From contig CAVPCR010000004.1 of the NCBI GenBank assembly GCA_963702435.1, positions 416,001 to 480,000 of the forward strand: a DNA stretch of 64,000 nt, in the 5' to 3' direction. Numbering within the stretch: the first letter of the stretch is position 1; every line of letters starts with the position of its first letter. Shown piece after piece: positions 1 through 64,000 of the stretch. Origin of the DNA: Candidatus Eiseniibacteriota bacterium. GTDB lineage: Bacteria; Eisenbacteria; RBG-16-71-46; CAVPCR01. The translations under genes and the position numbers were made by a program. The notes beneath the pieces were generated by a model. It saw only the letters and a list, made by a program, of their open reading frames with translations. It was not told the DNA's origin and made no database searches.

Positions 1-299
1 GCGGCGTGGCGGCGGCAGCTCGCTCTCGCGGTCCTCTGTCTCCGGTCGCGTGCAGAGCGCCGTGACGAAGCGGCTGCCGAACTCGCGCCAATGGCTGAAC
101 ACCGGCGGAAGGACACCTGCCCCACCTCGGCGGCTCCGAGCCGGAGGAGGCCATGCCCGGCTCCGCGATGGAACGCCCGTCGGATTCGTTCGCCGAGCAC
201 CGGGCCGAGCAAGGGGGCATCGTCCTGCGGCACGATCACCAGGCGACCGTGGGGCGTGAGAGAAGGGGTCAGTCCAAGCTCGGTCGAGGTGGACGTCAT
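1..299 (-). CDS. N-terminus of a probable SNF2-family helicase, running off the window, with an apparent frameshift near 115
   Basis: Manual translation gives MTSTSTELGLTPSLTPHGRL...AFHRGAGHGLLRLGAAEVGQ, then after a 2-nt shift VLPPVFSHWREFGSRFVTALCT. This resembles the N-terminus of SWIM-associated SNF2 helicases. The ATG overlaps the upstream TGA (ATGA). Confidence 0.55.
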   Translation of the reverse strand, partial: MTSTSTELGLTPSLTPHGRLVIVPQDDAPLLGPVLGERIRRAFHRGAGHGLLRLGAAEVGQVSFRRCSAIGASSAAASSRRSARDRRQRTARASCRRHA

Positions 300-583
300 C
301 TCTGCGCGCCCTTGCCGAGGTGGCGCATGAGATCGTCGATGAACCACGAGGGGGGAGGTGCTCCGGCAGACCGGTACTCGACAGGGACGACGACGTAGAA
401 GCCGCGCTTCGGGACGACCAGGCGGCCCTTGCCGGCGAGCCGCATCACTGCCTTCTTGAGCATCACGGCGCTCGTCCCGAGCGCGGCCAGCGCCTCGGTG
501 CGATCGAAGGTGTACCGACCTGCGCCCTGCAGGTCGTTCACAAGATCGGCCAGCGCTCGGTGTCTTGGTTCGTTGTCAGCCAC
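296..583 (-). pseudogene. Truncated AbiEi-type (type IV toxin-antitoxin) antitoxin, N-terminal wHTH only
   Basis: GRYTF...RLAGKGRLVVPKRGFYVVVPVEYRSAGAPPPSWFIDDLMRHL is typical of AbiEi. It ends before the usual YYVGLLSAA segment. GTG start with GGGGAG upstream. Confidence 0.7.
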
Positions 584-1274
584 GTCAGCTCCCCCAGGGA
601 CCATTGTCGGATGCACAAAGCACCTCGGAGAGGGCCTTTTTGCAATCGTTATCGCGATTCAGCCTTGACCTGCCGGCGGGCGAAATGCGGTGGCTGCGCG
701 GTTGCGCGCCGAGGTCCAAGGGGCTCAAGCGCCCTGAGTTCGGCGTTCGGCGGCGAGGTTGCCCTTCAAGCGACGGCCGCCTCTCCCACCGGGAGCCGTC
801 AACCCGGCGTCACAAGGAGGTCTCAGTTCATCGCGTGATTCGAACCTGCAACCGGTGCCGTCGCTTTGGGCAGCAAGCTCAGGGCGGGCACGAAGCCGCA
901 GGTACCTCATGGCCCGAATCGCCGCCGGTTCGGTGAGGAAGTCCATGTGTGCTCCTCTCTGGCTGAAGAAGCAGGTGGGGACTGGCTCCGGCGGCTGGAA
1001 CGGGAGAGGCGTCATAGGCCCTGCCGAAGCTAGTGACCACGACGCCTTTCGCGATGCAGCCGGGACGCCGTCTGGCGGCAGCGCTTCTTCTTTGGCCGTC
1101 GTGTCTACCGCTGACGCTGCTGTACGGCTCCCGTACCCGCCCCGCCTCGCAGACCGGCACATATGGCTCCCCATCTTGGACGGTGTGCGAACGATTCTCG
1201 TTCTTCGAGTCCCCCGGGTCATCCGGCCGGACCATCCGCCTCCCCCCGCGGCCGAGGGCCCCATCCATCCCGAG

Positions 1275-1369
1275 GCGACCAGGGAGATGGCATGGAGCAG
1301 GGCCGATCGGACGTGCTGCGTCCAGCTTCTCGGCAGCGCGACGCGGTGCGAGACGTGAGAGGACGTCAT
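1275..1369 (-). pseudogene. Short N-terminal remnant of an integrase-core transposase
   Basis: MTSSHVSHRVALPRSWTQHVRSALLHAISL resembles the start of a transposase family common in Planctomycetes-like genomes, then breaks off. Confidence 0.4.
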
Positions 1370-1444
1370 CCTGCGCTCCCGGTAACTCCGCTGCCGCTCT
1401 TCGCAGTGGACCCGCCGCCCGTGCCAAGGTAGAATCGGTTCCGC

Positions 1445-1921
1445 ATGGACTTCGGTGAAGCCAAACGAATCCTGGCCGCCTTCGAGCGAGAGGGAGTCCG
1501 TTACGTGCTCGTGGGCTCGATGGCCATGGCCGCGCAGGGGCTCATCCGAGCCACGCGGGACATGGACTTGTTCGTGGCTGCCGACCCGGAGAACATCGCC
1601 CGTCTCCGCTGTGCGCTCAAGACGCTCTTCCCTGAGGATCCCAATGTGGACCTGATCACGGCAGAGGACCTCGGGGGAAGCTATCCCGCGATCGAGTACA
1701 CACCACCTCATGGCCTCTACTCGCTCGACATCCTGACCCGGCTTGGCGAGGCGTTCCGGTTCGAGGACTTGGAGGCGGAGGCGATCGTCGTGGAGGGCAT
1801 CACGATCCGGGTTGCCACGCCGCGCACGCTTTACCGCATGAAGAGGGGGACGGCCCGGCCGCAGGACCGCATTGACGCCGCCGCTATCCGTGAACGATTC
1901 GATCTCCCGGAGGATGCCTGA
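1445..1921 (+). CDS. Minimal nucleotidyltransferase (AbiEii/DUF6036-like)
   Basis: YVLVGSMAMAAQG-IRATRDMDL is the pol-beta G[GS]..DxD motif; C-terminal MKRGTARPQDRID. Confidence 0.8.
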   Translation: MDFGEAKRILAAFEREGVRYVLVGSMAMAAQGLIRATRDMDLFVAADPENIARLRCALKTLFPEDPNVDLITAEDLGGSYPAIEYTPPHGLYSLDILTRLGEAFRFEDLEAEAIVVEGITIRVATPRTLYRMKRGTARPQDRIDAAAIRERFDLPEDA

Positions 1922-2232
1922 TGGGAGTGCGGCGATACCGATCCGTGGAGGACATGCCCGCGGGCTCTCCCCGCCGCCCGCTGGATCCCGAGAACCTGGT
2001 GATTGCTTTCGGGCTCATGGATCTCGCGCACCGCATCGCCGCATTGTCATTCCCGCCCGGCATCAAGAAGTACCGCTCCCATGACGAAATGCTGCGCGCG
2101 CGCGAACGGTGGGCGGCGGCCGGGACCCACGGGTCACGCGACGGAGACGATTGCGGACTTCAAGGCCGCGGGGATCCGCACCTACATCCCCGAACCCAAA
2201 ACCCCCGGGGGCCGTCGCCGCTGGAAGGGTAA
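1921..2232 (+). CDS. Small protein coupled to the nucleotidyltransferase; the C-terminus after about 2125 is probably replaced by transposase DNA
   Basis: TGATG overlap with the upstream gene; internal repeat RRYRSVEDM / KKYRSHDEM. Confidence 0.55.
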   Translation: MGVRRYRSVEDMPAGSPRRPLDPENLVIAFGLMDLAHRIAALSFPPGIKKYRSHDEMLRARERWAAAGTHGSRDGDDCGLQGRGDPHLHPRTQNPRGPSPLEG

Positions 2233-2248
2233 ACCACCGGCCCCGTAG
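2130..2248 (+). pseudogene. Internal fragment of an IS1182/IS5-like DDE transposase
   Basis: GHATETIADFKAAGIRTYIPEPKTPGGRRRWKGK resembles the segment after the DKGY motif. Confidence 0.5.
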
Positions 2249-2255
2249 TATCTGC

Positions 2256-2296
2256 CTGTGCCTCCCGAAAACTGTCTCTCTGTCCCTCCCGAAAAC
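2256..2296 (+). repeat. 17-bp direct repeat, probably a duplicated left end of the integrase-core IS
   Basis: ctgtgcctcccgaaaac at 2256-2272 and ctgtccctcccgaaaac at 2280-2296. Confidence 0.6.
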
Positions 2297-2444
2297 CCCG
2301 TAGCCGCCTGCCCCAATTGAGTATGCGCCCGCTCGGCCTCGCCGTCCTGCCGTTCTTCCCGTGCCGACCAGCGGAATCGGGTACTCCCTTGCGTCGTGGT
2401 AGTCTCCCTGCTCTCCCCGCAGGCCCGAGCGGTTGCCGCGACCC

Positions 2445-3749
2445 ATGACGCCTATCTTCGCCGCCCTCTTCGCGTTCCTCGGCGCCAGCCTTCGTTCCCG
2501 GGCCTCGATGCAGCTTGAGATCCTCGCGCTCCGGCATCAGTTGGCCGTCTGCCAGCGATCTCTGAAGCGACCGCGTCTCCGGCCCGCCGACCGCCTCCTC
2601 TGGCCCTGGCTCGCCCGCCTCTGGCCGCGCTGGCGAGAAGCCCTCATGATCGTTCAGCCGAGAACCGTCATCACCTGGCAACGGCGCCGCTTCCGCGAGC
2701 ACTGGACCCGTCTCTGCCGCTCGGGGAAACCTGGACGGCCGTTGGTAGCGAAAGAAGTGCGTGTTCTCATCCGGCGGCTGTCGGCCGCCAATCCACTCTG
2801 GGGAGCACCGAGGATTGTCGGCGAGCTCGCCAAGATCGGAATCGCCGTGACCAAGGCCACGGTCGAGAAGTACACGCTCGCCAACTGGCATCCCCACCTG
2901 CACGTGCTCGCCACCGACGGCGCCTTTCGGCCCGACGGCACGTTCGTGCCGCTCGGTGTTCACTCGCTCGCGGTGCTGACCGAGGCGTTCCGCCGCGCCG
3001 TGCTCCGCGCCTTCGTCCAGCGCGGCCTGTTCAGCGCCGAGGTGGCCGCCTCCATGCGCGCCTGGCCCCACTCCGGCTTCCATGTCCACAACGCCGTGCG
3101 GCTCGATGGGGATGACCTCGGCGGCCTCTTGCCGCTCGCTCGCTACGCAGCCCGCGCCCCCCTCGCCCTCACCCGCATCACCTACGACGCTGCAAAGCCG
3201 CAGGTCCTGGTTGCCTCCGACAAGGCCGAAGGGCCCACCGCCGGGACGCATGCCTTCGCTCCTCTCGACTTCCTTGCCCAGCTCCTCACCCACATCCCGC
3301 GCCAGGGCGAACACCTCGTGCGCTACTACGGCGCGTATGCGAGCCGCACCCGCGGCACCTGGCGCCGGCAAGGGATCGGCCCCTGGGTCGAGCGGCAGCG
3401 CGGCGAGGGGGACCAAGAGGACGAGCCACCGGGTGCACCCCGCGATGCCAACGCTGATCCTGGCGGTGACCCGGTGGTGCCACCTCCGGAACCGCTATCC
3501 CCATCGCGGGCCGCGCTCAGGAAGCGCTGGGCGGAACTCCTCCGTCGCCTCTACGAGGTCGATCCGCTGAGTTGCCCGCGGTGCGGGGGCGAGATGCGGA
3601 TCATCGCCTTCCTCCTCGATCCACCGGTGATCGACGCCATCCTCCGCCACCTCCGCCGCGCTGCCTACGACGCGCGGGCCGGCCCGTGGGCGGAGGTGGT
3701 TGGGAGCAATGCGGTGGCGGGGGACGCCGGCCCGGCGGGGTGCGGCTAG
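2445..3749 (+). CDS. Chimeric transposase: integrase-core IS N-terminus fused in frame to the IS91/ISCR HUH domain
   Basis: LEILALRHQL...ANPLWGAPRIVGELAKIG..ATVEKY is joined at 2873 to TLANWHPHLH. The IS91 zinc-binding N-domain is absent. Confidence 0.85.
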   Translation: MTPIFAALFAFLGASLRSRASMQLEILALRHQLAVCQRSLKRPRLRPADRLLWPWLARLWPRWREALMIVQPRTVITWQRRRFREHWTRLCRSGKPGRPLVAKEVRVLIRRLSAANPLWGAPRIVGELAKIGIAVTKATVEKYTLANWHPHLHVLATDGAFRPDGTFVPLGVHSLAVLTEAFRRAVLRAFVQRGLFSAEVAASMRAWPHSGFHVHNAVRLDGDDLGGLLPLARYAARAPLALTRITYDAAKPQVLVASDKAEGPTAGTHAFAPLDFLAQLLTHIPRQGEHLVRYYGAYASRTRGTWRRQGIGPWVERQRGEGDQEDEPPGAPRDANADPGGDPVVPPPEPLSPSRAALRKRWAELLRRLYEVDPLSCPRCGGEMRIIAFLLDPPVIDAILRHLRRAAYDARAGPWAEVVGSNAVAGDAGPAGCG

Positions 3750-4021
3750 CCCGGCCGGCCGCGGCCAGCGCGCGGTTTGGGGTGCTGCCGATCACCATCG
3801 GCAGCGCAAGGGGAGAGGTGCGCCCAGCCGCGACCGGGCGTCGGTCGGCGGGGCCGCATCGCGGTGCGGCGGCCGCGGCCACCCCGCGGCAACGTCGGGC
3901 CACGACGCGCAGTCGCCGGTCACGCCACGCCGCGGACGCCTCCCGGTCGGTCGCGCGCGCGGCTTGGCTCCCCCTTCTCCTCCTCCTCCCAGGCTATTGA
4001 CGAAAGGAAATTCCTATCCCT
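2873..4021 (+). mobile_element. IS91/ISCR-like element, copy 1 (5'-truncated, ori end intact)
   Basis: Near-identical to the copy at 20309-22134 from cacgctcgccaactgg to aattcctatccct. Confidence 0.9.
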
Positions 4022-4256
4022 TGATCGGCTGTACGACGCTGAGGGCCAGAACGTCGGGTACTTTCGCGGTGATGTCGCGTATTCGCTTCAGGGAGATTAC
4101 CTCGGCGAGCTATACGACGACGAGCGCATCGGGAAGCGCACGACGCGCATGCAGAGCAGAGGAAGCGCGATGATGGGGCACGTCGGGATCGCCCTGATGA
4201 GGCAAGTCGGACGCGTCGGCCTGTCGGTTGCTGGGTGGTCAGACCCGGATTTCTAA
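4022..4256 (+). pseudogene. 5'-truncated small protein resembling the 4-fold beta-flower family
   Basis: LYDAEGQNVGYFRGDVAYSLQGDYLGEL has a repeated beta-hairpin pattern. It has no start codon of its own and begins at the IS end. Confidence 0.5.
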
Positions 4257-4311
4257 CCTCGAGGCAGCTCTGACGCGGGAGTTGGGGTAATGGAGTTGCG
4301 GAGGGACGCTA

Positions 4312-4345
4312 AAAAGGGCCCCAGGTGAGTGCCTGGAGCCCTTTT
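4312..4345. terminator. Bidirectional intrinsic terminator
   Basis: aaaagggccccagg-tgagtg-cctggagccctttt between convergent ORFs. Confidence 0.75.
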
Positions 4346-4362
4346 CGAGGCGTGTTCAGTGA

Positions 4363-5097
4363 CTAAGGACCGGATGGTTGACACGTGTCAATGCCGGGGA
4401 CCTCTACGCCGATGGCTCCTCGCTGATCTTGTGGAATGGGCGTGGGCATGTTTCCACCGGCGGTTATAACATGGGTCCCGAGGGGGAACTCAGCCTCGGC
4501 GATGGTGAGCATCGTTCCTGGATTCCCAGCTCGGATGAGCAGGCGGCCGATAGGAGCAAGATCTCCACCACGCAGAGGGTTGAAAGCGACGGCATAGTTA
4601 CCATTGCCAGTACAGGGCGTGACCACCTCGATGGCTCCTGATCGGCAGCTGCCGATCCATCCGTAGCAAGTCCAGCTTGGATCCCATGAGAGGCGCAGCT
4701 GGATGCCGGTCACGGCCTCGTAGTCAATGAGGTAGACGTACACGATGACGAGCGCTGCGGAGTCGACCGTGGTGGTCGCGGTCTGCGTGGCGCAGTCGAG
4801 TCCCTGGAGCTGCGGCGTCTCACAAGTGGAGGCCGGATCGTAGGACACAGCGTGGAGGACGATGCGCGTATCTGCGTTGGGTGTGCTTGGTGGCGCCTCG
4901 ACGGGGGTGGGGGTGACATCGGTGACTCCAGACGTGTCGATGACGACGCCTACGGAGTCATCTACCTGTAGATGGCCGTCGCCTGGCACCACCGCTGGGG
5001 GGTTGATGGCTTTGTTCCCGGGAGGGGCGCCGGGATCAAGACAGCTCAGTGCGGCCATGAGGCCCAGGAGCACTGAGACCAGAGTAAGGTTTTTCAT
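4363..5097 (-). CDS. Lipoprotein of unknown function (beta-sandwich/cohesin-like)
   Basis: AAGGAG RBS; MKNLTLVSVLLGLMAALS-C lipobox-like signal; Pro/Thr linker then a Cys-containing beta-rich domain. Confidence 0.7.
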   Translation of the reverse strand: MKNLTLVSVLLGLMAALSCLDPGAPPGNKAINPPAVVPGDGHLQVDDSVGVVIDTSGVTDVTPTPVEAPPSTPNADTRIVLHAVSYDPASTCETPQLQGLDCATQTATTTVDSAALVIVYVYLIDYEAVTGIQLRLSWDPSWTCYGWIGSCRSGAIEVVTPCTGNGNYAVAFNPLRGGDLAPIGRLLIRAGNPGTMLTIAEAEFPLGTHVITAGGNMPTPIPQDQRGAIGVEVPGIDTCQPSGP

Positions 5098-5113
5098 TTC
5101 GGTACTCCTTTGC

Positions 5114-6350
5114 TTACCTGAGGACAATGGCCTTATGGGTGAGGTCTCGGCCGGCGGCGTGGATGCGGTAGAAGTAGACGCCGGAGGAGACCGGTTGCCC
5201 GCCATCAGTGCGGCCGTCCCAGGTGGCGGCGTGCTCGCCGGGGTCTTCGAAACGGTCGACGAGCCGGCGGATGAGGCGACCACTGGGCGTGAGGACATCG
5301 AGAGTTACGTGCCCGCGAGTCGGGAGCTGGTAGGTGATGCGGGCAGATCCGGGCGAGGGGTTCGGCGCTATCCCGCGAAGCGCAAACGGTGGGGCCATCG
5401 GCACGTGATCCCGGACGGCGTAGACGAGTCCGAGACAGTTCGTGCCCTTGGGGACGCCGATGTCGAGAAAGATGTTCCCTGGTTCGTTCGCAAAGGGGTA
5501 CCCGAAGGTGTCCCATCCTTCGCAGAACTCAGAGAATTCATAGATGAAGTGCCCGCCGATCATGTAGTTGACCGAGACATCGGCGATCTCAGTTATCCCG
5601 GTATAGAAGGTGGTGCTGTTGTCGTCATCGTTATAGGCGTCGTGGTCGTTGGGAAGGTCGTAGATGTCCCAGAGGTGGGTGGCGACGGCACGCTCCGCCG
5701 ATTCCCCGCGCGGGTAAGGGGTGTTTCCGCCCCATTCGAGGTCGTAGGTCTCGGGCAGCGTGTCGTTGAGGGCACCGTTGTAGACGTAATCTTCGAACAG
5801 GAAATCGTTGGTGGCCCCGCACGGGTAGAACCACGCCCAGCCTTCACTGTACGCGCAGTATGGGTCGGTGACAGCCCCCCAGTGATGGCTGTTGCAGGGG
5901 GTGGTCGGCGGTGGGAGGGCCGCAAGGGTGTTCAACACGTGATGGGCATATTCATGGCCGATGATGTCGAAGTCCCACTCATCGAATCGAATGTCGCTTG
6001 GTGGATTGCTGTAGCCATCGAGGTGGATGATCGCATCTAGGCGTGTGTAGTAGGAGTATGTTTGTGGTAGCGTGCGGTCCCAAATGCACTGGACTGGCGG
6101 GGCAGTGTAACCGGTCGCCGTCTCGGTGAAGTGGGCGAGGTCGTAAAGGTCGTATGTGATGTTGAAAGCACCGCGCTCGGTGCCGGTATAGGTGAAGGCC
6201 CCATAGAGGCCTTCGAGATCGATGAAGTTGGCGTTGTTGACGTACCGGGCCGCAAGGGGAAGCCAGACGCCATATCCATAGAGGTAGTCGTCTTGATCGA
6301 CAACGGTCCGGTAGTCGACCAGGTCGGTGGTCCATGTCGGGATGAAGAGC
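5114..6350 (-). pseudogene. C-terminal half of a secreted Zn-metallopeptidase with FlgD-Ig domain, interrupted by a transposon
   Basis: The frame is open from 6349 to the stop at 5114: DEWDFDIIGHEYAHH (HExxH), AYSEGWAWF, PNPSPG...WDGRTDGGQPVSSGVYFYRI. Confidence 0.85.
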
Positions 6351-6407
6351 TGTGAGCGTGGGCGCGGTGTTTGATGGCATTTGAGTCACGCATGTCGAGG
6401 GGAGTGT

Positions 6408-7247
6408 TTATCGCGCCTTGGCGCGGCCGCGGTCGGGGACCTTCGGCACGGTGAAGACCTCGAGGTAGAGCTTTTCGTCGAGCTGGCGTGCATCACGCTG
6501 AACGGCAGCATCGAGGAGCTCTCCGGCCATGGTCATGAGGATGCGGTAGTTGCCGGCGGCGTGCTCGCAGAGCGTGGTCATGAGCTCGGTCGTCATCAAG
6601 TGCGGGTTTCCGGTCTGGTTGAGGGCGTGACGCAAGCATTCGAGCAGTTCCTGTGGAGTGGCGGGCTGGAGGACGAGGCGAACACGCATCCGGCTGCCGA
6701 GGGGAAGGAGCTCCTCGCCGCGGAAGTTCTCGGTCAGGCGAGAGTCACCGCCGAGGACGACGGTGAGGAGCGCGCGGGAGTCGAGCTCGGTGGCGCAGAG
6801 CAGGCGGAGCTCGTTGAGCACGGCGGGCCGCATCTCCTGTGCCTCGTCGACGATGAGCACGGGACGGAGGAGAGCGGCTTCGATGTGCGCTTGCCAGCGT
6901 TCGCGGAGCACCCGGGCTCCGGCCCAGCGGTTGTGGGGTGAGAGCTGAACGCCGAACAGGTCGCCGAGCTCGCGGTAGAAGTCGGGGACGCCGCTCTGGG
7001 GACGGGTGAGGATCCCGACCATGAGGTCACGATGTCCGGAGAGCTTGTCGACGAGGAGCCGCAGCGCGACCGACTTGCCGAGTCCGGGATCGCCGGTGAT
7101 CAGGGCGAAGCCTCCTTCGCGGGTCAGGTTCTCGACGCGCCACGAGAAGTGCTCGAGCTTGGGAGTGAGGAGGAGCGCCTCGATGGGGACCTCGGGCGAG
7201 AAGGGGTTCCACTTGAGGCCATGGAGCGAGAGGAGCTTCGGGTTCAT
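6408..7247 (-). CDS. ExeA/GspA-family AAA ATPase (TnsC/MuB-like transposition helper)
   Basis: Walker A GDPGLGKS, Walker B LIVDEAQ, N-terminal GLKWNPF; overlaps the transposase stop. Confidence 0.9.
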   Translation of the reverse strand: MNPKLLSLHGLKWNPFSPEVPIEALLLTPKLEHFSWRVENLTREGGFALITGDPGLGKSVALRLLVDKLSGHRDLMVGILTRPQSGVPDFYRELGDLFGVQLSPHNRWAGARVLRERWQAHIEAALLRPVLIVDEAQEMRPAVLNELRLLCATELDSRALLTVVLGGDSRLTENFRGEELLPLGSRMRVRLVLQPATPQELLECLRHALNQTGNPHLMTTELMTTLCEHAAGNYRILMTMAGELLDAAVQRDARQLDEKLYLEVFTVPKVPDRGRAKAR

Positions 7248-8764
7248 GGCTGGTCCTCCTGGAGAGTGGTCTGCGGGGGCGGCGCGTGGTGCGCGGCGAG
7301 TGGATACGGTGCGGGTTTCGGGAGATAGGCCGGCGGGAGGCCGGTGGCGGCGTAATCTTTCATCAGCTGGCGCATCAACGGCGCCATGCCGGACTCGGTC
7401 GGCGGATCCTGATCGCGGGTGGCGAGGGGATCTTCAGGCAGTCGACGCCTGAGGCCGTCAGCGTTACGTGCCTTGTCGAGGGGGTAAAGTTGACAGAGTA
7501 CCGCTCCCGTGCGTTCGTCGACGAGGTGAACCTGAGAGAGGTCCCAGGTGGCGTAGCGCACGGCGACGCGTTCGAGGGTGCGGTAGTGCGCGGGGATCTC
7601 GAAGCGGCATCCCTCGAGCGTCAGGGTGCCGTCGCTACGGCGCTGAGTGCGCCGCACTTCGATCGTGAAGGCGAGGCGCAGCGGCTGGCTGTCGGGGCTC
7701 GATCGGCCGACGTCGGGTCCTTGGAGGTAGCGTTCGACGGGGGACTGGTGGATCTCGGAGTGCACGGTGCGGTTGTACTCCATCTCGGCCCAAGCCTGGG
7801 TGGCCTCGTTGAGAAGCGGCAGCGTCAGGTCGCGCACTCCTTCGAGCATGGCGATCAGCCGTCCTTCGAGCTGGGCCCAGAAGACTTCTTGTTTGGCGTT
7901 CTGGTAGGCGGAGTAGGGCAAGGTCAGGTGATGGAGGATGCCGAGCCGGGCCAGGCCCTGGGTCACCTCGCCAGCCTTCATGGCGGTGCCGTTGTCGCTC
8001 ATCAACGACCTCGGCAACGAGCGCTTCTGAATCGCCTGCGAGAGACCATGCACGAGGTTCTCCGCGTTCTCAGCGTGGTACCATTGCGCGTGACAGACCA
8101 ATCGTGAGCGATCATCGAGGATCGCCAGAACCTGCGGGATCACCCACTCGCCGTCGGGCGTGAGCACCTTCTTCGAGCCGGCGTGGAAGTCGAGATGCCA
8201 AAGCCCGTGGACGTACTCGGCCTCGAAGCTACGCACCTCGCGCTCATCGAGCCGTGCTTCGGCGCGTCGCACCCCGGTGGTGTCGGCGCTGGAGACCCGG
8301 CGCCGCTTCCACAGCCCGTTGGCCTTCATGAACCGACGGACGGTCGAGTACGAGGGTAGCGGCCCGAGGGTCGGATCCGCACCCGCCAGCACTGCGAGGT
8401 TGTCGTAGTGCAGCGCGTAGCTCCAACCGCGGTGGGCCTTGTACAGTTCGTGAATCGCCTGCTTGAGCCCGTCCCCGATCGCGAGCGCCCGGCCGGAGTC
8501 CTTGCGGATCTTGCGCCGAAGCACCCTGACTGGATCGAACCGCTCCCGCTTCGCCTGGTGATACCAACGTTCGATGGTCGACACCCCGAACTGCATCGGT
8601 CGAGCGGTCACGGGGTGGAGCCACTGCTTCTCGGCCAGCTTCCGGAGCTCGCCCTGAAGCTCGCCACGCGCCGGCGGCGCCGCCAGGAGCGGGCCGATCA
8701 CCGAGAAGCGCAGATGCGCCCAGCGTTCGTGGACCGTGAGCTTACGGTTCTCGTCGTCTGCCAT
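7244..8764 (-). CDS. DDE transposase/integrase (rve plus Mu-like C-terminus)
   Basis: LWHLDFH, ILDDRSR, MSDNG, PYSAYQNAKQE, YNRTVHSE, RSDGTLTLEG. Confidence 0.9.
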   Translation of the reverse strand: MADDENRKLTVHERWAHLRFSVIGPLLAAPPARGELQGELRKLAEKQWLHPVTARPMQFGVSTIERWYHQAKRERFDPVRVLRRKIRKDSGRALAIGDGLKQAIHELYKAHRGWSYALHYDNLAVLAGADPTLGPLPSYSTVRRFMKANGLWKRRRVSSADTTGVRRAEARLDEREVRSFEAEYVHGLWHLDFHAGSKKVLTPDGEWVIPQVLAILDDRSRLVCHAQWYHAENAENLVHGLSQAIQKRSLPRSLMSDNGTAMKAGEVTQGLARLGILHHLTLPYSAYQNAKQEVFWAQLEGRLIAMLEGVRDLTLPLLNEATQAWAEMEYNRTVHSEIHQSPVERYLQGPDVGRSSPDSQPLRLAFTIEVRRTQRRSDGTLTLEGCRFEIPAHYRTLERVAVRYATWDLSQVHLVDERTGAVLCQLYPLDKARNADGLRRRLPEDPLATRDQDPPTESGMAPLMRQLMKDYAATGLPPAYLPKPAPYPLAAHHAPPPQTTLQEDQP

Positions 8765-8821
8765 CGCGTTCGCCTCCCTTTCGGGCGGCCGAGCCTGGCC
8801 GCCGTGATGTGGGAGCGGACG

Positions 8822-9460
8822 CTAATCGCGGTCACCCTCGGCCCGCACCGCGCGTCTTCTGCGGGTGGCCCGCGGGGTCACCCGGCGCCGCACATAGCTT
8901 GCGCATTCCGGCGCCGACGCGGTGGTGATCGGGGAGAGGAATCGCAGGAGGGCGATCAGCCGGGAACGGTCATCGCCAGGGAAGCGACCGAGGAGCACGC
9001 GGGGTAGATCCATCGCGAGCAGGCGTCCGGTGAACCGGCCGCGGGCCACGCTCCAGAACCGGCTACGCGCGAAGGTGGTGCGCCACCACCGGCGCCACCG
9101 GGCCAGGGTCCGGGAGCTCACCCCCAGCCATTGCCGAAGCTGCCGTTGAGCGCGCCCCCGCCCTCGCATCGCCGCCAGGACGACCACCGCCGCGGAGTAA
9201 ACCCGCCGGCCCAAGAAGCGTACCGAAGGTGGCGTCAGCCGCCGCCGGCACCCCTCCACGGCGCAGCACAAGCTCAGTCGGAGGTCATACCGGACCGCCA
9301 ACCGCTCTGGAAGACCCCGCGGCTTACGGGGGTAGTTCGCCTGGTCGACCCTCCCGCCGCACCACCCGCACCCCCCGCGGCGGGCCGCCCGGGCGAGATC
9401 CTGGTCGTACTGAAAAAGGACCTCGTAGAGCCGCTCGTCCCTGAGCAGATCCTGGTACAA
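8822..9460 (-). CDS. Transposon accessory protein with Cys clusters and HTH
   Basis: CGWCGG...ANYPRKPRG...SLCCAVEGCRRRLTPPSVRFLGRRVY...GVSSRTLARWRRWW. TTG start after AGGAGG (ATG at 9466 is an alternative). Confidence 0.75.
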   Translation of the reverse strand: MYQDLLRDERLYEVLFQYDQDLARAARRGGCGWCGGRVDQANYPRKPRGLPERLAVRYDLRLSLCCAVEGCRRRLTPPSVRFLGRRVYSAAVVVLAAMRGRGRAQRQLRQWLGVSSRTLARWRRWWRTTFARSRFWSVARGRFTGRLLAMDLPRVLLGRFPGDDRSRLIALLRFLSPITTASAPECASYVRRRVTPRATRRRRAVRAEGDRD

Positions 9461-9633
9461 TCCCATCCTCCTTCGTCTTTGCTGGACTGAAGGAGGAAAC
9501 CCCCTCGGGGCGCTTGAATCAAGCTCCTTGAGGGGGTTCTGCTTGCACTCCCTGATGGCGCCTCGGACGATTCCATCAGTGATCGTGATCCGAAACGCCG
9601 TCCCCGACCATCAACTTTCTTGCTTACGCTGAC

Positions 9634-10874
9634 TGATCGACTGATACGTTGTACATGCCCCAACTGCCAGAGCCGTCCGTCTCGGTCGCCTGGTCAAATC
9701 GGAAGTAGAATGTGCCGCCGGGGACGGTAAACTGGTACTGTCCGTTGGGGTGAGTGTAGTAAAGTTCAGTAAGAAGATACTTCATCGCCCTATTGGTCTG
9801 TGGCCCTGTCACGTTGTCGTAGTCCTGGTAGAGATACCTTCCCAAGATGTCGAAGTCGCGGACGACGCGCACGGGATAAGGATCCACGGTGAAGCCGGTT
9901 TTGCGGGCGCGGATCTCGCCGGTCATCGCGGCGGTGCCGGCAGTGAAGCGGGCTTTGTGATCGGGAAGCTCGGTGATGGTGCCTAAAGATGCCGGGACGA
10001 GCCACCACTCCTCCATGTCGAGGATCGTACCCGGAGGATACTCGTACCAGAAGAGCATGCAGTATCCGCTTGTGACTTGAAAGTATGGGAAGTTAACGGA
10101 ACGGACAGGACCGGCTGTGCAATCACCCTGGTAGCGGGGACTCAGGGATCCGTGGTCACGGGCAGGGGGCTGGGAATGCGGGGGATCGATGCAACAAGGG
10201 TCAGGGCGCTTGTTGACCTGGGGTGCGACGTCTGGTTCGGGGGGAACAGAGACGGTGGGTGGTGGGGGAGTGGTGACGGGGTGGCTTGTGCTATCGCTTC
10301 GAGGTGCACCCTCTGGGTATGCCTGGAGGATGTCGTAGGCAAATGGCGGCGTGGGGGAGGAGGGATCAGGGGCGCGTGGACGGTAACCGTGGATGCAAAC
10401 AGGAAGGGATGCCGCTGCCAGAGGGGTATCGGGAGATGCAGGCCCGTCGGCCGTGCAGGACCACGGACGGATGGGGTTGATGCACTGTGCGCGGATGGTG
10501 TCGCTTCCGCAAGTGGTGGCAACGAAACGCACAGAGAGTTGGAGGGGCGTATGTGGCTTGAATGAACCACGCCAGTGCTTGCCCTTCCGCGTCAAGAGGA
10601 CACCGCCCTCACGCGTCCAGACGGTGCGCGACGTGGTGTCTTGGGGCGCAGCGATAGCTATGCCCGGACAACCGAGTGATGCCAGGGCAAGATCCATTGG
10701 CGCATCAGCGGTAAAGCTCGCAGTTACCGAGACCGTGTCCCCGACGCTAATCTCGGTCTTGGAAGCAGTGAGTTGAACGCGAACGTTCGGAGCAGGCTCT
10801 TGGGGCGCTGCGGAGGTCGAGGAGATTGCCAAAACAAATGCAGCGCAAGCAAGGGCCGGGTTGAGATGCTTCAT
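9634..10874 (-). pseudogene. N-terminal half of the interrupted secreted metallopeptidase
   Basis: GGAGG RBS and signal peptide MKHLNPALACAAFVLAISSTSA. The premature stop lies inside the transposon end. Confidence 0.8.
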
Positions 10875-11038
10875 ATCGGCCTCCTGCCTGCCGGGATGGG
10901 TCCCTGAATGATACTCCTGCGAAGAGCGGGGCAAGAAGAAATTGTGTATCCGCTAAGACGCTGCAACAACGACGGTTGCAATAGGCAGTGAAACGAGCGG
11001 ACCACGAGAGAAGAGACCGAAGGGACCGACCGATCATT

Positions 11039-12293
11039 TCATCCGGCGGCTGTCGGCCGCCAATCCACTCTGGGGAGCACCGAGGATTGTCGGCGAGCTC
11101 GCCAAGATCGGAATCGCCGTGACCAAGGCCACGGTCGAGAAGTACACGCTCGCCAACTGGCATCCCCACCTGCACGTGCTCGCCACCGACGGCGCCTTTC
11201 GGCCCGACGGCACGTTCGTGCCGCTCGGTGTTCACTCGCTCGCGGTGCTGACCGAGGCTTTCCGCCGCGCCGTGCTCCGCGCCTTCGTCCAGCGCGGCCT
11301 GTTCAGCGCCGAGGTGGCCGCCTCCATGCTCGCCTGGCCCCACTCCGGCTTCCATGTCCACAACGCCGTGCGGCTCGATGGGGATGACCTCGGCGGCCTC
11401 TTGCCGCTCGCTCGCTACGCAGCCCGCGCCCCCCTCGCCCTCACCCGCATCACCTACGACGCTGCAAAGCCGCAGGTCCTGGTTGCCTCCGACAAGGCCG
11501 AAGGGCCCACCGCCGGGACGCATGCCTTCGCTCCTCTCGACTTCCTTGCCCAGCTCCTCACCCACATCCCGCGCCAGGGCGAACACCTCGTGCGCTACTA
11601 CGGCGCGTATGCGAGCCGCACCCGCGGCACCTGGCGCCGGCAAGGGATCGGCCCCTGGGTCGAGCGGCAGCGCGGCGAGGGGGACGCGGAGGACGAGCCA
11701 CCGGGTGCACCCCGCGATGCCAACGCTGATCCTGGCGGTGACCCGGTGGTGCCACCTCCGGAACCGCTATCCCCATCGCGGGCCGCGCTCAGGAAGCGCT
11801 GGGCGGAACTCCTCCGTCGCCTCTACGAGGTCGATCCGCTGAGTTGCCCGCGGTGCGGGGGCGAGATGCGGATCATCGCCTTCCTCCTCGATCCACCGGT
11901 GATCGACGCCATCCTCCGCCACCTCCGCCGCGCTGCCTACGACGCGCGGGCCGGCCCGTGGGCGGAGGTGGTTGGGAGCAATGCGGTGGCGGGGGACGCC
12001 GGCCCGGCGGGGTGCGGCTAGCCCGGCCGGCCGCGGCCAGCGCGCGGTTTGGGGTGCTGCCGATCACCATCGGCAGCGCAAGGGGAGAGGTGCGCCCAGC
12101 CGCGACCGGGCGTCGGTCGGCGGGGCCGCATCGCGGTGCGGCGGCCGCGGCCACCCCGCGGCAACGTCGGGCCACGACGCGCAGTCGCCGGTCACGCCAC
12201 GCCGCGGACGCCTCCCGGTCGGTCGCGCGCGCGGCTTGGCTCCCCCTTCTCCTCCTCCTCCCAGGCTATTGACGAAAGGAAATTCCTATCCCT
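11039..12293 (+). mobile_element. IS91/ISCR-like copy 2, a further 5'-truncated version of the chimeric copy 1
   Basis: Matches copy 1 from tcatccggcggctg, including the ATVEKY/TLANWH junction, through aattcctatccct. Confidence 0.9.
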
Positions 12294-12724
12294 GAGATGC
12301 GGATCATCGCCTTCCTCCTCGATCCACCGGTGATCGACGCCATCCTCCGCCACCTCCGCCGCGCTGCCTACGACGCGCGGGCCGGCCCGTGGGCGGAGGT
12401 GGTTGGGAGCAATGCGGTGGCGGGGGACGCCGGCCCGGCGGGGTGCGGCTAGCCCGGCCGGCCGCGGCCAGCGCGCGGTTGGGGGTGCTGCCGATGATGA
12501 TCGGTTGCGCGAGGGGAGAGGCGCGCCCTGCGGGGATCGGGTGTCGCTCGGCGGGGCCGCTTCGCGGTGCGGCGGCCGCGGCCACCCCGCGGCAACGTCG
12601 GGCCACGACGCGCAGTCGCCGGTCACGCCACGCCGCGGTCGCCTCCCGGTCGGTCGCGCGCACCACCTCGCTCCCCGTTCTCCTCCTCCTCCCGGGCTAT
12701 TGACGAAAGGAAATTCCTATCCCT
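12294..12724 (+). mobile_element. 431-bp mini-copy of the element's 3' end, directly after the ori of copy 2
   Basis: Runs from gagatgcggatcatcgcc to aattcctatccct, with a 3' non-coding allele different from copy 2. Confidence 0.9.
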
Positions 12725-12738
12725 TATCCCTTATCCCT
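12718..12738 (+). repeat. (TATCCCT)3 at the IS ori end
   Basis: tatccct tatccct tatccct. Confidence 0.95.
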
Positions 12739-13453
12739 GCGGCCAGAAGGGGCTCGTCGTGATGCCCCAGGTCCTCGCGAACACCTCGGGGAGGACGAGC
12801 ATCGCCATGTCGCAGCGCACCCCGTCGCACTGGTGGGCGATACGGGACAGCTCGCCGAGCATCGCCTCCTGCAAGGCGGGGTTGCCGTAGTTCAACTGGA
12901 AGGTGTCGGGCCAGCCGTCAAAGTAAGGGTCGCGGCCGTACGCGAGGATCCGGTTCCCGGCGCGCGCCCAGTTCTGGGGCTCGGCCGCGAGCTTCGCCTC
13001 GGTCCCGGCCACGAAGTACTCGGCGTGCTCCGCCACCCACCGGTGGTCCGGCGCCATGTGGTTGGGGACGAAATCGAGGATCAGGCGGAGATCGCGGCGC
13101 CGGAGCCTCTCGCGCAGGCGGGCGAGAGCCTGATCACCGCCGAAGTCCTCGTGGACTCGGTAGTCGCGCACCGCGAAGCACGAGCCCGTGACGTCGGCCT
13201 CTGAGAAATCGGGCAGCACCCGCCGATACTCGGCGAGCCACTCGGGCTTCGACCGGGAGACGCGCCGCGCGGCGTCCCCCGTCTGCCAAACGCCGAGGAA
13301 CCAGACGAGGTCGAAGCCGTTCTCGGCCAGTTGGTCGAGCTCCTCATCCGTCACATCGTCGAGCGTCGCCGGGCGGCGGAGCTCCCGCGAGAGCTCCGCC
13401 AGCCTGACGCGCGTGTTGATCTGGAAGAGCGACGGGTACCGTGGTGAGGACAT
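12731..13453 (-). pseudogene. GH13 alpha-amylase family protein, 3'-truncated at the IS end
   Basis: LILDFVPNH, GRDPYFDGWPDT, DGVRCDMAML. It stops before the catalytic Glu/Asp regions, and the stop codon comes from the heptamer repeat. Confidence 0.85.
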
Positions 13454-13474
13454 CGCCGCCTCCTGGCACCCGGC

Positions 13475-16217
13475 CTAGCCCCCGCCCACTTGCTGGCGGA
13501 CCAGATCGGTCAGCACCTTCCCCTTCGACTCCCGGAGCACGGTCTCGGCGTCAAGGCGTCCGAACATGTCGAGGAGGCGGGCGACGACGCCCGTCCAGCC
13601 CGTCTGGTGGCTTGCGCCGAGGCCGGCGCCGTTGTCGCCGTGGAAGTACTCGTAGAAGAGGATCAGGTCCCGCCAGTGCGGGTCGGTCTGGAACTTCTCC
13701 GTTCCTCCGTACAGGGGACGGCGGCCGTTCTCGTCACGGAGGAAGATCGACGCGAGGCGCCGCGAGATCTCCTTGGCAACCGCGAAGAGCGTCATCCGCT
13801 TCCCGGACCCCGTCGGGCACTCGACCGTGAAGTCATCGCCGTAGAAGGCATAGAGGTTGAGGAGCGCGCGGACTATCAGAGCGTTCACGGGCATCCAGAT
13901 CGGGCCCCGCCAGTTCGAGTTGCCCCCGAACATCCCGGTGTCCGACTCCGCCGGCACGTACGTCACGTCGTAGCGCTGCCCCGCCACGTCGAAGACGAAC
14001 GGATGGTCCTTGTGGTGCCGCGACAACGACCGGATGCCGTACGGGCTCAGGAACTCGCGCTCGTCGAGCATGTATCCGAGGACGCGCTCGAGCTTCTTGC
14101 GGTTCAGGACGGAGAGGAGACGGCGGTTCGCGTATCCGATGAACCCCTCCTCCGTCGGGGCCACGTGCGCGAGGACCTCGGGGTGCCGCTGCCGGAAGAG
14201 CGCGATCAGATCACGGAGCTTCGGGTAACGTTCGAGAAGATCCCCCTCGAAGACCGTGGACGAGCAGAGGGGCAGGAGCCCCACCAGCGAGCGGATCTTG
14301 AGCCGCATCGCGCCGCCGTCCGGTAGCCGCAAGAGGTCGTAGAAGAAGCCGTCCTCTTCGTCCTACATCTCGTCCTTGTGCTTGCCGGGACGGTCCATGG
14401 CGTACGAGATCCAGATGAAGTGCTGGAGGAAGCGGTAGGCGTGCTCCTCGTACACCGGGTCCTCCTCGGCGAGGACAAGGGCGGTCTCGAGCATGTTCTG
14501 GCAGTAGAAGGCCATCCAGGCGGTCCCGTCCGCCTGCTCGAGGGACCCTCCCGTGGGGAGCGGCGCACTCCGATCGAAGATGCCGATGTTGTCGAGGCCG
14601 AGGAACCCGCCCGCGAAGACGTTCCGCCCGTCGGGATCCTTCCGGTTCAACCACCAGTTGAAGTTCATCAGCAACCCCTGGAAGGCGCGCTCGAGAAAGA
14701 TGACATCGGCGCGCCCGAGGTTCTGCTCGATCTGGTAGAGGAAGAGCGTCGCCCAGGCGTGAACCGGAGGGTTCACGTCGCTGAAGTTCCACTCGTAGGC
14801 GGGGATCTGCCCGTTCGGGTGAGCGTAGAGGCTCTGGAGCATCAGGAGGAGCTGTTCCTTGGCGAAGTCGAAGTCGACGAGCGCGAGCGACACGGTGTGG
14901 AATGCGAGATCCCATGCCGCGTACCACGGGTACTCCCACTTGTCGGGCATCGAGATCACGTCGCCGTTGAACATGTGGAACCACTCGGAGTTCCGGACTG
15001 AGCCCGGCCGGCTCCCGAGGAGCGGGTGCGCGTCGTGCTCGCCGAGCCACCGATCGACATCATAGAGATAGAACTGCTTCGACCAGAGCATCCCGGCGAG
15101 CGCCTGGCGGTGGACCCGCCGCTCGTCCTCGGTCAGCGTGCGAGGAGTGATCTTCTCGTAGAACTCGTCGGCGTCGGCGATCCGCGCCTCGACCGTCTCG
15201 TCGAAGCCCTTCCCGAAGTGGACCGCGGGGAGCACCGCTGCGAGGCGGAGCCGGACGACCTGGCACCCGCCCGCCGGCACGTCGAGCACGTACCGGGCTG
15301 CGGCCTTGGTGCCGGTCCGCGCGGGATTCACCGCAGCCGTCTCCCCGCCGACGACATAGCGGTGGAACGCGTCCTTCACGAACGGGGACGGATTGGGCTG
15401 TCCCCATAGGCGCTCGTTGTTCGTCTCGTTCTCAGTGAAGAGGAACTCCGGCTCGCCGTCACAGGCCAGCGTGTACGCGCCCAGCTCGGGATGCTCGACG
15501 CGGATCTTGACCGGCCCATCGGCCGCAAGCCGCGGCCGTTGCGCACCGGCGTCCCACGACCACGTGTTGCGGAACCAGAGCGTCGGGAGGAGGTGCAGGC
15601 GCGCCGGCTCGGGGCCGCGGTTGTGAACGGTGACGCGGATCAGGAGATCCTCCGGACCCTCCTTGGCGTACTCGAGGATGACGTCGAAGTAGCGATCCTC
15701 GTGGAACGCCCCGGTGTCGATCAGCTCGTACTCCATCTCCTGGCGCGAGCGACCGCGGTTGGTCTCGACCAGGTCCCGGTAGGGGAACTCCCGCTGCGGG
15801 TACTTGTAGATGGACTTCATGTAGGAGTGCGTCTGGGGTCGAGTCGACGTAGAAGTAGTACTCCTTGACGTCCTCGCCGTGATTCGCCTCGCTGTTCGTC
15901 AGGCCGAAGAACCGCTCCTTGAGAATCGGGTCCTTCTCGTTCCAGAGAGCGAGGGCGAAGCAGAGGCGCTGCTTGTCGTCCGCGATCCCGCCGATGCCGT
16001 CCTCGCCCCACCGGTAGGCGCGCGAGCGCGACTGGTCGTGGGTGAAGTAGTCCCAGGCGTTGCCGTCCGCGCTGTAGTCCTCGCGGACGGTCCCCCACTG
16101 CCTCTCCGAGAGGTACGGCCCCCACTTCTTCCAGGGGATCCCCTCCTCGCGGGCGTCATTCAGTCGCTTCTGTTCGATGCACTCGGTCAAACCTGCAGGT
16201 CGCGGAGAGCGGTTCAT
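13475..16217 (-). pseudogene. MGH1/GH63-like glucosidase with a frameshift (about 15832) and an in-frame TAG (14363-14365)
   Basis: [91 protein letters not shown]. Confidence 0.9.
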
Positions 16218-16591
16218 AGGTCGCTCCTCATCTCGACGCCGCCATCGGGTCTCGGCGGCGCGACCAGTACTTCGAGCGTCCCCCCGCAGCCGGCGGCCAT
16301 CGAATAGTCAGGGTACTCCGTTGCGGCCGCCGCGCAAGCCGTGTTCCCGGTGGCGGCGGTCTTGACCGCGCTCGGGTTCGACGTGCTCGTCGTCGCCCGG
16401 CGTGCCCGGGCCGACACGAGCACCTGGTGTCGAACGTCAGTTAGCGAGTCGATGACACAATCTTTGCCTTCTTGTCCGGCACTTCATCCCGCACCATGCT
16501 ACGATGCTCGTGTCTTGGGGCGCGTAGTCATCACTGCGTGCGGGTTCGCGATGCACACTAAATTGGAGTTCCACAGCCTGGGAGAAACACG

Positions 16592-17341
16592 ATGAAGACA
16601 CTGCCAACTTGCCTCCTCGTTGCGATCTCCGTGCTCGGCCTGGCCTCGCTGGCGGCAGCCCAGCAGACCCCGCGGCTGAACGAGATAGTAAGGAACGACG
16701 TCAGCACCGATGACCGCGAGTTCGTCGAGATCTGCGCCGAGCCAGGCACGAGCCTCGTCGACTACTGGATCATCGAGATCGAGGGTGAAGGGACCACCGG
16801 CAAGGGCCTGATCGACAAGGCGATCCGTCTTACCGGTACGGTCGGCGCGAGCGGGCTCTACACGATCGGCATGCCTCTGGTGACCTGCGCCGACCAGACG
16901 GACGCGCTCACGATCGAGAACGGCGGCGTCACAATTCTCCTGGTTCAGGGATTCACGGGTGCCGTCGGCACCGACCTCGACACCAACGACGACTGCGTCG
17001 CCGATGTTCCGTTCCCCGGGACCATCGTCGACGGCGTCGGCATGGGCATGCCGAGCGCCGGCGACTGCTACACCTACTACGGAGTACCGGGGTTCGGACC
17101 TGACACCGGCTCCGGCGGCACCGGCGACTTCGACCCAGCGGGGCTCGCCCGCTGCCAGGACTGCACGGGCAACTGGGGCATGATCTGCCTCGATGGGACC
17201 GAGGGCACCCTGTTCTGCTTCGCCAACAACCCGCAAGGGCTTTACAGCGTGGATGCGGCCTCGCCCTGCGCCCGCAACCTCTGCGGCGCGGTCCCCGTCG
17301 AGAACACGACCTGGGGTGCGATCAAGAACACGTACAAGTAG
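16592..17341 (+). CDS. Secreted protein with a lamin-tail-like domain and C-terminal TTWGAIK motif
   Basis: GGAG RBS, signal peptide, RLNEI...DDREFVEI, ends PVENTTWGAIKNTYK. Confidence 0.75.
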   Translation: MKTLPTCLLVAISVLGLASLAAAQQTPRLNEIVRNDVSTDDREFVEICAEPGTSLVDYWIIEIEGEGTTGKGLIDKAIRLTGTVGASGLYTIGMPLVTCADQTDALTIENGGVTILLVQGFTGAVGTDLDTNDDCVADVPFPGTIVDGVGMGMPSAGDCYTYYGVPGFGPDTGSGGTGDFDPAGLARCQDCTGNWGMICLDGTEGTLFCFANNPQGLYSVDAASPCARNLCGAVPVENTTWGAIKNTYK

Positions 17342-17378
17342 GCAAGCAGAGGGCGCTCGATAGAGATGCGCACGAACG

Positions 17379-17413
17379 CGCAGCCCCGGCGGAGACCCTC
17401 CGCCGGGGCTGCG
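17379..17413 (+). terminator. Perfect 16-bp hairpin after the gene (terminator-like, no U tract)
   Basis: cgcagccccggcggag-acc-ctccgccggggctgcg. Confidence 0.55.
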
Positions 17414-17843
17414 TGCTGTACGAGGACCGCACGAGTGTTTCGCCCGAGCAACCCGCCGCCATCGATGGCATCGCCACGGACATGTGCCCGCCCTACATCG
17501 AGTCGACCAAGGCGTAGGTGCCGGATCCCGCGAAGAAGAGCGTTCTGGCCATCGCGCGGGTACCGCAACCGGGCTCGGTTCCGCAACGCGATCCTCTTCC
17601 ATCCCGGAGACCTCGAGCTACATCCACGCCCCGCGGAAGTCATCCGATGAACTCACCCGCACGAAAGCTGGAAGAGCCCCATTTAATGTCATCCTCGCAT
17701 GAGATTCACGCTCCTATCGCACGCCGCCGCTAGCGTCATTCCCGGCAAGCGGAGGTGCCCCGAGTCCGGATGCTCGCGGCCGCGCGAGGGCCAGGCTCTC
17801 GGCTCCGCCTCCATCATGAGCAGGAACGTGGACAAGGGGGTAT

Positions 17844-19871
17844 GTGATGATGCGGCACTGGTTCGGAACTGGTTGCGTATTCCTGGCCTTCATGCTGTCG
17901 TTCACCGGTCTGGCGCAGGCGCAGGTCAAGAACTTCATCGTCATGATCAGTGACGGGTGGGGAGAATCGCAGATCGACGCCACCGCCTACTGGAACGGCT
18001 CCAACCCGGTCTACGAGACCGAGCCCGGCTGGACCAAGATCGGGATGAGCAACTACATGTACCAGCTGGGTAACGAGAACCCGCCCTACGGCAATCCGGG
18101 TTTCATCGGCATCCATGGTTACGATCCCGACTCGGCGTGGGCCGACTGGATGTACATGCAGAACTACGCTACCGACTCCGCCGCCGCCGCAACGGCCATG
18201 TCATGCGGAGAGAAGTCATACAACGGCGGCATCGGCTACAACTGGAATCATGTCTCGCTGACGCACATGTTCGAGCATGCAGAAGCGGCCGGCCTCTCCA
18301 CGGGCGTCGTGACGACCGTGCCCCTGAGCCATGCCACCCCGGCGGCCTTCCGCGCGCACAACATCCACCGCAACAATTACGCCGAGATCGCGCGTGAGCT
18401 GTTCGCGTCTCCGCTCAAGGTCGTCATGGGCGGCGGCCACCCGAACTACGGCGAGAATGGCCAGTGGGAGCCGGGTAATCCCTCCGTTCCCGCCGACTGG
18501 CGGTACGTAGGCGGTTACGACCAGTGGAACGACCTCGTGGCGGGCGTCGGCGGCTGGACCCTCATCGAGGAGAGGGCCGACTTCGAGGCGCTGGCCAACG
18601 GCACTCTGGTCGTCGACCGCGTCGCCGGCATTCCGCAGGTGGCTCAAACCGTGCAATACAATCGCGCGGGCATGCCGCCCTTCAACAGCACGGAGCCGCC
18701 CTACACTGTGCCCTTCATCGCGAACGTGCCGACTCTCGAGACCATGACCAGGGGCGCCCTCAACGTCCTGGAGCAGAATCCGCTCGGCTTCGCCCTGATG
18801 ATCGAGGGCGGGGCCATCGACTGGGCCGGCCACGGGCGCACGCTCGGGCGGCTGATCGAGGAGCAGAACGACTTCGACGCCTCTGTCGCGGCCGTCGTCG
18901 ACTGGGTCGAGACCAACAGCAACTGGAACGAGACGATCCTCGTCGTCACCGGCGATCATGAGACCGGCTTCCTGTGGGGCCCGGGGATCGATCCCGCCAA
19001 CTCGAGCACGTGGTTCATCCCGGTCCAGGACAACGGTCCCAGCAGCATGCCCGGCTTCTACTTCTACAGCGCTCCTCGCGACAACTGGCAGAATCCGACC
19101 AACGAAGCCGGCCACACGAACCAGATCATCCCCTTCTACATGAAGGGCGCCGCTTCCGCCGTCCTCGTCGCCTACGCGGACGAGTTCGACATGCAGTGGG
19201 GCGCTCTCGGCGGCTATGACGGCCGCTATCTGGACAACACCGAGCTAGGCCTCGGGCTCATCTCCCTGGTCAACACCACGACCCCGGTCGAGCTCGCCTC
19301 CTTCGAGCTCACGAGCACGGATGGCGTCGTCTCGATCGCCTGGGAGACCTCGTTCGAGGATCGGAGCGCGGGCTTCAACATCCTGCGCGCGACGGAGGGT
19401 GCGGCCGCGGTGCAGGTGAACGACCAGACGATCCCGAGCCATGGCGGGAACGGCACGGCTCGCTACGAGTTCGTCGACCGCGCGGTCGCACGCGGCGCCA
19501 CCTACGAGTACACGCTCGAGTCGATCGACCTGAACGGCGCGACCGAGCGTCACTCGCTCGGCCTCGTGACCGTGGCGACCGGGTCTCCGATCCGCCAGCT
19601 CAGCCTGAGTCAGAACACGCCCAACCCGTTCAACCCGACGACCCTGATCTCCTTCGAGATGGCTGCCGCCGGGCACGCGAAGCTCGACATCTATGACGCC
19701 GCCGGGCACCTGATCCGCACCCTGGTCGACAGCGCTCTGCCCGCCGACCGGCACACAGTGGAATGGAACGGACTCGAGCAGAGCGGCCAGGCGGTCAATT
19801 CGGGGATCTACTTCTGCCGCCTCCAGGCGGGTAGCAGCACCCTGACCCGCAAGATGACGCTCATGAAGTAA
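17844..19871 (+). CDS. Alkaline phosphatase (PhoA family) with C-terminal FlgD-Ig domain
   Basis: MISDGWG, TDSAAAATAM (catalytic Ser), SHATPAAF, EGGAIDWAGH, TGDHETG; QNTPNPFNPTT...SGIYFCRL. Confidence 0.92.
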   Translation: MMMRHWFGTGCVFLAFMLSFTGLAQAQVKNFIVMISDGWGESQIDATAYWNGSNPVYETEPGWTKIGMSNYMYQLGNENPPYGNPGFIGIHGYDPDSAWADWMYMQNYATDSAAAATAMSCGEKSYNGGIGYNWNHVSLTHMFEHAEAAGLSTGVVTTVPLSHATPAAFRAHNIHRNNYAEIARELFASPLKVVMGGGHPNYGENGQWEPGNPSVPADWRYVGGYDQWNDLVAGVGGWTLIEERADFEALANGTLVVDRVAGIPQVAQTVQYNRAGMPPFNSTEPPYTVPFIANVPTLETMTRGALNVLEQNPLGFALMIEGGAIDWAGHGRTLGRLIEEQNDFDASVAAVVDWVETNSNWNETILVVTGDHETGFLWGPGIDPANSSTWFIPVQDNGPSSMPGFYFYSAPRDNWQNPTNEAGHTNQIIPFYMKGAASAVLVAYADEFDMQWGALGGYDGRYLDNTELGLGLISLVNTTTPVELASFELTSTDGVVSIAWETSFEDRSAGFNILRATEGAAAVQVNDQTIPSHGGNGTARYEFVDRAVARGATYEYTLESIDLNGATERHSLGLVTVATGSPIRQLSLSQNTPNPFNPTTLISFEMAAAGHAKLDIYDAAGHLIRTLVDSALPADRHTVEWNGLEQSGQAVNSGIYFCRLQAGSSTLTRKMTLMK

Positions 19872-19900
19872 GGCCATTTGTCCTCCCACTTTCTGTTGAG

Positions 19901-19943
19901 CGAGGCCGAGGTGGCCCCTAGATTGGGGCCACCTCGGACCTCG
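19901..19943. repeat. Strong inverted repeat (terminator or IS-end remnant)
   Basis: ccgaggtggcccc-tagatt-ggggccacctcgg, extendable by cgagg/cctcg. Confidence 0.55.
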
Positions 19944-19999
19944 GAGACAGAGGGGATGGAGGGCGCGATGGCAAAGCTTCGCTCGCCGCGGGTCCTCAT

Positions 20000-20185
20000 G
20001 CTCCGGTCGCAGGAGCCGCCGGTGTCCTCCCGGCTCCTGGCGCGGGTGCGCGGTCACCAGGCGGAGACCCATCAAAGATGCGGACCGGGGCCCAGGTCTC
20101 CCGGACTTCGAGCCGGCGTCCGATGAAGGCGGCGGGAACCGAGTAGCGGTTGGCGTGCAGGTTGATGTAACCATCGACGCTGCAT
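20000..20185 (-). pseudogene. IS21 IstA C-terminal fragment
   Basis: VDGYINLHANRYSVPAAFIGRRLEVRE...VRIFDG. Confidence 0.7.
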
Positions 20186-20308
20186 CTCCTCACCGGGATC
20201 GAAGTGATAGTGACCGGGCAGGCGACCGCTGATCGCGCGCTGGTCGAGAAGGCCTATCGATTGCTCGTCGAGTTCCGGGACCGGGCCCCGGAGTCGTACC
20301 GCGGGAAG

Positions 20309-22134
20309 CTTCCGTGTACCTCGTTGCCGGGGGTTCGGCCGCTGACCCGGGGAAGCCGCTGACTCCCGCCCCGATAGTCCTGGCATCGATCGTGATCCGG
20401 TCCCGGGGGCGTGGTCGCATCTCTCGGCAACGACCCGAAGACGCGGGCCGCGGGCACCCGTCTGTCCGCTACCGGCGCCCGCACCGGTGTCTACCGGCCG
20501 CGCCGTCCCCAGGCCTCGCCGCTCTACCGGCTGATCGAGGAGCACTTCGAGCGGGTGGCCACGGCATGGGAGGAGCGCTACGAGCCGCGCTACGGTCGGT
20601 GGCGGCCGGTCATGCGCGCGGTGGTCGAGAAGTTTCTCGATTGCGGCTTGCTCGAGCCGGGCTTCGCGCGGGTGCGTTGCGGCGACTGCGGGGCCGAGTT
20701 CCTGCTTGCCTTCAGCTGCAAGTGCCGCTACTTCTGTCCGTCCTGCCACGCCAAGCGCCTGGCCCTCTGGTGCGACTGGCTCGAGCGCGAGCTCCTGCTG
20801 CCGATCCCGCATCGGCAGTACGTCTTCACCGTCCCCAAGCGCCTGCGACCCTACTTCCTCTACGACCGCCGTCTGCTCGGGCTGTTGAGCCGTGTCGCCT
20901 ACGACACCATGCGCGACTTCATGCGCGCCACCCTCGGCGCGGATGACGTCGTCCCCGGCGTCATCTCCTCGATCCAGACCCATGGCACGCTCGCCAACTG
21001 GCATCCCCACCTGCACGTGCTCGCCACCGACGGCGCCTTTCGGCCCGACGGCACGTTCGTGCCGCTCGGTGTTCACTCGCTCGCGGTGCTGACCGAGGCG
21101 TTCCGCCGCGCCGTGCTCCGCGCCTTCGTCCAGCGCGGCCTGTTCAGCGCCGAGGTGGCCGCCTCCATGCTCGCCTGGCCCCACTCCGGCTTCCATGTCC
21201 ACAACGCCGTGCGGCTCGATGGGGATGACCTCGGCGGCCTCTTGCCGCTCGCTCGCTACGCAGCCCGCGCCCCCCTCGCCCTCACCCGCCTCACCTACGA
21301 CGCTGCAAAGCCGCAGGTCTTCGTCATCTCCGACAAGGCCGAAGGGCCCACCGCCGGGACGCATGCCTTCGCTCCTCTCGACTTCCTTGCCCAGCTCCTC
21401 ACCCACATCCCGCGCCAGGGCGAACACCTCGTGCGCTACTACGGCGCGTATGCGAGCCGCACCCGCGGCACCTGGCGCCGGCAAGGGATCGGCCCCTGGG
21501 TCGAGCGGCAGCGCGGCGAGGGGGACCAAGAGGACGAGCCACCGGGTGCACCCCGCGATGCCAACGCTGATCCTGGCGGTGACCCGGTGGTGCCACCTCC
21601 GGAACCGCTATCCCCATCGCGGGCCGCGCTCAGGAAGCGCTGGGCGGAACTCCTCCGTCGCCTCTACGAGGTCGATCCGCTGAGTTGCCCGCGGTGCGGG
21701 GGCGAGATGCGGATCATCGCCTTCCTCCTCGATCCACCGGTGATCGACGCCATCCTCCGCCACCTCCGCCGCGCTGCCTACGACGCGCGGGCCGGCCCGT
21801 GGGCGGAGGTGGTTGGGAGCAATGCGGTGGCGGGGGACGCCGGCCCGGCGGGGTGCGGCTAGCCCGGCCGGCCGCGGCCAGCGCGCGGTTTGGGGTGCTG
21901 CCGATCACCATCGGCAGCGCGAGGGGAGAGGCGCGCCCAGCCGCGACCGGGCGTCGGTCGGCAGGGCCGCATCGCGGTGCGGCGGCCGCGGCCACCCCGC
22001 GGCAACGTCGGGCCACGACGCGCAGTCGCCGGTCACGCCACGCCGCGGACGCCTCCCGGTCGGTCGCGCGCGCGGCTTGGCTCCCCCTTCTCCTCCTCCT
22101 CCCAGGCTATTGACGAAAGGAAATCCCTATCCCT
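20309..22134 (+). mobile_element. IS91/ISCR-like copy 3, apparently full length
   Basis: Homology with inverted copy 5 begins at cttccgtg (20309) and the copy ends aaatccctatccct. No terminal inverted repeats. Confidence 0.9.
20411..21862 (+). CDS. IS91/ISCR-family HUH rolling-circle transposase
   Basis: Zn domain CGDC...SCKCRYFCPSC, HRQYVFTVPKRLR, HUH motif HPHLH, single-Tyr ARYAAR as in ISCR, VRYYG, CPRCGGEMRIIAF. Confidence 0.95.
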   Translation: MVASLGNDPKTRAAGTRLSATGARTGVYRPRRPQASPLYRLIEEHFERVATAWEERYEPRYGRWRPVMRAVVEKFLDCGLLEPGFARVRCGDCGAEFLLAFSCKCRYFCPSCHAKRLALWCDWLERELLLPIPHRQYVFTVPKRLRPYFLYDRRLLGLLSRVAYDTMRDFMRATLGADDVVPGVISSIQTHGTLANWHPHLHVLATDGAFRPDGTFVPLGVHSLAVLTEAFRRAVLRAFVQRGLFSAEVAASMLAWPHSGFHVHNAVRLDGDDLGGLLPLARYAARAPLALTRLTYDAAKPQVFVISDKAEGPTAGTHAFAPLDFLAQLLTHIPRQGEHLVRYYGAYASRTRGTWRRQGIGPWVERQRGEGDQEDEPPGAPRDANADPGGDPVVPPPEPLSPSRAALRKRWAELLRRLYEVDPLSCPRCGGEMRIIAFLLDPPVIDAILRHLRRAAYDARAGPWAEVVGSNAVAGDAGPAGCG

Positions 22135-22901
22135 AACAGGTCATGGAGACCTTCGGCCGCAACCTCGGCGTGAAGGTCGTGCACGTGGACGCTGCGGAGA
22201 ATTTCCTGGGCGAGCTTGCCGGCGTGGCCGATCCCGAGCAGAAGCGCCGCGTCATCGGGCGCATCTTCGTCGAGGTGTTCCAGCGCGAGGCGGCGAAGCT
22301 CCCCAAGGCGCGCTGGCTCGCGCAGGGCACCATCTACCCCGACGTCATCGAGTCGGCCGGCGGCAAGACCAAGAAGGCGCACACCATCAAGAGCCACCAC
22401 AACGTGGGCGGTCTCCCCGAGACGCTGAACCTCAAGCTGCTCGAGCCGCTGCGCGAGCTCTTCAAGGACGAGGTGCGGGAGCTGGGCATCGCGCTGGGCC
22501 TCGCGCACGAGATGGTCTACCGCCACCCGTTCCCGGGGCCGGGGCTGGGCGTGCGCATTTTGGGCGAGGTGAAGCGCGAGTACGCGGAGCTCCTGCGGCG
22601 CGCCGACGCGATCTTCATCGACGAGCTGCGCGCCGCCGACTGGTACGACAAGACCTCGCAGGCCTTCGCCGTGTTCCTGCCCGTGAAGTCCGTGGGCGTG
22701 ATGGGCGACGGGCGGACCTACGAGTACGTCGTCGCGCTGCGCGCCGTCCAGACGCAGGACTTCATGACCGCCCACTGGGCCGAGCTTCCCCACGCGCTGC
22801 TGGGCAAGGTCTCCAACCGCATCATCAACGAGGTGCGGGGCATCAACCGCGTCGTCTACGACATCTCCGGCAAGCCCCCCGCCACTATTGAGTGGGAGTA
22901 G
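22135..22901 (+). pseudogene. guaA: GMP synthase, 3' half only
   Basis: [63 protein letters not shown]. The GATase domain and SGGVDS motif are missing; it starts at the IS end. Confidence 0.95.
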
Positions 22902-23068
22902 GGGGTCTGCGCTCCTGATTGCGCGTCCACCGGGCGTGGTGCCGATCGCAATAGCCGCGATGCCGTTCCGTCCTGATTGGCAAGCGTCGTTGGCCCGTCG
23001 GGGGCGACCGGTGTCAGGAGGATCCTCACGCAGCTGGCGACCAGAGCTGCCTTGCCGATGGACCCTGC

Positions 23069-25861
23069 TCAGGCGCGTCTTCGATTGCGGATCAACTTCT
23101 CCACAGAGATCACCGGCAGGATGATCGCGCCGGCCAATGCGCTGAAGAGAAGCGACTGCACGGTCAGCGGGAAGGTGGAGAAGATCGCCTGCATCGGCGG
23201 GGCGTAGATGAACAGCGCTTGCAGGGCCAGGACCGCGGCGATGCCGATGAACACCGTCTTGTTGCTGAAGAAGCCGATTCTGAAGATCGAGTCCTTCAGC
23301 GAGCGGCAGCTCAGCATGTAGAAGACCTGGAACATGATCACCGTGGTGACCGCCATCGTCTGCGCCTCGCTCACGATCTGGGCTTCGGTCAGACCGGTGC
23401 TTGCGCGGGTGGCCATCTCCAGCTCGTACCTCCAGAGGAAGAGGCCCACGGCGCCGGCGGCCATGAGAGTGGCCGCCAGGAAGGTGCGGAACACCACGAA
23501 CTTGTTCAGCACCGGCTCCTTCGGGTCGCGCGGCGGGCGGTTCATCACGTCCGGCTCCTTCGCCTCGAAGGCAAGCGGCAGGGCGAGAGCCACGGCGGCG
23601 ACCAGGTTGATCCAGAGCAGCTGGGTCGGCAACATCGGCAGCAGCAGGTCCTTGACCACCTGGCCGTCGAAGGTCTTCTCGACCAGCGGGAAGAACGCGA
23701 CCGCATAGATCAGGATCAGCGCGAGGCCGAGGTTGGTGGGCAGTACGAACGCCAGCGACTTGATGAGGTTGTCGTAGACGCGGCGGCCTTCTTCCACCGC
23801 CGCGGCGATGGAGGCGAAGTTGTCGTCCGTGAGCACGATGTCGGCGGCTTCCTTGGAAACCGAGGTGCCGGTGATCCCCATCGCCACGCCGATGTTCGAC
23901 TGCTTGAGCGCGGGCGCGTCGTTCACCCCGTCGCCGGTCATCGCCGTCACCTGGCCGTTGTCTTGCAGGGCGCGCACGAGGCGCAGCTTGTGCTCGGGGG
24001 CCACGCGGGCGAAGACGTTGTGGTCCTTCACGATCTCGCGCATGGCGGTCTCGTCCATCTCGGCGAGCTGGACGCCGGTCACGGCCTTGGCGCCATGCTT
24101 GGCGATGCCCAGCTGTTCACCAATGGCCTGGGCGGTGCCCATGTGGTCGCCGGTGATCATCTTGACCGTGATGCCGGCCTGGTGGCAGGCGCGGATGGCG
24201 TCGATCACCTCGGTGCGCGGCGGGTCGATCATGGCCTGCAGGCCGGTGAACTCGAAGCCCTGGGCGCAGTCTTCCATGGTCAGTCCGGCGCGGTCGAACC
24301 GCTTCTCGGCAAAGCCGAGCACGCGCATGCCCTCGTTCGCGAACGCCTCCACGTGGTGGATCACCGTGTCCGGGTCCACGTTGCCGCAGCGCCTCAACAC
24401 CATCTCGGGCGCGCCCTTGATGATGATCTTCTGGCCCTCGGCGCCCCAGTCGTGCAGCGTGGCCATGAACTGGTTGGCGCTCTCGAACGGGATCGTGTCG
24501 AGGCGAGCGTGGCGCATGCGGGCGTTCGGGGTGTGGATGCCGAACTTCTCTCCAGCGGTCACGAGCGCGCCTTCGGTCGGGTCTCCGGTGATCTGCCAGC
24601 GGCCTTCCTTCTGCTCCAGGGTAGCGTCGCAGCAGAGGATGCCGGCCAGCAGCAGTTCGTGCACGTCGTTGGAGGTGGGGGTGAGGGGGTCGCCATCCTT
24701 CGACAGGCGGCCGACGGGCTCATAGCCCGCGCCCTCCACGCGGTACACGCCCGACCCCGGCAGATAGAGCGCCTGCACCGTCATCTCGTTGCGCGTGAGG
24801 GTGCCGGTCTTGTCCGAGCAGATCACGGTGGTGCTGCCCAGCGTCTCCACCGAAGGCAGCTTGCGCACCACGGCGCGACGGGCGGCCATGCGCTGCACGC
24901 CGATGGCCAGCGCGATGGTCACGATGGCGGGCAAGCCCTCGGGAATGGCGCCCACCGCCAGCGTGATGGCGAAGATGACCGATTCGCGCAGGCCGGTCAG
25001 CAGCTCCACGCCGCCTTCCAACATCGCCCGGGCCGTGCCCACGAAGAGGATCACCACCGAGATCACCGCGATACCGACGGTGAGCACGATGCCGATCTTG
25101 TGCAAGGCGATGCTCAGCGGGGTCTCCATCGCGGTGGCCTCGCCCAGCATCGCGTTGATGCGGCCGAGTTCGGTGCCGTTTCCGGTGGTGGTCACCATGC
25201 CCAGGCCCGTCCCGTAGGTCACCAGCGAGCCGCTGAACGCCATGTTCCTGCGGTCGCCCAGGCCGGCGTTCTCGGCCACGGGTTCGGTCATCTTCTCCAC
25301 CGGAACCGACTCGCCGGTCAGCGCCGCCTCCTCGATCTGCAGCGTGCGCAAGTGGAAGAGGCGCATGTCGGCGGGCACCTTGTCGCCGCTTTGCAGGAAC
25401 ACCACGTCGCCGCGCACCAGATCGGCCACCGGCAACTGCACGCGCTTGCCGTCGCGTTGAACGGTGGCGAACTCCGGCACCATCGCGCTCAGGCTTTCGA
25501 TCGCCTTGCTCGCCTTGTATTCCTGCGCGAAGCCGATGATCGTGTTGATGATCACCACCGCCAGGATCACGAGGCCGTTCTTGATGCCGTCGGCCGGGTC
25601 GACCAGCATCGCTATCACCGCGCTGCCGATCAGCACCCAGATCAGCGGGTTGTTGATCTGGCGCCAGATCAGCTCCATGACTGACGCACCGCCCTTCTTG
25701 TCCAGCACGTTGGGGCCGAACTGGGTCAGGCGCTTCTGGGCCTCGTCGTTGGCCAGTCCGTCCCGAGTCGCGCTCAGGGCGGACAGCACATCATCAGGCG
25801 TCTGGGCGTGCCACGGGCGGTTGGCCGCTCCCTGCGAGCGCTTGTCGAATGAATAGACCAC
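23069..25861 (-). CDS. P2-type cation-transporting ATPase (probable Mn2+/Ca2+ exporter)
   Basis: [38 protein letters not shown] start after GAGGAG. Confidence 0.93.
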
Positions 25862-25919
25862 TGCTTCGCTCCTCAATGCGTCAACGCGACAGCGTTGGCG
25901 CGGGCGTCTACATGAGGTC

Positions 25920-26030
25920 GCGTTGGTCTTGCGTCGCCGCGTTCGCCTTCGGCGGGCGGCGTGCCCCGGGCGGATCCGTCTCCAGACCGTGTTGACGCCC
26001 GAAAGCCACTTGGGAGCTACTCCCCAGCAC
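25920..26030 (-). ncRNA. yybP-ykoY (Mn2+) riboswitch
   Basis: Minus strand reads gtgctggGGAGTAGC...CGTCAACAC...GCAAGAccaacgc, with P1 gtgctgg/ccaacgc, about 60 nt upstream of a P-type ATPase. Confidence 0.8.
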
Positions 26031-26186
26031 GTCCTATCGAAAGCACATGATACCTGTTAGAGGCCAAGCAATACGGGCTCATCTCGTCGCGGCAATTACG
26101 ACTTCAACGACGATCCGGGCCATCCGAAGTGGGTCATCCGAGCGGGTCAGTGAATCCTACGGCGCGGATCCAAGCGCGAAGATGTT

Positions 26187-27471
26187 CCTACTTCCTCTAC
26201 GACCGCCGTCTGCTCGGGCTGTTGAGCCGTGTCGCCTACGACACCCTGCGCGACTTCATGCGCGCCACCCTCGGCGCGGATGACGTCGTCCCCGGCGTCA
26301 TCTCCTCGATCCAGACCCATGGCACGCTCGCCAACTGGCATCCCCACCTGCACGTGCTCGCCACCGACGGCGCCTTTCGGCCCGACGGCACGTTCGTGCC
26401 GCTCGGTGTTCACTCGCTCGCGGTGCTGACCGAGGCGTTCCGCCGCGCCGTGCTCCGCGCCTTCGTCCAGCGCGGCCTGTTCAGCGCCGAGGTGGCCGCC
26501 TCCATGCGCGCCTGGCCCCACTCCGGCTTCCATGTCCACAACGCCGTGCGGCTCGATGGGGATGACCTCGGCGGCCTCTTGCCGCTCGCTCGCTACGCAG
26601 CCCGCGCCCCCCTCGCCCTCACCCGCATCACCTACGACGCTGCAAAGCCGCAGGTCCTGGTTGCCTCCGACAAGGCCGAAGGGCCCACCGCCGGGACGCA
26701 TGCCTTCGCTCCTCTCGACTTCCTTGCCCAGCTCCTCACCCACATCCCGCGCCAGGGCGAACACCTCGTGCGCTACTACGGCGCGTATGCGAGCCGCACC
26801 CGCGGCACCTGGCGCCGGCAAGGGATCGGCCCCTGGGTCGAGCGGCAGCGCGGCGAGGGGGACCAAGAGGACGAGCCACCGGGTGCACCCCGCGATGCCA
26901 ACGCTGATCCTGGCGGTGACCCGGTGGTGCCACCTCCGGAACCGCTATCCCCATCGCGGGCCGCGCTCAGGAAGCGCTGGGCGGAACTCCTCCGTCGCCT
27001 CTACGAGGTCGATCCGCTGAGTTGCCCGCGGTGCGGGGGCGAGATGCGGATCATCGCCTTCCTCCTCGATCCACCGGTGATCGACGCCATCCTCCGCCAC
27101 CTCCGCCGCGCTGCCTACGACGCGCGGGCCGGCCCGTGGGCGGAGGTGGTTGGGAGCAATGCGGTGGCGGGGGACGCCGGCCCGGCGGGGTGCGGCTAGC
27201 CCGGCCGGCCGCGGCCAGCGCGCGGTTGGGGGTGCTGCCGATCACCATCGGCAGCGCGAGGGGAGAGGCGCGCCCAGCCGCGACCGGGCGTCGGTCGGCA
27301 GGGCCGCATCGCGGTGCGGCGGCCGCGGCCACCCCGCGGCAACGTCGGGCCACGACGCGCAGTCGCCGGTCACGCCACGCCGCGGACGCCTCCCGGTCGG
27401 TCGCGCGCGCGGCTTGGCTCCCCCTTCTCCTCCTCCTCCCAGGCTATTGACGAAAGGAAATTCCTATCCCT
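26187..27471 (+). mobile_element. IS91/ISCR-like copy 4 (5'-truncated, Zn domain missing)
   Basis: Identity starts at cctacttcctctacgacc and ends at aattcctatccct, followed by one extra TATCCCT (27472-27478). Confidence 0.9.
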
Positions 27472-27602
27472 TATCCCTAGGAATCGCGCGTCCGAACCGC
27501 GCGTTGAAGTCCGTGGACCAGCACAGTGGCCCAGTTCACCTGGCCAGCGCCCAGCCCGGCAACGGACTTGAGAAATCTAAAGTAATGGTTTAGATTACTC
27601 AC

Positions 27603-28775
27603 ATGCCCTACATTCCACGCCTCCTCGAACAGGAGATCCTGCGCGCAACGCGGCACTTTCCGGCGCTCATCTTGACCGGCCCGCGCCGAGCCGGAAAGAC
27701 GACCCTGCTCCGCCACCTCTTCCCCGAAGCCTCATACTTTCTGCTGGAGGATCCAGACGTCGTCGCCCGCATTCGCTCCGACCCGCGGGGCTTCATGGCC
27801 GAGATACAGCCGCCGGCCATCCTCGACGAGATCCAGAACGTGCCGGAGATCCTGAGTTACGTGCGGACGCGCGTCGACGCGGCGCCGAGCCGGAAGGGGC
27901 GATGGATTCTCACTGGCTCTCAGGAGGCGGCGCTCATGCAGGGCGTCACCGAGTCTCTGGCGGGTCGAGCGGCGGTGTTCCATCTTCTTCCGCTCTCTAC
28001 CCAGGAGGCGCCAAAGGTCTCGCTCCTTCGCGGAGGGTTTCCGGAGGTGCTCGCCAGGCCTTCTGCCGCCAGCACCTGGTTTCGCTCGTACGTGCAAACC
28101 TACCTCGAGCGGGACGTCCGCGCTGTCAGCGCCATTCGCGATCTCGCGACCTACCGTCGATTCCTCGCGCTGCTCGCCAGCCGGTGCGGGCAGATCCTCA
28201 ACAAGACCGACTTGGCCGCACCGCTGGGCGTCTCGGTCCCCACGCTATCCCAGTGGCTGAGCATCCTGGAGATCACCGCGCAGATCATCGTGGTGCCGCC
28301 CTTCTACGAGAACTTTGGCAAGCGGCTCACGAAGTCCCCTAAGCTCTACTTCGTGGACTCGGGGCTTGCTTGCCACCTGCTCGGAATCGACAGCCAACAA
28401 TCGTTGAACCACTCGCCTTTCCTGGGTCCGCTCTTCGAGGGCTTCGTGGCTTCAGAAATCCTCAAGCTGCAGATCGCTCGGGGTCGACGCCGGGAGCTCT
28501 ACTACTTCCGTGATCAGCAGGGGCTCGAGGTGGACTTCGTGGTTCCGGCCGGACACCGGAAGCTCGCGCTCATCGAGGCCAAGGCGTCCCACACCGTCAT
28601 GCCGGCGATGGCCGACCCCCTCGAGCGCCTCGCGCGGGCAGTCTCGCGCTACGAGGTGGTGCGGTTCGTAGTCCATCGGCCCCTGGGCGCGGCAGCTCGC
28701 CTCTCCGCACTGCGCCCAGGGGTGCGTGCCAGCGGAATCGACGCCCTGCTCAGCGTCCTCGAACCTGAGGGTTGA
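27603..28775 (+). CDS. AAA_14 / DUF4143 ATP-binding protein
   Basis: GPRRAGKTT, ILDEIQ, LTGS, ESLAGR, GGFPE, YLERDVR, KSPKLYFVDSG, EVDFV...IEAK. Confidence 0.9.
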   Translation: MPYIPRLLEQEILRATRHFPALILTGPRRAGKTTLLRHLFPEASYFLLEDPDVVARIRSDPRGFMAEIQPPAILDEIQNVPEILSYVRTRVDAAPSRKGRWILTGSQEAALMQGVTESLAGRAAVFHLLPLSTQEAPKVSLLRGGFPEVLARPSAASTWFRSYVQTYLERDVRAVSAIRDLATYRRFLALLASRCGQILNKTDLAAPLGVSVPTLSQWLSILEITAQIIVVPPFYENFGKRLTKSPKLYFVDSGLACHLLGIDSQQSLNHSPFLGPLFEGFVASEILKLQIARGRRRELYYFRDQQGLEVDFVVPAGHRKLALIEAKASHTVMPAMADPLERLARAVSRYEVVRFVVHRPLGAAARLSALRPGVRASGIDALLSVLEPEG

Positions 28776-28941
28776 GATCGGCCTGCGGCAATTGGGGCTG
28801 GCGACCGCACCTTTCCCGGATGAGGTAGACCACCCGAGCACGACGCCCGTCCCCGTGCCCGAGAGTGGTTCGAGCACCGGCACACTCGGGGAGCCATCAT
28901 CGGGAGTCGCGAACTGCAAGCGGCTCCGTGGTTTAACGCGT

Positions 28942-28969
28942 GACCCCGGTGGAGCGATCCGCCGGGGTC
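28942..28969. terminator. GC-rich hairpin between convergent genes
   Basis: gaccccggtgga-gcga-tccgccggggtc. Confidence 0.45.
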
Positions 28970-29110
28970 GGGGGTTCGAGGAACGGAACGCGGCAGCATC
29001 CGGGCAGGCCACCCCGGGGTGCCCGGGGCGTTGAGGGTCACGTCAACCGCGAGGATTCCGTCGACCGGCAGCGCTCCAGTCCTCCACGATCCCGCGCTCG
29101 GGTTCCAGGG

Positions 29111-29854
29111 TTACTTCGCGACCTTCGCGAAGCTGATCTCCTCCACCTTCACCTGCACTTCCTTCTCCGGGGCGTTGACCGTGGTGACGCCCGCATAGTT
29201 GGTGCCGTCGGGCAGCGCCTGGAACTCCACGGTCATGGTCAGCGGGTCCTTGTTCTCGAGCATCGACGAGATTTCGAGGCGCCTGATCTTCTTGCTCGCC
29301 GTGTCGAAGTGCAGGGTCATGTGGTCTCCCGGCTTCACGTAGTCGGTGAACTTGATCTGCGCGAGGTTCGCGCCGGGCGTCGAGAGCGCAGCGCGGCCGC
29401 CGGCGAATGCCTCCTGCATCTTGGTGGACGATGGCGGCACGTACTGGCCGACCAGCGTCTTGATCTCCGCCATGTAGGCCTTCATGTCCTCGATCTTCCC
29501 TTCCGCGGCCTTGCCCTTCAACCCGCGCTTCTTCTCCGGGGGCGGCGGCGGCTCCGTGAGCGGGGCCTTCTGCTGCTTGCCGCTCGCGTCGTAGCTGACC
29601 TGAGCGAGGCTCGTGTTCTTCACCTCGCCCTTCATGGTGAGCGTCGTGCGCTCCACCCACGTGTACTGCTTCATTGCCTCCTGGTTGGCGGCTGCGGCCT
29701 GCTTGGCTGCGGCCACGTTCTGCTTGAGCAGATCCTGGGCGGAGCTCGCCGCCTGGTCCTGCGCACGCACTGCGGGAGCGAGGCTCGCGAGGGCGAGCAG
29801 CATCGCGGAGGCGGCCATCCATCGAATGGCCTTCGACATCCATGTGTGATCCAT
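29111..29854 (-). CDS. Secreted hypothetical protein
   Basis: GAGGAG RBS, signal peptide ending VRA-Q, typical codon bias. Confidence 0.75.
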   Translation of the reverse strand: MDHTWMSKAIRWMAASAMLLALASLAPAVRAQDQAASSAQDLLKQNVAAAKQAAAANQEAMKQYTWVERTTLTMKGEVKNTSLAQVSYDASGKQQKAPLTEPPPPPEKKRGLKGKAAEGKIEDMKAYMAEIKTLVGQYVPPSSTKMQEAFAGGRAALSTPGANLAQIKFTDYVKPGDHMTLHFDTASKKIRRLEISSMLENKDPLTMTVEFQALPDGTNYAGVTTVNAPEKEVQVKVEEISFAKVAK

Positions 29855-29937
29855 TGGTTTTCTCCTCATGTGAGCGATTCAGTCAGCTCGGTTCCTGTCT
29901 TCGTCAGCGGGCGGATGCCCTTGCCTCGCCGGGTCCG

Positions 29938-31212
29938 TTACAGCTTCCACTCCAGGCTGGCGGCTGCGAAGTGCAGCGCCGTGCTGGCGAACTCCCCTGA
30001 GACCCGGCCCGCCAACGGCCCCTTGGACTGGTCGACCGGCAGATCTCCCGACCAGAGGATGGTGTAGCCGAGTCCGAGGTGCAAGGTCGGACCAAGCTGC
30101 AACCTTCCCCCGCCGGCGAACCGATAGGTCTCCCCGACGGCGAAATCGAGGGTCCGATCATCATCGCTGACGGCCGAGGTGTCGTAGGCGAATCCGGTCG
30201 TCAGGAGGAGTCCGGGCGTGACCCTGGCTTCCGCGCCCACTGCTCCGTGCCACGTATCGCGGTACTGGCGATCGGCGGTCACGCTCCCCAGCGTATCAGC
30301 CAGGGAGACCCCCACCTTTCCGAAGCGGTCCCAGTTCTGCCACCCGACGTTGAACATGAGCGACCAGCTGTCGCTCACTGCGCTGTTGACGCTGGTCATC
30401 ACCGTCTGTGGCACTTCCATGCCGAGACCGATCTCGGCGCCCATCACTCCACTTCGTGTGAGCACCCGCTCGAGCACCGGACCCAGGTCCTTGAACTCGG
30501 GCGTGTCCTTGAAGTCGAGGGTTACCGGCGAGAGGTAGGTCATGCCGACCCGCGTCCGCTCGTCGGTCCTCATCATCACGCCGATGCTGGCGCCGACCCC
30601 GGTATCGGAGCTATCGAGGATCAGCTCTCCATCGGCCTCGGCGGTCGCATTGTTCACCTTGACCGTCGTATCGAAGATGCCGTACATCACGTTGAGCCCC
30701 GCTCCGACGCTGAATCGATCGTTCGGGGCGTAGCTCACTGCCGGCATTGTCGTCAGCCCGAGCAAGGTGCCTTTCTGGATGTAGTATCGCCCGACCCACC
30801 CCGAGTCGAACTCCTGCGCCAGGCCGAAGTAGGTGAGGAAACCGACACCGTACCCGAGGCCGGAAGCGTGCCGGCGGGCGTAGAAGAAGCTGCCGCCAGG
30901 GATGGCCCCGATCGGATTCCCGCCGTCATTTCCGTCGACCGTGGTCCTTTCATCCGACACAAATCCGAGATCGCCGTAGAGGAGCTGCCCGTTCACGAGC
31001 AGGTCGCCGCCGTCGAGCGCGCTCATGCCGGCCGGGTTCCGGAAGAGGGTCGCTGCATCGTCCGGCCGCGCGGCCCAGCCGGCTCCCGCGAGCCCGATCT
31101 CCCGCGCGTCGATCTCGTAGAGGATGGCGCCGCCGGCCATGGCGTTCCCGGCGCCGAGGGCGCCGAGCAAGAAGCAGGTTCCAAAGATCGGCACGAGTCT
31201 GCGCCTGCGCAT
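29938..31212 (-). CDS. OmpP1/FadL/TodX outer-membrane transporter
   Basis: GGAILYE...GLAGAG...DDAATLFRNPAGMS, YFGLAQEFDSGWVGRY, C-terminal beta strand; GGAGGT RBS. Confidence 0.88.
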   Translation of the reverse strand: MRRRRLVPIFGTCFLLGALGAGNAMAGGAILYEIDAREIGLAGAGWAARPDDAATLFRNPAGMSALDGGDLLVNGQLLYGDLGFVSDERTTVDGNDGGNPIGAIPGGSFFYARRHASGLGYGVGFLTYFGLAQEFDSGWVGRYYIQKGTLLGLTTMPAVSYAPNDRFSVGAGLNVMYGIFDTTVKVNNATAEADGELILDSSDTGVGASIGVMMRTDERTRVGMTYLSPVTLDFKDTPEFKDLGPVLERVLTRSGVMGAEIGLGMEVPQTVMTSVNSAVSDSWSLMFNVGWQNWDRFGKVGVSLADTLGSVTADRQYRDTWHGAVGAEARVTPGLLLTTGFAYDTSAVSDDDRTLDFAVGETYRFAGGGRLQLGPTLHLGLGYTILWSGDLPVDQSKGPLAGRVSGEFASTALHFAAASLEWKL

Positions 31213-31264
31213 GACTACCTCCCGAGCCGCCGCCGGCCTGGCGGCGGCCGCGGCCATTCCACCC

Positions 31265-31768
31265 CTAGGAGAAGACGCCGGTGCGACCGGCGCCGCGGAA
31301 GCGGTCGAGAATCACATCCAGGGTATTCCCGGTCAGGTTGCCGAGCGTGATCGCGCGCACGTAGGCGATGATCTCGGCCACCTGGGCATCGCTGAAGTGC
31401 CGGCGCAGATTGTCGATCGACTCCTGATCGAACCGATCGAGGCTCTCGGCGTAGTGCTGGGCAAAGAGGATCGCCGCGGCCTCGGCCGGATTCTTCGCCT
31501 CCAGCGACTCGATCTGTTGCGCGAGGATCTGGTTGACCTCCGCCAGCGGCACCCCATGGGCCCTCGCCCAGTGAGTGTGCCCCCACTGGCAGTAGCGGCA
31601 GTCATTGACCGAGGTGACGCCGAGCAGGACCTTCTCGCGTAGCGCGGCGGAGGTCTTTGGCCTGATCAGCGCCGTCAGGAGGACGGGGCCCGCAGCCACC
31701 GCGCCGGCAACCGTCCTCCAGAAATTGCCGGGGGTCAGCGTGCGCTTCATCTTCCTGAAGCGTTTCAT
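31265..31768 (-). CDS. Carboxymuconolactone decarboxylase / AhpD-like protein
   Basis: LREKVLLGVTSVNDCRYCQWGH (CxxC..H). Start codon uncertain. Confidence 0.8.
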   Translation of the reverse strand: MKRFRKMKRTLTPGNFWRTVAGAVAAGPVLLTALIRPKTSAALREKVLLGVTSVNDCRYCQWGHTHWARAHGVPLAEVNQILAQQIESLEAKNPAEAAAILFAQHYAESLDRFDQESIDNLRRHFSDAQVAEIIAYVRAITLGNLTGNTLDVILDRFRGAGRTGVFS

Positions 31769-31813
31769 CGGCGGGCTCGAGCCGCTCATCAGAGGCGCAT
31801 CATCCGCAGTGGC

Positions 31814-32341
31814 TCACTTCGCCTGCTGCGGAGCGGACTCCTCGAGGATGATCTTCTCCGGATCGAGGGTGTAGCCCCAGGGCGCAGAGTTCTTCCAGCC
31901 GTTCTTCATCCGCTTTCCGTTGAAGACGCTCTCGGGATCTTGCACCGGGTCGCCCTCCACCCCGTCGACGATGTTGTACGCGTTCGTGAACCCGGCGGCG
32001 GCGAGCTGGTTGACGGCCATGGCGCCGCGGCCTCCTGAACGGCACGTGAGGAGGAGGATGTCCGCCGGCTGGGCGATCTCCCGGACCTGGGCGACGAAGG
32101 CCGTGTTCACCCGGTGTCCGTACTCGAACTTGCCGTCCTTTCTCTGGTAGGTCACGAAGGCCAGCGGTATGTTCCAGGCCATTTCCGGGTGGCCGACGAA
32201 GGCGAACTCCTCGGGGGTCCGGACGTCGATGACCTTGACCTTGTCCGGCGCGGCCTTCCACATCTCGTAGGCCTCTGCCGCCGTCACATAGAGACCGAGT
32301 GTCGTCTGCTTCATCTTCGGAAGCTTGCTGACATCCAGCAC
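31814..32341 (-). CDS. Rhodanese-like sulfurtransferase
   Basis: IDVRTPEEF..VGHP, CRSGGRG, IVDGVEGD, NGWKN. Confidence 0.88.
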   Translation of the reverse strand: MLDVSKLPKMKQTTLGLYVTAAEAYEMWKAAPDKVKVIDVRTPEEFAFVGHPEMAWNIPLAFVTYQRKDGKFEYGHRVNTAFVAQVREIAQPADILLLTCRSGGRGAMAVNQLAAAGFTNAYNIVDGVEGDPVQDPESVFNGKRMKNGWKNSAPWGYTLDPEKIILEESAPQQAK

Positions 32342-32342
32342 G

Positions 32343-32732
32343 TCACTTCTCCTCCGCCAGCTTGGCGAACGTGGCCTCCCACTCGCTCTCGGTCATCGTG
32401 CCGCGCAGCTCGAAGAGCCGATCGAGGACCGCGGCCTGGCCGCGCCGTCGCGCTGCGATGCCCTGCTCCATGAGCGGGGTAAGCCTGTCGAGTCCGGCCG
32501 ACTGGTCCTCGTCGGCCGCGCGAAACTCCTTCGCGATCTCCTCGAAGCCCTTCGAGAAGGTCTCGAGGTCCTTCCGTCCCTGCTCGAAGATCTTCTCCGC
32601 CGCGGCGGCGCGCGCCTCGTCGGCGACGACCTCGTTGACCGCATCCTGCATGTCCTTGGTGAACAGCTCCAGCGCGACGCCGTCACCACCCATCGTGAGC
32701 AAGAGGAGTCCGGCGATGAGCGCAGCGATCAT
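32343..32732 (-). CDS. Small helical exported or membrane-anchored hypothetical protein
   Basis: Hydrophobic N-terminus, ATGA overlap with the upstream gene. Confidence 0.7.
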   Translation of the reverse strand: MIAALIAGLLLLTMGGDGVALELFTKDMQDAVNEVVADEARAAAAEKIFEQGRKDLETFSKGFEEIAKEFRAADEDQSAGLDRLTPLMEQGIAARRRGQAAVLDRLFELRGTMTESEWEATFAKLAEEK

Positions 32733-33202
32733 GGCCTCGAGCCCTCCTTCTCGTCAGGGGGCGCCGCTGTACCGGACGACCTGGAACCCGCCGATTGGAT
32801 CACCGACATTTCGAGATCTCTGAGCTCTTCCCACTCTGCCGGGGTCGCCTCCGCCTTGAGCGCGGCGTGGGCGGCCAGAAAGCGGCGTGCGGCCGACTCG
32901 TGGCGCGCGTTGAAAAGGGCGAGCGACCGCTCGATCTCCTCGCGCCGGCTCCCGTGGTTTCGAACCAAGGGGATGAGCGCGGCCCGCTCTTCTGCGAAGA
33001 GACTATCGGCCTCCCCGATCGCCGCGGCGATCTCTTCGAGGGCGACCTGCATCCTGGCCGCGCGCGCCTCGTCGGCGACGATCTCGTCGATGCCGCTGCG
33101 CAGCTCGGCGACCGGATCGGGCGGCGTCTTCGCGGCGCACGACAGCGCCGCAGGCATGAGTAGCCCGATAGCAAGGGCGTTCAAGAGCGGTGGACTTCTC
33201 AC
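32729..33202 (-). CDS. Helical lipoprotein, hypothetical
   Basis: AALS-C lipobox-like signal; GGAGA RBS before GTG. Confidence 0.7.
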   Translation of the reverse strand: MRSPPLLNALAIGLLMPAALSCAAKTPPDPVAELRSGIDEIVADEARAARMQVALEEIAAAIGEADSLFAEERAALIPLVRNHGSRREEIERSLALFNARHESAARRFLAAHAALKAEATPAEWEELRDLEMSVIQSAGSRSSGTAAPPDEKEGSRP

Positions 33203-33274
33203 CCTGGTCTCCTCTCCCTCGCCACGTTCGACCCTGGTGTGCCTTGCACCTGCTCGACCAGGATCGACCGCGGG

Positions 33275-33957
33275 CTAGGGAATGTAGTTGGCGCTCGTGT
33301 CGGCCCCGTAGCCGCAGCCCTGGTAGGTGCAGTGCAGCTCGTCGCGGATGATGGCTGCCCAGCCGTCGCAGCGATCCGTGTTCAAGGATAGGTCCTTGGT
33401 GAGCACCTTGGTCTCGAACGTCCAGCCCTTCGGCAGACCCTTCAGCTTGCTGCCCACCTGATCGAGGTTCTCGAGGGTGAGGGTCGGGTCGACAGCCTTC
33501 GTGTACTCCTGCATGACCCAGATCGTGCCCTCCGGATCGCGGAGCAGGTGGACCGGGGTGCCTGCGTGCCAGATCCAGTTGCTGTTGCGGTAGATCAAGT
33601 TGGGCGAGTATGCGGTCTTCATCTGGGCCATCATCTCGGCCCCGGTCATCTCCCCGCCATAGAGCATCTTGACGCCATGGAAGTCCACGACGTCGCCGCC
33701 CTGGAGGTCCTGCTCGTCCATGAGCCAGAAGCGCCCGCTGTTGACGAGCACAGGTCCACTTCGAGCTCGCGCGCGAGTCGCGCGGCGTCGATCTTCTTGT
33801 GGCTCTCGGGAGTGAGCTCGTCGAGCGCCGCCGCCGTGTAGACGTGCGCTCGTTGCGTCGCTCCGACGCCAACGAAGGCTCCAAGTCCGCAGAACGTCTT
33901 GCCACGGGTGTTCTTGGTGACTGTCCGGGGTCCGTGCATGCCGATTCTCAGTTTCAT
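33275..33957 (-). CDS. Conserved-looking hypothetical protein with an apparent 1-nt deletion near 33752
   Basis: GAGGAGG RBS then MKLRIG...ARELEVDL, continuing in another frame as VLVNSGRFWLMDE...GTIWVMQ...LPKGW...DELHCTYQ. Confidence 0.65.
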
Positions 33958-34130
33958 CTGTTCCTCCTCATCTGTTCCTCCTCCGGATTGGGAAGGAGTG
34001 CGCCTCGCCCGACGGCCCGACTGGCCCCGGCTGAAGCCGGGGCCCGGCCCGGAGCATGCCGTGGTTACGGGATGCCGGTGGCGGGCCCGGCCAGCGGCTG
34101 GCCAGGCCCGCCCCTGGACGTCATGAACGC

Positions 34131-34529
34131 TTACTTCTTCATCCTCTTCGCCACCGCCTCCTGTATCAGCTTGGCTTGCGCAGCCAACCCGCCAGCGGTA
34201 CTGAACTGGAGGATCTCGGCCCCTTCCTCCGAGATGAAGTTGTGCGGAGCTGGCCAGTAGCACGCGTCCCCGGCGCGGCAAATGTCAACGGTCCCGTCGA
34301 GGTAAATGACCCTCAACGTGCCCTTCAAGACGTAAGCCCAGTGTTCAACCCCGCACAGATCGTGCGGTAGTCCCTTTCCCTTCAGAATGTCTGTGAAGTC
34401 AGTACCCGGGGCAAAGATGTGGTAGGCGCACTGCATGCCGCCCCAGTTCTCCTCGAAGATCTTGAGGCCCGGGGTGTTCTGGGTGACGACGTCATCGACT
34501 ACCTTCATGTCTTTCAATTGCTTTCTCAT
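34131..34529 (-). CDS. Cupin-domain protein
   Basis: GLPHDLCGVEHWAYVLKG...AGDACYWPAPHN. Confidence 0.8.
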   Translation of the reverse strand: MRKQLKDMKVVDDVVTQNTPGLKIFEENWGGMQCAYHIFAPGTDFTDILKGKGLPHDLCGVEHWAYVLKGTLRVIYLDGTVDICRAGDACYWPAPHNFISEEGAEILQFSTAGGLAAQAKLIQEAVAKRMKK

Positions 34530-34691
34530 GCGATTCATCCCCCTTGTGCCTCACCGGACCGGCGGTGACGGCGAGTTGTTCGAGGTTTCGGCCAAGTCCG
34601 ATTGCCTGGACAGGCCTTGTTACCATCGCGGCAGAGGCTGCGGCGTGCCATGCACTGCCGCGCGAGCTTGCAGCCAAGCCCTGCGGGGTGT

Positions 34692-35063
34692 TCAGGTTGT
34701 CCGGGTTCGTCCTTGCGCTCCTTCCGATTCGCCCTGCGCTTTCGGACTGAGTACCGCGACCAGGAACTCGATTCCGCGAAGGTGCTCGATGCTGCCAAAG
34801 GCGACCACCGGCGATTGGACCGACAGCTCGATATAGGGAAGCAGCCGCCGAAACCTCTCCGAACGGAGGTGCGTCTCCAGGTCCTCCTGGGTATCCCACT
34901 GGACGAGGTAGGTGAACACGCGATCGTCCTCGACATCCTGGCATATCCAGCAGGCCCGGCACTGCGCCAGTGCCTCGGTCGGCCCCTTGACGTGCAGGAG
35001 CACGTTCCGGAACTCCTGCTGCTTCCCCTCGGGAGCTACCAGTCGGAAGGAGGCCTGTATCAT
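34692..35063 (-). CDS. ABM (antibiotic biosynthesis monooxygenase) fold protein
   Basis: GPTEALAQCRACWICQD...VQWDTQEDLETHLRSERF. Confidence 0.8.
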   Translation of the reverse strand: MIQASFRLVAPEGKQQEFRNVLLHVKGPTEALAQCRACWICQDVEDDRVFTYLVQWDTQEDLETHLRSERFRRLLPYIELSVQSPVVAFGSIEHLRGIEFLVAVLSPKAQGESEGAQGRTRTT

Positions 35064-35104
35064 CTCTCGCTTCCGGGTGGCGAATCGCCACCCCTTGCCA
35101 GGTT

Positions 35105-35992
35105 CTACTGGTTCAGACCCTTGTTGACGAGGACGATGACTTCCACCCGGCGCGACTGCTTGCGATCTTCTTCCGTCTTTCCTCCGCCGACGGGTTTGGT
35201 CTCGCCATAGCCCATGGGTACCATGATGCGCCGCAGCGGGATGTTGTGCTTCACCGTCAGGTACTGGACCACCGCGTCGGCGCGGCGCTGGCTGAGTTCG
35301 AGGTTCGCTTCGAAGTCCCCGCTCGGATCGGTGAATCCTTTCACTTCCACCGCGTAGTTCTTCCCGCCCGGCGCCTTCGACGCGAGCTCGTCGAGCTGCG
35401 ACTTTGCGTCGGCATCGAGCGTGGCGCTGTTGACCGCGAAGAGCACCGCCACGGTCTTCACGACCTCAAACTGGTCGAGCTCGGAAATGCGCGTGTTGGT
35501 CGCTATGACATCTTTGCTGGTTTCATTGAGCTGCTGGTCCGTCTCCGATAGCTCTTTAGTGACCGGAGCCGTCTGGCCATAGGCGGTTATCACCGCCTTG
35601 AGGTCGGATTCGGAGAATGTGATGTCCTCCGCCACCAGGCGACCGGTCGAGTCCCCCTTGCCCTCGGCCTTCAGGATGAGGCCGGGCATGAGCACGGTCA
35701 TGTCAAAGGGCTTGTGTCCGCGAAAGAGGCCCTTCCGATCGGTCCTGATCTTGGTGGAGTCGGTCAACAGGACAACCGTATCGGTCGCCGACACATCGCG
35801 GAGCGAGAACGTCTCACCGTCACGGCTGAGGATGACACCCTTGATATCCGCCTTCTCACCGGCCGGAATGGCGCGCTTCTGGCCCGGTTTGGATTGACCG
35901 ATCGCGCCGCTCGATAGCAGCACTCCGGTCATCAACACCAGACTCAGGCCGATCACAGCGGGCGCGGTCGCTCTTGAACATCGATCACTCAT
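35105..35992 (-). CDS. OmpA-C domain protein with N-terminal OB-like (DUF5666-type) domain
   Basis: LFAVNSATL, GFTDPSG..NLELSQRRADAV, GYGE, RRVEV; signal-like N-terminus. Confidence 0.88.
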   Translation of the reverse strand: MSDRCSRATAPAVIGLSLVLMTGVLLSSGAIGQSKPGQKRAIPAGEKADIKGVILSRDGETFSLRDVSATDTVVLLTDSTKIRTDRKGLFRGHKPFDMTVLMPGLILKAEGKGDSTGRLVAEDITFSESDLKAVITAYGQTAPVTKELSETDQQLNETSKDVIATNTRISELDQFEVVKTVAVLFAVNSATLDADAKSQLDELASKAPGGKNYAVEVKGFTDPSGDFEANLELSQRRADAVVQYLTVKHNIPLRRIMVPMGYGETKPVGGGKTEEDRKQSRRVEVIVLVNKGLNQ

Positions 35993-36102
35993 GGTTCCCT
36001 CCTGGCCTCTCCTGACCTGCCGGGCGTCAGGGTCTGGGCGGCCGAACTCGACCTGGCCCAAGCAGCAGCAGGAAAACGATCCCTGCCGGCCATGTACATG
36101 GC

Positions 36103-36118
36103 TGCAAAGGGCGTGCCG
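36103..36118 (-). promoter_or_regulatory. Sigma-54 -24/-12 promoter
   Basis: CGGCACGCCCTTTGCA with exact GG-N10-GC spacing, between the activator gene and the OmpA gene. Confidence 0.7.
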
Positions 36119-36228
36119 CGGGCGGCTGGAGGGTCGAAACAGACGACAAGACACTGGCTCGCCGTCGATTACGGAGGGTACTCGACGGCTGCGCGCGAGC
36201 CGGCGCGAGCCTCCGATAGTCGGAGAAT

Positions 36229-38805
36229 CTACGAGATATCGGCGGCTCCCCGCGGTCGGGCGATGCCGAGCTTGGCCATCCGCGACTCGAGCGTCGTCGG
36301 CCTGAGGCCCAGGATCTCGGCCGCGCCGCCGGCACCCCGGACGCGCCAGCCGGTGTCCTTGAGAACGCGGAGTATCTGTTCCCGCATGCCTTCATCCAAT
36401 GTCATCCGCGGCCTGAGACCACCCGCGACGAGCACGGGCATCTCGACCGCCAGCGAGTCGCCCGTGGCGAGGATCATCGCGCGCTCGATGACGTTGCTGA
36501 GCTCGCGCACGTTGCCGGGCCATCGGTACTGCTGCAGCTGCTCCATCGTCTTGCGAGGAACGCTGTTGATCGTCTTGCCCATGCGGCGGCTGAAGTTCTC
36601 GATGAAGGCCCAGACGAGGAGCGGAATGTCTTCGCGCCGATCCCGGAGCGGAGGAACGCGGATCGGGAAGACGTTCAGCCGGTGAAACAGGTCGATACGA
36701 AACTTGCCGTCCCGAACGGCCTGCTCCAGGTCGCGATTCGTCGCCGTGATGATCCGCACATTGACTGACACGCTCTGCGGGCTGCCCAACCGCTCGAACC
36801 GGCCATCCTGGAGCACCCGCAGCAGCTTGGCCTGCAGCTCGACGGGGAACTCCCCGATCTCGTCGAGAAACAGCGTGGAGCCGTCGGCGATCGCAAAGCG
36901 ACCGACTTGCGCCGAGGCGGCACCCGTGTAGGCGCCGGCAACCCGTCCAAAGAGCTCGCTTTCGATCAGAGTCGCGGGCAGCGAGGCGCAGTTCACGGTG
37001 ACCAGGGGACGCCCCTGGCGCGGGCTCAGCTCGTGGATCGTCTGTGCCAGGAGCTCCTTCCCGGTGCCGGTCTCGCCGAGCAGGAGAACCGGGGTGTCGG
37101 TGCCGGCCACCTGCTCTGCCTCGGACAGCACCTTCTTGAGGGCCCGGCTCTGGCCGATGATGCGTCCGTGCCGGTGCTTCAGCGTGACCTGCTCACGAAG
37201 ATAGACGTTCTCCAGTTCGAGGCGCTCGCGAAGCCGCTCGTTCTCGGCCAGCGCGGCCCGGATCGCCTCGTCAGATCGCTGGCGCACCAGGGCATTGGCG
37301 AAGATCTCTCCGATCACCTGCAGGCGAGAGACGACTTCCGGGGGCCATTCGCAGTACCGCCTGAGGAAAGAGAAGGCGAGGAAGCCCAGGACCGAGCCGC
37401 CGACGGTCAGCGGAATGACCACGAACGACTTGATGTTCTGGGCGACGGCGAGCTGTCTCTCCTTCTTCGCCTCTGGCGGGAGGTCATCCGGCAGGCGTCT
37501 GAAGAAGAGCGTCTGCCCGTTGCGGGCCTGTCCCATGATCCAGGGAACATGATCGCCGGCGTCAGCCCCGATGGCGAACGGCTCGACCCCGGACACCGCG
37601 CGGGAATGGGTCGACAGCGCCCGGCTCTTGTCCTGGCTGAACTGCACCAGGGTGTTCCGGTCGTGACCCAGCGTCTCCAGGAGATCGTTCAGGGCTTCGT
37701 CGATCACGCTGTCGATCCGGTCGGGAGGCTGGATGATGAACCTGGCAGAAAGATCGGCCAGCAACTGCTCGAACCGCAGGCGCTCCTCCAGCACTTGCTC
37801 CGCCCGCTTGCGGTCCGTGATGTCGCTAGCCTCTCCCAGCATCCTCGCCCGGGCCTCCTCCGTGCCCGGAAACCGGCCCCGGGCCGCGATCCATCGCTCC
37901 TGGCCGTCCGGCAGAACCACGCGGAACTCGACGACATAATCGGCGTGGTCCTCGATGGCGCGTCTCACGGTCTGCTCGACCACCTCTCTGTCCTGGACGT
38001 GGATCCGCTCGATGACTGTTTCGTACCGGAGAACTGCATCCAGCGGAAAGCCGAACATCCGGCGCCAGTTCTCCGTGGCCCAGACATCGTTGCGCGACAC
38101 ATCCCATATCCAGACGCCCGAACCGGCCGCCGCTGTGGCCAGACTCAGGCGCTCCTCGTTCTCCCGCAGAATCTCGTGGGAGCGCTTTCGAGCAATCGCA
38201 TTGGCGAACAGATGCGCCACGAGTTGAATCCGCTTGACGAGGCCGTCCGGCCAGGGGCGCTCGTCCTTGGTGTCGTTGAAGCACACCGCACCGATGAGCG
38301 GTCCCTCTCCCGGCGAGAGCGGAACCACCAGCGAGCTCTTGACGCCGAACTGGCGGCAGCTCTCTCGGTCCCGGGCTGCAGCGGGTGGCATGTCCTCCAG
38401 GGAGGAGACGGCGACCACTTTGCCGGAGAGGAGTTGCTCGAGGCACCAGGGGAAGTACTCCCGGGCATCCATCGGCTCTGGACGGGGCGGGCCCTCCTGC
38501 GCTCGATAGAGGTGGGTCATCCCAAGGAATCCCGGAGACTCGTTCGACCACTGCCAGAGCCCACAGGAATCCAGTCCGAGGAATTCGCACACGCGACGCT
38601 GGGCAGCTTCGATCTCGGAGTCGACCTGGTCCGCGGGAAGGTTGACGAACTTGAGCGAGAGATCGGCGATGAGCGTCTCGAAACGCAGGCTCTCTTCGAG
38701 TTCCTCGTGCGTCCCGCTCGTCTGTTCACAAGCGGGGTGCGACTCACTACCGGCGCGATCTTCCCGGGTGGTGTCGAGAGAACGTGGTCTCGGGTTCCTG
38801 CGCAT
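36229..38805 (-). CDS. Sigma-54 enhancer-binding protein (GAF-PAS-GAF-AAA-HTH, FhlA-like)
   Basis: GETGTGKE, ESELFG, GAYTGA, FLDEIG, WPGNVREL, C-terminal HTH. Confidence 0.93.
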   Translation of the reverse strand: MRRNPRPRSLDTTREDRAGSESHPACEQTSGTHEELEESLRFETLIADLSLKFVNLPADQVDSEIEAAQRRVCEFLGLDSCGLWQWSNESPGFLGMTHLYRAQEGPPRPEPMDAREYFPWCLEQLLSGKVVAVSSLEDMPPAAARDRESCRQFGVKSSLVVPLSPGEGPLIGAVCFNDTKDERPWPDGLVKRIQLVAHLFANAIARKRSHEILRENEERLSLATAAAGSGVWIWDVSRNDVWATENWRRMFGFPLDAVLRYETVIERIHVQDREVVEQTVRRAIEDHADYVVEFRVVLPDGQERWIAARGRFPGTEEARARMLGEASDITDRKRAEQVLEERLRFEQLLADLSARFIIQPPDRIDSVIDEALNDLLETLGHDRNTLVQFSQDKSRALSTHSRAVSGVEPFAIGADAGDHVPWIMGQARNGQTLFFRRLPDDLPPEAKKERQLAVAQNIKSFVVIPLTVGGSVLGFLAFSFLRRYCEWPPEVVSRLQVIGEIFANALVRQRSDEAIRAALAENERLRERLELENVYLREQVTLKHRHGRIIGQSRALKKVLSEAEQVAGTDTPVLLLGETGTGKELLAQTIHELSPRQGRPLVTVNCASLPATLIESELFGRVAGAYTGAASAQVGRFAIADGSTLFLDEIGEFPVELQAKLLRVLQDGRFERLGSPQSVSVNVRIITATNRDLEQAVRDGKFRIDLFHRLNVFPIRVPPLRDRREDIPLLVWAFIENFSRRMGKTINSVPRKTMEQLQQYRWPGNVRELSNVIERAMILATGDSLAVEMPVLVAGGLRPRMTLDEGMREQILRVLKDTGWRVRGAGGAAEILGLRPTTLESRMAKLGIARPRGAADIS

Positions 38806-38901
38806 TCCATCTACCCCGTGGATGGCCCGGGTGGCACGGGTAACGTGCCGGCCGGGCCGCCGTTCCGTCCGCCGACGGCTCCATCCTGCCGGGATAGAAT
38901 A

Positions 38902-39525
38902 TCACTGGATGGTCACGACGCCGAGGGCGCCGAGGGCGACCAGCATCGTGTCGATCGCGAGGGCGACCTGGATGACGATCAACACCGCCCCGAGGAGCTG
39001 CAGTGCCGGCAGCAGCCCGGGAATGTGCAGGATCCGATCATTGAAAAACATGACGAGGAAGTTGAGCGCCATGATCACACCGAGCGAGATGGCGAGCATT
39101 CCATAGAGGTCCGGATACTGCGGAGCGACCATCACGGAGACGAGGATCATGGCGACTCCGGCCGGCGGAACGATCGCCGGCGCCGCCAGCGGCGAGATGG
39201 CCATCCTCAGGGGTGAGACGCCCACCCCCGGGGCCTCGGGAGCATCGCCTCTGGGGAAGATCGCCCCCATGGCCGAGATGAGCAGCACGAGGCCGGTGGT
39301 GAGCTGGAGCGCGGGCAGACTCAGGTCGTACCTCTCGACCAGCGTTCCGCCGACGAGCGATACGAACAAGCAGACGGCGGCGGCGAACAATGTTCCCCAG
39401 GCGGCGGCGCTCCGGCGGAATGCCTGCTCTCGCCCTCCGGTCAGCCTCGCGAAGGCCGGGATCAGCCGGATCGGCCCCAGCAGCACGAAGCAGACCGTGA
39501 AGAGGTACGCGAATCCCTTTTCCAT
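38902..39525 (-). CDS. MarC family membrane protein
   Basis: FVLLGPIRLIPAF, AISPLAAPAIVPPAG, six hydrophobic segments. Confidence 0.85.
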   Translation of the reverse strand: MEKGFAYLFTVCFVLLGPIRLIPAFARLTGGREQAFRRSAAAWGTLFAAAVCLFVSLVGGTLVERYDLSLPALQLTTGLVLLISAMGAIFPRGDAPEAPGVGVSPLRMAISPLAAPAIVPPAGVAMILVSVMVAPQYPDLYGMLAISLGVIMALNFLVMFFNDRILHIPGLLPALQLLGAVLIVIQVALAIDTMLVALGALGVVTIQ

Positions 39526-39699
39526 CGATCGAGCCCTCGCTTTCCCCGACACACTCCATCACGACAGCGCTTCTCACCGGGCAGCGAGCATCGAGCCGGA
39601 CGGCGGCGGTGAGCAGCGCCATGGTCCCGCTGCTGAAGGGCAGTTCTGGCGGGAGTGGCCGGGAGAACCCGGCCCTCCCGCCATCCTCCCAGCTCGCTC

Positions 39700-40338
39700 C
39701 TAGAATCGATAGAGAGCGCCGGCCAGCATCTCGAACTGGTGCGAGTAATCGGAGTCGCCGTACGTGTAACAGCCCCAGTACGGGTCGCACCAGGCACCGT
39801 CGGGATCGGTCTTGATGTAGGTCGGTGTCCAGCGAACGCCGAAGCGGGCACCCAGCTTCCCGCCGGGGAAGACCTTGACGCCCCCGCCCCAGGTGGTCGA
39901 GAACCTGGTCTCGTTGTCCACGTCGACACCCTCGATGTCGCCCGTCACGTAGTGCGTGGCGCCCAGGCCGACGAGGAAGTACGGGATGACCTGGGGGTTC
40001 ACGCCGATGTTGTAGCAGTAGTAGGCATGGTAGTTGTTGACATCCAGGTCGACGAGATCGGTGTCCCCGCCGGTGTAGCCGCCGCCGATGAGGGTGCTCT
40101 GCTGCTGGGACATCATGAAGCCGATCTCGGAGAACCGGTTGACGAAGAACCCGAAGTTGAAGCCGTAGGAAAAGCCGCTCTCCGGATCGACCTGGTCGAA
40201 GGTGACTCCGTCGATCTCGACGCCTTCGCTGAACGTATAGCCGATGTGTGCGCCAATCTCGGCCTTGGGCGGCTGCGCCGCCGCCGTGGAGGCGGTGAGC
40301 GACAGCAGGATGGCCAGGACGATCAATCGCATATCCAT
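39700..40338 (-). CDS. Outer-membrane beta-barrel protein
   Basis: Signal peptide, alternating beta strands, PYFLVGLG, terminal YRF. Confidence 0.85.
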   Translation of the reverse strand: MDMRLIVLAILLSLTASTAAAQPPKAEIGAHIGYTFSEGVEIDGVTFDQVDPESGFSYGFNFGFFVNRFSEIGFMMSQQQSTLIGGGYTGGDTDLVDLDVNNYHAYYCYNIGVNPQVIPYFLVGLGATHYVTGDIEGVDVDNETRFSTTWGGGVKVFPGGKLGARFGVRWTPTYIKTDPDGAWCDPYWGCYTYGDSDYSHQFEMLAGALYRF

Positions 40339-40685
40339 ATCTCAGATCCTCCATCGGCTGCGTATCAGCCGGACTTTGCGGCGGGCGGACTGCCGCGATC
40401 GCCATGAACTGGAACTCCAGGAGCAGGGCGAGACCCCGCCTCCAGCCGGTGGGCGGTCTATGCACGACGCAGGCCAGGGTGGACTGCTGCCCGCGACCGG
40501 GGAGCCTAACTCATTGAGTGGCAACCGGGTGGACCACTTCCTGGGTATCGGTCCGGGAATTGGGAGGTGCTGCGGAAGCGCGAAGCCACGGCGAGAGGGG
40601 TCGAAATCTCGTCCCGGCCGGCGGGGCAGCGCGCCGGCGGGCGCGCGGGACGGGATCGAGCGCCGCTACGGCCGCTCGCGTCGAG

Positions 40686-41687
40686 TCATGGCTCCCCGAC
40701 CACGCTCCACGTCGAGTCCGGATTGAAACGCTCCAACGCGCGGAGCTCGTCGAGCGTCTTGGGGCCGAGGTCCTTCTCGTAGACGATGCCGGTGTGGCTC
40801 ACGATGAAGGTCTTGATGCCGGTCACCTCGTATTCGGCCGGCGCGGCGGCGAGGGCGAAGCCGCCGATCATCAGTCCCTTCACCACGAAGTCCATCTCGC
40901 CCAGCGGCGCGGCCGGTCCCTGGCCCTTGAGGATCTTGAAGTAGTAGCCGTGGAAGGGCTCGCCCTCGGTGCCGTAACCCGCGGCGATGTTGCGCGCGAC
41001 CGCCTCGCCTACCGGTCCCTGCCACGTGCCATCCGGAGCTTGCCACGCCAATCCGTCCTGCTTGCCGGGGGTGCTCACGATGCGCTGCGCGTACTGATTC
41101 ACGCGCGCCCCATCTCGCTTTTCCGAGGCGTACTCGTACTGCGCCTCGACGTATCCGTGGCACACCTCGATCGCATCGAGCTCGTTCTGTCCGATCCTGC
41201 GCAGCAGGATCTCCTCGCGTCCGGCCACGGTGTCGAACCGCCAGCGACCGTCTTCCTCGACGATGGGAATCGGAAGCGGCCAGTCATCGGTCCCGATGGA
41301 CACGAGTGCGATCTTCGGATCCTTCGGATCGCGGGCGACCCGGGTCTGCCGGCGGGCCGCCGCGGCGAAGCCCGCGAACTGCTCCTTGTCCCGCACCGGA
41401 TCCTCGGTGGTCACGATCTTCACGCCGTCCGGCCCGAAGATCTCCTTGAGGGCCGGAACATCGTAGCGCTCGGCGGCGACGGTCAGAGCCTCGGCCGCCT
41501 CCTCTGGTGTCTTGAACGTCCTCTGCACCACCGAGCCGGCCGCGGACGCCCCGCCGGATTCCGCGGTTCGCGCCGGAGACGGCAAGAGGAGCACCCACGC
41601 TGCAACCAGGCAAAGTCCGAGGTGTGCGGCACGGACACGAAGTCGGGAGCGAGTGCGAACGATGGCGATGGACTTCATGGCACTCAC
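40686..41687 (-). CDS. DUF2950 family protein
   Basis: FKTPEEAA, WPLPIPIV..WRFD..GREEILLRRIGQNE, PFHGYYFKIL, GIKTFIV, FNPDSTW. Confidence 0.9.
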   Translation of the reverse strand: MSAMKSIAIVRTRSRLRVRAAHLGLCLVAAWVLLLPSPARTAESGGASAAGSVVQRTFKTPEEAAEALTVAAERYDVPALKEIFGPDGVKIVTTEDPVRDKEQFAGFAAAARRQTRVARDPKDPKIALVSIGTDDWPLPIPIVEEDGRWRFDTVAGREEILLRRIGQNELDAIEVCHGYVEAQYEYASEKRDGARVNQYAQRIVSTPGKQDGLAWQAPDGTWQGPVGEAVARNIAAGYGTEGEPFHGYYFKILKGQGPAAPLGEMDFVVKGLMIGGFALAAAPAEYEVTGIKTFIVSHTGIVYEKDLGPKTLDELRALERFNPDSTWSVVGEP

Positions 41688-43045
41688 CTCCTGCCTCCGC
41701 CGCCGCGCGATCCGCCGCTCCGCGACCCCATGCTGGAAGCGCCGCGCGAGCTCGAGGCCTTGGCGCTCGATCCGCTGTAGCCCTTGGACCCGCCGCTCAC
41801 TCCGCTGCTGGCCTTGGACCCGCTGCCCGACGAGACGCTCCTGTTACCGATCTGGTCCTGGCCGGTGCTCTTTGCACCGCTGCTTGCACTGCGATTCGCG
41901 GCGCTCGCTCCTCCGCTCGCGCTCCCCCCGGCGCTGCCCTGTTGGCGGCTGGGCTGCTGGCCCGCGCTCGCCTGCTTGTTGCTCGGCGCGGTGCCGCGTG
42001 ACCCGCTGCCGTACTTGTTCGACGTGGTCTTGTCCGGGTAAGGGGTGCCGCCGCGATGCGAAGGGTCGTGCTGCCATTTGCCACCACCGGCCCCACCGGC
42101 TCCTCCGGCTCCTCCGGGGCTCCCGACGCCCCCAGCTCCGCCGGCCCCGCCGGCACCGCCCACTCCACCGGCACCGCCGGCGCCGCCGGCGTTGTTCCTG
42201 TTGAAGTTGTTGTCCACGTCGATGTAGACGTCGTTACCTCCCCACCCGCAGCCGCAGCACGAGCCGCCCCAGGCTGCTCCCATCGCGACACCGAAGGTGA
42301 AGGCCACGAAATAAGCGCCCGCAGGAGGTGGGGGTGGGTAATAGATCGGCGGATAGGGATAGACGGGCGGGCCGTAGACGACCGTGGGGCTGTAGGTCGG
42401 CACGTAGATGACCTCCGTCGTAGGTTGCACGATGATGACCGTATCCGGAGCGACCACTTTCGTTTCGACCTTCTGCTGGTCGTTGGTTTCAAGGGCGCCG
42501 TTGGCCTGGGCCTTCTTCCGCATCCGCTGCGCAGCGTCCATGACGTCGCCCTGCTGCGCAAGGAAGGCGTTTCCGAGGTCCGTGGTCCACTCGATGTCTT
42601 CCGCGAGCCGCTTCGTCACGTCGCGAAACGCCGCCATCGATTGAACGCTCGCGTCCCAGGGCTGCTTCGCGACGGCGTCGGTCAGCGCCTGGTCCTTGAG
42701 GTCGGGGTTCTTCAGCAGCCACTGGTGGAGCTGGACGATCTCGAGCGGGTACGTCGATGCAACGAGCACCTGCGCCAGGAGCGGATCGGGGTAGAGGGCG
42801 ATCGGCGCCACCAGGGCGTCGAGCTGGTCCGGGGGAATCTTCGGCGCAGGTTCTGCAGCCGGGGCGGCCGGCGCCGCTGCAGCAGGGGCGGCCGGCGCCG
42901 CCTGTTGCGTTGCCGTCTTCTCCTGCGCGAGGACCACGCCTTCACCGGGTAGAAGCAGGATCGCGCAGCAGACCGCCAGCAGATCTCGCCAGGAACCGGT
43001 CCGGGCACGGCACCAGGATCGCGATCGCGAAGTCCTTGGTTTCAT
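41684..43045 (-). CDS. DUF3300 family protein with Gly/Ser-rich tail
   Basis: QLDALVAPIALYPDPLLAQVLVASTYPLE, WDASV, LGNAFLAQQ, WQHDPSHRGG. Confidence 0.9.
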   Translation of the reverse strand: MKPRTSRSRSWCRARTGSWRDLLAVCCAILLLPGEGVVLAQEKTATQQAAPAAPAAAAPAAPAAEPAPKIPPDQLDALVAPIALYPDPLLAQVLVASTYPLEIVQLHQWLLKNPDLKDQALTDAVAKQPWDASVQSMAAFRDVTKRLAEDIEWTTDLGNAFLAQQGDVMDAAQRMRKKAQANGALETNDQQKVETKVVAPDTVIIVQPTTEVIYVPTYSPTVVYGPPVYPYPPIYYPPPPPAGAYFVAFTFGVAMGAAWGGSCCGCGWGGNDVYIDVDNNFNRNNAGGAGGAGGVGGAGGAGGAGGVGSPGGAGGAGGAGGGKWQHDPSHRGGTPYPDKTTSNKYGSGSRGTAPSNKQASAGQQPSRQQGSAGGSASGGASAANRSASSGAKSTGQDQIGNRSVSSGSGSKASSGVSGGSKGYSGSSAKASSSRGASSMGSRSGGSRGGGGRR

Positions 43046-43244
43046 GACGATGCACTCCCTCGCGCCGGGACACGCGCGAACCACGAACATTGACCGTCGT
43101 GTAGCATACGGCAGCTGGATCAAGCAGCGCAAGATCAGCTCATGGGCACCTGACGGAAGTCGCCACATCGATCCGACTCGAGTCCGGCGCCATGCGGCTG
43201 CGCTTACCGCTTGCTCTGCCGCGAGCCTGCCGGCCCTCCGGCGG

Positions 43245-44012
43245 TCAGAAGTAGACATGGAGGATCACGTTCAACGCGCCGAGCGACGACGGCGACGATT
43301 CGGAGTCGAACTGAAAGGTCATGTTTCCCTCCAGGGCGAGGCGCTCGATCAAGCCGACGCTCCCGCCGCCGATCAGGCGGATCCGGCTGATCTTCGAGTG
43401 GCGGCTATCGTAGTAGGGCTCGGCCGAGACGTACGGTACGATGGAAATGTTCCGTGGCGTGATCTCCTTCTCCGCCATCAGGCGGTACCGGAGCCGCCAC
43501 GAGAAGTCGTGGTCCTCCCCGAGGAAGCGAAGATCCGTGCGCAGCCGACTCGAGAGGAGAGCCCTGCTTCCCAGGGGCACTCGCACGTGAAACTCCAGCA
43601 GGCTTGACTGCTCGGAGTACTCCTCCCCGTCGTCGTCGAGACTGCGGCCGGTGAGGTATCCCCCGCGCAGCATCAGGGGCTTCATCTCCGCCGCCCGGGC
43701 CTCGTCCGCCAGGCGCTGCCGGATGCCATGGTACTTCTGGATCTTCCAGGCATAGTCAGCCTGCAGGATGAAAGTGCCCTCGCGGTAGTCGGTCACCTCC
43801 CGCCGCGACAGCGCGATGAACGACGAGAGCCGGACCTGCCGGGGTAGCTTCACCCAGATATCGATCTCGGGCCAGAGTTCCCAGACCATGTCCTCCGCCA
43901 GGGCGCGCCCGGGGACGAAGAGACAGGCGGCGACGAACAGGAGCCCGACCAGACGGCGGACGGACGCTCGGGCACCCTGCGGCCACCGCGGCCGTCCGAG
44001 CGGCCTGGACAT
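43245..44012 (-). CDS. DUF2490-like outer-membrane protein
   Basis: Signal peptide, ELWPEID, RLRTDLR, WRLRYRL, PYVSAEPYYD, terminal YF. Confidence 0.7.
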   Translation of the reverse strand: MSRPLGRPRWPQGARASVRRLVGLLFVAACLFVPGRALAEDMVWELWPEIDIWVKLPRQVRLSSFIALSRREVTDYREGTFILQADYAWKIQKYHGIRQRLADEARAAEMKPLMLRGGYLTGRSLDDDGEEYSEQSSLLEFHVRVPLGSRALLSSRLRTDLRFLGEDHDFSWRLRYRLMAEKEITPRNISIVPYVSAEPYYDSRHSKISRIRLIGGGSVGLIERLALEGNMTFQFDSESSPSSLGALNVILHVYF

Positions 44013-44044
44013 GGTACCTGTCCTCCGCGTGGCGGCGATGCGCC

Positions 44045-44443
44045 TCAGCAAGCGAGGCCGTCGTCGGCATCGCCACTGGAGCGGTTGCCGCCGGTCGCGC
44101 GGAGCGGCGGGCCGTTCCGTCTCGGATCGCGCGCCCGTTCGATCCGCTCCATGCCCTGAGTGGCGGCCACGTGGTCGAAGCGGATCTCGGGCGGGGCGCT
44201 CGAGAGCTCGATGGCGCCGAGAATGCGATGGTAGGACTCCGAGCGGAGGTGCGCATCGAGCGCCTCCTCGGATTCCCAGCTCTCGACGAGCACGAGGACC
44301 GGCTCCCTCGCATGCTCCTCGTAGATGTGGCAGCCTGCGCAACCGGGCTGGGCGAGCACCGGACCCTGAACGCTTCGCAAGACCTCCAGCACCTCGGCAT
44401 ATCTATCCGGCGGCGGCAGGATGCGGTGGGTTGCGATGATCAT
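44045..44443 (-). CDS. ABM-fold protein, paralogue of 34692-35063
   Basis: GPVLAQPGCAGCHIY...ESWESEEALDAHLRSESY. Confidence 0.82.
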   Translation of the reverse strand: MIIATHRILPPPDRYAEVLEVLRSVQGPVLAQPGCAGCHIYEEHAREPVLVLVESWESEEALDAHLRSESYHRILGAIELSSAPPEIRFDHVAATQGMERIERARDPRRNGPPLRATGGNRSSGDADDGLAC

Positions 44444-44540
44444 GGCTTGCCCCAGGCGCGCGCAATCTGCCCGCCGGGTTCGATCCTCCGTTGATCGGAC
44501 TCCACTCCTTCTTTCCTCGGAAACTGCGGGAATCCCATCA

Positions 44541-45956
44541 CTAGAACTCCTCCGGGGCCGCTTGCACCTTGCCCTGCCGGACCGCGCGGTCGAGGGCGGC
44601 GTGGTCCCTCTCGTTCTGATCGGCATAGGCCACCGCGAAATTCGCGACGGCCTTGTCGAAGACGTCGCTCCTGCCCATGTACCCGCTGAGCATGGCGGAT
44701 GAACCGGAGCGGGCGTGGGAGAGCGCGAGCGCCCTGCCGCACCAGGTGGCGTAGAGGTCCATCTCGGGAGCGCCGAAGGTCTCGACCCGGATGCTGATCT
44801 TGATGTCTCGTAGCTGGCGGATGAAGTAGTGGCGCTGATCGCGGGCACTCACGGTCCACCCGAGGAACATGTCGCTCGCGGGCTGCATGAGCCGGTAGCC
44901 GTGCACGACGCGCTGGCCGTGGTTGGGGAGGGCGCTCGCACCGGCGTACGCTTCCAGCACGGAGGGGCGCGCCTCCTTGACCTGGAGGAAGAGGGGATCC
45001 CCCTCGCCGGCCATGAAGAGGATGACCCAGCATGCGGTCCCGACGCTCCCGATCCCCACTACCTTGACGGCGGCGTCCTTCATCTCGTAGCGGTCGAGCA
45101 GGGACTGGTACGAGGTGGCCAGGGTGGCTCGATACGCGGCGAGCGACTCCCTCATGACTGGCGGAATCTCGCCCGCGGTATGGCCCTCGATATGGAAGAT
45201 CGTGGGCAGCTCGTCCTTGATGACGGGCGTACCGCCCTTGTGCTCCACCAGTTCCGGAAAGATGTCCTCGGCGATGCTGCGCCCCCGCTCCTTCTGCAGG
45301 CGCTTCAAGCCCCGCCGGCGGAGGGCGGGGTCCTTGATGCTCGCCACCAGGTCATCCACCGCGATGGCGAAGTACCATAGCTCGAGCGTCTTCATCCGGC
45401 TGAACTCGGCCATGGATTGGCGATAGGTGCGGACGCAGGCCCTGACCACATCCTTGGCCACGGCATCGCGCAGACCGTTGTCCCGGCTCGCGACGACGAA
45501 GCTCGCGGCGAGGCGTTTGAGATCCCACTCCCACGGCGCCAGCAGTGTCTCGTCGAGGTCGTTGATGGAGAAGATGACTCGTCGCTCCGGCGTCGCGAAT
45601 CCGCCGAAGTTGCACAGGTGAGCGTCACCGCAGCACTGGATGCGGACCCCGGTGGACGGCGTGGATGCGAGGTCGGACGCCATCGTAAGGGCCGCTCCCC
45701 GGTAGAAGGTGAAGGCGGAGCGCACCATGCGCCCGTGGCGGAGGGGGAGGAGGTCGGGAAGGCGTCCCTCCTCCGCCGCGAGGACCATCTCGACCGCGTC
45801 CCGCCGGTCGGCGGGAGGCTTCCAGACGGAGTGCACGGTCCGCGGGCAGGTCGTCCGCAGGGCCTTCCCCGCGGCATATTGCTCCGCAGGTGACCGATGC
45901 CGGACGGGAACCGTCGGGTCGGCGCCGTCCGGACCCCGCTCGTTCGGAGATGTCAC
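44541..45956 (-). CDS. DUF2252 family protein (kinase-like)
   Basis: RHGRMVRSAFTFYRG, CGDAHLCNFG, NDLDE, PWEWDLKRL, KVVGIGSVGT, FLQVKEA, LALSHARSG. Confidence 0.92.
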   Translation of the reverse strand: MTSPNERGPDGADPTVPVRHRSPAEQYAAGKALRTTCPRTVHSVWKPPADRRDAVEMVLAAEEGRLPDLLPLRHGRMVRSAFTFYRGAALTMASDLASTPSTGVRIQCCGDAHLCNFGGFATPERRVIFSINDLDETLLAPWEWDLKRLAASFVVASRDNGLRDAVAKDVVRACVRTYRQSMAEFSRMKTLELWYFAIAVDDLVASIKDPALRRRGLKRLQKERGRSIAEDIFPELVEHKGGTPVIKDELPTIFHIEGHTAGEIPPVMRESLAAYRATLATSYQSLLDRYEMKDAAVKVVGIGSVGTACWVILFMAGEGDPLFLQVKEARPSVLEAYAGASALPNHGQRVVHGYRLMQPASDMFLGWTVSARDQRHYFIRQLRDIKISIRVETFGAPEMDLYATWCGRALALSHARSGSSAMLSGYMGRSDVFDKAVANFAVAYADQNERDHAALDRAVRQGKVQAAPEEF

Positions 45957-46004
45957 TGGATTGCTCCTTTCCTATCAGGCATCGAAGCGCTGTCATCCGC
46001 AAGG

Positions 46005-46020
46005 GCACGATACGTACCAG
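46005..46020 (-). promoter_or_regulatory. Sigma-54 -24/-12 promoter
   Basis: CTGGTACGTATCGTGC with GG-N10-GC spacing, about 50 nt upstream of the DUF2252 start. Confidence 0.6.
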
Positions 46021-46155
46021 GGCGCACATGGACGGTGACGAGACTGGTAAAACGTTAGATGTCAAGGAGTTGGAGGTCGGCGAGGGGGGTGACGAAGGGG
46101 AGGGAGACGCGACGAACGGACGGATCCGGGTCGACATGTCGTCCCTTCTCGTGCT

Positions 46156-48216
<2,061 letters not shown>

Positions 48217-48390
48217 ACATCCATAGTATACCTTGATGCGCGGTGCCCCGCCGGGTCGGCCGCCCGCGGGCGGGACGGGCCCCCCGCCGAACGACGCGAC
48301 GATCGCCACCGAATCAGCCGCCGGACCGATGGCCCGATAAGCGCCGGATGTGGCAGTATGGCCCGGGTGCCCGGGAGGAGAGGAGGGATG

Positions 48391-48786
48391 ATGAGCGAAG
48401 AAAGTGGACGCCGGATCGCCGACGTGGGCACGCAGCTGGCGCTCGATCGGAGCTTCCTTGCCGTCGAGCGGACCCTCATGGCATGGATCCGCACAGCGCT
48501 CGCCATGATCAGCTTCGGTTTCACCATCGGCAAGATCGGACAGGCTCTTGAAGGCGGTGAGTTCAGGACCGTTCTGGGTCGCGAGCGCAGCACCGAGAGC
48601 ATCGCCTACTTCCTCGTCATTCTCGGCACCGGAGCCATGCTGGGAGCCGCCGTGCAGTATCGTCTGCGTCTCGGCGAGCTCAAGAAGATGGGCCTCGAGC
48701 GCGGGCGGAGCATGGCGTTCGTCGTCGCGATCCTGCTCAGCCTGATCGGGGTCATGTCGTTCTCCGCGCTGGTCATGGAGCTCTGA
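48391..48786 (+). CDS. DUF202 / YidH family membrane protein
   Basis: LAVERTLMAWIRTALAMISFGF; AGGAGG RBS. Confidence 0.88.
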   Translation: MSEESGRRIADVGTQLALDRSFLAVERTLMAWIRTALAMISFGFTIGKIGQALEGGEFRTVLGRERSTESIAYFLVILGTGAMLGAAVQYRLRLGELKKMGLERGRSMAFVVAILLSLIGVMSFSALVMEL

Positions 48787-48794
48787 GCCGACGG

Positions 48795-49536
48795 ATGGCA
48801 CTGCCGGGCTGGTTGAACATGGCGCCGCTCTGCGCGGCCCTGGTGCTGGCTGCGGTGTACGTCTTCGGTCCGCATGTCTGCCCGTACGAGAGGCGGTTCC
48901 CGCGCCGCACGCTCTCGCTGGCCGCAGGCGTGTCGCTGTCCTACGTCTTTCTCGACGTGCTGCCCGAGCTGGCGGCGCGACATCGTACCTTCTTGGAGTC
49001 GGCGGGGCCGTTGCGCTTCAGCGATCAGCGGATCTACCTGGTTGCCATGGCCGGGTTCGTGTTCCTCTACGGTCTGGAGCACATGGTCCTCGCCGCCCGA
49101 GCGGAAGGCCGGCTCGAGAAGGGGCGCGAGGCGAGGAGTCCCGTCTTCTGGTCCCACATCGGCGGCTTCGCGCTCTACGGGTGGATCATCGGCGATGCCC
49201 TCGTGAGCCGGGGAGAAGGGTCGGGTTTCTCTCCTCTCTTACACCGTCGCCATGGGTCTCCATCTCCTCGTGGTCGCGAGTGCGCTGGCGCGAGAGCATG
49301 GCCGCGCCTACCTCTCGGCAGGGCGCTGGGTGCTGGCGGCGAGCGTTGTCGCCGGCTGGCTGCTGGCGGTCCTCGCGCCGCTGTCCGCGGTGTGGGGAGC
49401 GCGTCTCTTCGCGTTCGTGGCCGGGGGAGTGCTGATGACGAGCGCGAACGAGGAGCTGCCCAAGGAGAAGGGTGGTCGATTCAGCTGGTTCCTGCTCGGG
49501 GCAGTCGTTTACGCGGTGCTCTTGCTGCTCGCCTGA
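48795..49536 (+). CDS. Multi-pass membrane protein (ZIP-like) with an apparent frameshift near 49235
   Basis: SLAAGVSLSYVFLDVLPEL...FLYGLEH in one frame, then YTVAMGLH...AFVAGGVLMTSANEELP in another. Confidence 0.7.
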
Positions 49537-49622
49537 TTGCAGTCGCCGTCGAGCGCACCATCGCTCGATTCAGATACGTCAGGGTGCCGAAGGTCCCAGC
49601 TGCCGCAACCGCGACGTGGAAT

Positions 49623-50570
49623 TCAGCGCGGCCCCGACTCGCCGCCCGTGAACCACACGTACTGCCAGGCTGCAGTGATCGTCCCGAAGTTCTGGCCGAC
49701 CCGGACCGCGGCCCCCTTGCTGTAGCTCACCTTGAGCGACTGGCGTGCGGCGAGCGGAAGCGAGGCTGTGACACCGGCGCGGGCGTTGTTCTGCCGGCTT
49801 GCCGGAGGGCCGCCGTCCATGCTGACTTCGCCGCCCTGGTACCAGGTGACATCCCCCGCAAACCAGAGTCCCGGGCGGAGGAAGTAGCAGACGTGCGCCT
49901 GGAACGAGGTCAACGGGTCCTGCTCCAGCGTGCTGTTGCCGGGGAAGAACTCGGGATTCTCGGTGAAGAGCCAGACGCCCAGCGCTCCATCGAGCTCCCA
50001 GGCCCCGTGGAACCAGGCCAGGCCGACCTCCGGCTTGAAGGCCCAGCGATTGGTGCCGATGTTGATCAGCTTCTCGTTGTCGAACTCCCCGATGGGCACA
50101 TTGACGAGGACGCTGGTGCCGACGACGAAATCTCGCTTCGCCGCCGCGAATTCCCGCGGCGTCTGCGCGGGATTCCCGACCAGGTTGATGGAGAAGCGCG
50201 TCCTGATATCCCCAAACCCCGAGCGGGTGGTTCGCCGTTCCTCTCCCTCGAGCCGCCCCTCGGCGCTGCCCCAGACGTAGGGCAGCGCGGCCGTGGCTTG
50301 CGCCTGCCTCCCGAACAGGCCGAACGTCCTGCCGTAACCGGCCGCCGGCGTGTTGAACGCGCCGTCCACGTCCTCGAGGGGAAGGCTCGGGTCGAGGATG
50401 ATGTCGCCCCACATATGGCCGAAGGCGATCTGAAGGAAGTTGGCGCCGACGGGGGAGGGGGAGTAGGAGCGCGGCTCGAGCTCCTGGGCGTGGGTGGGGA
50501 GGGCCGGCGCGGTCAGGGCGATGCACGCCAGCGCAACGCCAGCGACGGCGGGGAGGCGGCAATGGACCAT
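49623..50570 (-). CDS. Outer-membrane 'transporter' (phenol MetA-deg-like beta-barrel)
   Basis: AQELEPRSYSPSPVG, SGFGD, KLINIGTNRWAFKPEVG, WQYVWF. Start codon uncertain. Confidence 0.82.
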   Translation of the reverse strand: MVHCRLPAVAGVALACIALTAPALPTHAQELEPRSYSPSPVGANFLQIAFGHMWGDIILDPSLPLEDVDGAFNTPAAGYGRTFGLFGRQAQATAALPYVWGSAEGRLEGEERRTTRSGFGDIRTRFSINLVGNPAQTPREFAAAKRDFVVGTSVLVNVPIGEFDNEKLINIGTNRWAFKPEVGLAWFHGAWELDGALGVWLFTENPEFFPGNSTLEQDPLTSFQAHVCYFLRPGLWFAGDVTWYQGGEVSMDGGPPASRQNNARAGVTASLPLAARQSLKVSYSKGAAVRVGQNFGTITAAWQYVWFTGGESGPR

Positions 50571-50604
50571 CACGATCGGACCATGGCGAAGCACCAGCGC
50601 CCAG

Positions 50605-50817
50605 TGAACCGCTCCGGGTTTGCCGGAGGCTCCATTCCTTGAGAGGATGGGGTCATGGGACGATCCAGCAGATTCTCACCTGAGGTCCGGGAGCGAGCGG
50701 TGCGGATGGTCTTCGAGCACGAGAGCGAGCATGGTTCCCAGTGGGCGGCCATGTGCTCGATCGCAGAGAAGATCGGCTGCACCGCCGAGACGCTGCGGAA
50801 GTGGGTCCGGCAGGCCG
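50605..50817 (+). mobile_element. IS3-family remnant: left end plus truncated OrfA
   Basis: TGAACCGCTCCGGGTTTGCCGGAGGC end; [19 protein letters not shown]...[15 protein letters not shown], then breaks off. Confidence 0.88.
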
Positions 50818-50990
50818 CGGCGGCGGGGTTTACTCGTACTTCGACAATGCACTGACCATCACGAGCACGGTCATCGCGTTCAGCACCTGGGGTCCGGCAG
50901 TTCAATGTGAACTAGGCGGGACCGCGGCACTTTCGTGCAGCGATGTCTTCGGCAACACCGGTGGTGATTGGGTGGATTGCATCGAGGGGC
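50818..50990 (+). pseudogene. Internal fragment of a right-handed beta-helix protein
   Basis: [18 protein letters not shown].....LSCSDVFGNTGGDWVDCI. Confidence 0.55.
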
Positions 50991-51021
50991 ACTCGCCGCG
51001 GCCGTGGCGATCGCCGCAAAG

Positions 51022-52834
51022 TTCCTTTCGTCAATAGCCTGGGAGGAGGAGGAGAACGGGGAGCCAAGCCGCGCGCGCGACCGACCGGGAGGCGTCCGCG
51101 GCGTGGCGTGACCGGCGACTGCGCGTCGTGGCCCGACGTTGCCGCGGGGTGGCCGCGGCCGCCGCACCGCGAAGCGGCCCCGCCGAGCGACACCCGATCC
51201 CGCAGGGCGCGCCTCTCCCCTCGCGCAACCGATCCTCATCGGCAGCACCCCCAACCGCGCGCTGGCCGCGGCCGGCCGGGCTAGCCGCACCCCGCCGGGC
51301 CGGCGTCCCCCGCCACCGCATTGCTCCCCACCACCTCCGCCCACGGGCCGGCCCGCGCGTCGTAGGCAGCGCGGCGGAGGTGGCGGAGGATGGCGTCGAT
51401 CACCGGTGGATCGAGGAGGAAGGCGATGATCCGCATCTCGCCCCCGCACCGCGGGCAACTCAGCGGATCGACCTCGTAGAGGCGACGGAGGAGCTCCGCC
51501 CAGCGCTTCCTGAGCGCGGCCCGCGATGGGGATAGCGGTTCCGGAGGTGGCACCACCGGGTCACCGCCAGGATCAGCGTTGGCATCGCGGGGTGCACCCG
51601 GTGGCTCGTCCTCCGCGTCCCCCTCGCCGCGCTGCCGCTCGACCCAGGGGCCGATCCCTTGCCGGCGCCAGGTGCCGCGGGTTCGACTCACATACGCGCC
51701 GTAGTAGCGCATGAGGTGTTCGCCCTGGCGCGGGATGTGGGTGAGGAGCTGGGCAAGGAAGTCGAGAGGAGCGAAGGCATGCGTCCCGGCGGTGGGCCCT
51801 TCGGCCTTGTCGGAGGCAACCAGGACCTGCGGCTTTGCAGCGTCGTAGGTGATGCGGGTGAGGGCGAGGGGAGCGCGGGCTGCGTAGCGAGCGAGCGGCA
51901 AGAGGCCGCCGAGGTCATCCCCATCGAGCCGCACGGCGTTGTGGACATGGAAGCCGGAGTGGGGCCAGGCGCGCATGGAGGCGGCCACCTCGGCGCTGAA
52001 CAGGCCGCGCTGGACGAAGGCGCGGAGCACGGCGCGGCGGAAAGCCTCGGTCAGCACCGCGAGCGAGTGAACACCGAGCGGCACGAACGTGCCGTCGGGA
52101 CGAAAGGCGCCGTCGGTGGCGAGCACGTGCAGGTGGGGATGCCAGTTGGCGAGCGTGCCATGGGTCTGGATCGAGGAGATGACGCCGGGCGAGACGTCAT
52201 CCGCGCCGAGGGTGGCGCGCATGAAGTCGCGCAGGGTGTCGTAGGCGACACGGCTCAACAGCCCGAGCAGGCGGCGGTCGTAGAGGAAGTAGGGTCGCAG
52301 GCGCTTGGGGACGGTGAAGACGTACTGCCGATGCGGGATCGGCAGCAGGAGCTCGCGCTCGAGCCAGTCGCACCAGAGGGCCAGGCGCTTGGCGTGGCAG
52401 GACGGACAGAAGTAGCGGCACTTGCAGCTGAAGGCAAGCAGGAACTCGGCCCCGCAGTCGCCGCAACGCACCCGCGCGAAGCCCGGCTCGAGCAAGCCGC
52501 AATCGAGAAACTTCTCGACCACCGCGCGCATGACCGGCCGCCACCGACCGTAGCGCGGCTCGTAGCGCTCCTCCCATGCCGTGGCCACCCGCTCGAAGTG
52601 CTCCTCGATCAGCCGGTAGAGCGGCGAGGCCTGGGGACGGCGCGGCCGGTAGACACCGGTGCGGGCGCCGGTAGCGGACAGACGGGTGCCCGCGGCCCGC
52701 GTCTTCGGGTCGTTGCCGAGAGATGCGACCACGCCCCCGGGACCGGATCACGATCGATGCCAGGACGATCGGGGCGGGAGTCAGCGGCTTCCCCCGGTCA
52801 GCGGCCGAACCCCCGGCAACGAGGTTCACGGAAG
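51022..52834 (-). mobile_element. IS91/ISCR-like copy 5: inverted, intact ORF, ori end clipped
   Basis: Reads ...ggctattgacgaaaggaa|ctttgcgg, lacking ATTCCTATCCCT. Confidence 0.9.
51281..52732 (-). CDS. IS91/ISCR-family HUH transposase, 483 aa
   Basis: Same motifs as 20411-21862 with a few substitutions. Confidence 0.95.
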   Translation of the reverse strand: MVASLGNDPKTRAAGTRLSATGARTGVYRPRRPQASPLYRLIEEHFERVATAWEERYEPRYGRWRPVMRAVVEKFLDCGLLEPGFARVRCGDCGAEFLLAFSCKCRYFCPSCHAKRLALWCDWLERELLLPIPHRQYVFTVPKRLRPYFLYDRRLLGLLSRVAYDTLRDFMRATLGADDVSPGVISSIQTHGTLANWHPHLHVLATDGAFRPDGTFVPLGVHSLAVLTEAFRRAVLRAFVQRGLFSAEVAASMRAWPHSGFHVHNAVRLDGDDLGGLLPLARYAARAPLALTRITYDAAKPQVLVASDKAEGPTAGTHAFAPLDFLAQLLTHIPRQGEHLMRYYGAYVSRTRGTWRRQGIGPWVERQRGEGDAEDEPPGAPRDANADPGGDPVVPPPEPLSPSRAALRKRWAELLRRLYEVDPLSCPRCGGEMRIIAFLLDPPVIDAILRHLRRAAYDARAGPWAEVVGSNAVAGDAGPAGCG

Positions 52835-53070
52835 TGACTTCTGTGGGATCAGGCAGCGATTGCGCCCGCCGGTGCCGATAGCGCGATAGAATGCCGCTCA
52901 GGTCCCCGGCTCGCTATCGGACCCCCGTGTCGCGAATGAGAATCGCGTAACCTCCTGGAGAGGGGCCCTGCGGAGAGAGAGCGTCGTGTCCACGCCGGTG
53001 GCCTTCCCGGCTGAGGCGCGCCGGGTCGCCGGTGAAACGAGCTCAGGTGCGCAGAGGGAGAGCGGAACGC

Positions 53071-56000
53071 GTGATCGAGAACATGCCGCCGCGGGATCTG
53101 AGCCAGGCCGAGTTCGCGCTCGGCGGGGCGGAGTCCGATCCCGGGCCGCCTCCCTCCTGGATCACCGAGCCCGCGAACGAGGAGGCGATCGCGAGCGCGC
53201 TCGCCGAGCTCGATCCCGAGCAGCAGGCGGCGGTCACGCACGGCGAGGGGCCGCTCCTCATCGTCGCCGGCGCCGGCACCGGGAAGACGCGCGTCATCGC
53301 GCACCGCATCGCCTATCTCATCGCCGCCAGGAAGGCGGAGCCGTCCGAGATCCTCGCGCTCACCTTCACCGAGCGCGCCGCGGCGGAGATGGAGGCGCGG
53401 GTCGATCTCCTCGTCCCCTACGGTTACACGGACATGTGGATCTCGACCTTCCACGCCTTCGGCGACCGCATCTACCGCGAGTACGCGCTCGAGATGGGGC
53501 TCTCCGACGCGGCGGTCGTTCTGAACGAGGCGGAGCGGCTCGTCTTCTTCCGCGAGCGGCTCTTCCGCCTCCCGCTCCGGCGCCTCCTTCCGCTCGGGAA
53601 TCCGGTGCGCCACCTGGCGGCGCTGTTGCGCGTCGTCGCGCGCGCGAAGGACGAGGGCGTGACGCCCGAACGCTACGTCGAGCACGCGCGCGCCGAGCTT
53701 GCGGCGGCGGAGGCGACCGCCGGCGCGGTCGATGATCTCGATGCGCGCGCCCGCGTCGCCGCGGCGCGCCGCCAGCTCGAGATCGCCGAGACCTACCGGG
53801 TGATGGACGAGGAGCTGCACGCGGCGGATCGCATCGACTTCGGCGATCAGCTCCTCCTCGCGCTCCGCCTCCTCCGCGAGCAGGAGCACGTCCTCGCCCA
53901 GGTGCGCCGCCGCTTCCGCTACATCCTGGTCGACGAGTTCCAGGACACGAACGTGGTCCAGTTCGAGCTCCTGAAGCTCCTCGCCGGAGAGGCGGCCGAA
54001 CCTGACGGTGGTCGGGGATGACGATCAGTCGATCTACAAGTTCCGCGGCGCCGCGATCGGCAACATCCTCGGGTTCACCGCGGCCTATCCGGAGCGCGCG
54101 CGCGTCGTCCTCACCCGCTCGTATCGCTCCGGACAGACCATCCTCGATGCGGCCCACCGCCTGATCCAGCACAACAATCCCGATCGGCTCGAGGTGCAGG
54201 AGAAGATCGACAAGCGCTTGCGCTCGATGACGGCCGCGCCGGGCGCGATCGAGGAGCACCGCTTCGACATCCTTCCCGCCGAGGCCGACTACGTATGCGA
54301 GCGGATCCGCGCGCTCGTCGCCACGGGCGGCCGCGCCTACCGCGACATCGCGGTCCTCGTGCGCTCGAATCGCGACGCCGAGCCGTTCCTGACCGCGCTC
54401 CAGGCCGCCGGCATCCCGCATCAGTTCTCGGGCTCGCGCGGCCTCTTCCAGCGCGAGGAGGTGCGGACGGCGATCGCCTTCCTCCGTGCGGTGGCGCGGC
54501 CGGCCGAGTCGCAGAGCCTCTACGCGCTCGCCGCGTCGCCCGTGTACCGGGTGCCGATGGCCGACCTCGCGACCCTCGCCGATCTCGCCCGCGAGAAGCG
54601 GCGGCCGCTCCTGTGGGCGTTCCGGCGCGCGGCGGAGGCGGCGGCGGAGGCGGCGGCGGGGGCCGGCCCGGGAGCAGCGGAGATCGCCATCGAGGGCGCG
54701 GAGCCGCTCTCGGCGGCGGGGCTCATCGAGATCGCGCGCCTCACGGCCGATCTCGAGCGGGCCCGCGAGCGCTCGCGCTCGCTCACGACCGGGAGCCTCC
54801 TCTACGAGTTCCTGACCGACTCGGGCTACCTGGCCGAGCTGACGGCGGCCGAGACGCTCGAAGCGGAGGAGCGGATCCGGAACCTCTCCCGTTTCTTCAC
54901 CCAGATCACCCGCTACCAGGAGATCGCGGTCGCCGATCGCGTGCACGCCTTCGTCGATCACCTCGAGCTCCTGGTCGAGGCGGGGGAGGATCCACAGGCG
55001 GTCGAGCCCGATCCGGATCTCGACCAGGTGCGCATCCTCACCGTGCATCGGGCCAAGGGGCTCGAGTTCCCGGTGGTCTTCGTCGTGAACCTCGTCAGCC
55101 AGAAGTTTCCGACGCAGAAGCGGACCGACCCCCTCGAGCTGCCGGCGGCGCTCTACCAGGAGCCGATGGCGAGCGGCGATTACCACATGGCCGAGGAGCG
55201 GCGGCTCTTCTACGTGGCGCTGACGCGCGCCAGGGACCTCCTCGTCCTGACCAGCGCGGCGGATCACGGGGGCCAGAGGCTGCGGAAGACGAGCCAGTTC
55301 GTGCTCGAGGCGCTCGATCTGCCCGCTGCGGCCGCGCAGTCGACCGGAGCGGCGGCGGCGCTCGCCGCCTTCGGCCGGCACGCGGGAGCGCCGGCGCCGG
55401 CCACCGCGCCGCCGCGCGCCATCGGCCCGGACGAGGTGATCCGGCTCTCGTGGACACAGGTGGACGCCTACCGCGAGTGCCCGCTCCGCTACAAGTACGC
55501 CTATCTGCTCAAGGCGCCGGCGATCCCGCACCACAGCCAGAACTACGGGAAGGCGCTGCACGCCGCGATTGCCGAGCTCCTTCGCGGGAAGATGCGGGGG
55601 GTGGCGCTCTCCCTCGCGGAGGTTCTCGAGGTGTTCCGCAAGAACTGGCGGAGCGAGGGGTTCCTGAGCCGCGAACACGAGGAGCGGCGGCTCGCGGCCG
55701 GCATCCGCACGCTCGAGCGGTTCCACGAAGAGGAGACTGCCGCGCCGGCCATCCCCGCGCAGGTCGAGAAGCAGTTCTCGTTCCAGCTCGGGAAGGTGGA
55801 GGTGATCGGACGCTTCGACCGCGTGGATCTCGACCCCGAGGGGGCGACCGTCTTCGACTACAAGACGAGCGAGATCGAGGACGCCGCCGCCGCGGCGCGG
55901 CGGGCTGAGGGGAGCGACCAGCTCCGGCTCTATGCGCTCGCCTACCGGGCGCAGGCGGGCGTCCTGCCGCGGGCGCTCGAGCTCCGCTTCGTGGAGTCGG

Positions 56001-56167
56001 GTCTCCGCGGGCGGGTCGAGCCGGAGGATGCGGATGCGGATCGCGCCGCCGAGCTGGTGGCCGCCGCCGAGGCGGGGATCCGGGCCGGGGACTTCACGGC
56101 GCATCCGTCCCCGCACACCTGTGCGCTCTGCGCCTTCAACCGGATCTGCCCGCAGGCGGACCTGTAG
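53071..56167 (+). CDS. UvrD/PcrA-like helicase with C-terminal PD-(D/E)XK nuclease; apparent +1 frameshift near 53991
   Basis: AGAGTGKT, LTFT, VDEFQD, then NLTVVGDDDQSIYKFRGA, TVHRAKGLEF, EERRLFYVALTRA, CPLRY, GRFDRVD..DYKT, QLRLYA, CALCAFNRICP. Confidence 0.9.
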
Positions 56168-56182
56168 CGAGAGGACGGTCGG

Positions 56183-57772
56183 ATGTCGCGGATCGTGCGC
56201 AATGCCTCGGCGGTCGGCGCCGCCTTCGCCACCAACACGGTCCTCTCGTTCCTGCAGATCAAGCTCCTCACGCGCTACCTGACCCAGAGCGCGCTTGGCG
56301 AGTACTCGGCGACCTATGCGATCGGGGCGATCGTCTCGGTCGTGGCGGCGCTCGGGCTGCCGACCGTCGTCCTCCGCTACACTGCCAAGTACGATGCGCT
56401 CGGCGCATTCGCGCGCATCCGCCGCCTGTTGACGCTCGCCTGGGGCCTCACGCTCGTCCTCGCAATCCTTCTCCTCATCGTCGTCGCCCGCCTCGCGCCG
56501 GTGGTCCTGCCCCGCCTCTACACCGCCCCGCCGGCGGCGGTGAACGTGGTGCTCGCCACCGCCGTCTTCGTCGCCATGGGGCTCCGCCAGATCACCTACT
56601 CGGGGTTCGACGGGCTCCGGCGGATGAGCTACCCGGCGGCGCTCGAGAACCTGAACGTCGGCGCCGTCACCATCGGGATCATCGTGTTCCGGGACCGGCT
56701 CACGGTGCCGCTCCTCCTCGGGATGAGCCTCGTCTCGGGCCTCGCCGTCTTCGCGTTCGCGACCGCGCTCCTCTGGCGCGTCCTCCCCGCGGCGGGCGCG
56801 CCGGCGGCGCGCGGCGCGGCCGGCACCGCGGCGCACGGCGCGCCGGGCCCCGCGGCGCCCCTCCCGCCGCTCCTCGCCGACATCACGCCCTTCTGGTGGG
56901 GCGCCGCCCTGAACGGGGTCATCGGCATCGGCTTCGGCTATGCCGACAAGCTCCTCGTGAGCCTCTTCCTCTCCTTCGCCCTGGTCTCGATCTTCTTCAT
57001 CGCCGAGCGCGTGACGTTTCTCCTGAAGCGCCTCCTCGCGGTGCCCCTCCAGGTCGCCGCCCCGGAGATCACGCGGCGCTGGGAGCTCGGCCGCCGCGAG
57101 GAGCTGCGGCACGACGTGGGGTTCCTCATCAAGGTCCAGCTCGCGGTGGCGATCCTCTTCGCCGCACTCGTCGCTGCGGCGGCCGAAGTCGCCGTGCTCG
57201 TCGTGTCCGACTCGTCCTTCCTGGCCGCGGCCGGGCTCTTGCGCGTGCTCACGGTCTCGGTCGTGTTGATGGCCGCCTACGCGCCGATCACGACCCTGCT
57301 CCGCGCGATCGACCGCATCGGGCTCGCCCTCGTCTCGGACGTGATCTGGCTCGGGTGCTATGTCGGGATCGGGATCGCGCTCATGCCCGGGCTCGGGCTC
57401 CGCGGGATAGTCCTCGCGCACCTCGCCGCCTCTGCGGTCACCACGGTGTGGAATGCGGTCGCCGGCGACCGCGCGGCACGGATCGCCTGGGACTGGGGCG
57501 GGCTCGGACGGGTGCTTGCGATCGGCCTCGTGGTCGGCGTTCCCGGCTACGCGGCGGCGCGGCTCATCGCACCGGCGCATCCCGCCGCCGAGATCGCGCT
57601 CGCCCTCGGCGTGCTCGTCGCCTACAACGTCCTGCTCCCGCTCGGCGGCGCGCTCACGGTGGCGGATCGCCGCCGCTTCGCCGAGCTCGCCGGCCAGGGG
57701 CGCGTCGCCCGCGCGATCGACGCACTCCTCTTCTGGCCGCTCCGCCTCCGCGACCGCGCTGCCGCGCGTTGA
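56183..57772 (+). CDS. Oligosaccharide flippase (Wzx/MOP family)
   Basis: IVRNAS...LTRYL...LGEYS...LGLP, YADKLLV, 12-14 hydrophobic segments. Confidence 0.82.
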   Translation: MSRIVRNASAVGAAFATNTVLSFLQIKLLTRYLTQSALGEYSATYAIGAIVSVVAALGLPTVVLRYTAKYDALGAFARIRRLLTLAWGLTLVLAILLLIVVARLAPVVLPRLYTAPPAAVNVVLATAVFVAMGLRQITYSGFDGLRRMSYPAALENLNVGAVTIGIIVFRDRLTVPLLLGMSLVSGLAVFAFATALLWRVLPAAGAPAARGAAGTAAHGAPGPAAPLPPLLADITPFWWGAALNGVIGIGFGYADKLLVSLFLSFALVSIFFIAERVTFLLKRLLAVPLQVAAPEITRRWELGRREELRHDVGFLIKVQLAVAILFAALVAAAAEVAVLVVSDSSFLAAAGLLRVLTVSVVLMAAYAPITTLLRAIDRIGLALVSDVIWLGCYVGIGIALMPGLGLRGIVLAHLAASAVTTVWNAVAGDRAARIAWDWGGLGRVLAIGLVVGVPGYAAARLIAPAHPAAEIALALGVLVAYNVLLPLGGALTVADRRRFAELAGQGRVARAIDALLFWPLRLRDRAAAR

Positions 57773-57806
57773 CCCTCCTCCCGCGCGCGTGCTAGCGTGC
57801 GCGCCG

Positions 57807-58550
57807 ATGACGGCCATGATCGAGGCGCGCGCACTCACCAAGATCTTCCCCGGCGGCAAGTCGGGCCCGGTGCGCGCCGTGGACGAGGTGTCCTTCGCGG
57901 CGGACGGCGGGCAGGTGTTCGGCCTCCTCGGACTGAACGGGGCGGGGAAGACAACCACTCTCCGCATGCTCGCGACCGTGCTCAAGCCGACGAGCGGCAC
58001 GGCGACGATCGCCGGCTACGACATCGCCACGGCCGGCGACCAGGTGCGCCAGCGCATGGGCTATCTGTCGGGCGACACCCGTCTCTACGACCGGCTGACC
58101 GTGCGCGAGGTGCTCATCTACTTCGGGCAGCTCGAGGGGCTCGCCGCCGGGGAGGCCGCGCGCAAGGCCGACATCCTGATCCAGCGCTTCGCCCTCGGCC
58201 CCTTCGCCGGACGCCGCGTGGGCCAGCTCTCGACCGGACTCAAGCAGCGGGTGAACCTGGCGCGCGCGCTCATCTACGACCCGCCGGTCCTCATTCTCGA
58301 CGAGCCGACCGCCGGGCTCGACGTGCTCGGCGCGCGCGAGGTCGGGGGACTGATCCGGGAAGTGCGGGACGAGGGGCGGTGCGTCCTCTTCTCGACCCAC
58401 GTCATGCACGAGGCGGCCCGCCTCTGCGACCGAGTCGCCATCATCCATCGCGGGCGGATCCTCGCCCAGGGCGCGCCCGCGGATCTCGCCGCCGGCCACG
58501 AGGACCTGGAGGAGGCCTTCGCCACCATGGTGGCCGAGGTGAACCACTGA
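57807..58550 (+). CDS. ABC transporter ATP-binding protein (NatA-like)
   Basis: [28 protein letters not shown]. Confidence 0.9.
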
Positions 58551-58571
58551 GTGACCGAGGTGAACCACTGA
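58530..58571 (+). repeat. 21-bp tandem duplication of the gene end
   Basis: gtggccgaggtgaaccactga followed by gtgaccgaggtgaaccactga. Confidence 0.9.
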
Positions 58572-58695
58572 CGGCGAGAGCTTAAGCCGCCGCGCGCCGC
58601 GCCGTGCTATCCTCGGCCGCGGCCCGCCTGAACCGCCGGGAAGCGTCGCCGCGTCTTCCCCGCCGCGTCTCCCTCGCGAGGAAGAGAACGACACC

Positions 58696-59877
58696 GTGCG
58701 CCGAACCTGGATCGTCGCCCGCAAGGAGCTCCTCGACACGCTCCGCGATTCGCGGACGCTTCTCCTCGCGTTCGTCCTGCCGCTCGTCCTCTATCCGATC
58801 GTCTTCATCACGATCGGCCAGGTCCAGCGCGCCAACGAGGCGCGCAGCAAGGAGACCACGCTCCGCGTCGGCATCGCCGGGGCGGAGCATGCGCCGCACC
58901 TCCCGGCCGTGTTCACCGAGCGCGGCAAGCTCGATGCTTTTCCCGTCGATCTCGGTCCCTCGGCGATCAAGAAGGGGTTCCTCGACGCGCTCATCGTCGT
59001 GCCGCCGGCCTACGAGCAGGCCGTGGTCGTGGGCGCTCCGGCGACCATCCGGATCTTCTACGATGAGACGAATGCGCCCTCGCGCCGCGCCAAGGTCCAG
59101 GTGGAGGCGGCTCTCGCCCGCTATCGCGAGGCGCTCCTGCGCGGGGAGCTCGACCGGCTCGGCGGGCAGGGCGGGGCCGTGGACGCCGCCAAGATCCGCG
59201 CCGAGAACGTGGCCTCGGCCCAGGAGATGGGCTCCTACATCCTGGGCTCGCTGGTGCCCTACCTGCTCGTGCTCCTCATCGCCTCGGCCGCCTCGCATAC
59301 CGCGATCGACACCACCGCCGGCGAGAAGGAGCGGAGCACGCTCGAGACCATCCTCGTGAGCGCGGCGACCCGCAGCGACCTCCTCCTCGGCAAGTTCATG
59401 GCCACCGCGGCCACCGCGGCAGCGGCCGGGGTGATGGGCTTGACCGGGCTCACGCTCACGCTCTCGCTCCCGCTCACCGCGCGGTCGATGGCCGAAGATC
59501 AGGTCATCATGCCCCTGTGGGCGATCGGCGTCCTCCTCGCCATGATCGTGCCGGTCGCCTTTCTCATGAGCGCGACGCTCATCGCCTTCGGCTGCTTCGC
59601 GCGGAGCGCGCGCGAGGGGCAGACCTTCGCCACCTACTTCATCATGTGCGTCGCCATCCTCGCCGTGCTCTCGGTGGCGAGCGAGGTCCAGCCGAAGCTC
59701 CAGATGTACCTCCTGCCGATCGTCGGCACGACCCAGGTGCAGCGGGAGATCCTGGCCGGACAGGCCGAGCCGTTGCACGTGCTCCTCGCCGTGGCCGGCA
59801 CCTTCCTCGTCGGATTGCTCGGTCTCGTCGTGGCCATGCGTCTCTTCGCCAACGAGCGGGTCATGTTCCGCCAATGA
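58696..59877 (+). CDS. ABC-2 permease (NatB-like)
   Basis: ARKELLDTLRDSRTL, AIDTTAGEKERSTLETIL, LLLGKF. Confidence 0.88.
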   Translation: MRRTWIVARKELLDTLRDSRTLLLAFVLPLVLYPIVFITIGQVQRANEARSKETTLRVGIAGAEHAPHLPAVFTERGKLDAFPVDLGPSAIKKGFLDALIVVPPAYEQAVVVGAPATIRIFYDETNAPSRRAKVQVEAALARYREALLRGELDRLGGQGGAVDAAKIRAENVASAQEMGSYILGSLVPYLLVLLIASAASHTAIDTTAGEKERSTLETILVSAATRSDLLLGKFMATAATAAAAGVMGLTGLTLTLSLPLTARSMAEDQVIMPLWAIGVLLAMIVPVAFLMSATLIAFGCFARSAREGQTFATYFIMCVAILAVLSVASEVQPKLQMYLLPIVGTTQVQREILAGQAEPLHVLLAVAGTFLVGLLGLVVAMRLFANERVMFRQ

Positions 59878-60371
59878 GAGCGCGGCGTCCGACCGGGCAT
59901 AGATCACGTGGGGGGCGCTTCCGGACCTCGATCCTCCTCGCTGCGGCCGCCGCCCTGGGTATCGCCTGCAGCCCGGTGACCGAGATCTCGGCCCCGCTCA
60001 TCACGCTCGACGAGGTGGAGGTGCGGAGCTTCTCCGGCGGTATCGCCGACCTGAGCCTCGTCCTCACGCTCATCAATCAGAACAACTTCGAGATCACGCT
60101 CGTCGAGCTGGCCGGCTCGCTCTCTCTCGACGAGGAAGCGGTGGGCCCGGTCCGCTGGACGGGAGAGTTCGACTGCGCGAAGCAGGATACGACCGCCATG
60201 CGCGTCCCCGTGCGCCTCACCGTGGGCGCCGAGAGCGAGATCTTTCGAGCGCTGATCGATCGCCGCCCGCTCCGCGAGGCCGTGACGGGCGAGGTCACGA
60301 TCGCGCGCGGCGTCATCCGGCGTACGTACCCGGTCACCCTCACGCGCCGGCTCGGAGACGTGGGGAGGTGA
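59874..60371 (+). CDS. LEA_2 / WHy-domain lipoprotein
   Basis: ATGA overlap, LGIA-C lipobox, LTLINQNNFEITL pattern. Confidence 0.7.
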   Translation: MRARRPTGHRSRGGRFRTSILLAAAAALGIACSPVTEISAPLITLDEVEVRSFSGGIADLSLVLTLINQNNFEITLVELAGSLSLDEEAVGPVRWTGEFDCAKQDTTAMRVPVRLTVGAESEIFRALIDRRPLREAVTGEVTIARGVIRRTYPVTLTRRLGDVGR

Positions 60372-60377
60372 GCTGCC

Positions 60378-61571
60378 ATCTACGAGGTCAAGCAGGAGAG
60401 TAGCAAGCGCGAGCGCGCGCTCCTGGTCGGGGTCGCTGCCGGAGGGCTGCGCGGCGACTGGAAGGAGTCGCTCGAGGAGCTGGCGGCGCTCGCCGACACC
60501 GCCGGCGCTCGCGTGGTCGAATCGGTCGTCCAGCCGCACGGCCGCATGAATCCCGCCACCCTCGTCACCCGCGGCAAGGTCGACGAGATCAGGGCCAAGG
60601 CGGCCGGCGCCGGCGCCGACCTCATCGTCTTCGATCTCGACCTCACCCCCGCCCAGCTCCGGAATCTGGAACGGGCCACCGGGCGCAAGATCGTCGACCG
60701 CTCGGAGATCATCCTCGACATCTTCGCGGCCCGCGCCCGCACGCGTGAGGCGCGCATCCAGGTCGAGCTCGCGCAGCTCCAGTACATGCTGCCGCGGCTC
60801 ACCCGCATGTGGCATCACCTGTCGCGTCTCGGCGGCGGGATCGGCACCCGCGGCCCCGGCGAGACCCAGCTCGAGGTCGACCGCCGGCGCGTGCGCCAGA
60901 AGATCGCGCTCCTCAAGCAGAAGCTCGGTGACATCCAGAAGGAGCGCATGGTGCAACGCCGCCGCCGCCGGAAGGAGTTCCGCGCCGCGCTCGTCGGCTA
61001 CACGAACGCCGGGAAGTCGACTCTCTTCAACGTGCTGACCCGGGCCGACGTCTTCACCGAGAACCGGCTCTTCGCCACCCTCGACGCCACGACCCGCCAG
61101 CTCGTCCTGCCCGGACGGGAGCTCGTGCTCCTGTCCGACACGGTCGGCTTCATCCGCAACCTGCCCCATCATCTCATCGCCTCCTTCCGCGCCACGCTCG
61201 AGGAGGTGACCGATGCCGATCTCCTGGTCCACGTCGTGGATGCGACGAGCGCCTATGTCATGCAGCACATCGCCGCCGTGCACACGGTGCTCGATGACCT
61301 GGGCTGCATGGCCAAGCCGCGCCTCCTCGTCTTCAACAAGATCGACCTGATGCCCCCCGACGACATCCGCCTCCTCGGGCTCCGGGCCTCTCACCCGGCC
61401 TCGATCGCCCTCTCGAGCCACACGCGAGAGAACGTGAGCGGGCTCCTCGATCGACTCCGGCTCGCGCACGCCGAGCACGGGGCCGCCCGGCGCCCCGGCC
61501 GGGGGGCACCCGGGTGGCAGGAGCAGGAGGACGAGGGTGTCGGGCCGGCGCCAGAGCTGCCGGGATCGTGA
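60378..61571 (+). CDS. hflX: Ribosome-splitting GTPase HflX, probable ATC start
   Basis: ERALLVG, SLEELAALADTAG, GTRGPGETQLEVDRR, GYTNAGKS, LFATLD, DTVGFI, NKID. Confidence 0.93.
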   Translation: MYEVKQESSKRERALLVGVAAGGLRGDWKESLEELAALADTAGARVVESVVQPHGRMNPATLVTRGKVDEIRAKAAGAGADLIVFDLDLTPAQLRNLERATGRKIVDRSEIILDIFAARARTREARIQVELAQLQYMLPRLTRMWHHLSRLGGGIGTRGPGETQLEVDRRRVRQKIALLKQKLGDIQKERMVQRRRRRKEFRAALVGYTNAGKSTLFNVLTRADVFTENRLFATLDATTRQLVLPGRELVLLSDTVGFIRNLPHHLIASFRATLEEVTDADLLVHVVDATSAYVMQHIAAVHTVLDDLGCMAKPRLLVFNKIDLMPPDDIRLLGLRASHPASIALSSHTRENVSGLLDRLRLAHAEHGAARRPGRGAPGWQEQEDEGVGPAPELPGS

Positions 61572-61679
61572 TCGGGTCGATCGTTGGAGGGGTCGTGCCG
61601 GCCCGAGTGAAGTCCCTGTCCCGGCGCGACGGATCCGCTCACCGGGGGCAGTTTGTGGCGTCCGCATGCGCTTTTTCGC

Positions 61680-61708
61680 TTGTGAGCAGCGTCCGGCACT
61701 GCTACAGT
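61680..61708 (+). promoter_or_regulatory. Candidate sigma-70 promoter
   Basis: TTGTGA-N17-TACAGT. Confidence 0.5.
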
Positions 61709-61714
61709 CCGGGC

Positions 61715-61842
61715 AAGATGCTGTGATTGCGTGCTTTCCAGCGCGCCACGCACCAAGAGGTGTCTCGCGGACGTGCCCCGAACCAACAGTCCGCGACCAG
61801 AGGGCCTCCTTGCTCTTGCGAGCGGGAGGCCCTCACTTTTTT
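61715..61842 (+). ncRNA. Candidate structured small RNA
   Basis: Lies between the promoter and a terminator; stems tgcgtg/cacgca and tcgcggac/gtccgcga; no convincing ORF. Confidence 0.4.
61800..61842 (+). terminator. Intrinsic terminator
   Basis: gagggcctccttgctc-ttgc-gagcgggaggccctc followed by ac and a T run. Confidence 0.75.
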
Positions 61843-62299
61843 CCGAATGCCCCTTGGGGCGCCAGGGGTGGCGGCGGGCTCCTTCGCGGCGGCAACGGGC
61901 CGGCGGCCGGCCGGGCAGCGATCCCAGTTGACGAGGGGCGCCCTTCACGCTATCATTGATCTGTTGGATCGCATGTTCCGACAATGGCTTGCGGTCCATC
62001 GCCCCCGGGCCAGGCCGATCGATACCGCCTCTCAGGCCGGTTCCTGCCGCACGTCTCGCTGTTCGACCCGATCTCGTGAAATCGCTGAAACCGCGTGCGG
62101 TGCGGTTGTGTCCGGGCGGCAAACGGCTTGACGTGACGATCCCGACACGGCGGGTTCGCGAGGGGAGCGGCGCGGCCCGGGGGCAGCTCGATCCGGCCGG
62201 CGCGCCGGCGAGGAACTCGCACGCTGCGCCATCGCGGCGCGTGTGGTGGGCAAGGATGAGCCCGCGGAAAGGCGCGGACTCGGAAAGAGGAGCGGGTCA

Positions 62300-64000
62300 A
62301 TGACACAACGACGACTGGTGCATCTCCTCACGGTGGGAATGCTCGTGCTCGGAGCCGGCCGCGGGCTGGCCATCGTCGAGAGCGAGGACACCCACGCGTT
62401 CGACATCACCCTCCCGGAGGCGCCGGAGATCATCGATGCCGCGCCGATCCCGGCCGCGCAGAACGCGGTCGCCGGCATGACGGCGCGTTACGGCGGCTCC
62501 TGGCAGGTAGCGCTCTGGGATCCGCTCGCCCATTCGCCCGATCTCGTGCTCGGTTCGGGCGTGCAGCTCGCGACCGCGCCGCTCGTCAACGACGACGACG
62601 CGGCGGCCGTGGCGTCGACCTTCGTGGCGGCGAACGGCGAGCTCCTCGGCGCGGACAGCGCGGATCTCGTGCTCGACCGCGTGGTCCGCGGCGCCGGCAA
62701 GGTGGCCGTGCACTACGCGCAGCGGTACCACGGGATCCCCGTGATCGGGGGCCGGGTGCGCACCGTCTTCACCGAGAGCGGACGACTCTTCGTCTTCGGC
62801 TCGAGCTTCCACCGCGCGATCGACGTGAACCCGGTGCCGCTCATCACGGCCGCCCAGGCCGAGGGCATCGCGCGCGCGGCGCTGCCGTTCGATTCCGCCA
62901 CCGATCACACGCTCGCCTCGCCCGAGCTCCTCGTGCTGCCGGTGGCGGCCGGGGAGGACGGCACCGAGTACCACCTGGTGTGGCGGACGACCATCGCGAT
63001 CGCCGACCCGTACGGCGCCTGGGTCAGCCACGTGGATGCGCACACGGGGACGATCGTCTGGCGCTATAACGACGTGCACAATGCGTACTCCGGATCGGTG
63101 ACCGGCACCGTGGACGGCCGCCAGGGCTACTGCGAAGGGCCCTTGAGCCCGTCGCCTGGTCTTCGTGACATGTTCATCAACATCAACGGCCTGCCCCAGG
63201 CGACGACCGATCCCAGCGGCAACTTCGCGGTGGCGGGGACCGGCGGCGACCGCGCGATCAACGCCATCTTCGACGGCCCGCAGATCAACGTGAACGACAC
63301 GCAGTTCGGTGATGCTTCCTTCAACGGGACGATCCAGGAGAACGTGCCGCTCACCATCAACTGGACCGATGCGACCCCGTCGCGGCGGGCCGAGCGGGAT
63401 TGCTTCTACTGGATCAACGCCACCAACGCCTACATCAAGAGCATCGATCCCGCCTGGAGCATTCCCAAGCACAGCGCCAACGTCAACGTCAACTCGACCT
63501 GCAACGCCAACTGGACGACGTGGACGATGAACTTCTTCCGCGAGGGCGGCGGCTGCGGCAACACCGGGACCATCAGCGACGTGATGGCGCACGAGTATGG
63601 CCACGGGATCCAGCACTCGCTCCTCGGCAGCCAGGGCTCGGAGGGCTGCGGCGAGGGGAACGGCGACATCGCCGGCAGCTTCATGATCGACGATACGGTG
63701 ATCGGCCGCGGCTTCTACCTGAACAACTGCACGAGCGGGATCCGCGACTGCGAGAACACGCTCCGCTACCCGGAAAACGTCGTCGGTCAGCCGATCCACT
63801 CGGCGGGGCGGGTCCTCTGCGGCTTCAACTGGGACACGCGGCAGGCGCTCGAGGCATCCATGGGACAGGCGGCGGGCAAGGCCCACTGCGCGACCCTGTG
63901 GCACTTCAGCCGGAAGATCCTCCGCGCCGACACCCAGCCCGAGCAGGTGCTCGGCTACTTCATCACCGACGACGACGACGGCAACTTGACCAACGGTACG
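62300..64000 (+). CDS. Large secreted M4/M36-like Zn peptidase (FTP/PepSY propeptide), running off the window
   Basis: GAGGAG RBS, ATG at 62300, signal peptide, VHYAQRYHGIPV, in-frame DVMAHEYGHG...GEGNGD. Confidence 0.82.
   Translation, partial: MTQRRLVHLLTVGMLVLGAGRGLAIVESEDTHAFDITLPEAPEIIDAAPIPAAQNAVAGMTARYGGSWQVALWDPLAHSPDLVLGSGVQLATAPLVNDDDAAAVASTFVAANGELLGADSADLVLDRVVRGAGKVAVHYAQRYHGIPVIGGRVRTVFTESGRLFVFGSSFHRAIDVNPVPLITAAQAEGIARAALPFDSATDHTLASPELLVLPVAAGEDGTEYHLVWRTTIAIADPYGAWVSHVDAHTGTIVWRYNDVHNAYSGSVTGTVDGRQGYCEGPLSPSPGLRDMFININGLPQATTDPSGNFAVAGTGGDRAINAIFDGPQINVNDTQFGDASFNGTIQENVPLTINWTDATPSRRAERDCFYWINATNAYIKSIDPAWSIPKHSANVNVNSTCNANWTTWTMNFFREGGGCGNTGTISDVMAHEYGHGIQHSLLGSQGSEGCGEGNGDIAGSFMIDDTVIGRGFYLNNCTSGIRDCENTLRYPENVVGQPIHSAGRVLCGFNWDTRQALEASMGQAAGKAHCATLWHFSRKILRADTQPEQVLGYFITDDDDGNLTNGT

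Follow-up and report, generated by a model that had tools for sequence, protein, structure and literature searches.

Exact origin-tail duplications in a chromosomal array of ISCR-type element copies

The window analysed here is a stretch of 64,000 nucleotides from the genome of a Candidatus Eiseniibacteriota bacterium (contig CAVPCR010000004.1, forward-strand positions 416,001 to 480,000). It carries an array of five plus-strand pieces of one insertion sequence, each finishing at the element's origin (ori). The array opens with the left part of a mobile element that is presumably of the integrase-core type (2257..2872, plus strand; no match in Pfam or NCBIfam), fused in frame to the C-terminal half of an IS91 transposase in a single open reading frame (2433-3749). 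Copy 1 (2873..4021; 1149 bp, 5'-truncated) is followed by cargo 1 (4022..11038), comprising a beta-flower gene, FlgD-Ig genes and a separate insertion sequence of 3286 bp (6348-9633), of which contig C1 has a second copy at 99.9% identity. Next come 106 bp of the integrase-type piece (11039..11144, plus strand; identical to 2767-2872) and copy 2 (11145..12293), which starts at the same element base as copy 1 (2873 = 11145). A mini-copy, a 431-bp element tail (12294..12724, plus strand), adjoins the ori of copy 2, and is itself followed by the last 7 nt of ori in two exact repeats (12725..12738, plus strand) without flanking microhomology. Cargo 2 (12739..20308) is a mosaic without an internal ori, and encodes an amylase, a glycoside hydrolase and an alkaline phosphatase with a FlgD-Ig domain. 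Copy 3 (20309..22134), which starts within a putative ter hairpin, precedes cargo 3 (22135..26186), which contains the 3' half of a guaA gene (22135-22901) and a P-type ATPase gene on the minus strand (23069-25876). Copy 4 (26187..27471; 1285 bp, 5'-truncated) ends in ori and a single exact 7-nt ori-tail copy (27472..27478, plus strand).

The ends in TATCCCT at 4021, 12293, 12724, 22134 and 27471 are as the initial annotation gave them; the extra TATCCCT units that it mentioned lie at 12725, 12732 and 27472, and the unit sizes in the sequence are 8272, 431, 9396 and 5337 bp. The array it described is present, but the five 5' ends it counted reduce to four breakpoints in the element. Identity between element copies is 98.8-99.7%. 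The mini-copy also exists as described, but is a different allele from the tail of copy 2 (94.7% identity, 23 differences); these differences rule out a tandem duplication of that tail. It is 97.4% identical to a sixth, near-full copy, which lies beyond the array described initially, on the minus strand (51022-52834, within a feature at 51019..52862). Copy 6 has an intact transposase gene (51281-52732), the longest 5' end and an ori lacking its last bases. Similarity between copy 6 and a diverged copy continues to 52852 in copy 6, so that 20309 is probably not a true 5' end; none of the five copies in the array has a complete 5' end. An ori-tail piece of 99 bp reaches into the window on the minus strand, with its 5' end at 1..11 and its other end at C4:415913, left of the window.

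On its transposase and its ends, the element is classified as an ISCR-type (single-tyrosine) IS91-family rolling-circle transposon. The transposase of copy 3 is intact (483 aa, 20411-21862), contains the zinc-binding (PF14319) and Y2_Tnp (PF04986) domains of the IS91 family, and scores 161.7 bits against NF033538 (cut-off 125). Its HUH histidines, H200 and H202, were invariant in the transposase comparison, and its single tyrosine, Y283, is invariant with ISPps1 and ISVsa3 and has a proline four residues upstream. We take a single catalytic tyrosine to be a feature of the ISCR group. The protein scored 141.6 bits against the model for ISCR clade Ia (NF052416), below the cut-off of 925, and a search for a solved structure gave no match. 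As in the IS91 family, ori is a fixed end downstream of the transposase gene: the 11 complete ori ends in this genome have one common terminal base, the ori motif is kept in 73 metagenome loci, and self-comparison of the window revealed no terminal inverted repeats. The 5' side of copy 6 contains an imperfect 8-bp hairpin (~52827-52845, putative ter; fold z-score -0.49), and the ori and 5' regions folded no better than shuffled sequences. The first base after the nick in 122 junctions was C in 58, T in 25, G in 23 and A in 16; these junctions gave no consensus target tetranucleotide, only a weak C-then-A bias. Searches of viral contigs with the ori pattern gave 0 matches, and the final 100 bp of the element had only chance matches among plasmids.

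The array lies in an island of ~60 kb that is missing from a sister genome (G001) with syntenic flanks; copy 6 is at its right border, beside core genes. Further insertion sequences have also accumulated in the island. Clustering holds genome-wide: every one of the genome's 12 ori ends (4.98 Mb) is ≤35 kb from another (0/100,000 random placements), and together they form two clusters. Neighbouring ends on C1 and to the left of the window point in alternating directions, and short element tails of 38-147 bp occur in the genome. Other genomes carry related elements as single or scattered copies. Among 24 sequencing runs, searched as contigs, none contained half of the array's words, and in seven runs compared, which covered the array partially, no read or contig spanned two copies. 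A 612-bp contig from an unrelated run covers the fusion junction between the integrase-type piece and the element, and in other samples the element has many loose 5' ends, with a new flank that begins precisely at ori.

The genes at the ori ends are cut, as first proposed. The beta-flower gene lacks ~18 N-terminal codons of 95 residues, the amylase breaks off at residue ~239 of ~492, and the guaA fragment aligns to profile positions 262-512 only. The missing halves were not found anywhere else in the assembly, which is 85% complete. The guaA fragment is 59-66% identical to orthologues from four relatives, which match the host's own guaA at 74-89%, and on this divergence it is classed as foreign. 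The protein atlas yielded no guaA donor, and comparison of cargo 3 DNA with plasmids gave distant ATPases only and no donor. Relatives of the cargo are abundant in sediments, and frameshifts occur in the assembly. A different flank lies behind each ori, as in the variable co-mobilised DNA of the ISCR group.

In 13 cases, exact copies of the last 6-41 nt of ori adjoin the nick. They follow 4 of the 11 complete ori junctions in this genome, 4/17 in the complete plasmid pIAE1, 4/29 in five further genomes and 1/20 genome loci (L038, an AT-rich contig without a transposase, was left out of the counts), compared to 325 of 66,800 random positions (0.5%). Nine of the 13 have no boundary microhomology. 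Three 6-nt duplications carry 3 nt of microhomology and are compatible with slippage; for the 7-37-nt units, the microhomology test led us to reject slippage. Units of 7-22 nt are too short for RecA. Longer element tails, of 50, 331 and 431 nt, also directly adjoin an ori. Exact duplications were seen at 0/73 short-read metagenome junctions and 0/13 junctions from the phylum; near-duplications at 3/73 metagenome junctions, against a chance rate of 2.4%, are uninformative. Exact tail copies on the nick, mostly without microhomology, thus argue that a resident ori accepts strand transfer.

The same plan is found in pIAE1, where 15/15 element copies lie on one strand over 90 kb, starting behind qacEdelta1-sul1, and are separated by spacers of GC 0.38-0.58. 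This plasmid also carries a reductive dehalogenase cluster. Two ori alleles occur with a single 5' class, and repeated blocks, the longest of 3.8 kb, keep their ori junction; both look like signs of recombination. The other half of a cut helicase gene in pIAE1 was absent from the 7 kb examined upstream of its array, which contain integron and transposon DNA.

Closest to the array is the ISPps1/ISCR8 group on pADP-1, which has the same terminal ori motif, TTCCTATCCNT, and three same-strand copies, each with a different flank and with catabolic genes in between. Its transposase is 31-33% identical to that of the array, and HUH and the single tyrosine are common to both. However, the pADP-1 copies are full length, each with IS1071 and no tail duplication, whereas those here are variously truncated and have tail duplications. 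IS91, IS1294 and IS801 resemble the element in their Y2_Tnp and zinc-binding domains and in an ori downstream of the gene, but have a target tetranucleotide and, presumably, two tyrosines. Helitrons capture gene fragments by read-through and have mosaic cargo, as here; in contrast, the array is bacterial and stacked at the origin, with a 483-aa protein that has the two IS91 domains only and no helicase. Like an integron, it is a same-direction array of acquired DNA that probably grows at a fixed site, yet its cargo ends are random, its border genes cut, and each unit has its own ori. The suggestion of an integron-like platform was therefore too strong: no cassette site was seen, the units have no fixed 5' boundary, the majority of border genes are broken, and single copies of related elements occur too. 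No IntI tyrosine recombinase was found among 20 proteins scanned from the island. ISCR1 in complex class 1 integrons likewise has variable, often truncated DNA directly after oriIS, in 93 groups (PMC6218425), although the array here is in a chromosomal island with no integron seen adjacent. Published work describes ISCR1 units in repeats (PMC7707992), an ISCR28 'sandwich' in which DNA is captured by two successive oriIS on either side of it (Yuan 2024, as cited in PMC12772301), and, for IS91, IS1294 and IS801, one-ended transposition without target duplication, with CTTG/GTTC as the IS91-type target (PMC13181058).

How might such an array grow? We give about even chances to a scheme in which the transposase would accept any free 3' end as the partner for its ori end, that at a resident ori included. 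As established for IS91, it would nick the bottom strand at ori and keep its 5' end, while synthesis displaces the strand toward the transposase gene. Copying would end at random points within the element or far past it, as the lack of a full 5' end in every array copy suggests, giving strands of cargo, part of the element and ori. Joining of the 3' end would need no sequence match, consistent with the lack of a target tetranucleotide after the nick. An extended 3' end that resealed at the same ori after n bases would leave the last n duplicated; alternatively, a strand from another copy could be taken up at the nick, and the unit slotted behind the old ori would leave cut genes without their other half. 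Homologous recombination among near-identical copies would then shuffle alleles and repeat blocks, of which signs are seen; the mini-copy and copy 2 have 187 identical bases in common, enough for a crossover. The scheme needs the element to have been present once in the DNA of the guaA donor, which counts against it, as do the lack of exact duplications at the metagenome and phylum junctions, the alternating directions of neighbouring ori ends and the single or scattered copies in other genomes. As far as they could be applied, the two checks set for the initial proposal, on the missing gene halves and on misassembly, came out in its favour. For the 6-41-nt units, the sequence gives direct support to its idea that units are added at an ori already in place; we infer that the kilobase units entered as the short tails did, and for these the proposal is inseparable from the published ISCR route. 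The origin is likely to be the entry point for new cargo.

In that published route, a read-through circle with an ori-cargo junction enters by homologous recombination in the element sequence common to both, and the short tail duplications would be a separate by-product of nicking. This is a serious competitor, although on balance we think it unlikely. It yields an identical final structure, and would be favoured by the 431-1826 bp of homology in every kilobase unit and by the allele mosaics in the window and pIAE1. The model has been described for ISCR1 (PMC7707992), where it relies on recombination in the 3' conserved segment, and a read-through circle has been observed for an IS91-like element (PMC5737581). 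However, it cannot yield 7-41-nt units and so requires a second mechanism, in which strand transfer to a resident ori is already evident; the 38-147 bp tails in the genome also offer little homology.

We consider it improbable that the copies arose by independent one-ended random insertions into a tolerant island, where a resident ori was not a favoured site, and that ori-mediated deletion of adjacent DNA and nested capture from a downstream ori came afterwards. The differing orientations on C1 and at the left end of the island, the scattered copies in one genome (G208), the mosaic of cargo 2 without an internal ori and the gathering of other insertion sequences in the island would all fit, but a separate loss is required for each missing gene half, and neither the tails that adjoin ori to the base nor the one-strand arrangement of pIAE1 is explained. 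There is very little to recommend free-end capture, in which foreign single-stranded DNA comes in and attacks the transposase-ori complex with its 3' end, so that each cargo would go with the ori to its left and would never have adjoined the element in its donor. It would account for the absence of a target consensus, for the foreign guaA immediately after the ori of an element that matches the host's other copies at 99%, and for finding no near-identical transposase in a named foreign host among the best 120 of 352 homologues, most of which are unnamed; it leaves unexplained that each cargo finishes on an element piece, and in other places a flank from the 5' side of copy 6 is attached to pieces of the element, which read-through would predict. 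Misassembly driven by repeats, or a chimera of DNA from several metagenome organisms, would fit the absence of the array from any run and of a contig spanning it in the runs compared, the frameshifts and the common sediment relatives, but is most improbable given that the contig departs from and rejoins the chromosome in step with the sister genome, that individual copies have private substitutions and unique 5' junctions, that the ori-gene joins are base-precise, and that the plan recurs in complete plasmids with one junction bridged in an unrelated run.

The array is real, and is a variation on ISCR gene capture, not a separate kind of system. Both ISCR units in repeats and variable DNA after oriIS have been published before; what is new, judged from the junctions, is the exact ori-tail copies adjoining the nick. 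In sequence, these would be the mark that the transposase leaves when it acts on a resident ori, and they would provide the basis for a simple assay. More tentatively, a broad ISCR-type clade may use its own ori as a programmed, recombinase-free integration site, at which one HUH enzyme picks up DNA from any source, appends it and builds arrays of ≤90 kb that move whole pathways across phyla, such as the reductive dehalogenase cluster of pIAE1; if so, the tail duplications would be its footprint and ISCR 'variable regions' would be explained generally. If units do enter at ori, an ordinary-looking insertion sequence would be a self-extending gene collector, with a bearing on how genes for catabolism and resistance spread, and its transposase a sequence-tolerant single-strand joining enzyme and possible tool. 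The ori as a cargo entry point would thus offer a testable route to gene collection by ISCR-type elements.

Comparison of the window with itself confirmed five direct element pieces, ending at 4021, 12293, 12724, 22134 and 27471, together with the extra TATCCCT units at 12725, 12732 and 27472 and the unit sizes of the initial annotation (8272, 431, 9396 and 5337 bp). The five different 5' ends claimed there come down to four element breakpoints, because copies 1 and 2 begin at an identical element base, preceded by an identical 106 bp from another element. The 8272-bp first unit includes 3286 bp of a separate insertion sequence with a second copy on contig C1. This insertion sequence (6348-9633) has three genes (rve and AAA ATPase); the C1 copy (1472917-1476202) is 99.9% identical, and there are 74% relatives on contigs C4 (that of the window) and C5. 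At 2433-3749 the 5' part of an integrase-type element is fused in frame to the C-terminal half of an IS91 transposase, and one 612-bp contig from an unrelated run bridges the fusion at 2872/2873. The mini-copy differs from the tail of copy 2 at 23 of 431 bases; its nearer relative is a sixth, minus-strand copy (51022-52834) with a truncated ori.

The element is an IS91 family member of the ISCR type. Copy 3 encodes a complete 483-aa IS91-family transposase (PF04986 and PF14319), which in a profile search scored over the cut-off for NF033538 and well under it for ISCR clade Ia. Aligned with ISPps1, ISVsa3 and two proteins of plasmid pIAE1, it keeps the HUH histidines and the single tyrosine, Y283. 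The terminal motif of the ori, identical to that of ISPps1 on pADP-1, was located at 21 genome-collection loci, 73 metagenome loci and in 11 of 206 phylum genomes, with a partial transposase or none at many of these loci. Unlike IS91 and its kin, which require CTTG or GTTC (PMC13181058), the element has no consensus after its last ori base: at 122 duplication-free junctions the next base was C in 58, T in 25, G in 23 and A in 16, and the one following was A in 58. The 5' end reaches furthest in copy 6, where it carries an imperfect hairpin that folds no better than shuffled sequences; copy 3 begins inside the second arm of this hairpin. Probably no array copy holds the whole terminator. The flank on the 5' side of copy 6 (52863-53936) recurs in this genome at C4:413113-414226 and C1:1217315-1217517 (88-94% identity), joined to an internal piece of the element and to an ori tail of 147 bp, with the join at nearly the same position. 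These recurrences are either read-through products from a relative or a miniature element.

This genome has exact copies of the ori tail adjoining the nick at 4 of its 11 junctions; the counts are 4 of 17 for pIAE1 (37, 28, 13 and 22 nt), 1 of 20 for genome loci and 4 of 29 for junctions of five further genomes (41, 13, 6 and 6 nt; 5 of the 29 repeat loci already in the genome-collection set). None was found at 73 metagenome and 13 phylum junctions, and the chance level is 325 in 66,800. Boundary microhomology was absent in 9 of the 13 duplications, and amounted to 3 nt in the three 6-nt units and 2 nt in the 41-nt unit. Longer element tails adjoin an ori at two retrieved loci (L057, 50 nt; L072, 331 nt) and in this array (431 nt). 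Short or long, every tail stops at the nick. This suggests the transposase as their maker, presumably by nicking, synthesis of a few bases and resealing onto the held 5' end.

Judged against full-length homologues, the beta-flower gene is ~18 of 95 residues short, and the amylase breaks off at residue ~239 of an expected ~492. That the other halves of the cut genes are missing held up: searches of the assembly (6 contigs, 4.98 Mb, 85% complete) found no remainder of the amylase (four queries) or beta-flower gene (one query), nor another N-terminal half of guaA. The fragment of guaA shares 64% identity with the host's gene and 59-66% with the orthologues of four relatives, to which the host's gene is 74-89% identical. 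Its best solved-structure match, 5tw7 (presumably from Neisseria), scored 449 bits, against 317 bits for the host's guaA. On these comparisons the fragment is foreign. The host's guaA carries a frameshift, and the glycoside hydrolase of the second cargo (14332-16217) is spread across three frames; each is a pseudogene or a long-read indel error.

The same plan recurs elsewhere. The best plasmid match (37% identity) is the complete plasmid pIAE1 of Trichlorobacter lovleyi IAE, where 15 pieces of two related elements, 15 of 15 on one strand, lie at 162-253 kb with a common ori, varied 5' ends and 14 spacers of 1.6-12.8 kb (GC 0.38-0.58). This 90-kb array starts behind qacEdelta1-sul1 and has two sul1 copies. 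Its contents also include genes for cobalamin and Tat functions, genes whose annotation extends into an ori and, in a spacer of low GC (0.42), a reductive dehalogenase cluster. Identical element bodies in pIAE1 end in two alleles of the final three bases, each with different flanks; the nick position therefore seems to be set by distance from the conserved motif. On pADP-1, three ISPps1 copies on the same strand have three different flanks. Five further genomes, chosen for long contigs, gave runs of three same-strand ori ends in two, a single copy in two and, in the fifth, 17 mostly scattered matches.

How might such arrays arise? In the reading we prefer, to which we give an even chance, the transposase would join the ori to any 3' end, copies without a terminator would give strands of cargo, element part and ori, these would be taken up at a resident ori, and recombination would afterwards remodel the array. 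The chief rival, which we consider rather unlikely, is the published route, in which read-through circles integrate by homologous recombination; PMC7707992 and PMC5737581 respectively describe this route and report such a circle. Both predict the same kilobase structure. Recombination among copies is evident from their comparison: in pIAE1 a single 5' class is found with two ori alleles and blocks of 3.8 kb are repeated, and in the window the mini-copy and copy 2 have 187 identical bases in common. Independent insertions with deletions are a distinctly less probable origin, and free-end capture and misassembly are each very improbable.

Genome-wide, 9 of the 12 ori ends lie in C4:412,369-467,022 and 3 in C1:1,217,517-1,256,274, a clustering matched in none of 100,000 random placements, and one that joint arrival in an island would also give. 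Both flanks are syntenic with sister genome G001, where the sites matching C4:408,749 and C4:469,135 are 3.2 kb apart, so ~60 kb is inserted here. Directions of ori ends are mixed at the left end of the island. Two genes that we take, from a motif, to be peptidase-like occupy the island site in G001 (C3:274-277 kb) and are absent from that site here. The remainder of the island (27479-51018), towards which the ori end of copy 6 points, encodes sigma-54 activators and membrane and secreted proteins, and contains no ori ends. Left of the array, a nucleotidyltransferase gene pair (1164-2290) is 98.6% identical to a piece of G001 that lies in a mosaic region containing the element; this region has further 93-98% pieces in common with scattered places of the present genome.

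The array stood up as genuine in every test open to this analysis, subject to confirmation by long reads. The search of public sequencing runs found the array in none. The element itself occurs in unrelated runs at 93-99% similarity; there its 5' ends lie loose at a number of positions and a new flank starts precisely at 4021, and none of the matches listed bridges this array's ori/cargo junctions.

The array, previously likened to an integron or Helitron platform, is neither; it works like ISCR capture. PMC6218425 describes DNA behind the oriIS of ISCR1 as variable and often truncated and ISCR transposition as not yet demonstrated, PMC12772301 cites a capture 'sandwich' of two oriIS, and PMC13393415 covers general ISCR structure. 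The literature searched, partial in coverage so that an earlier mention is possible, gave no account of ori-tail duplications or the pIAE1 array, and none of the ori serving as an insertion site. The novelty here would lie in the footprint left by joining at a resident ori and in how large the arrays are.
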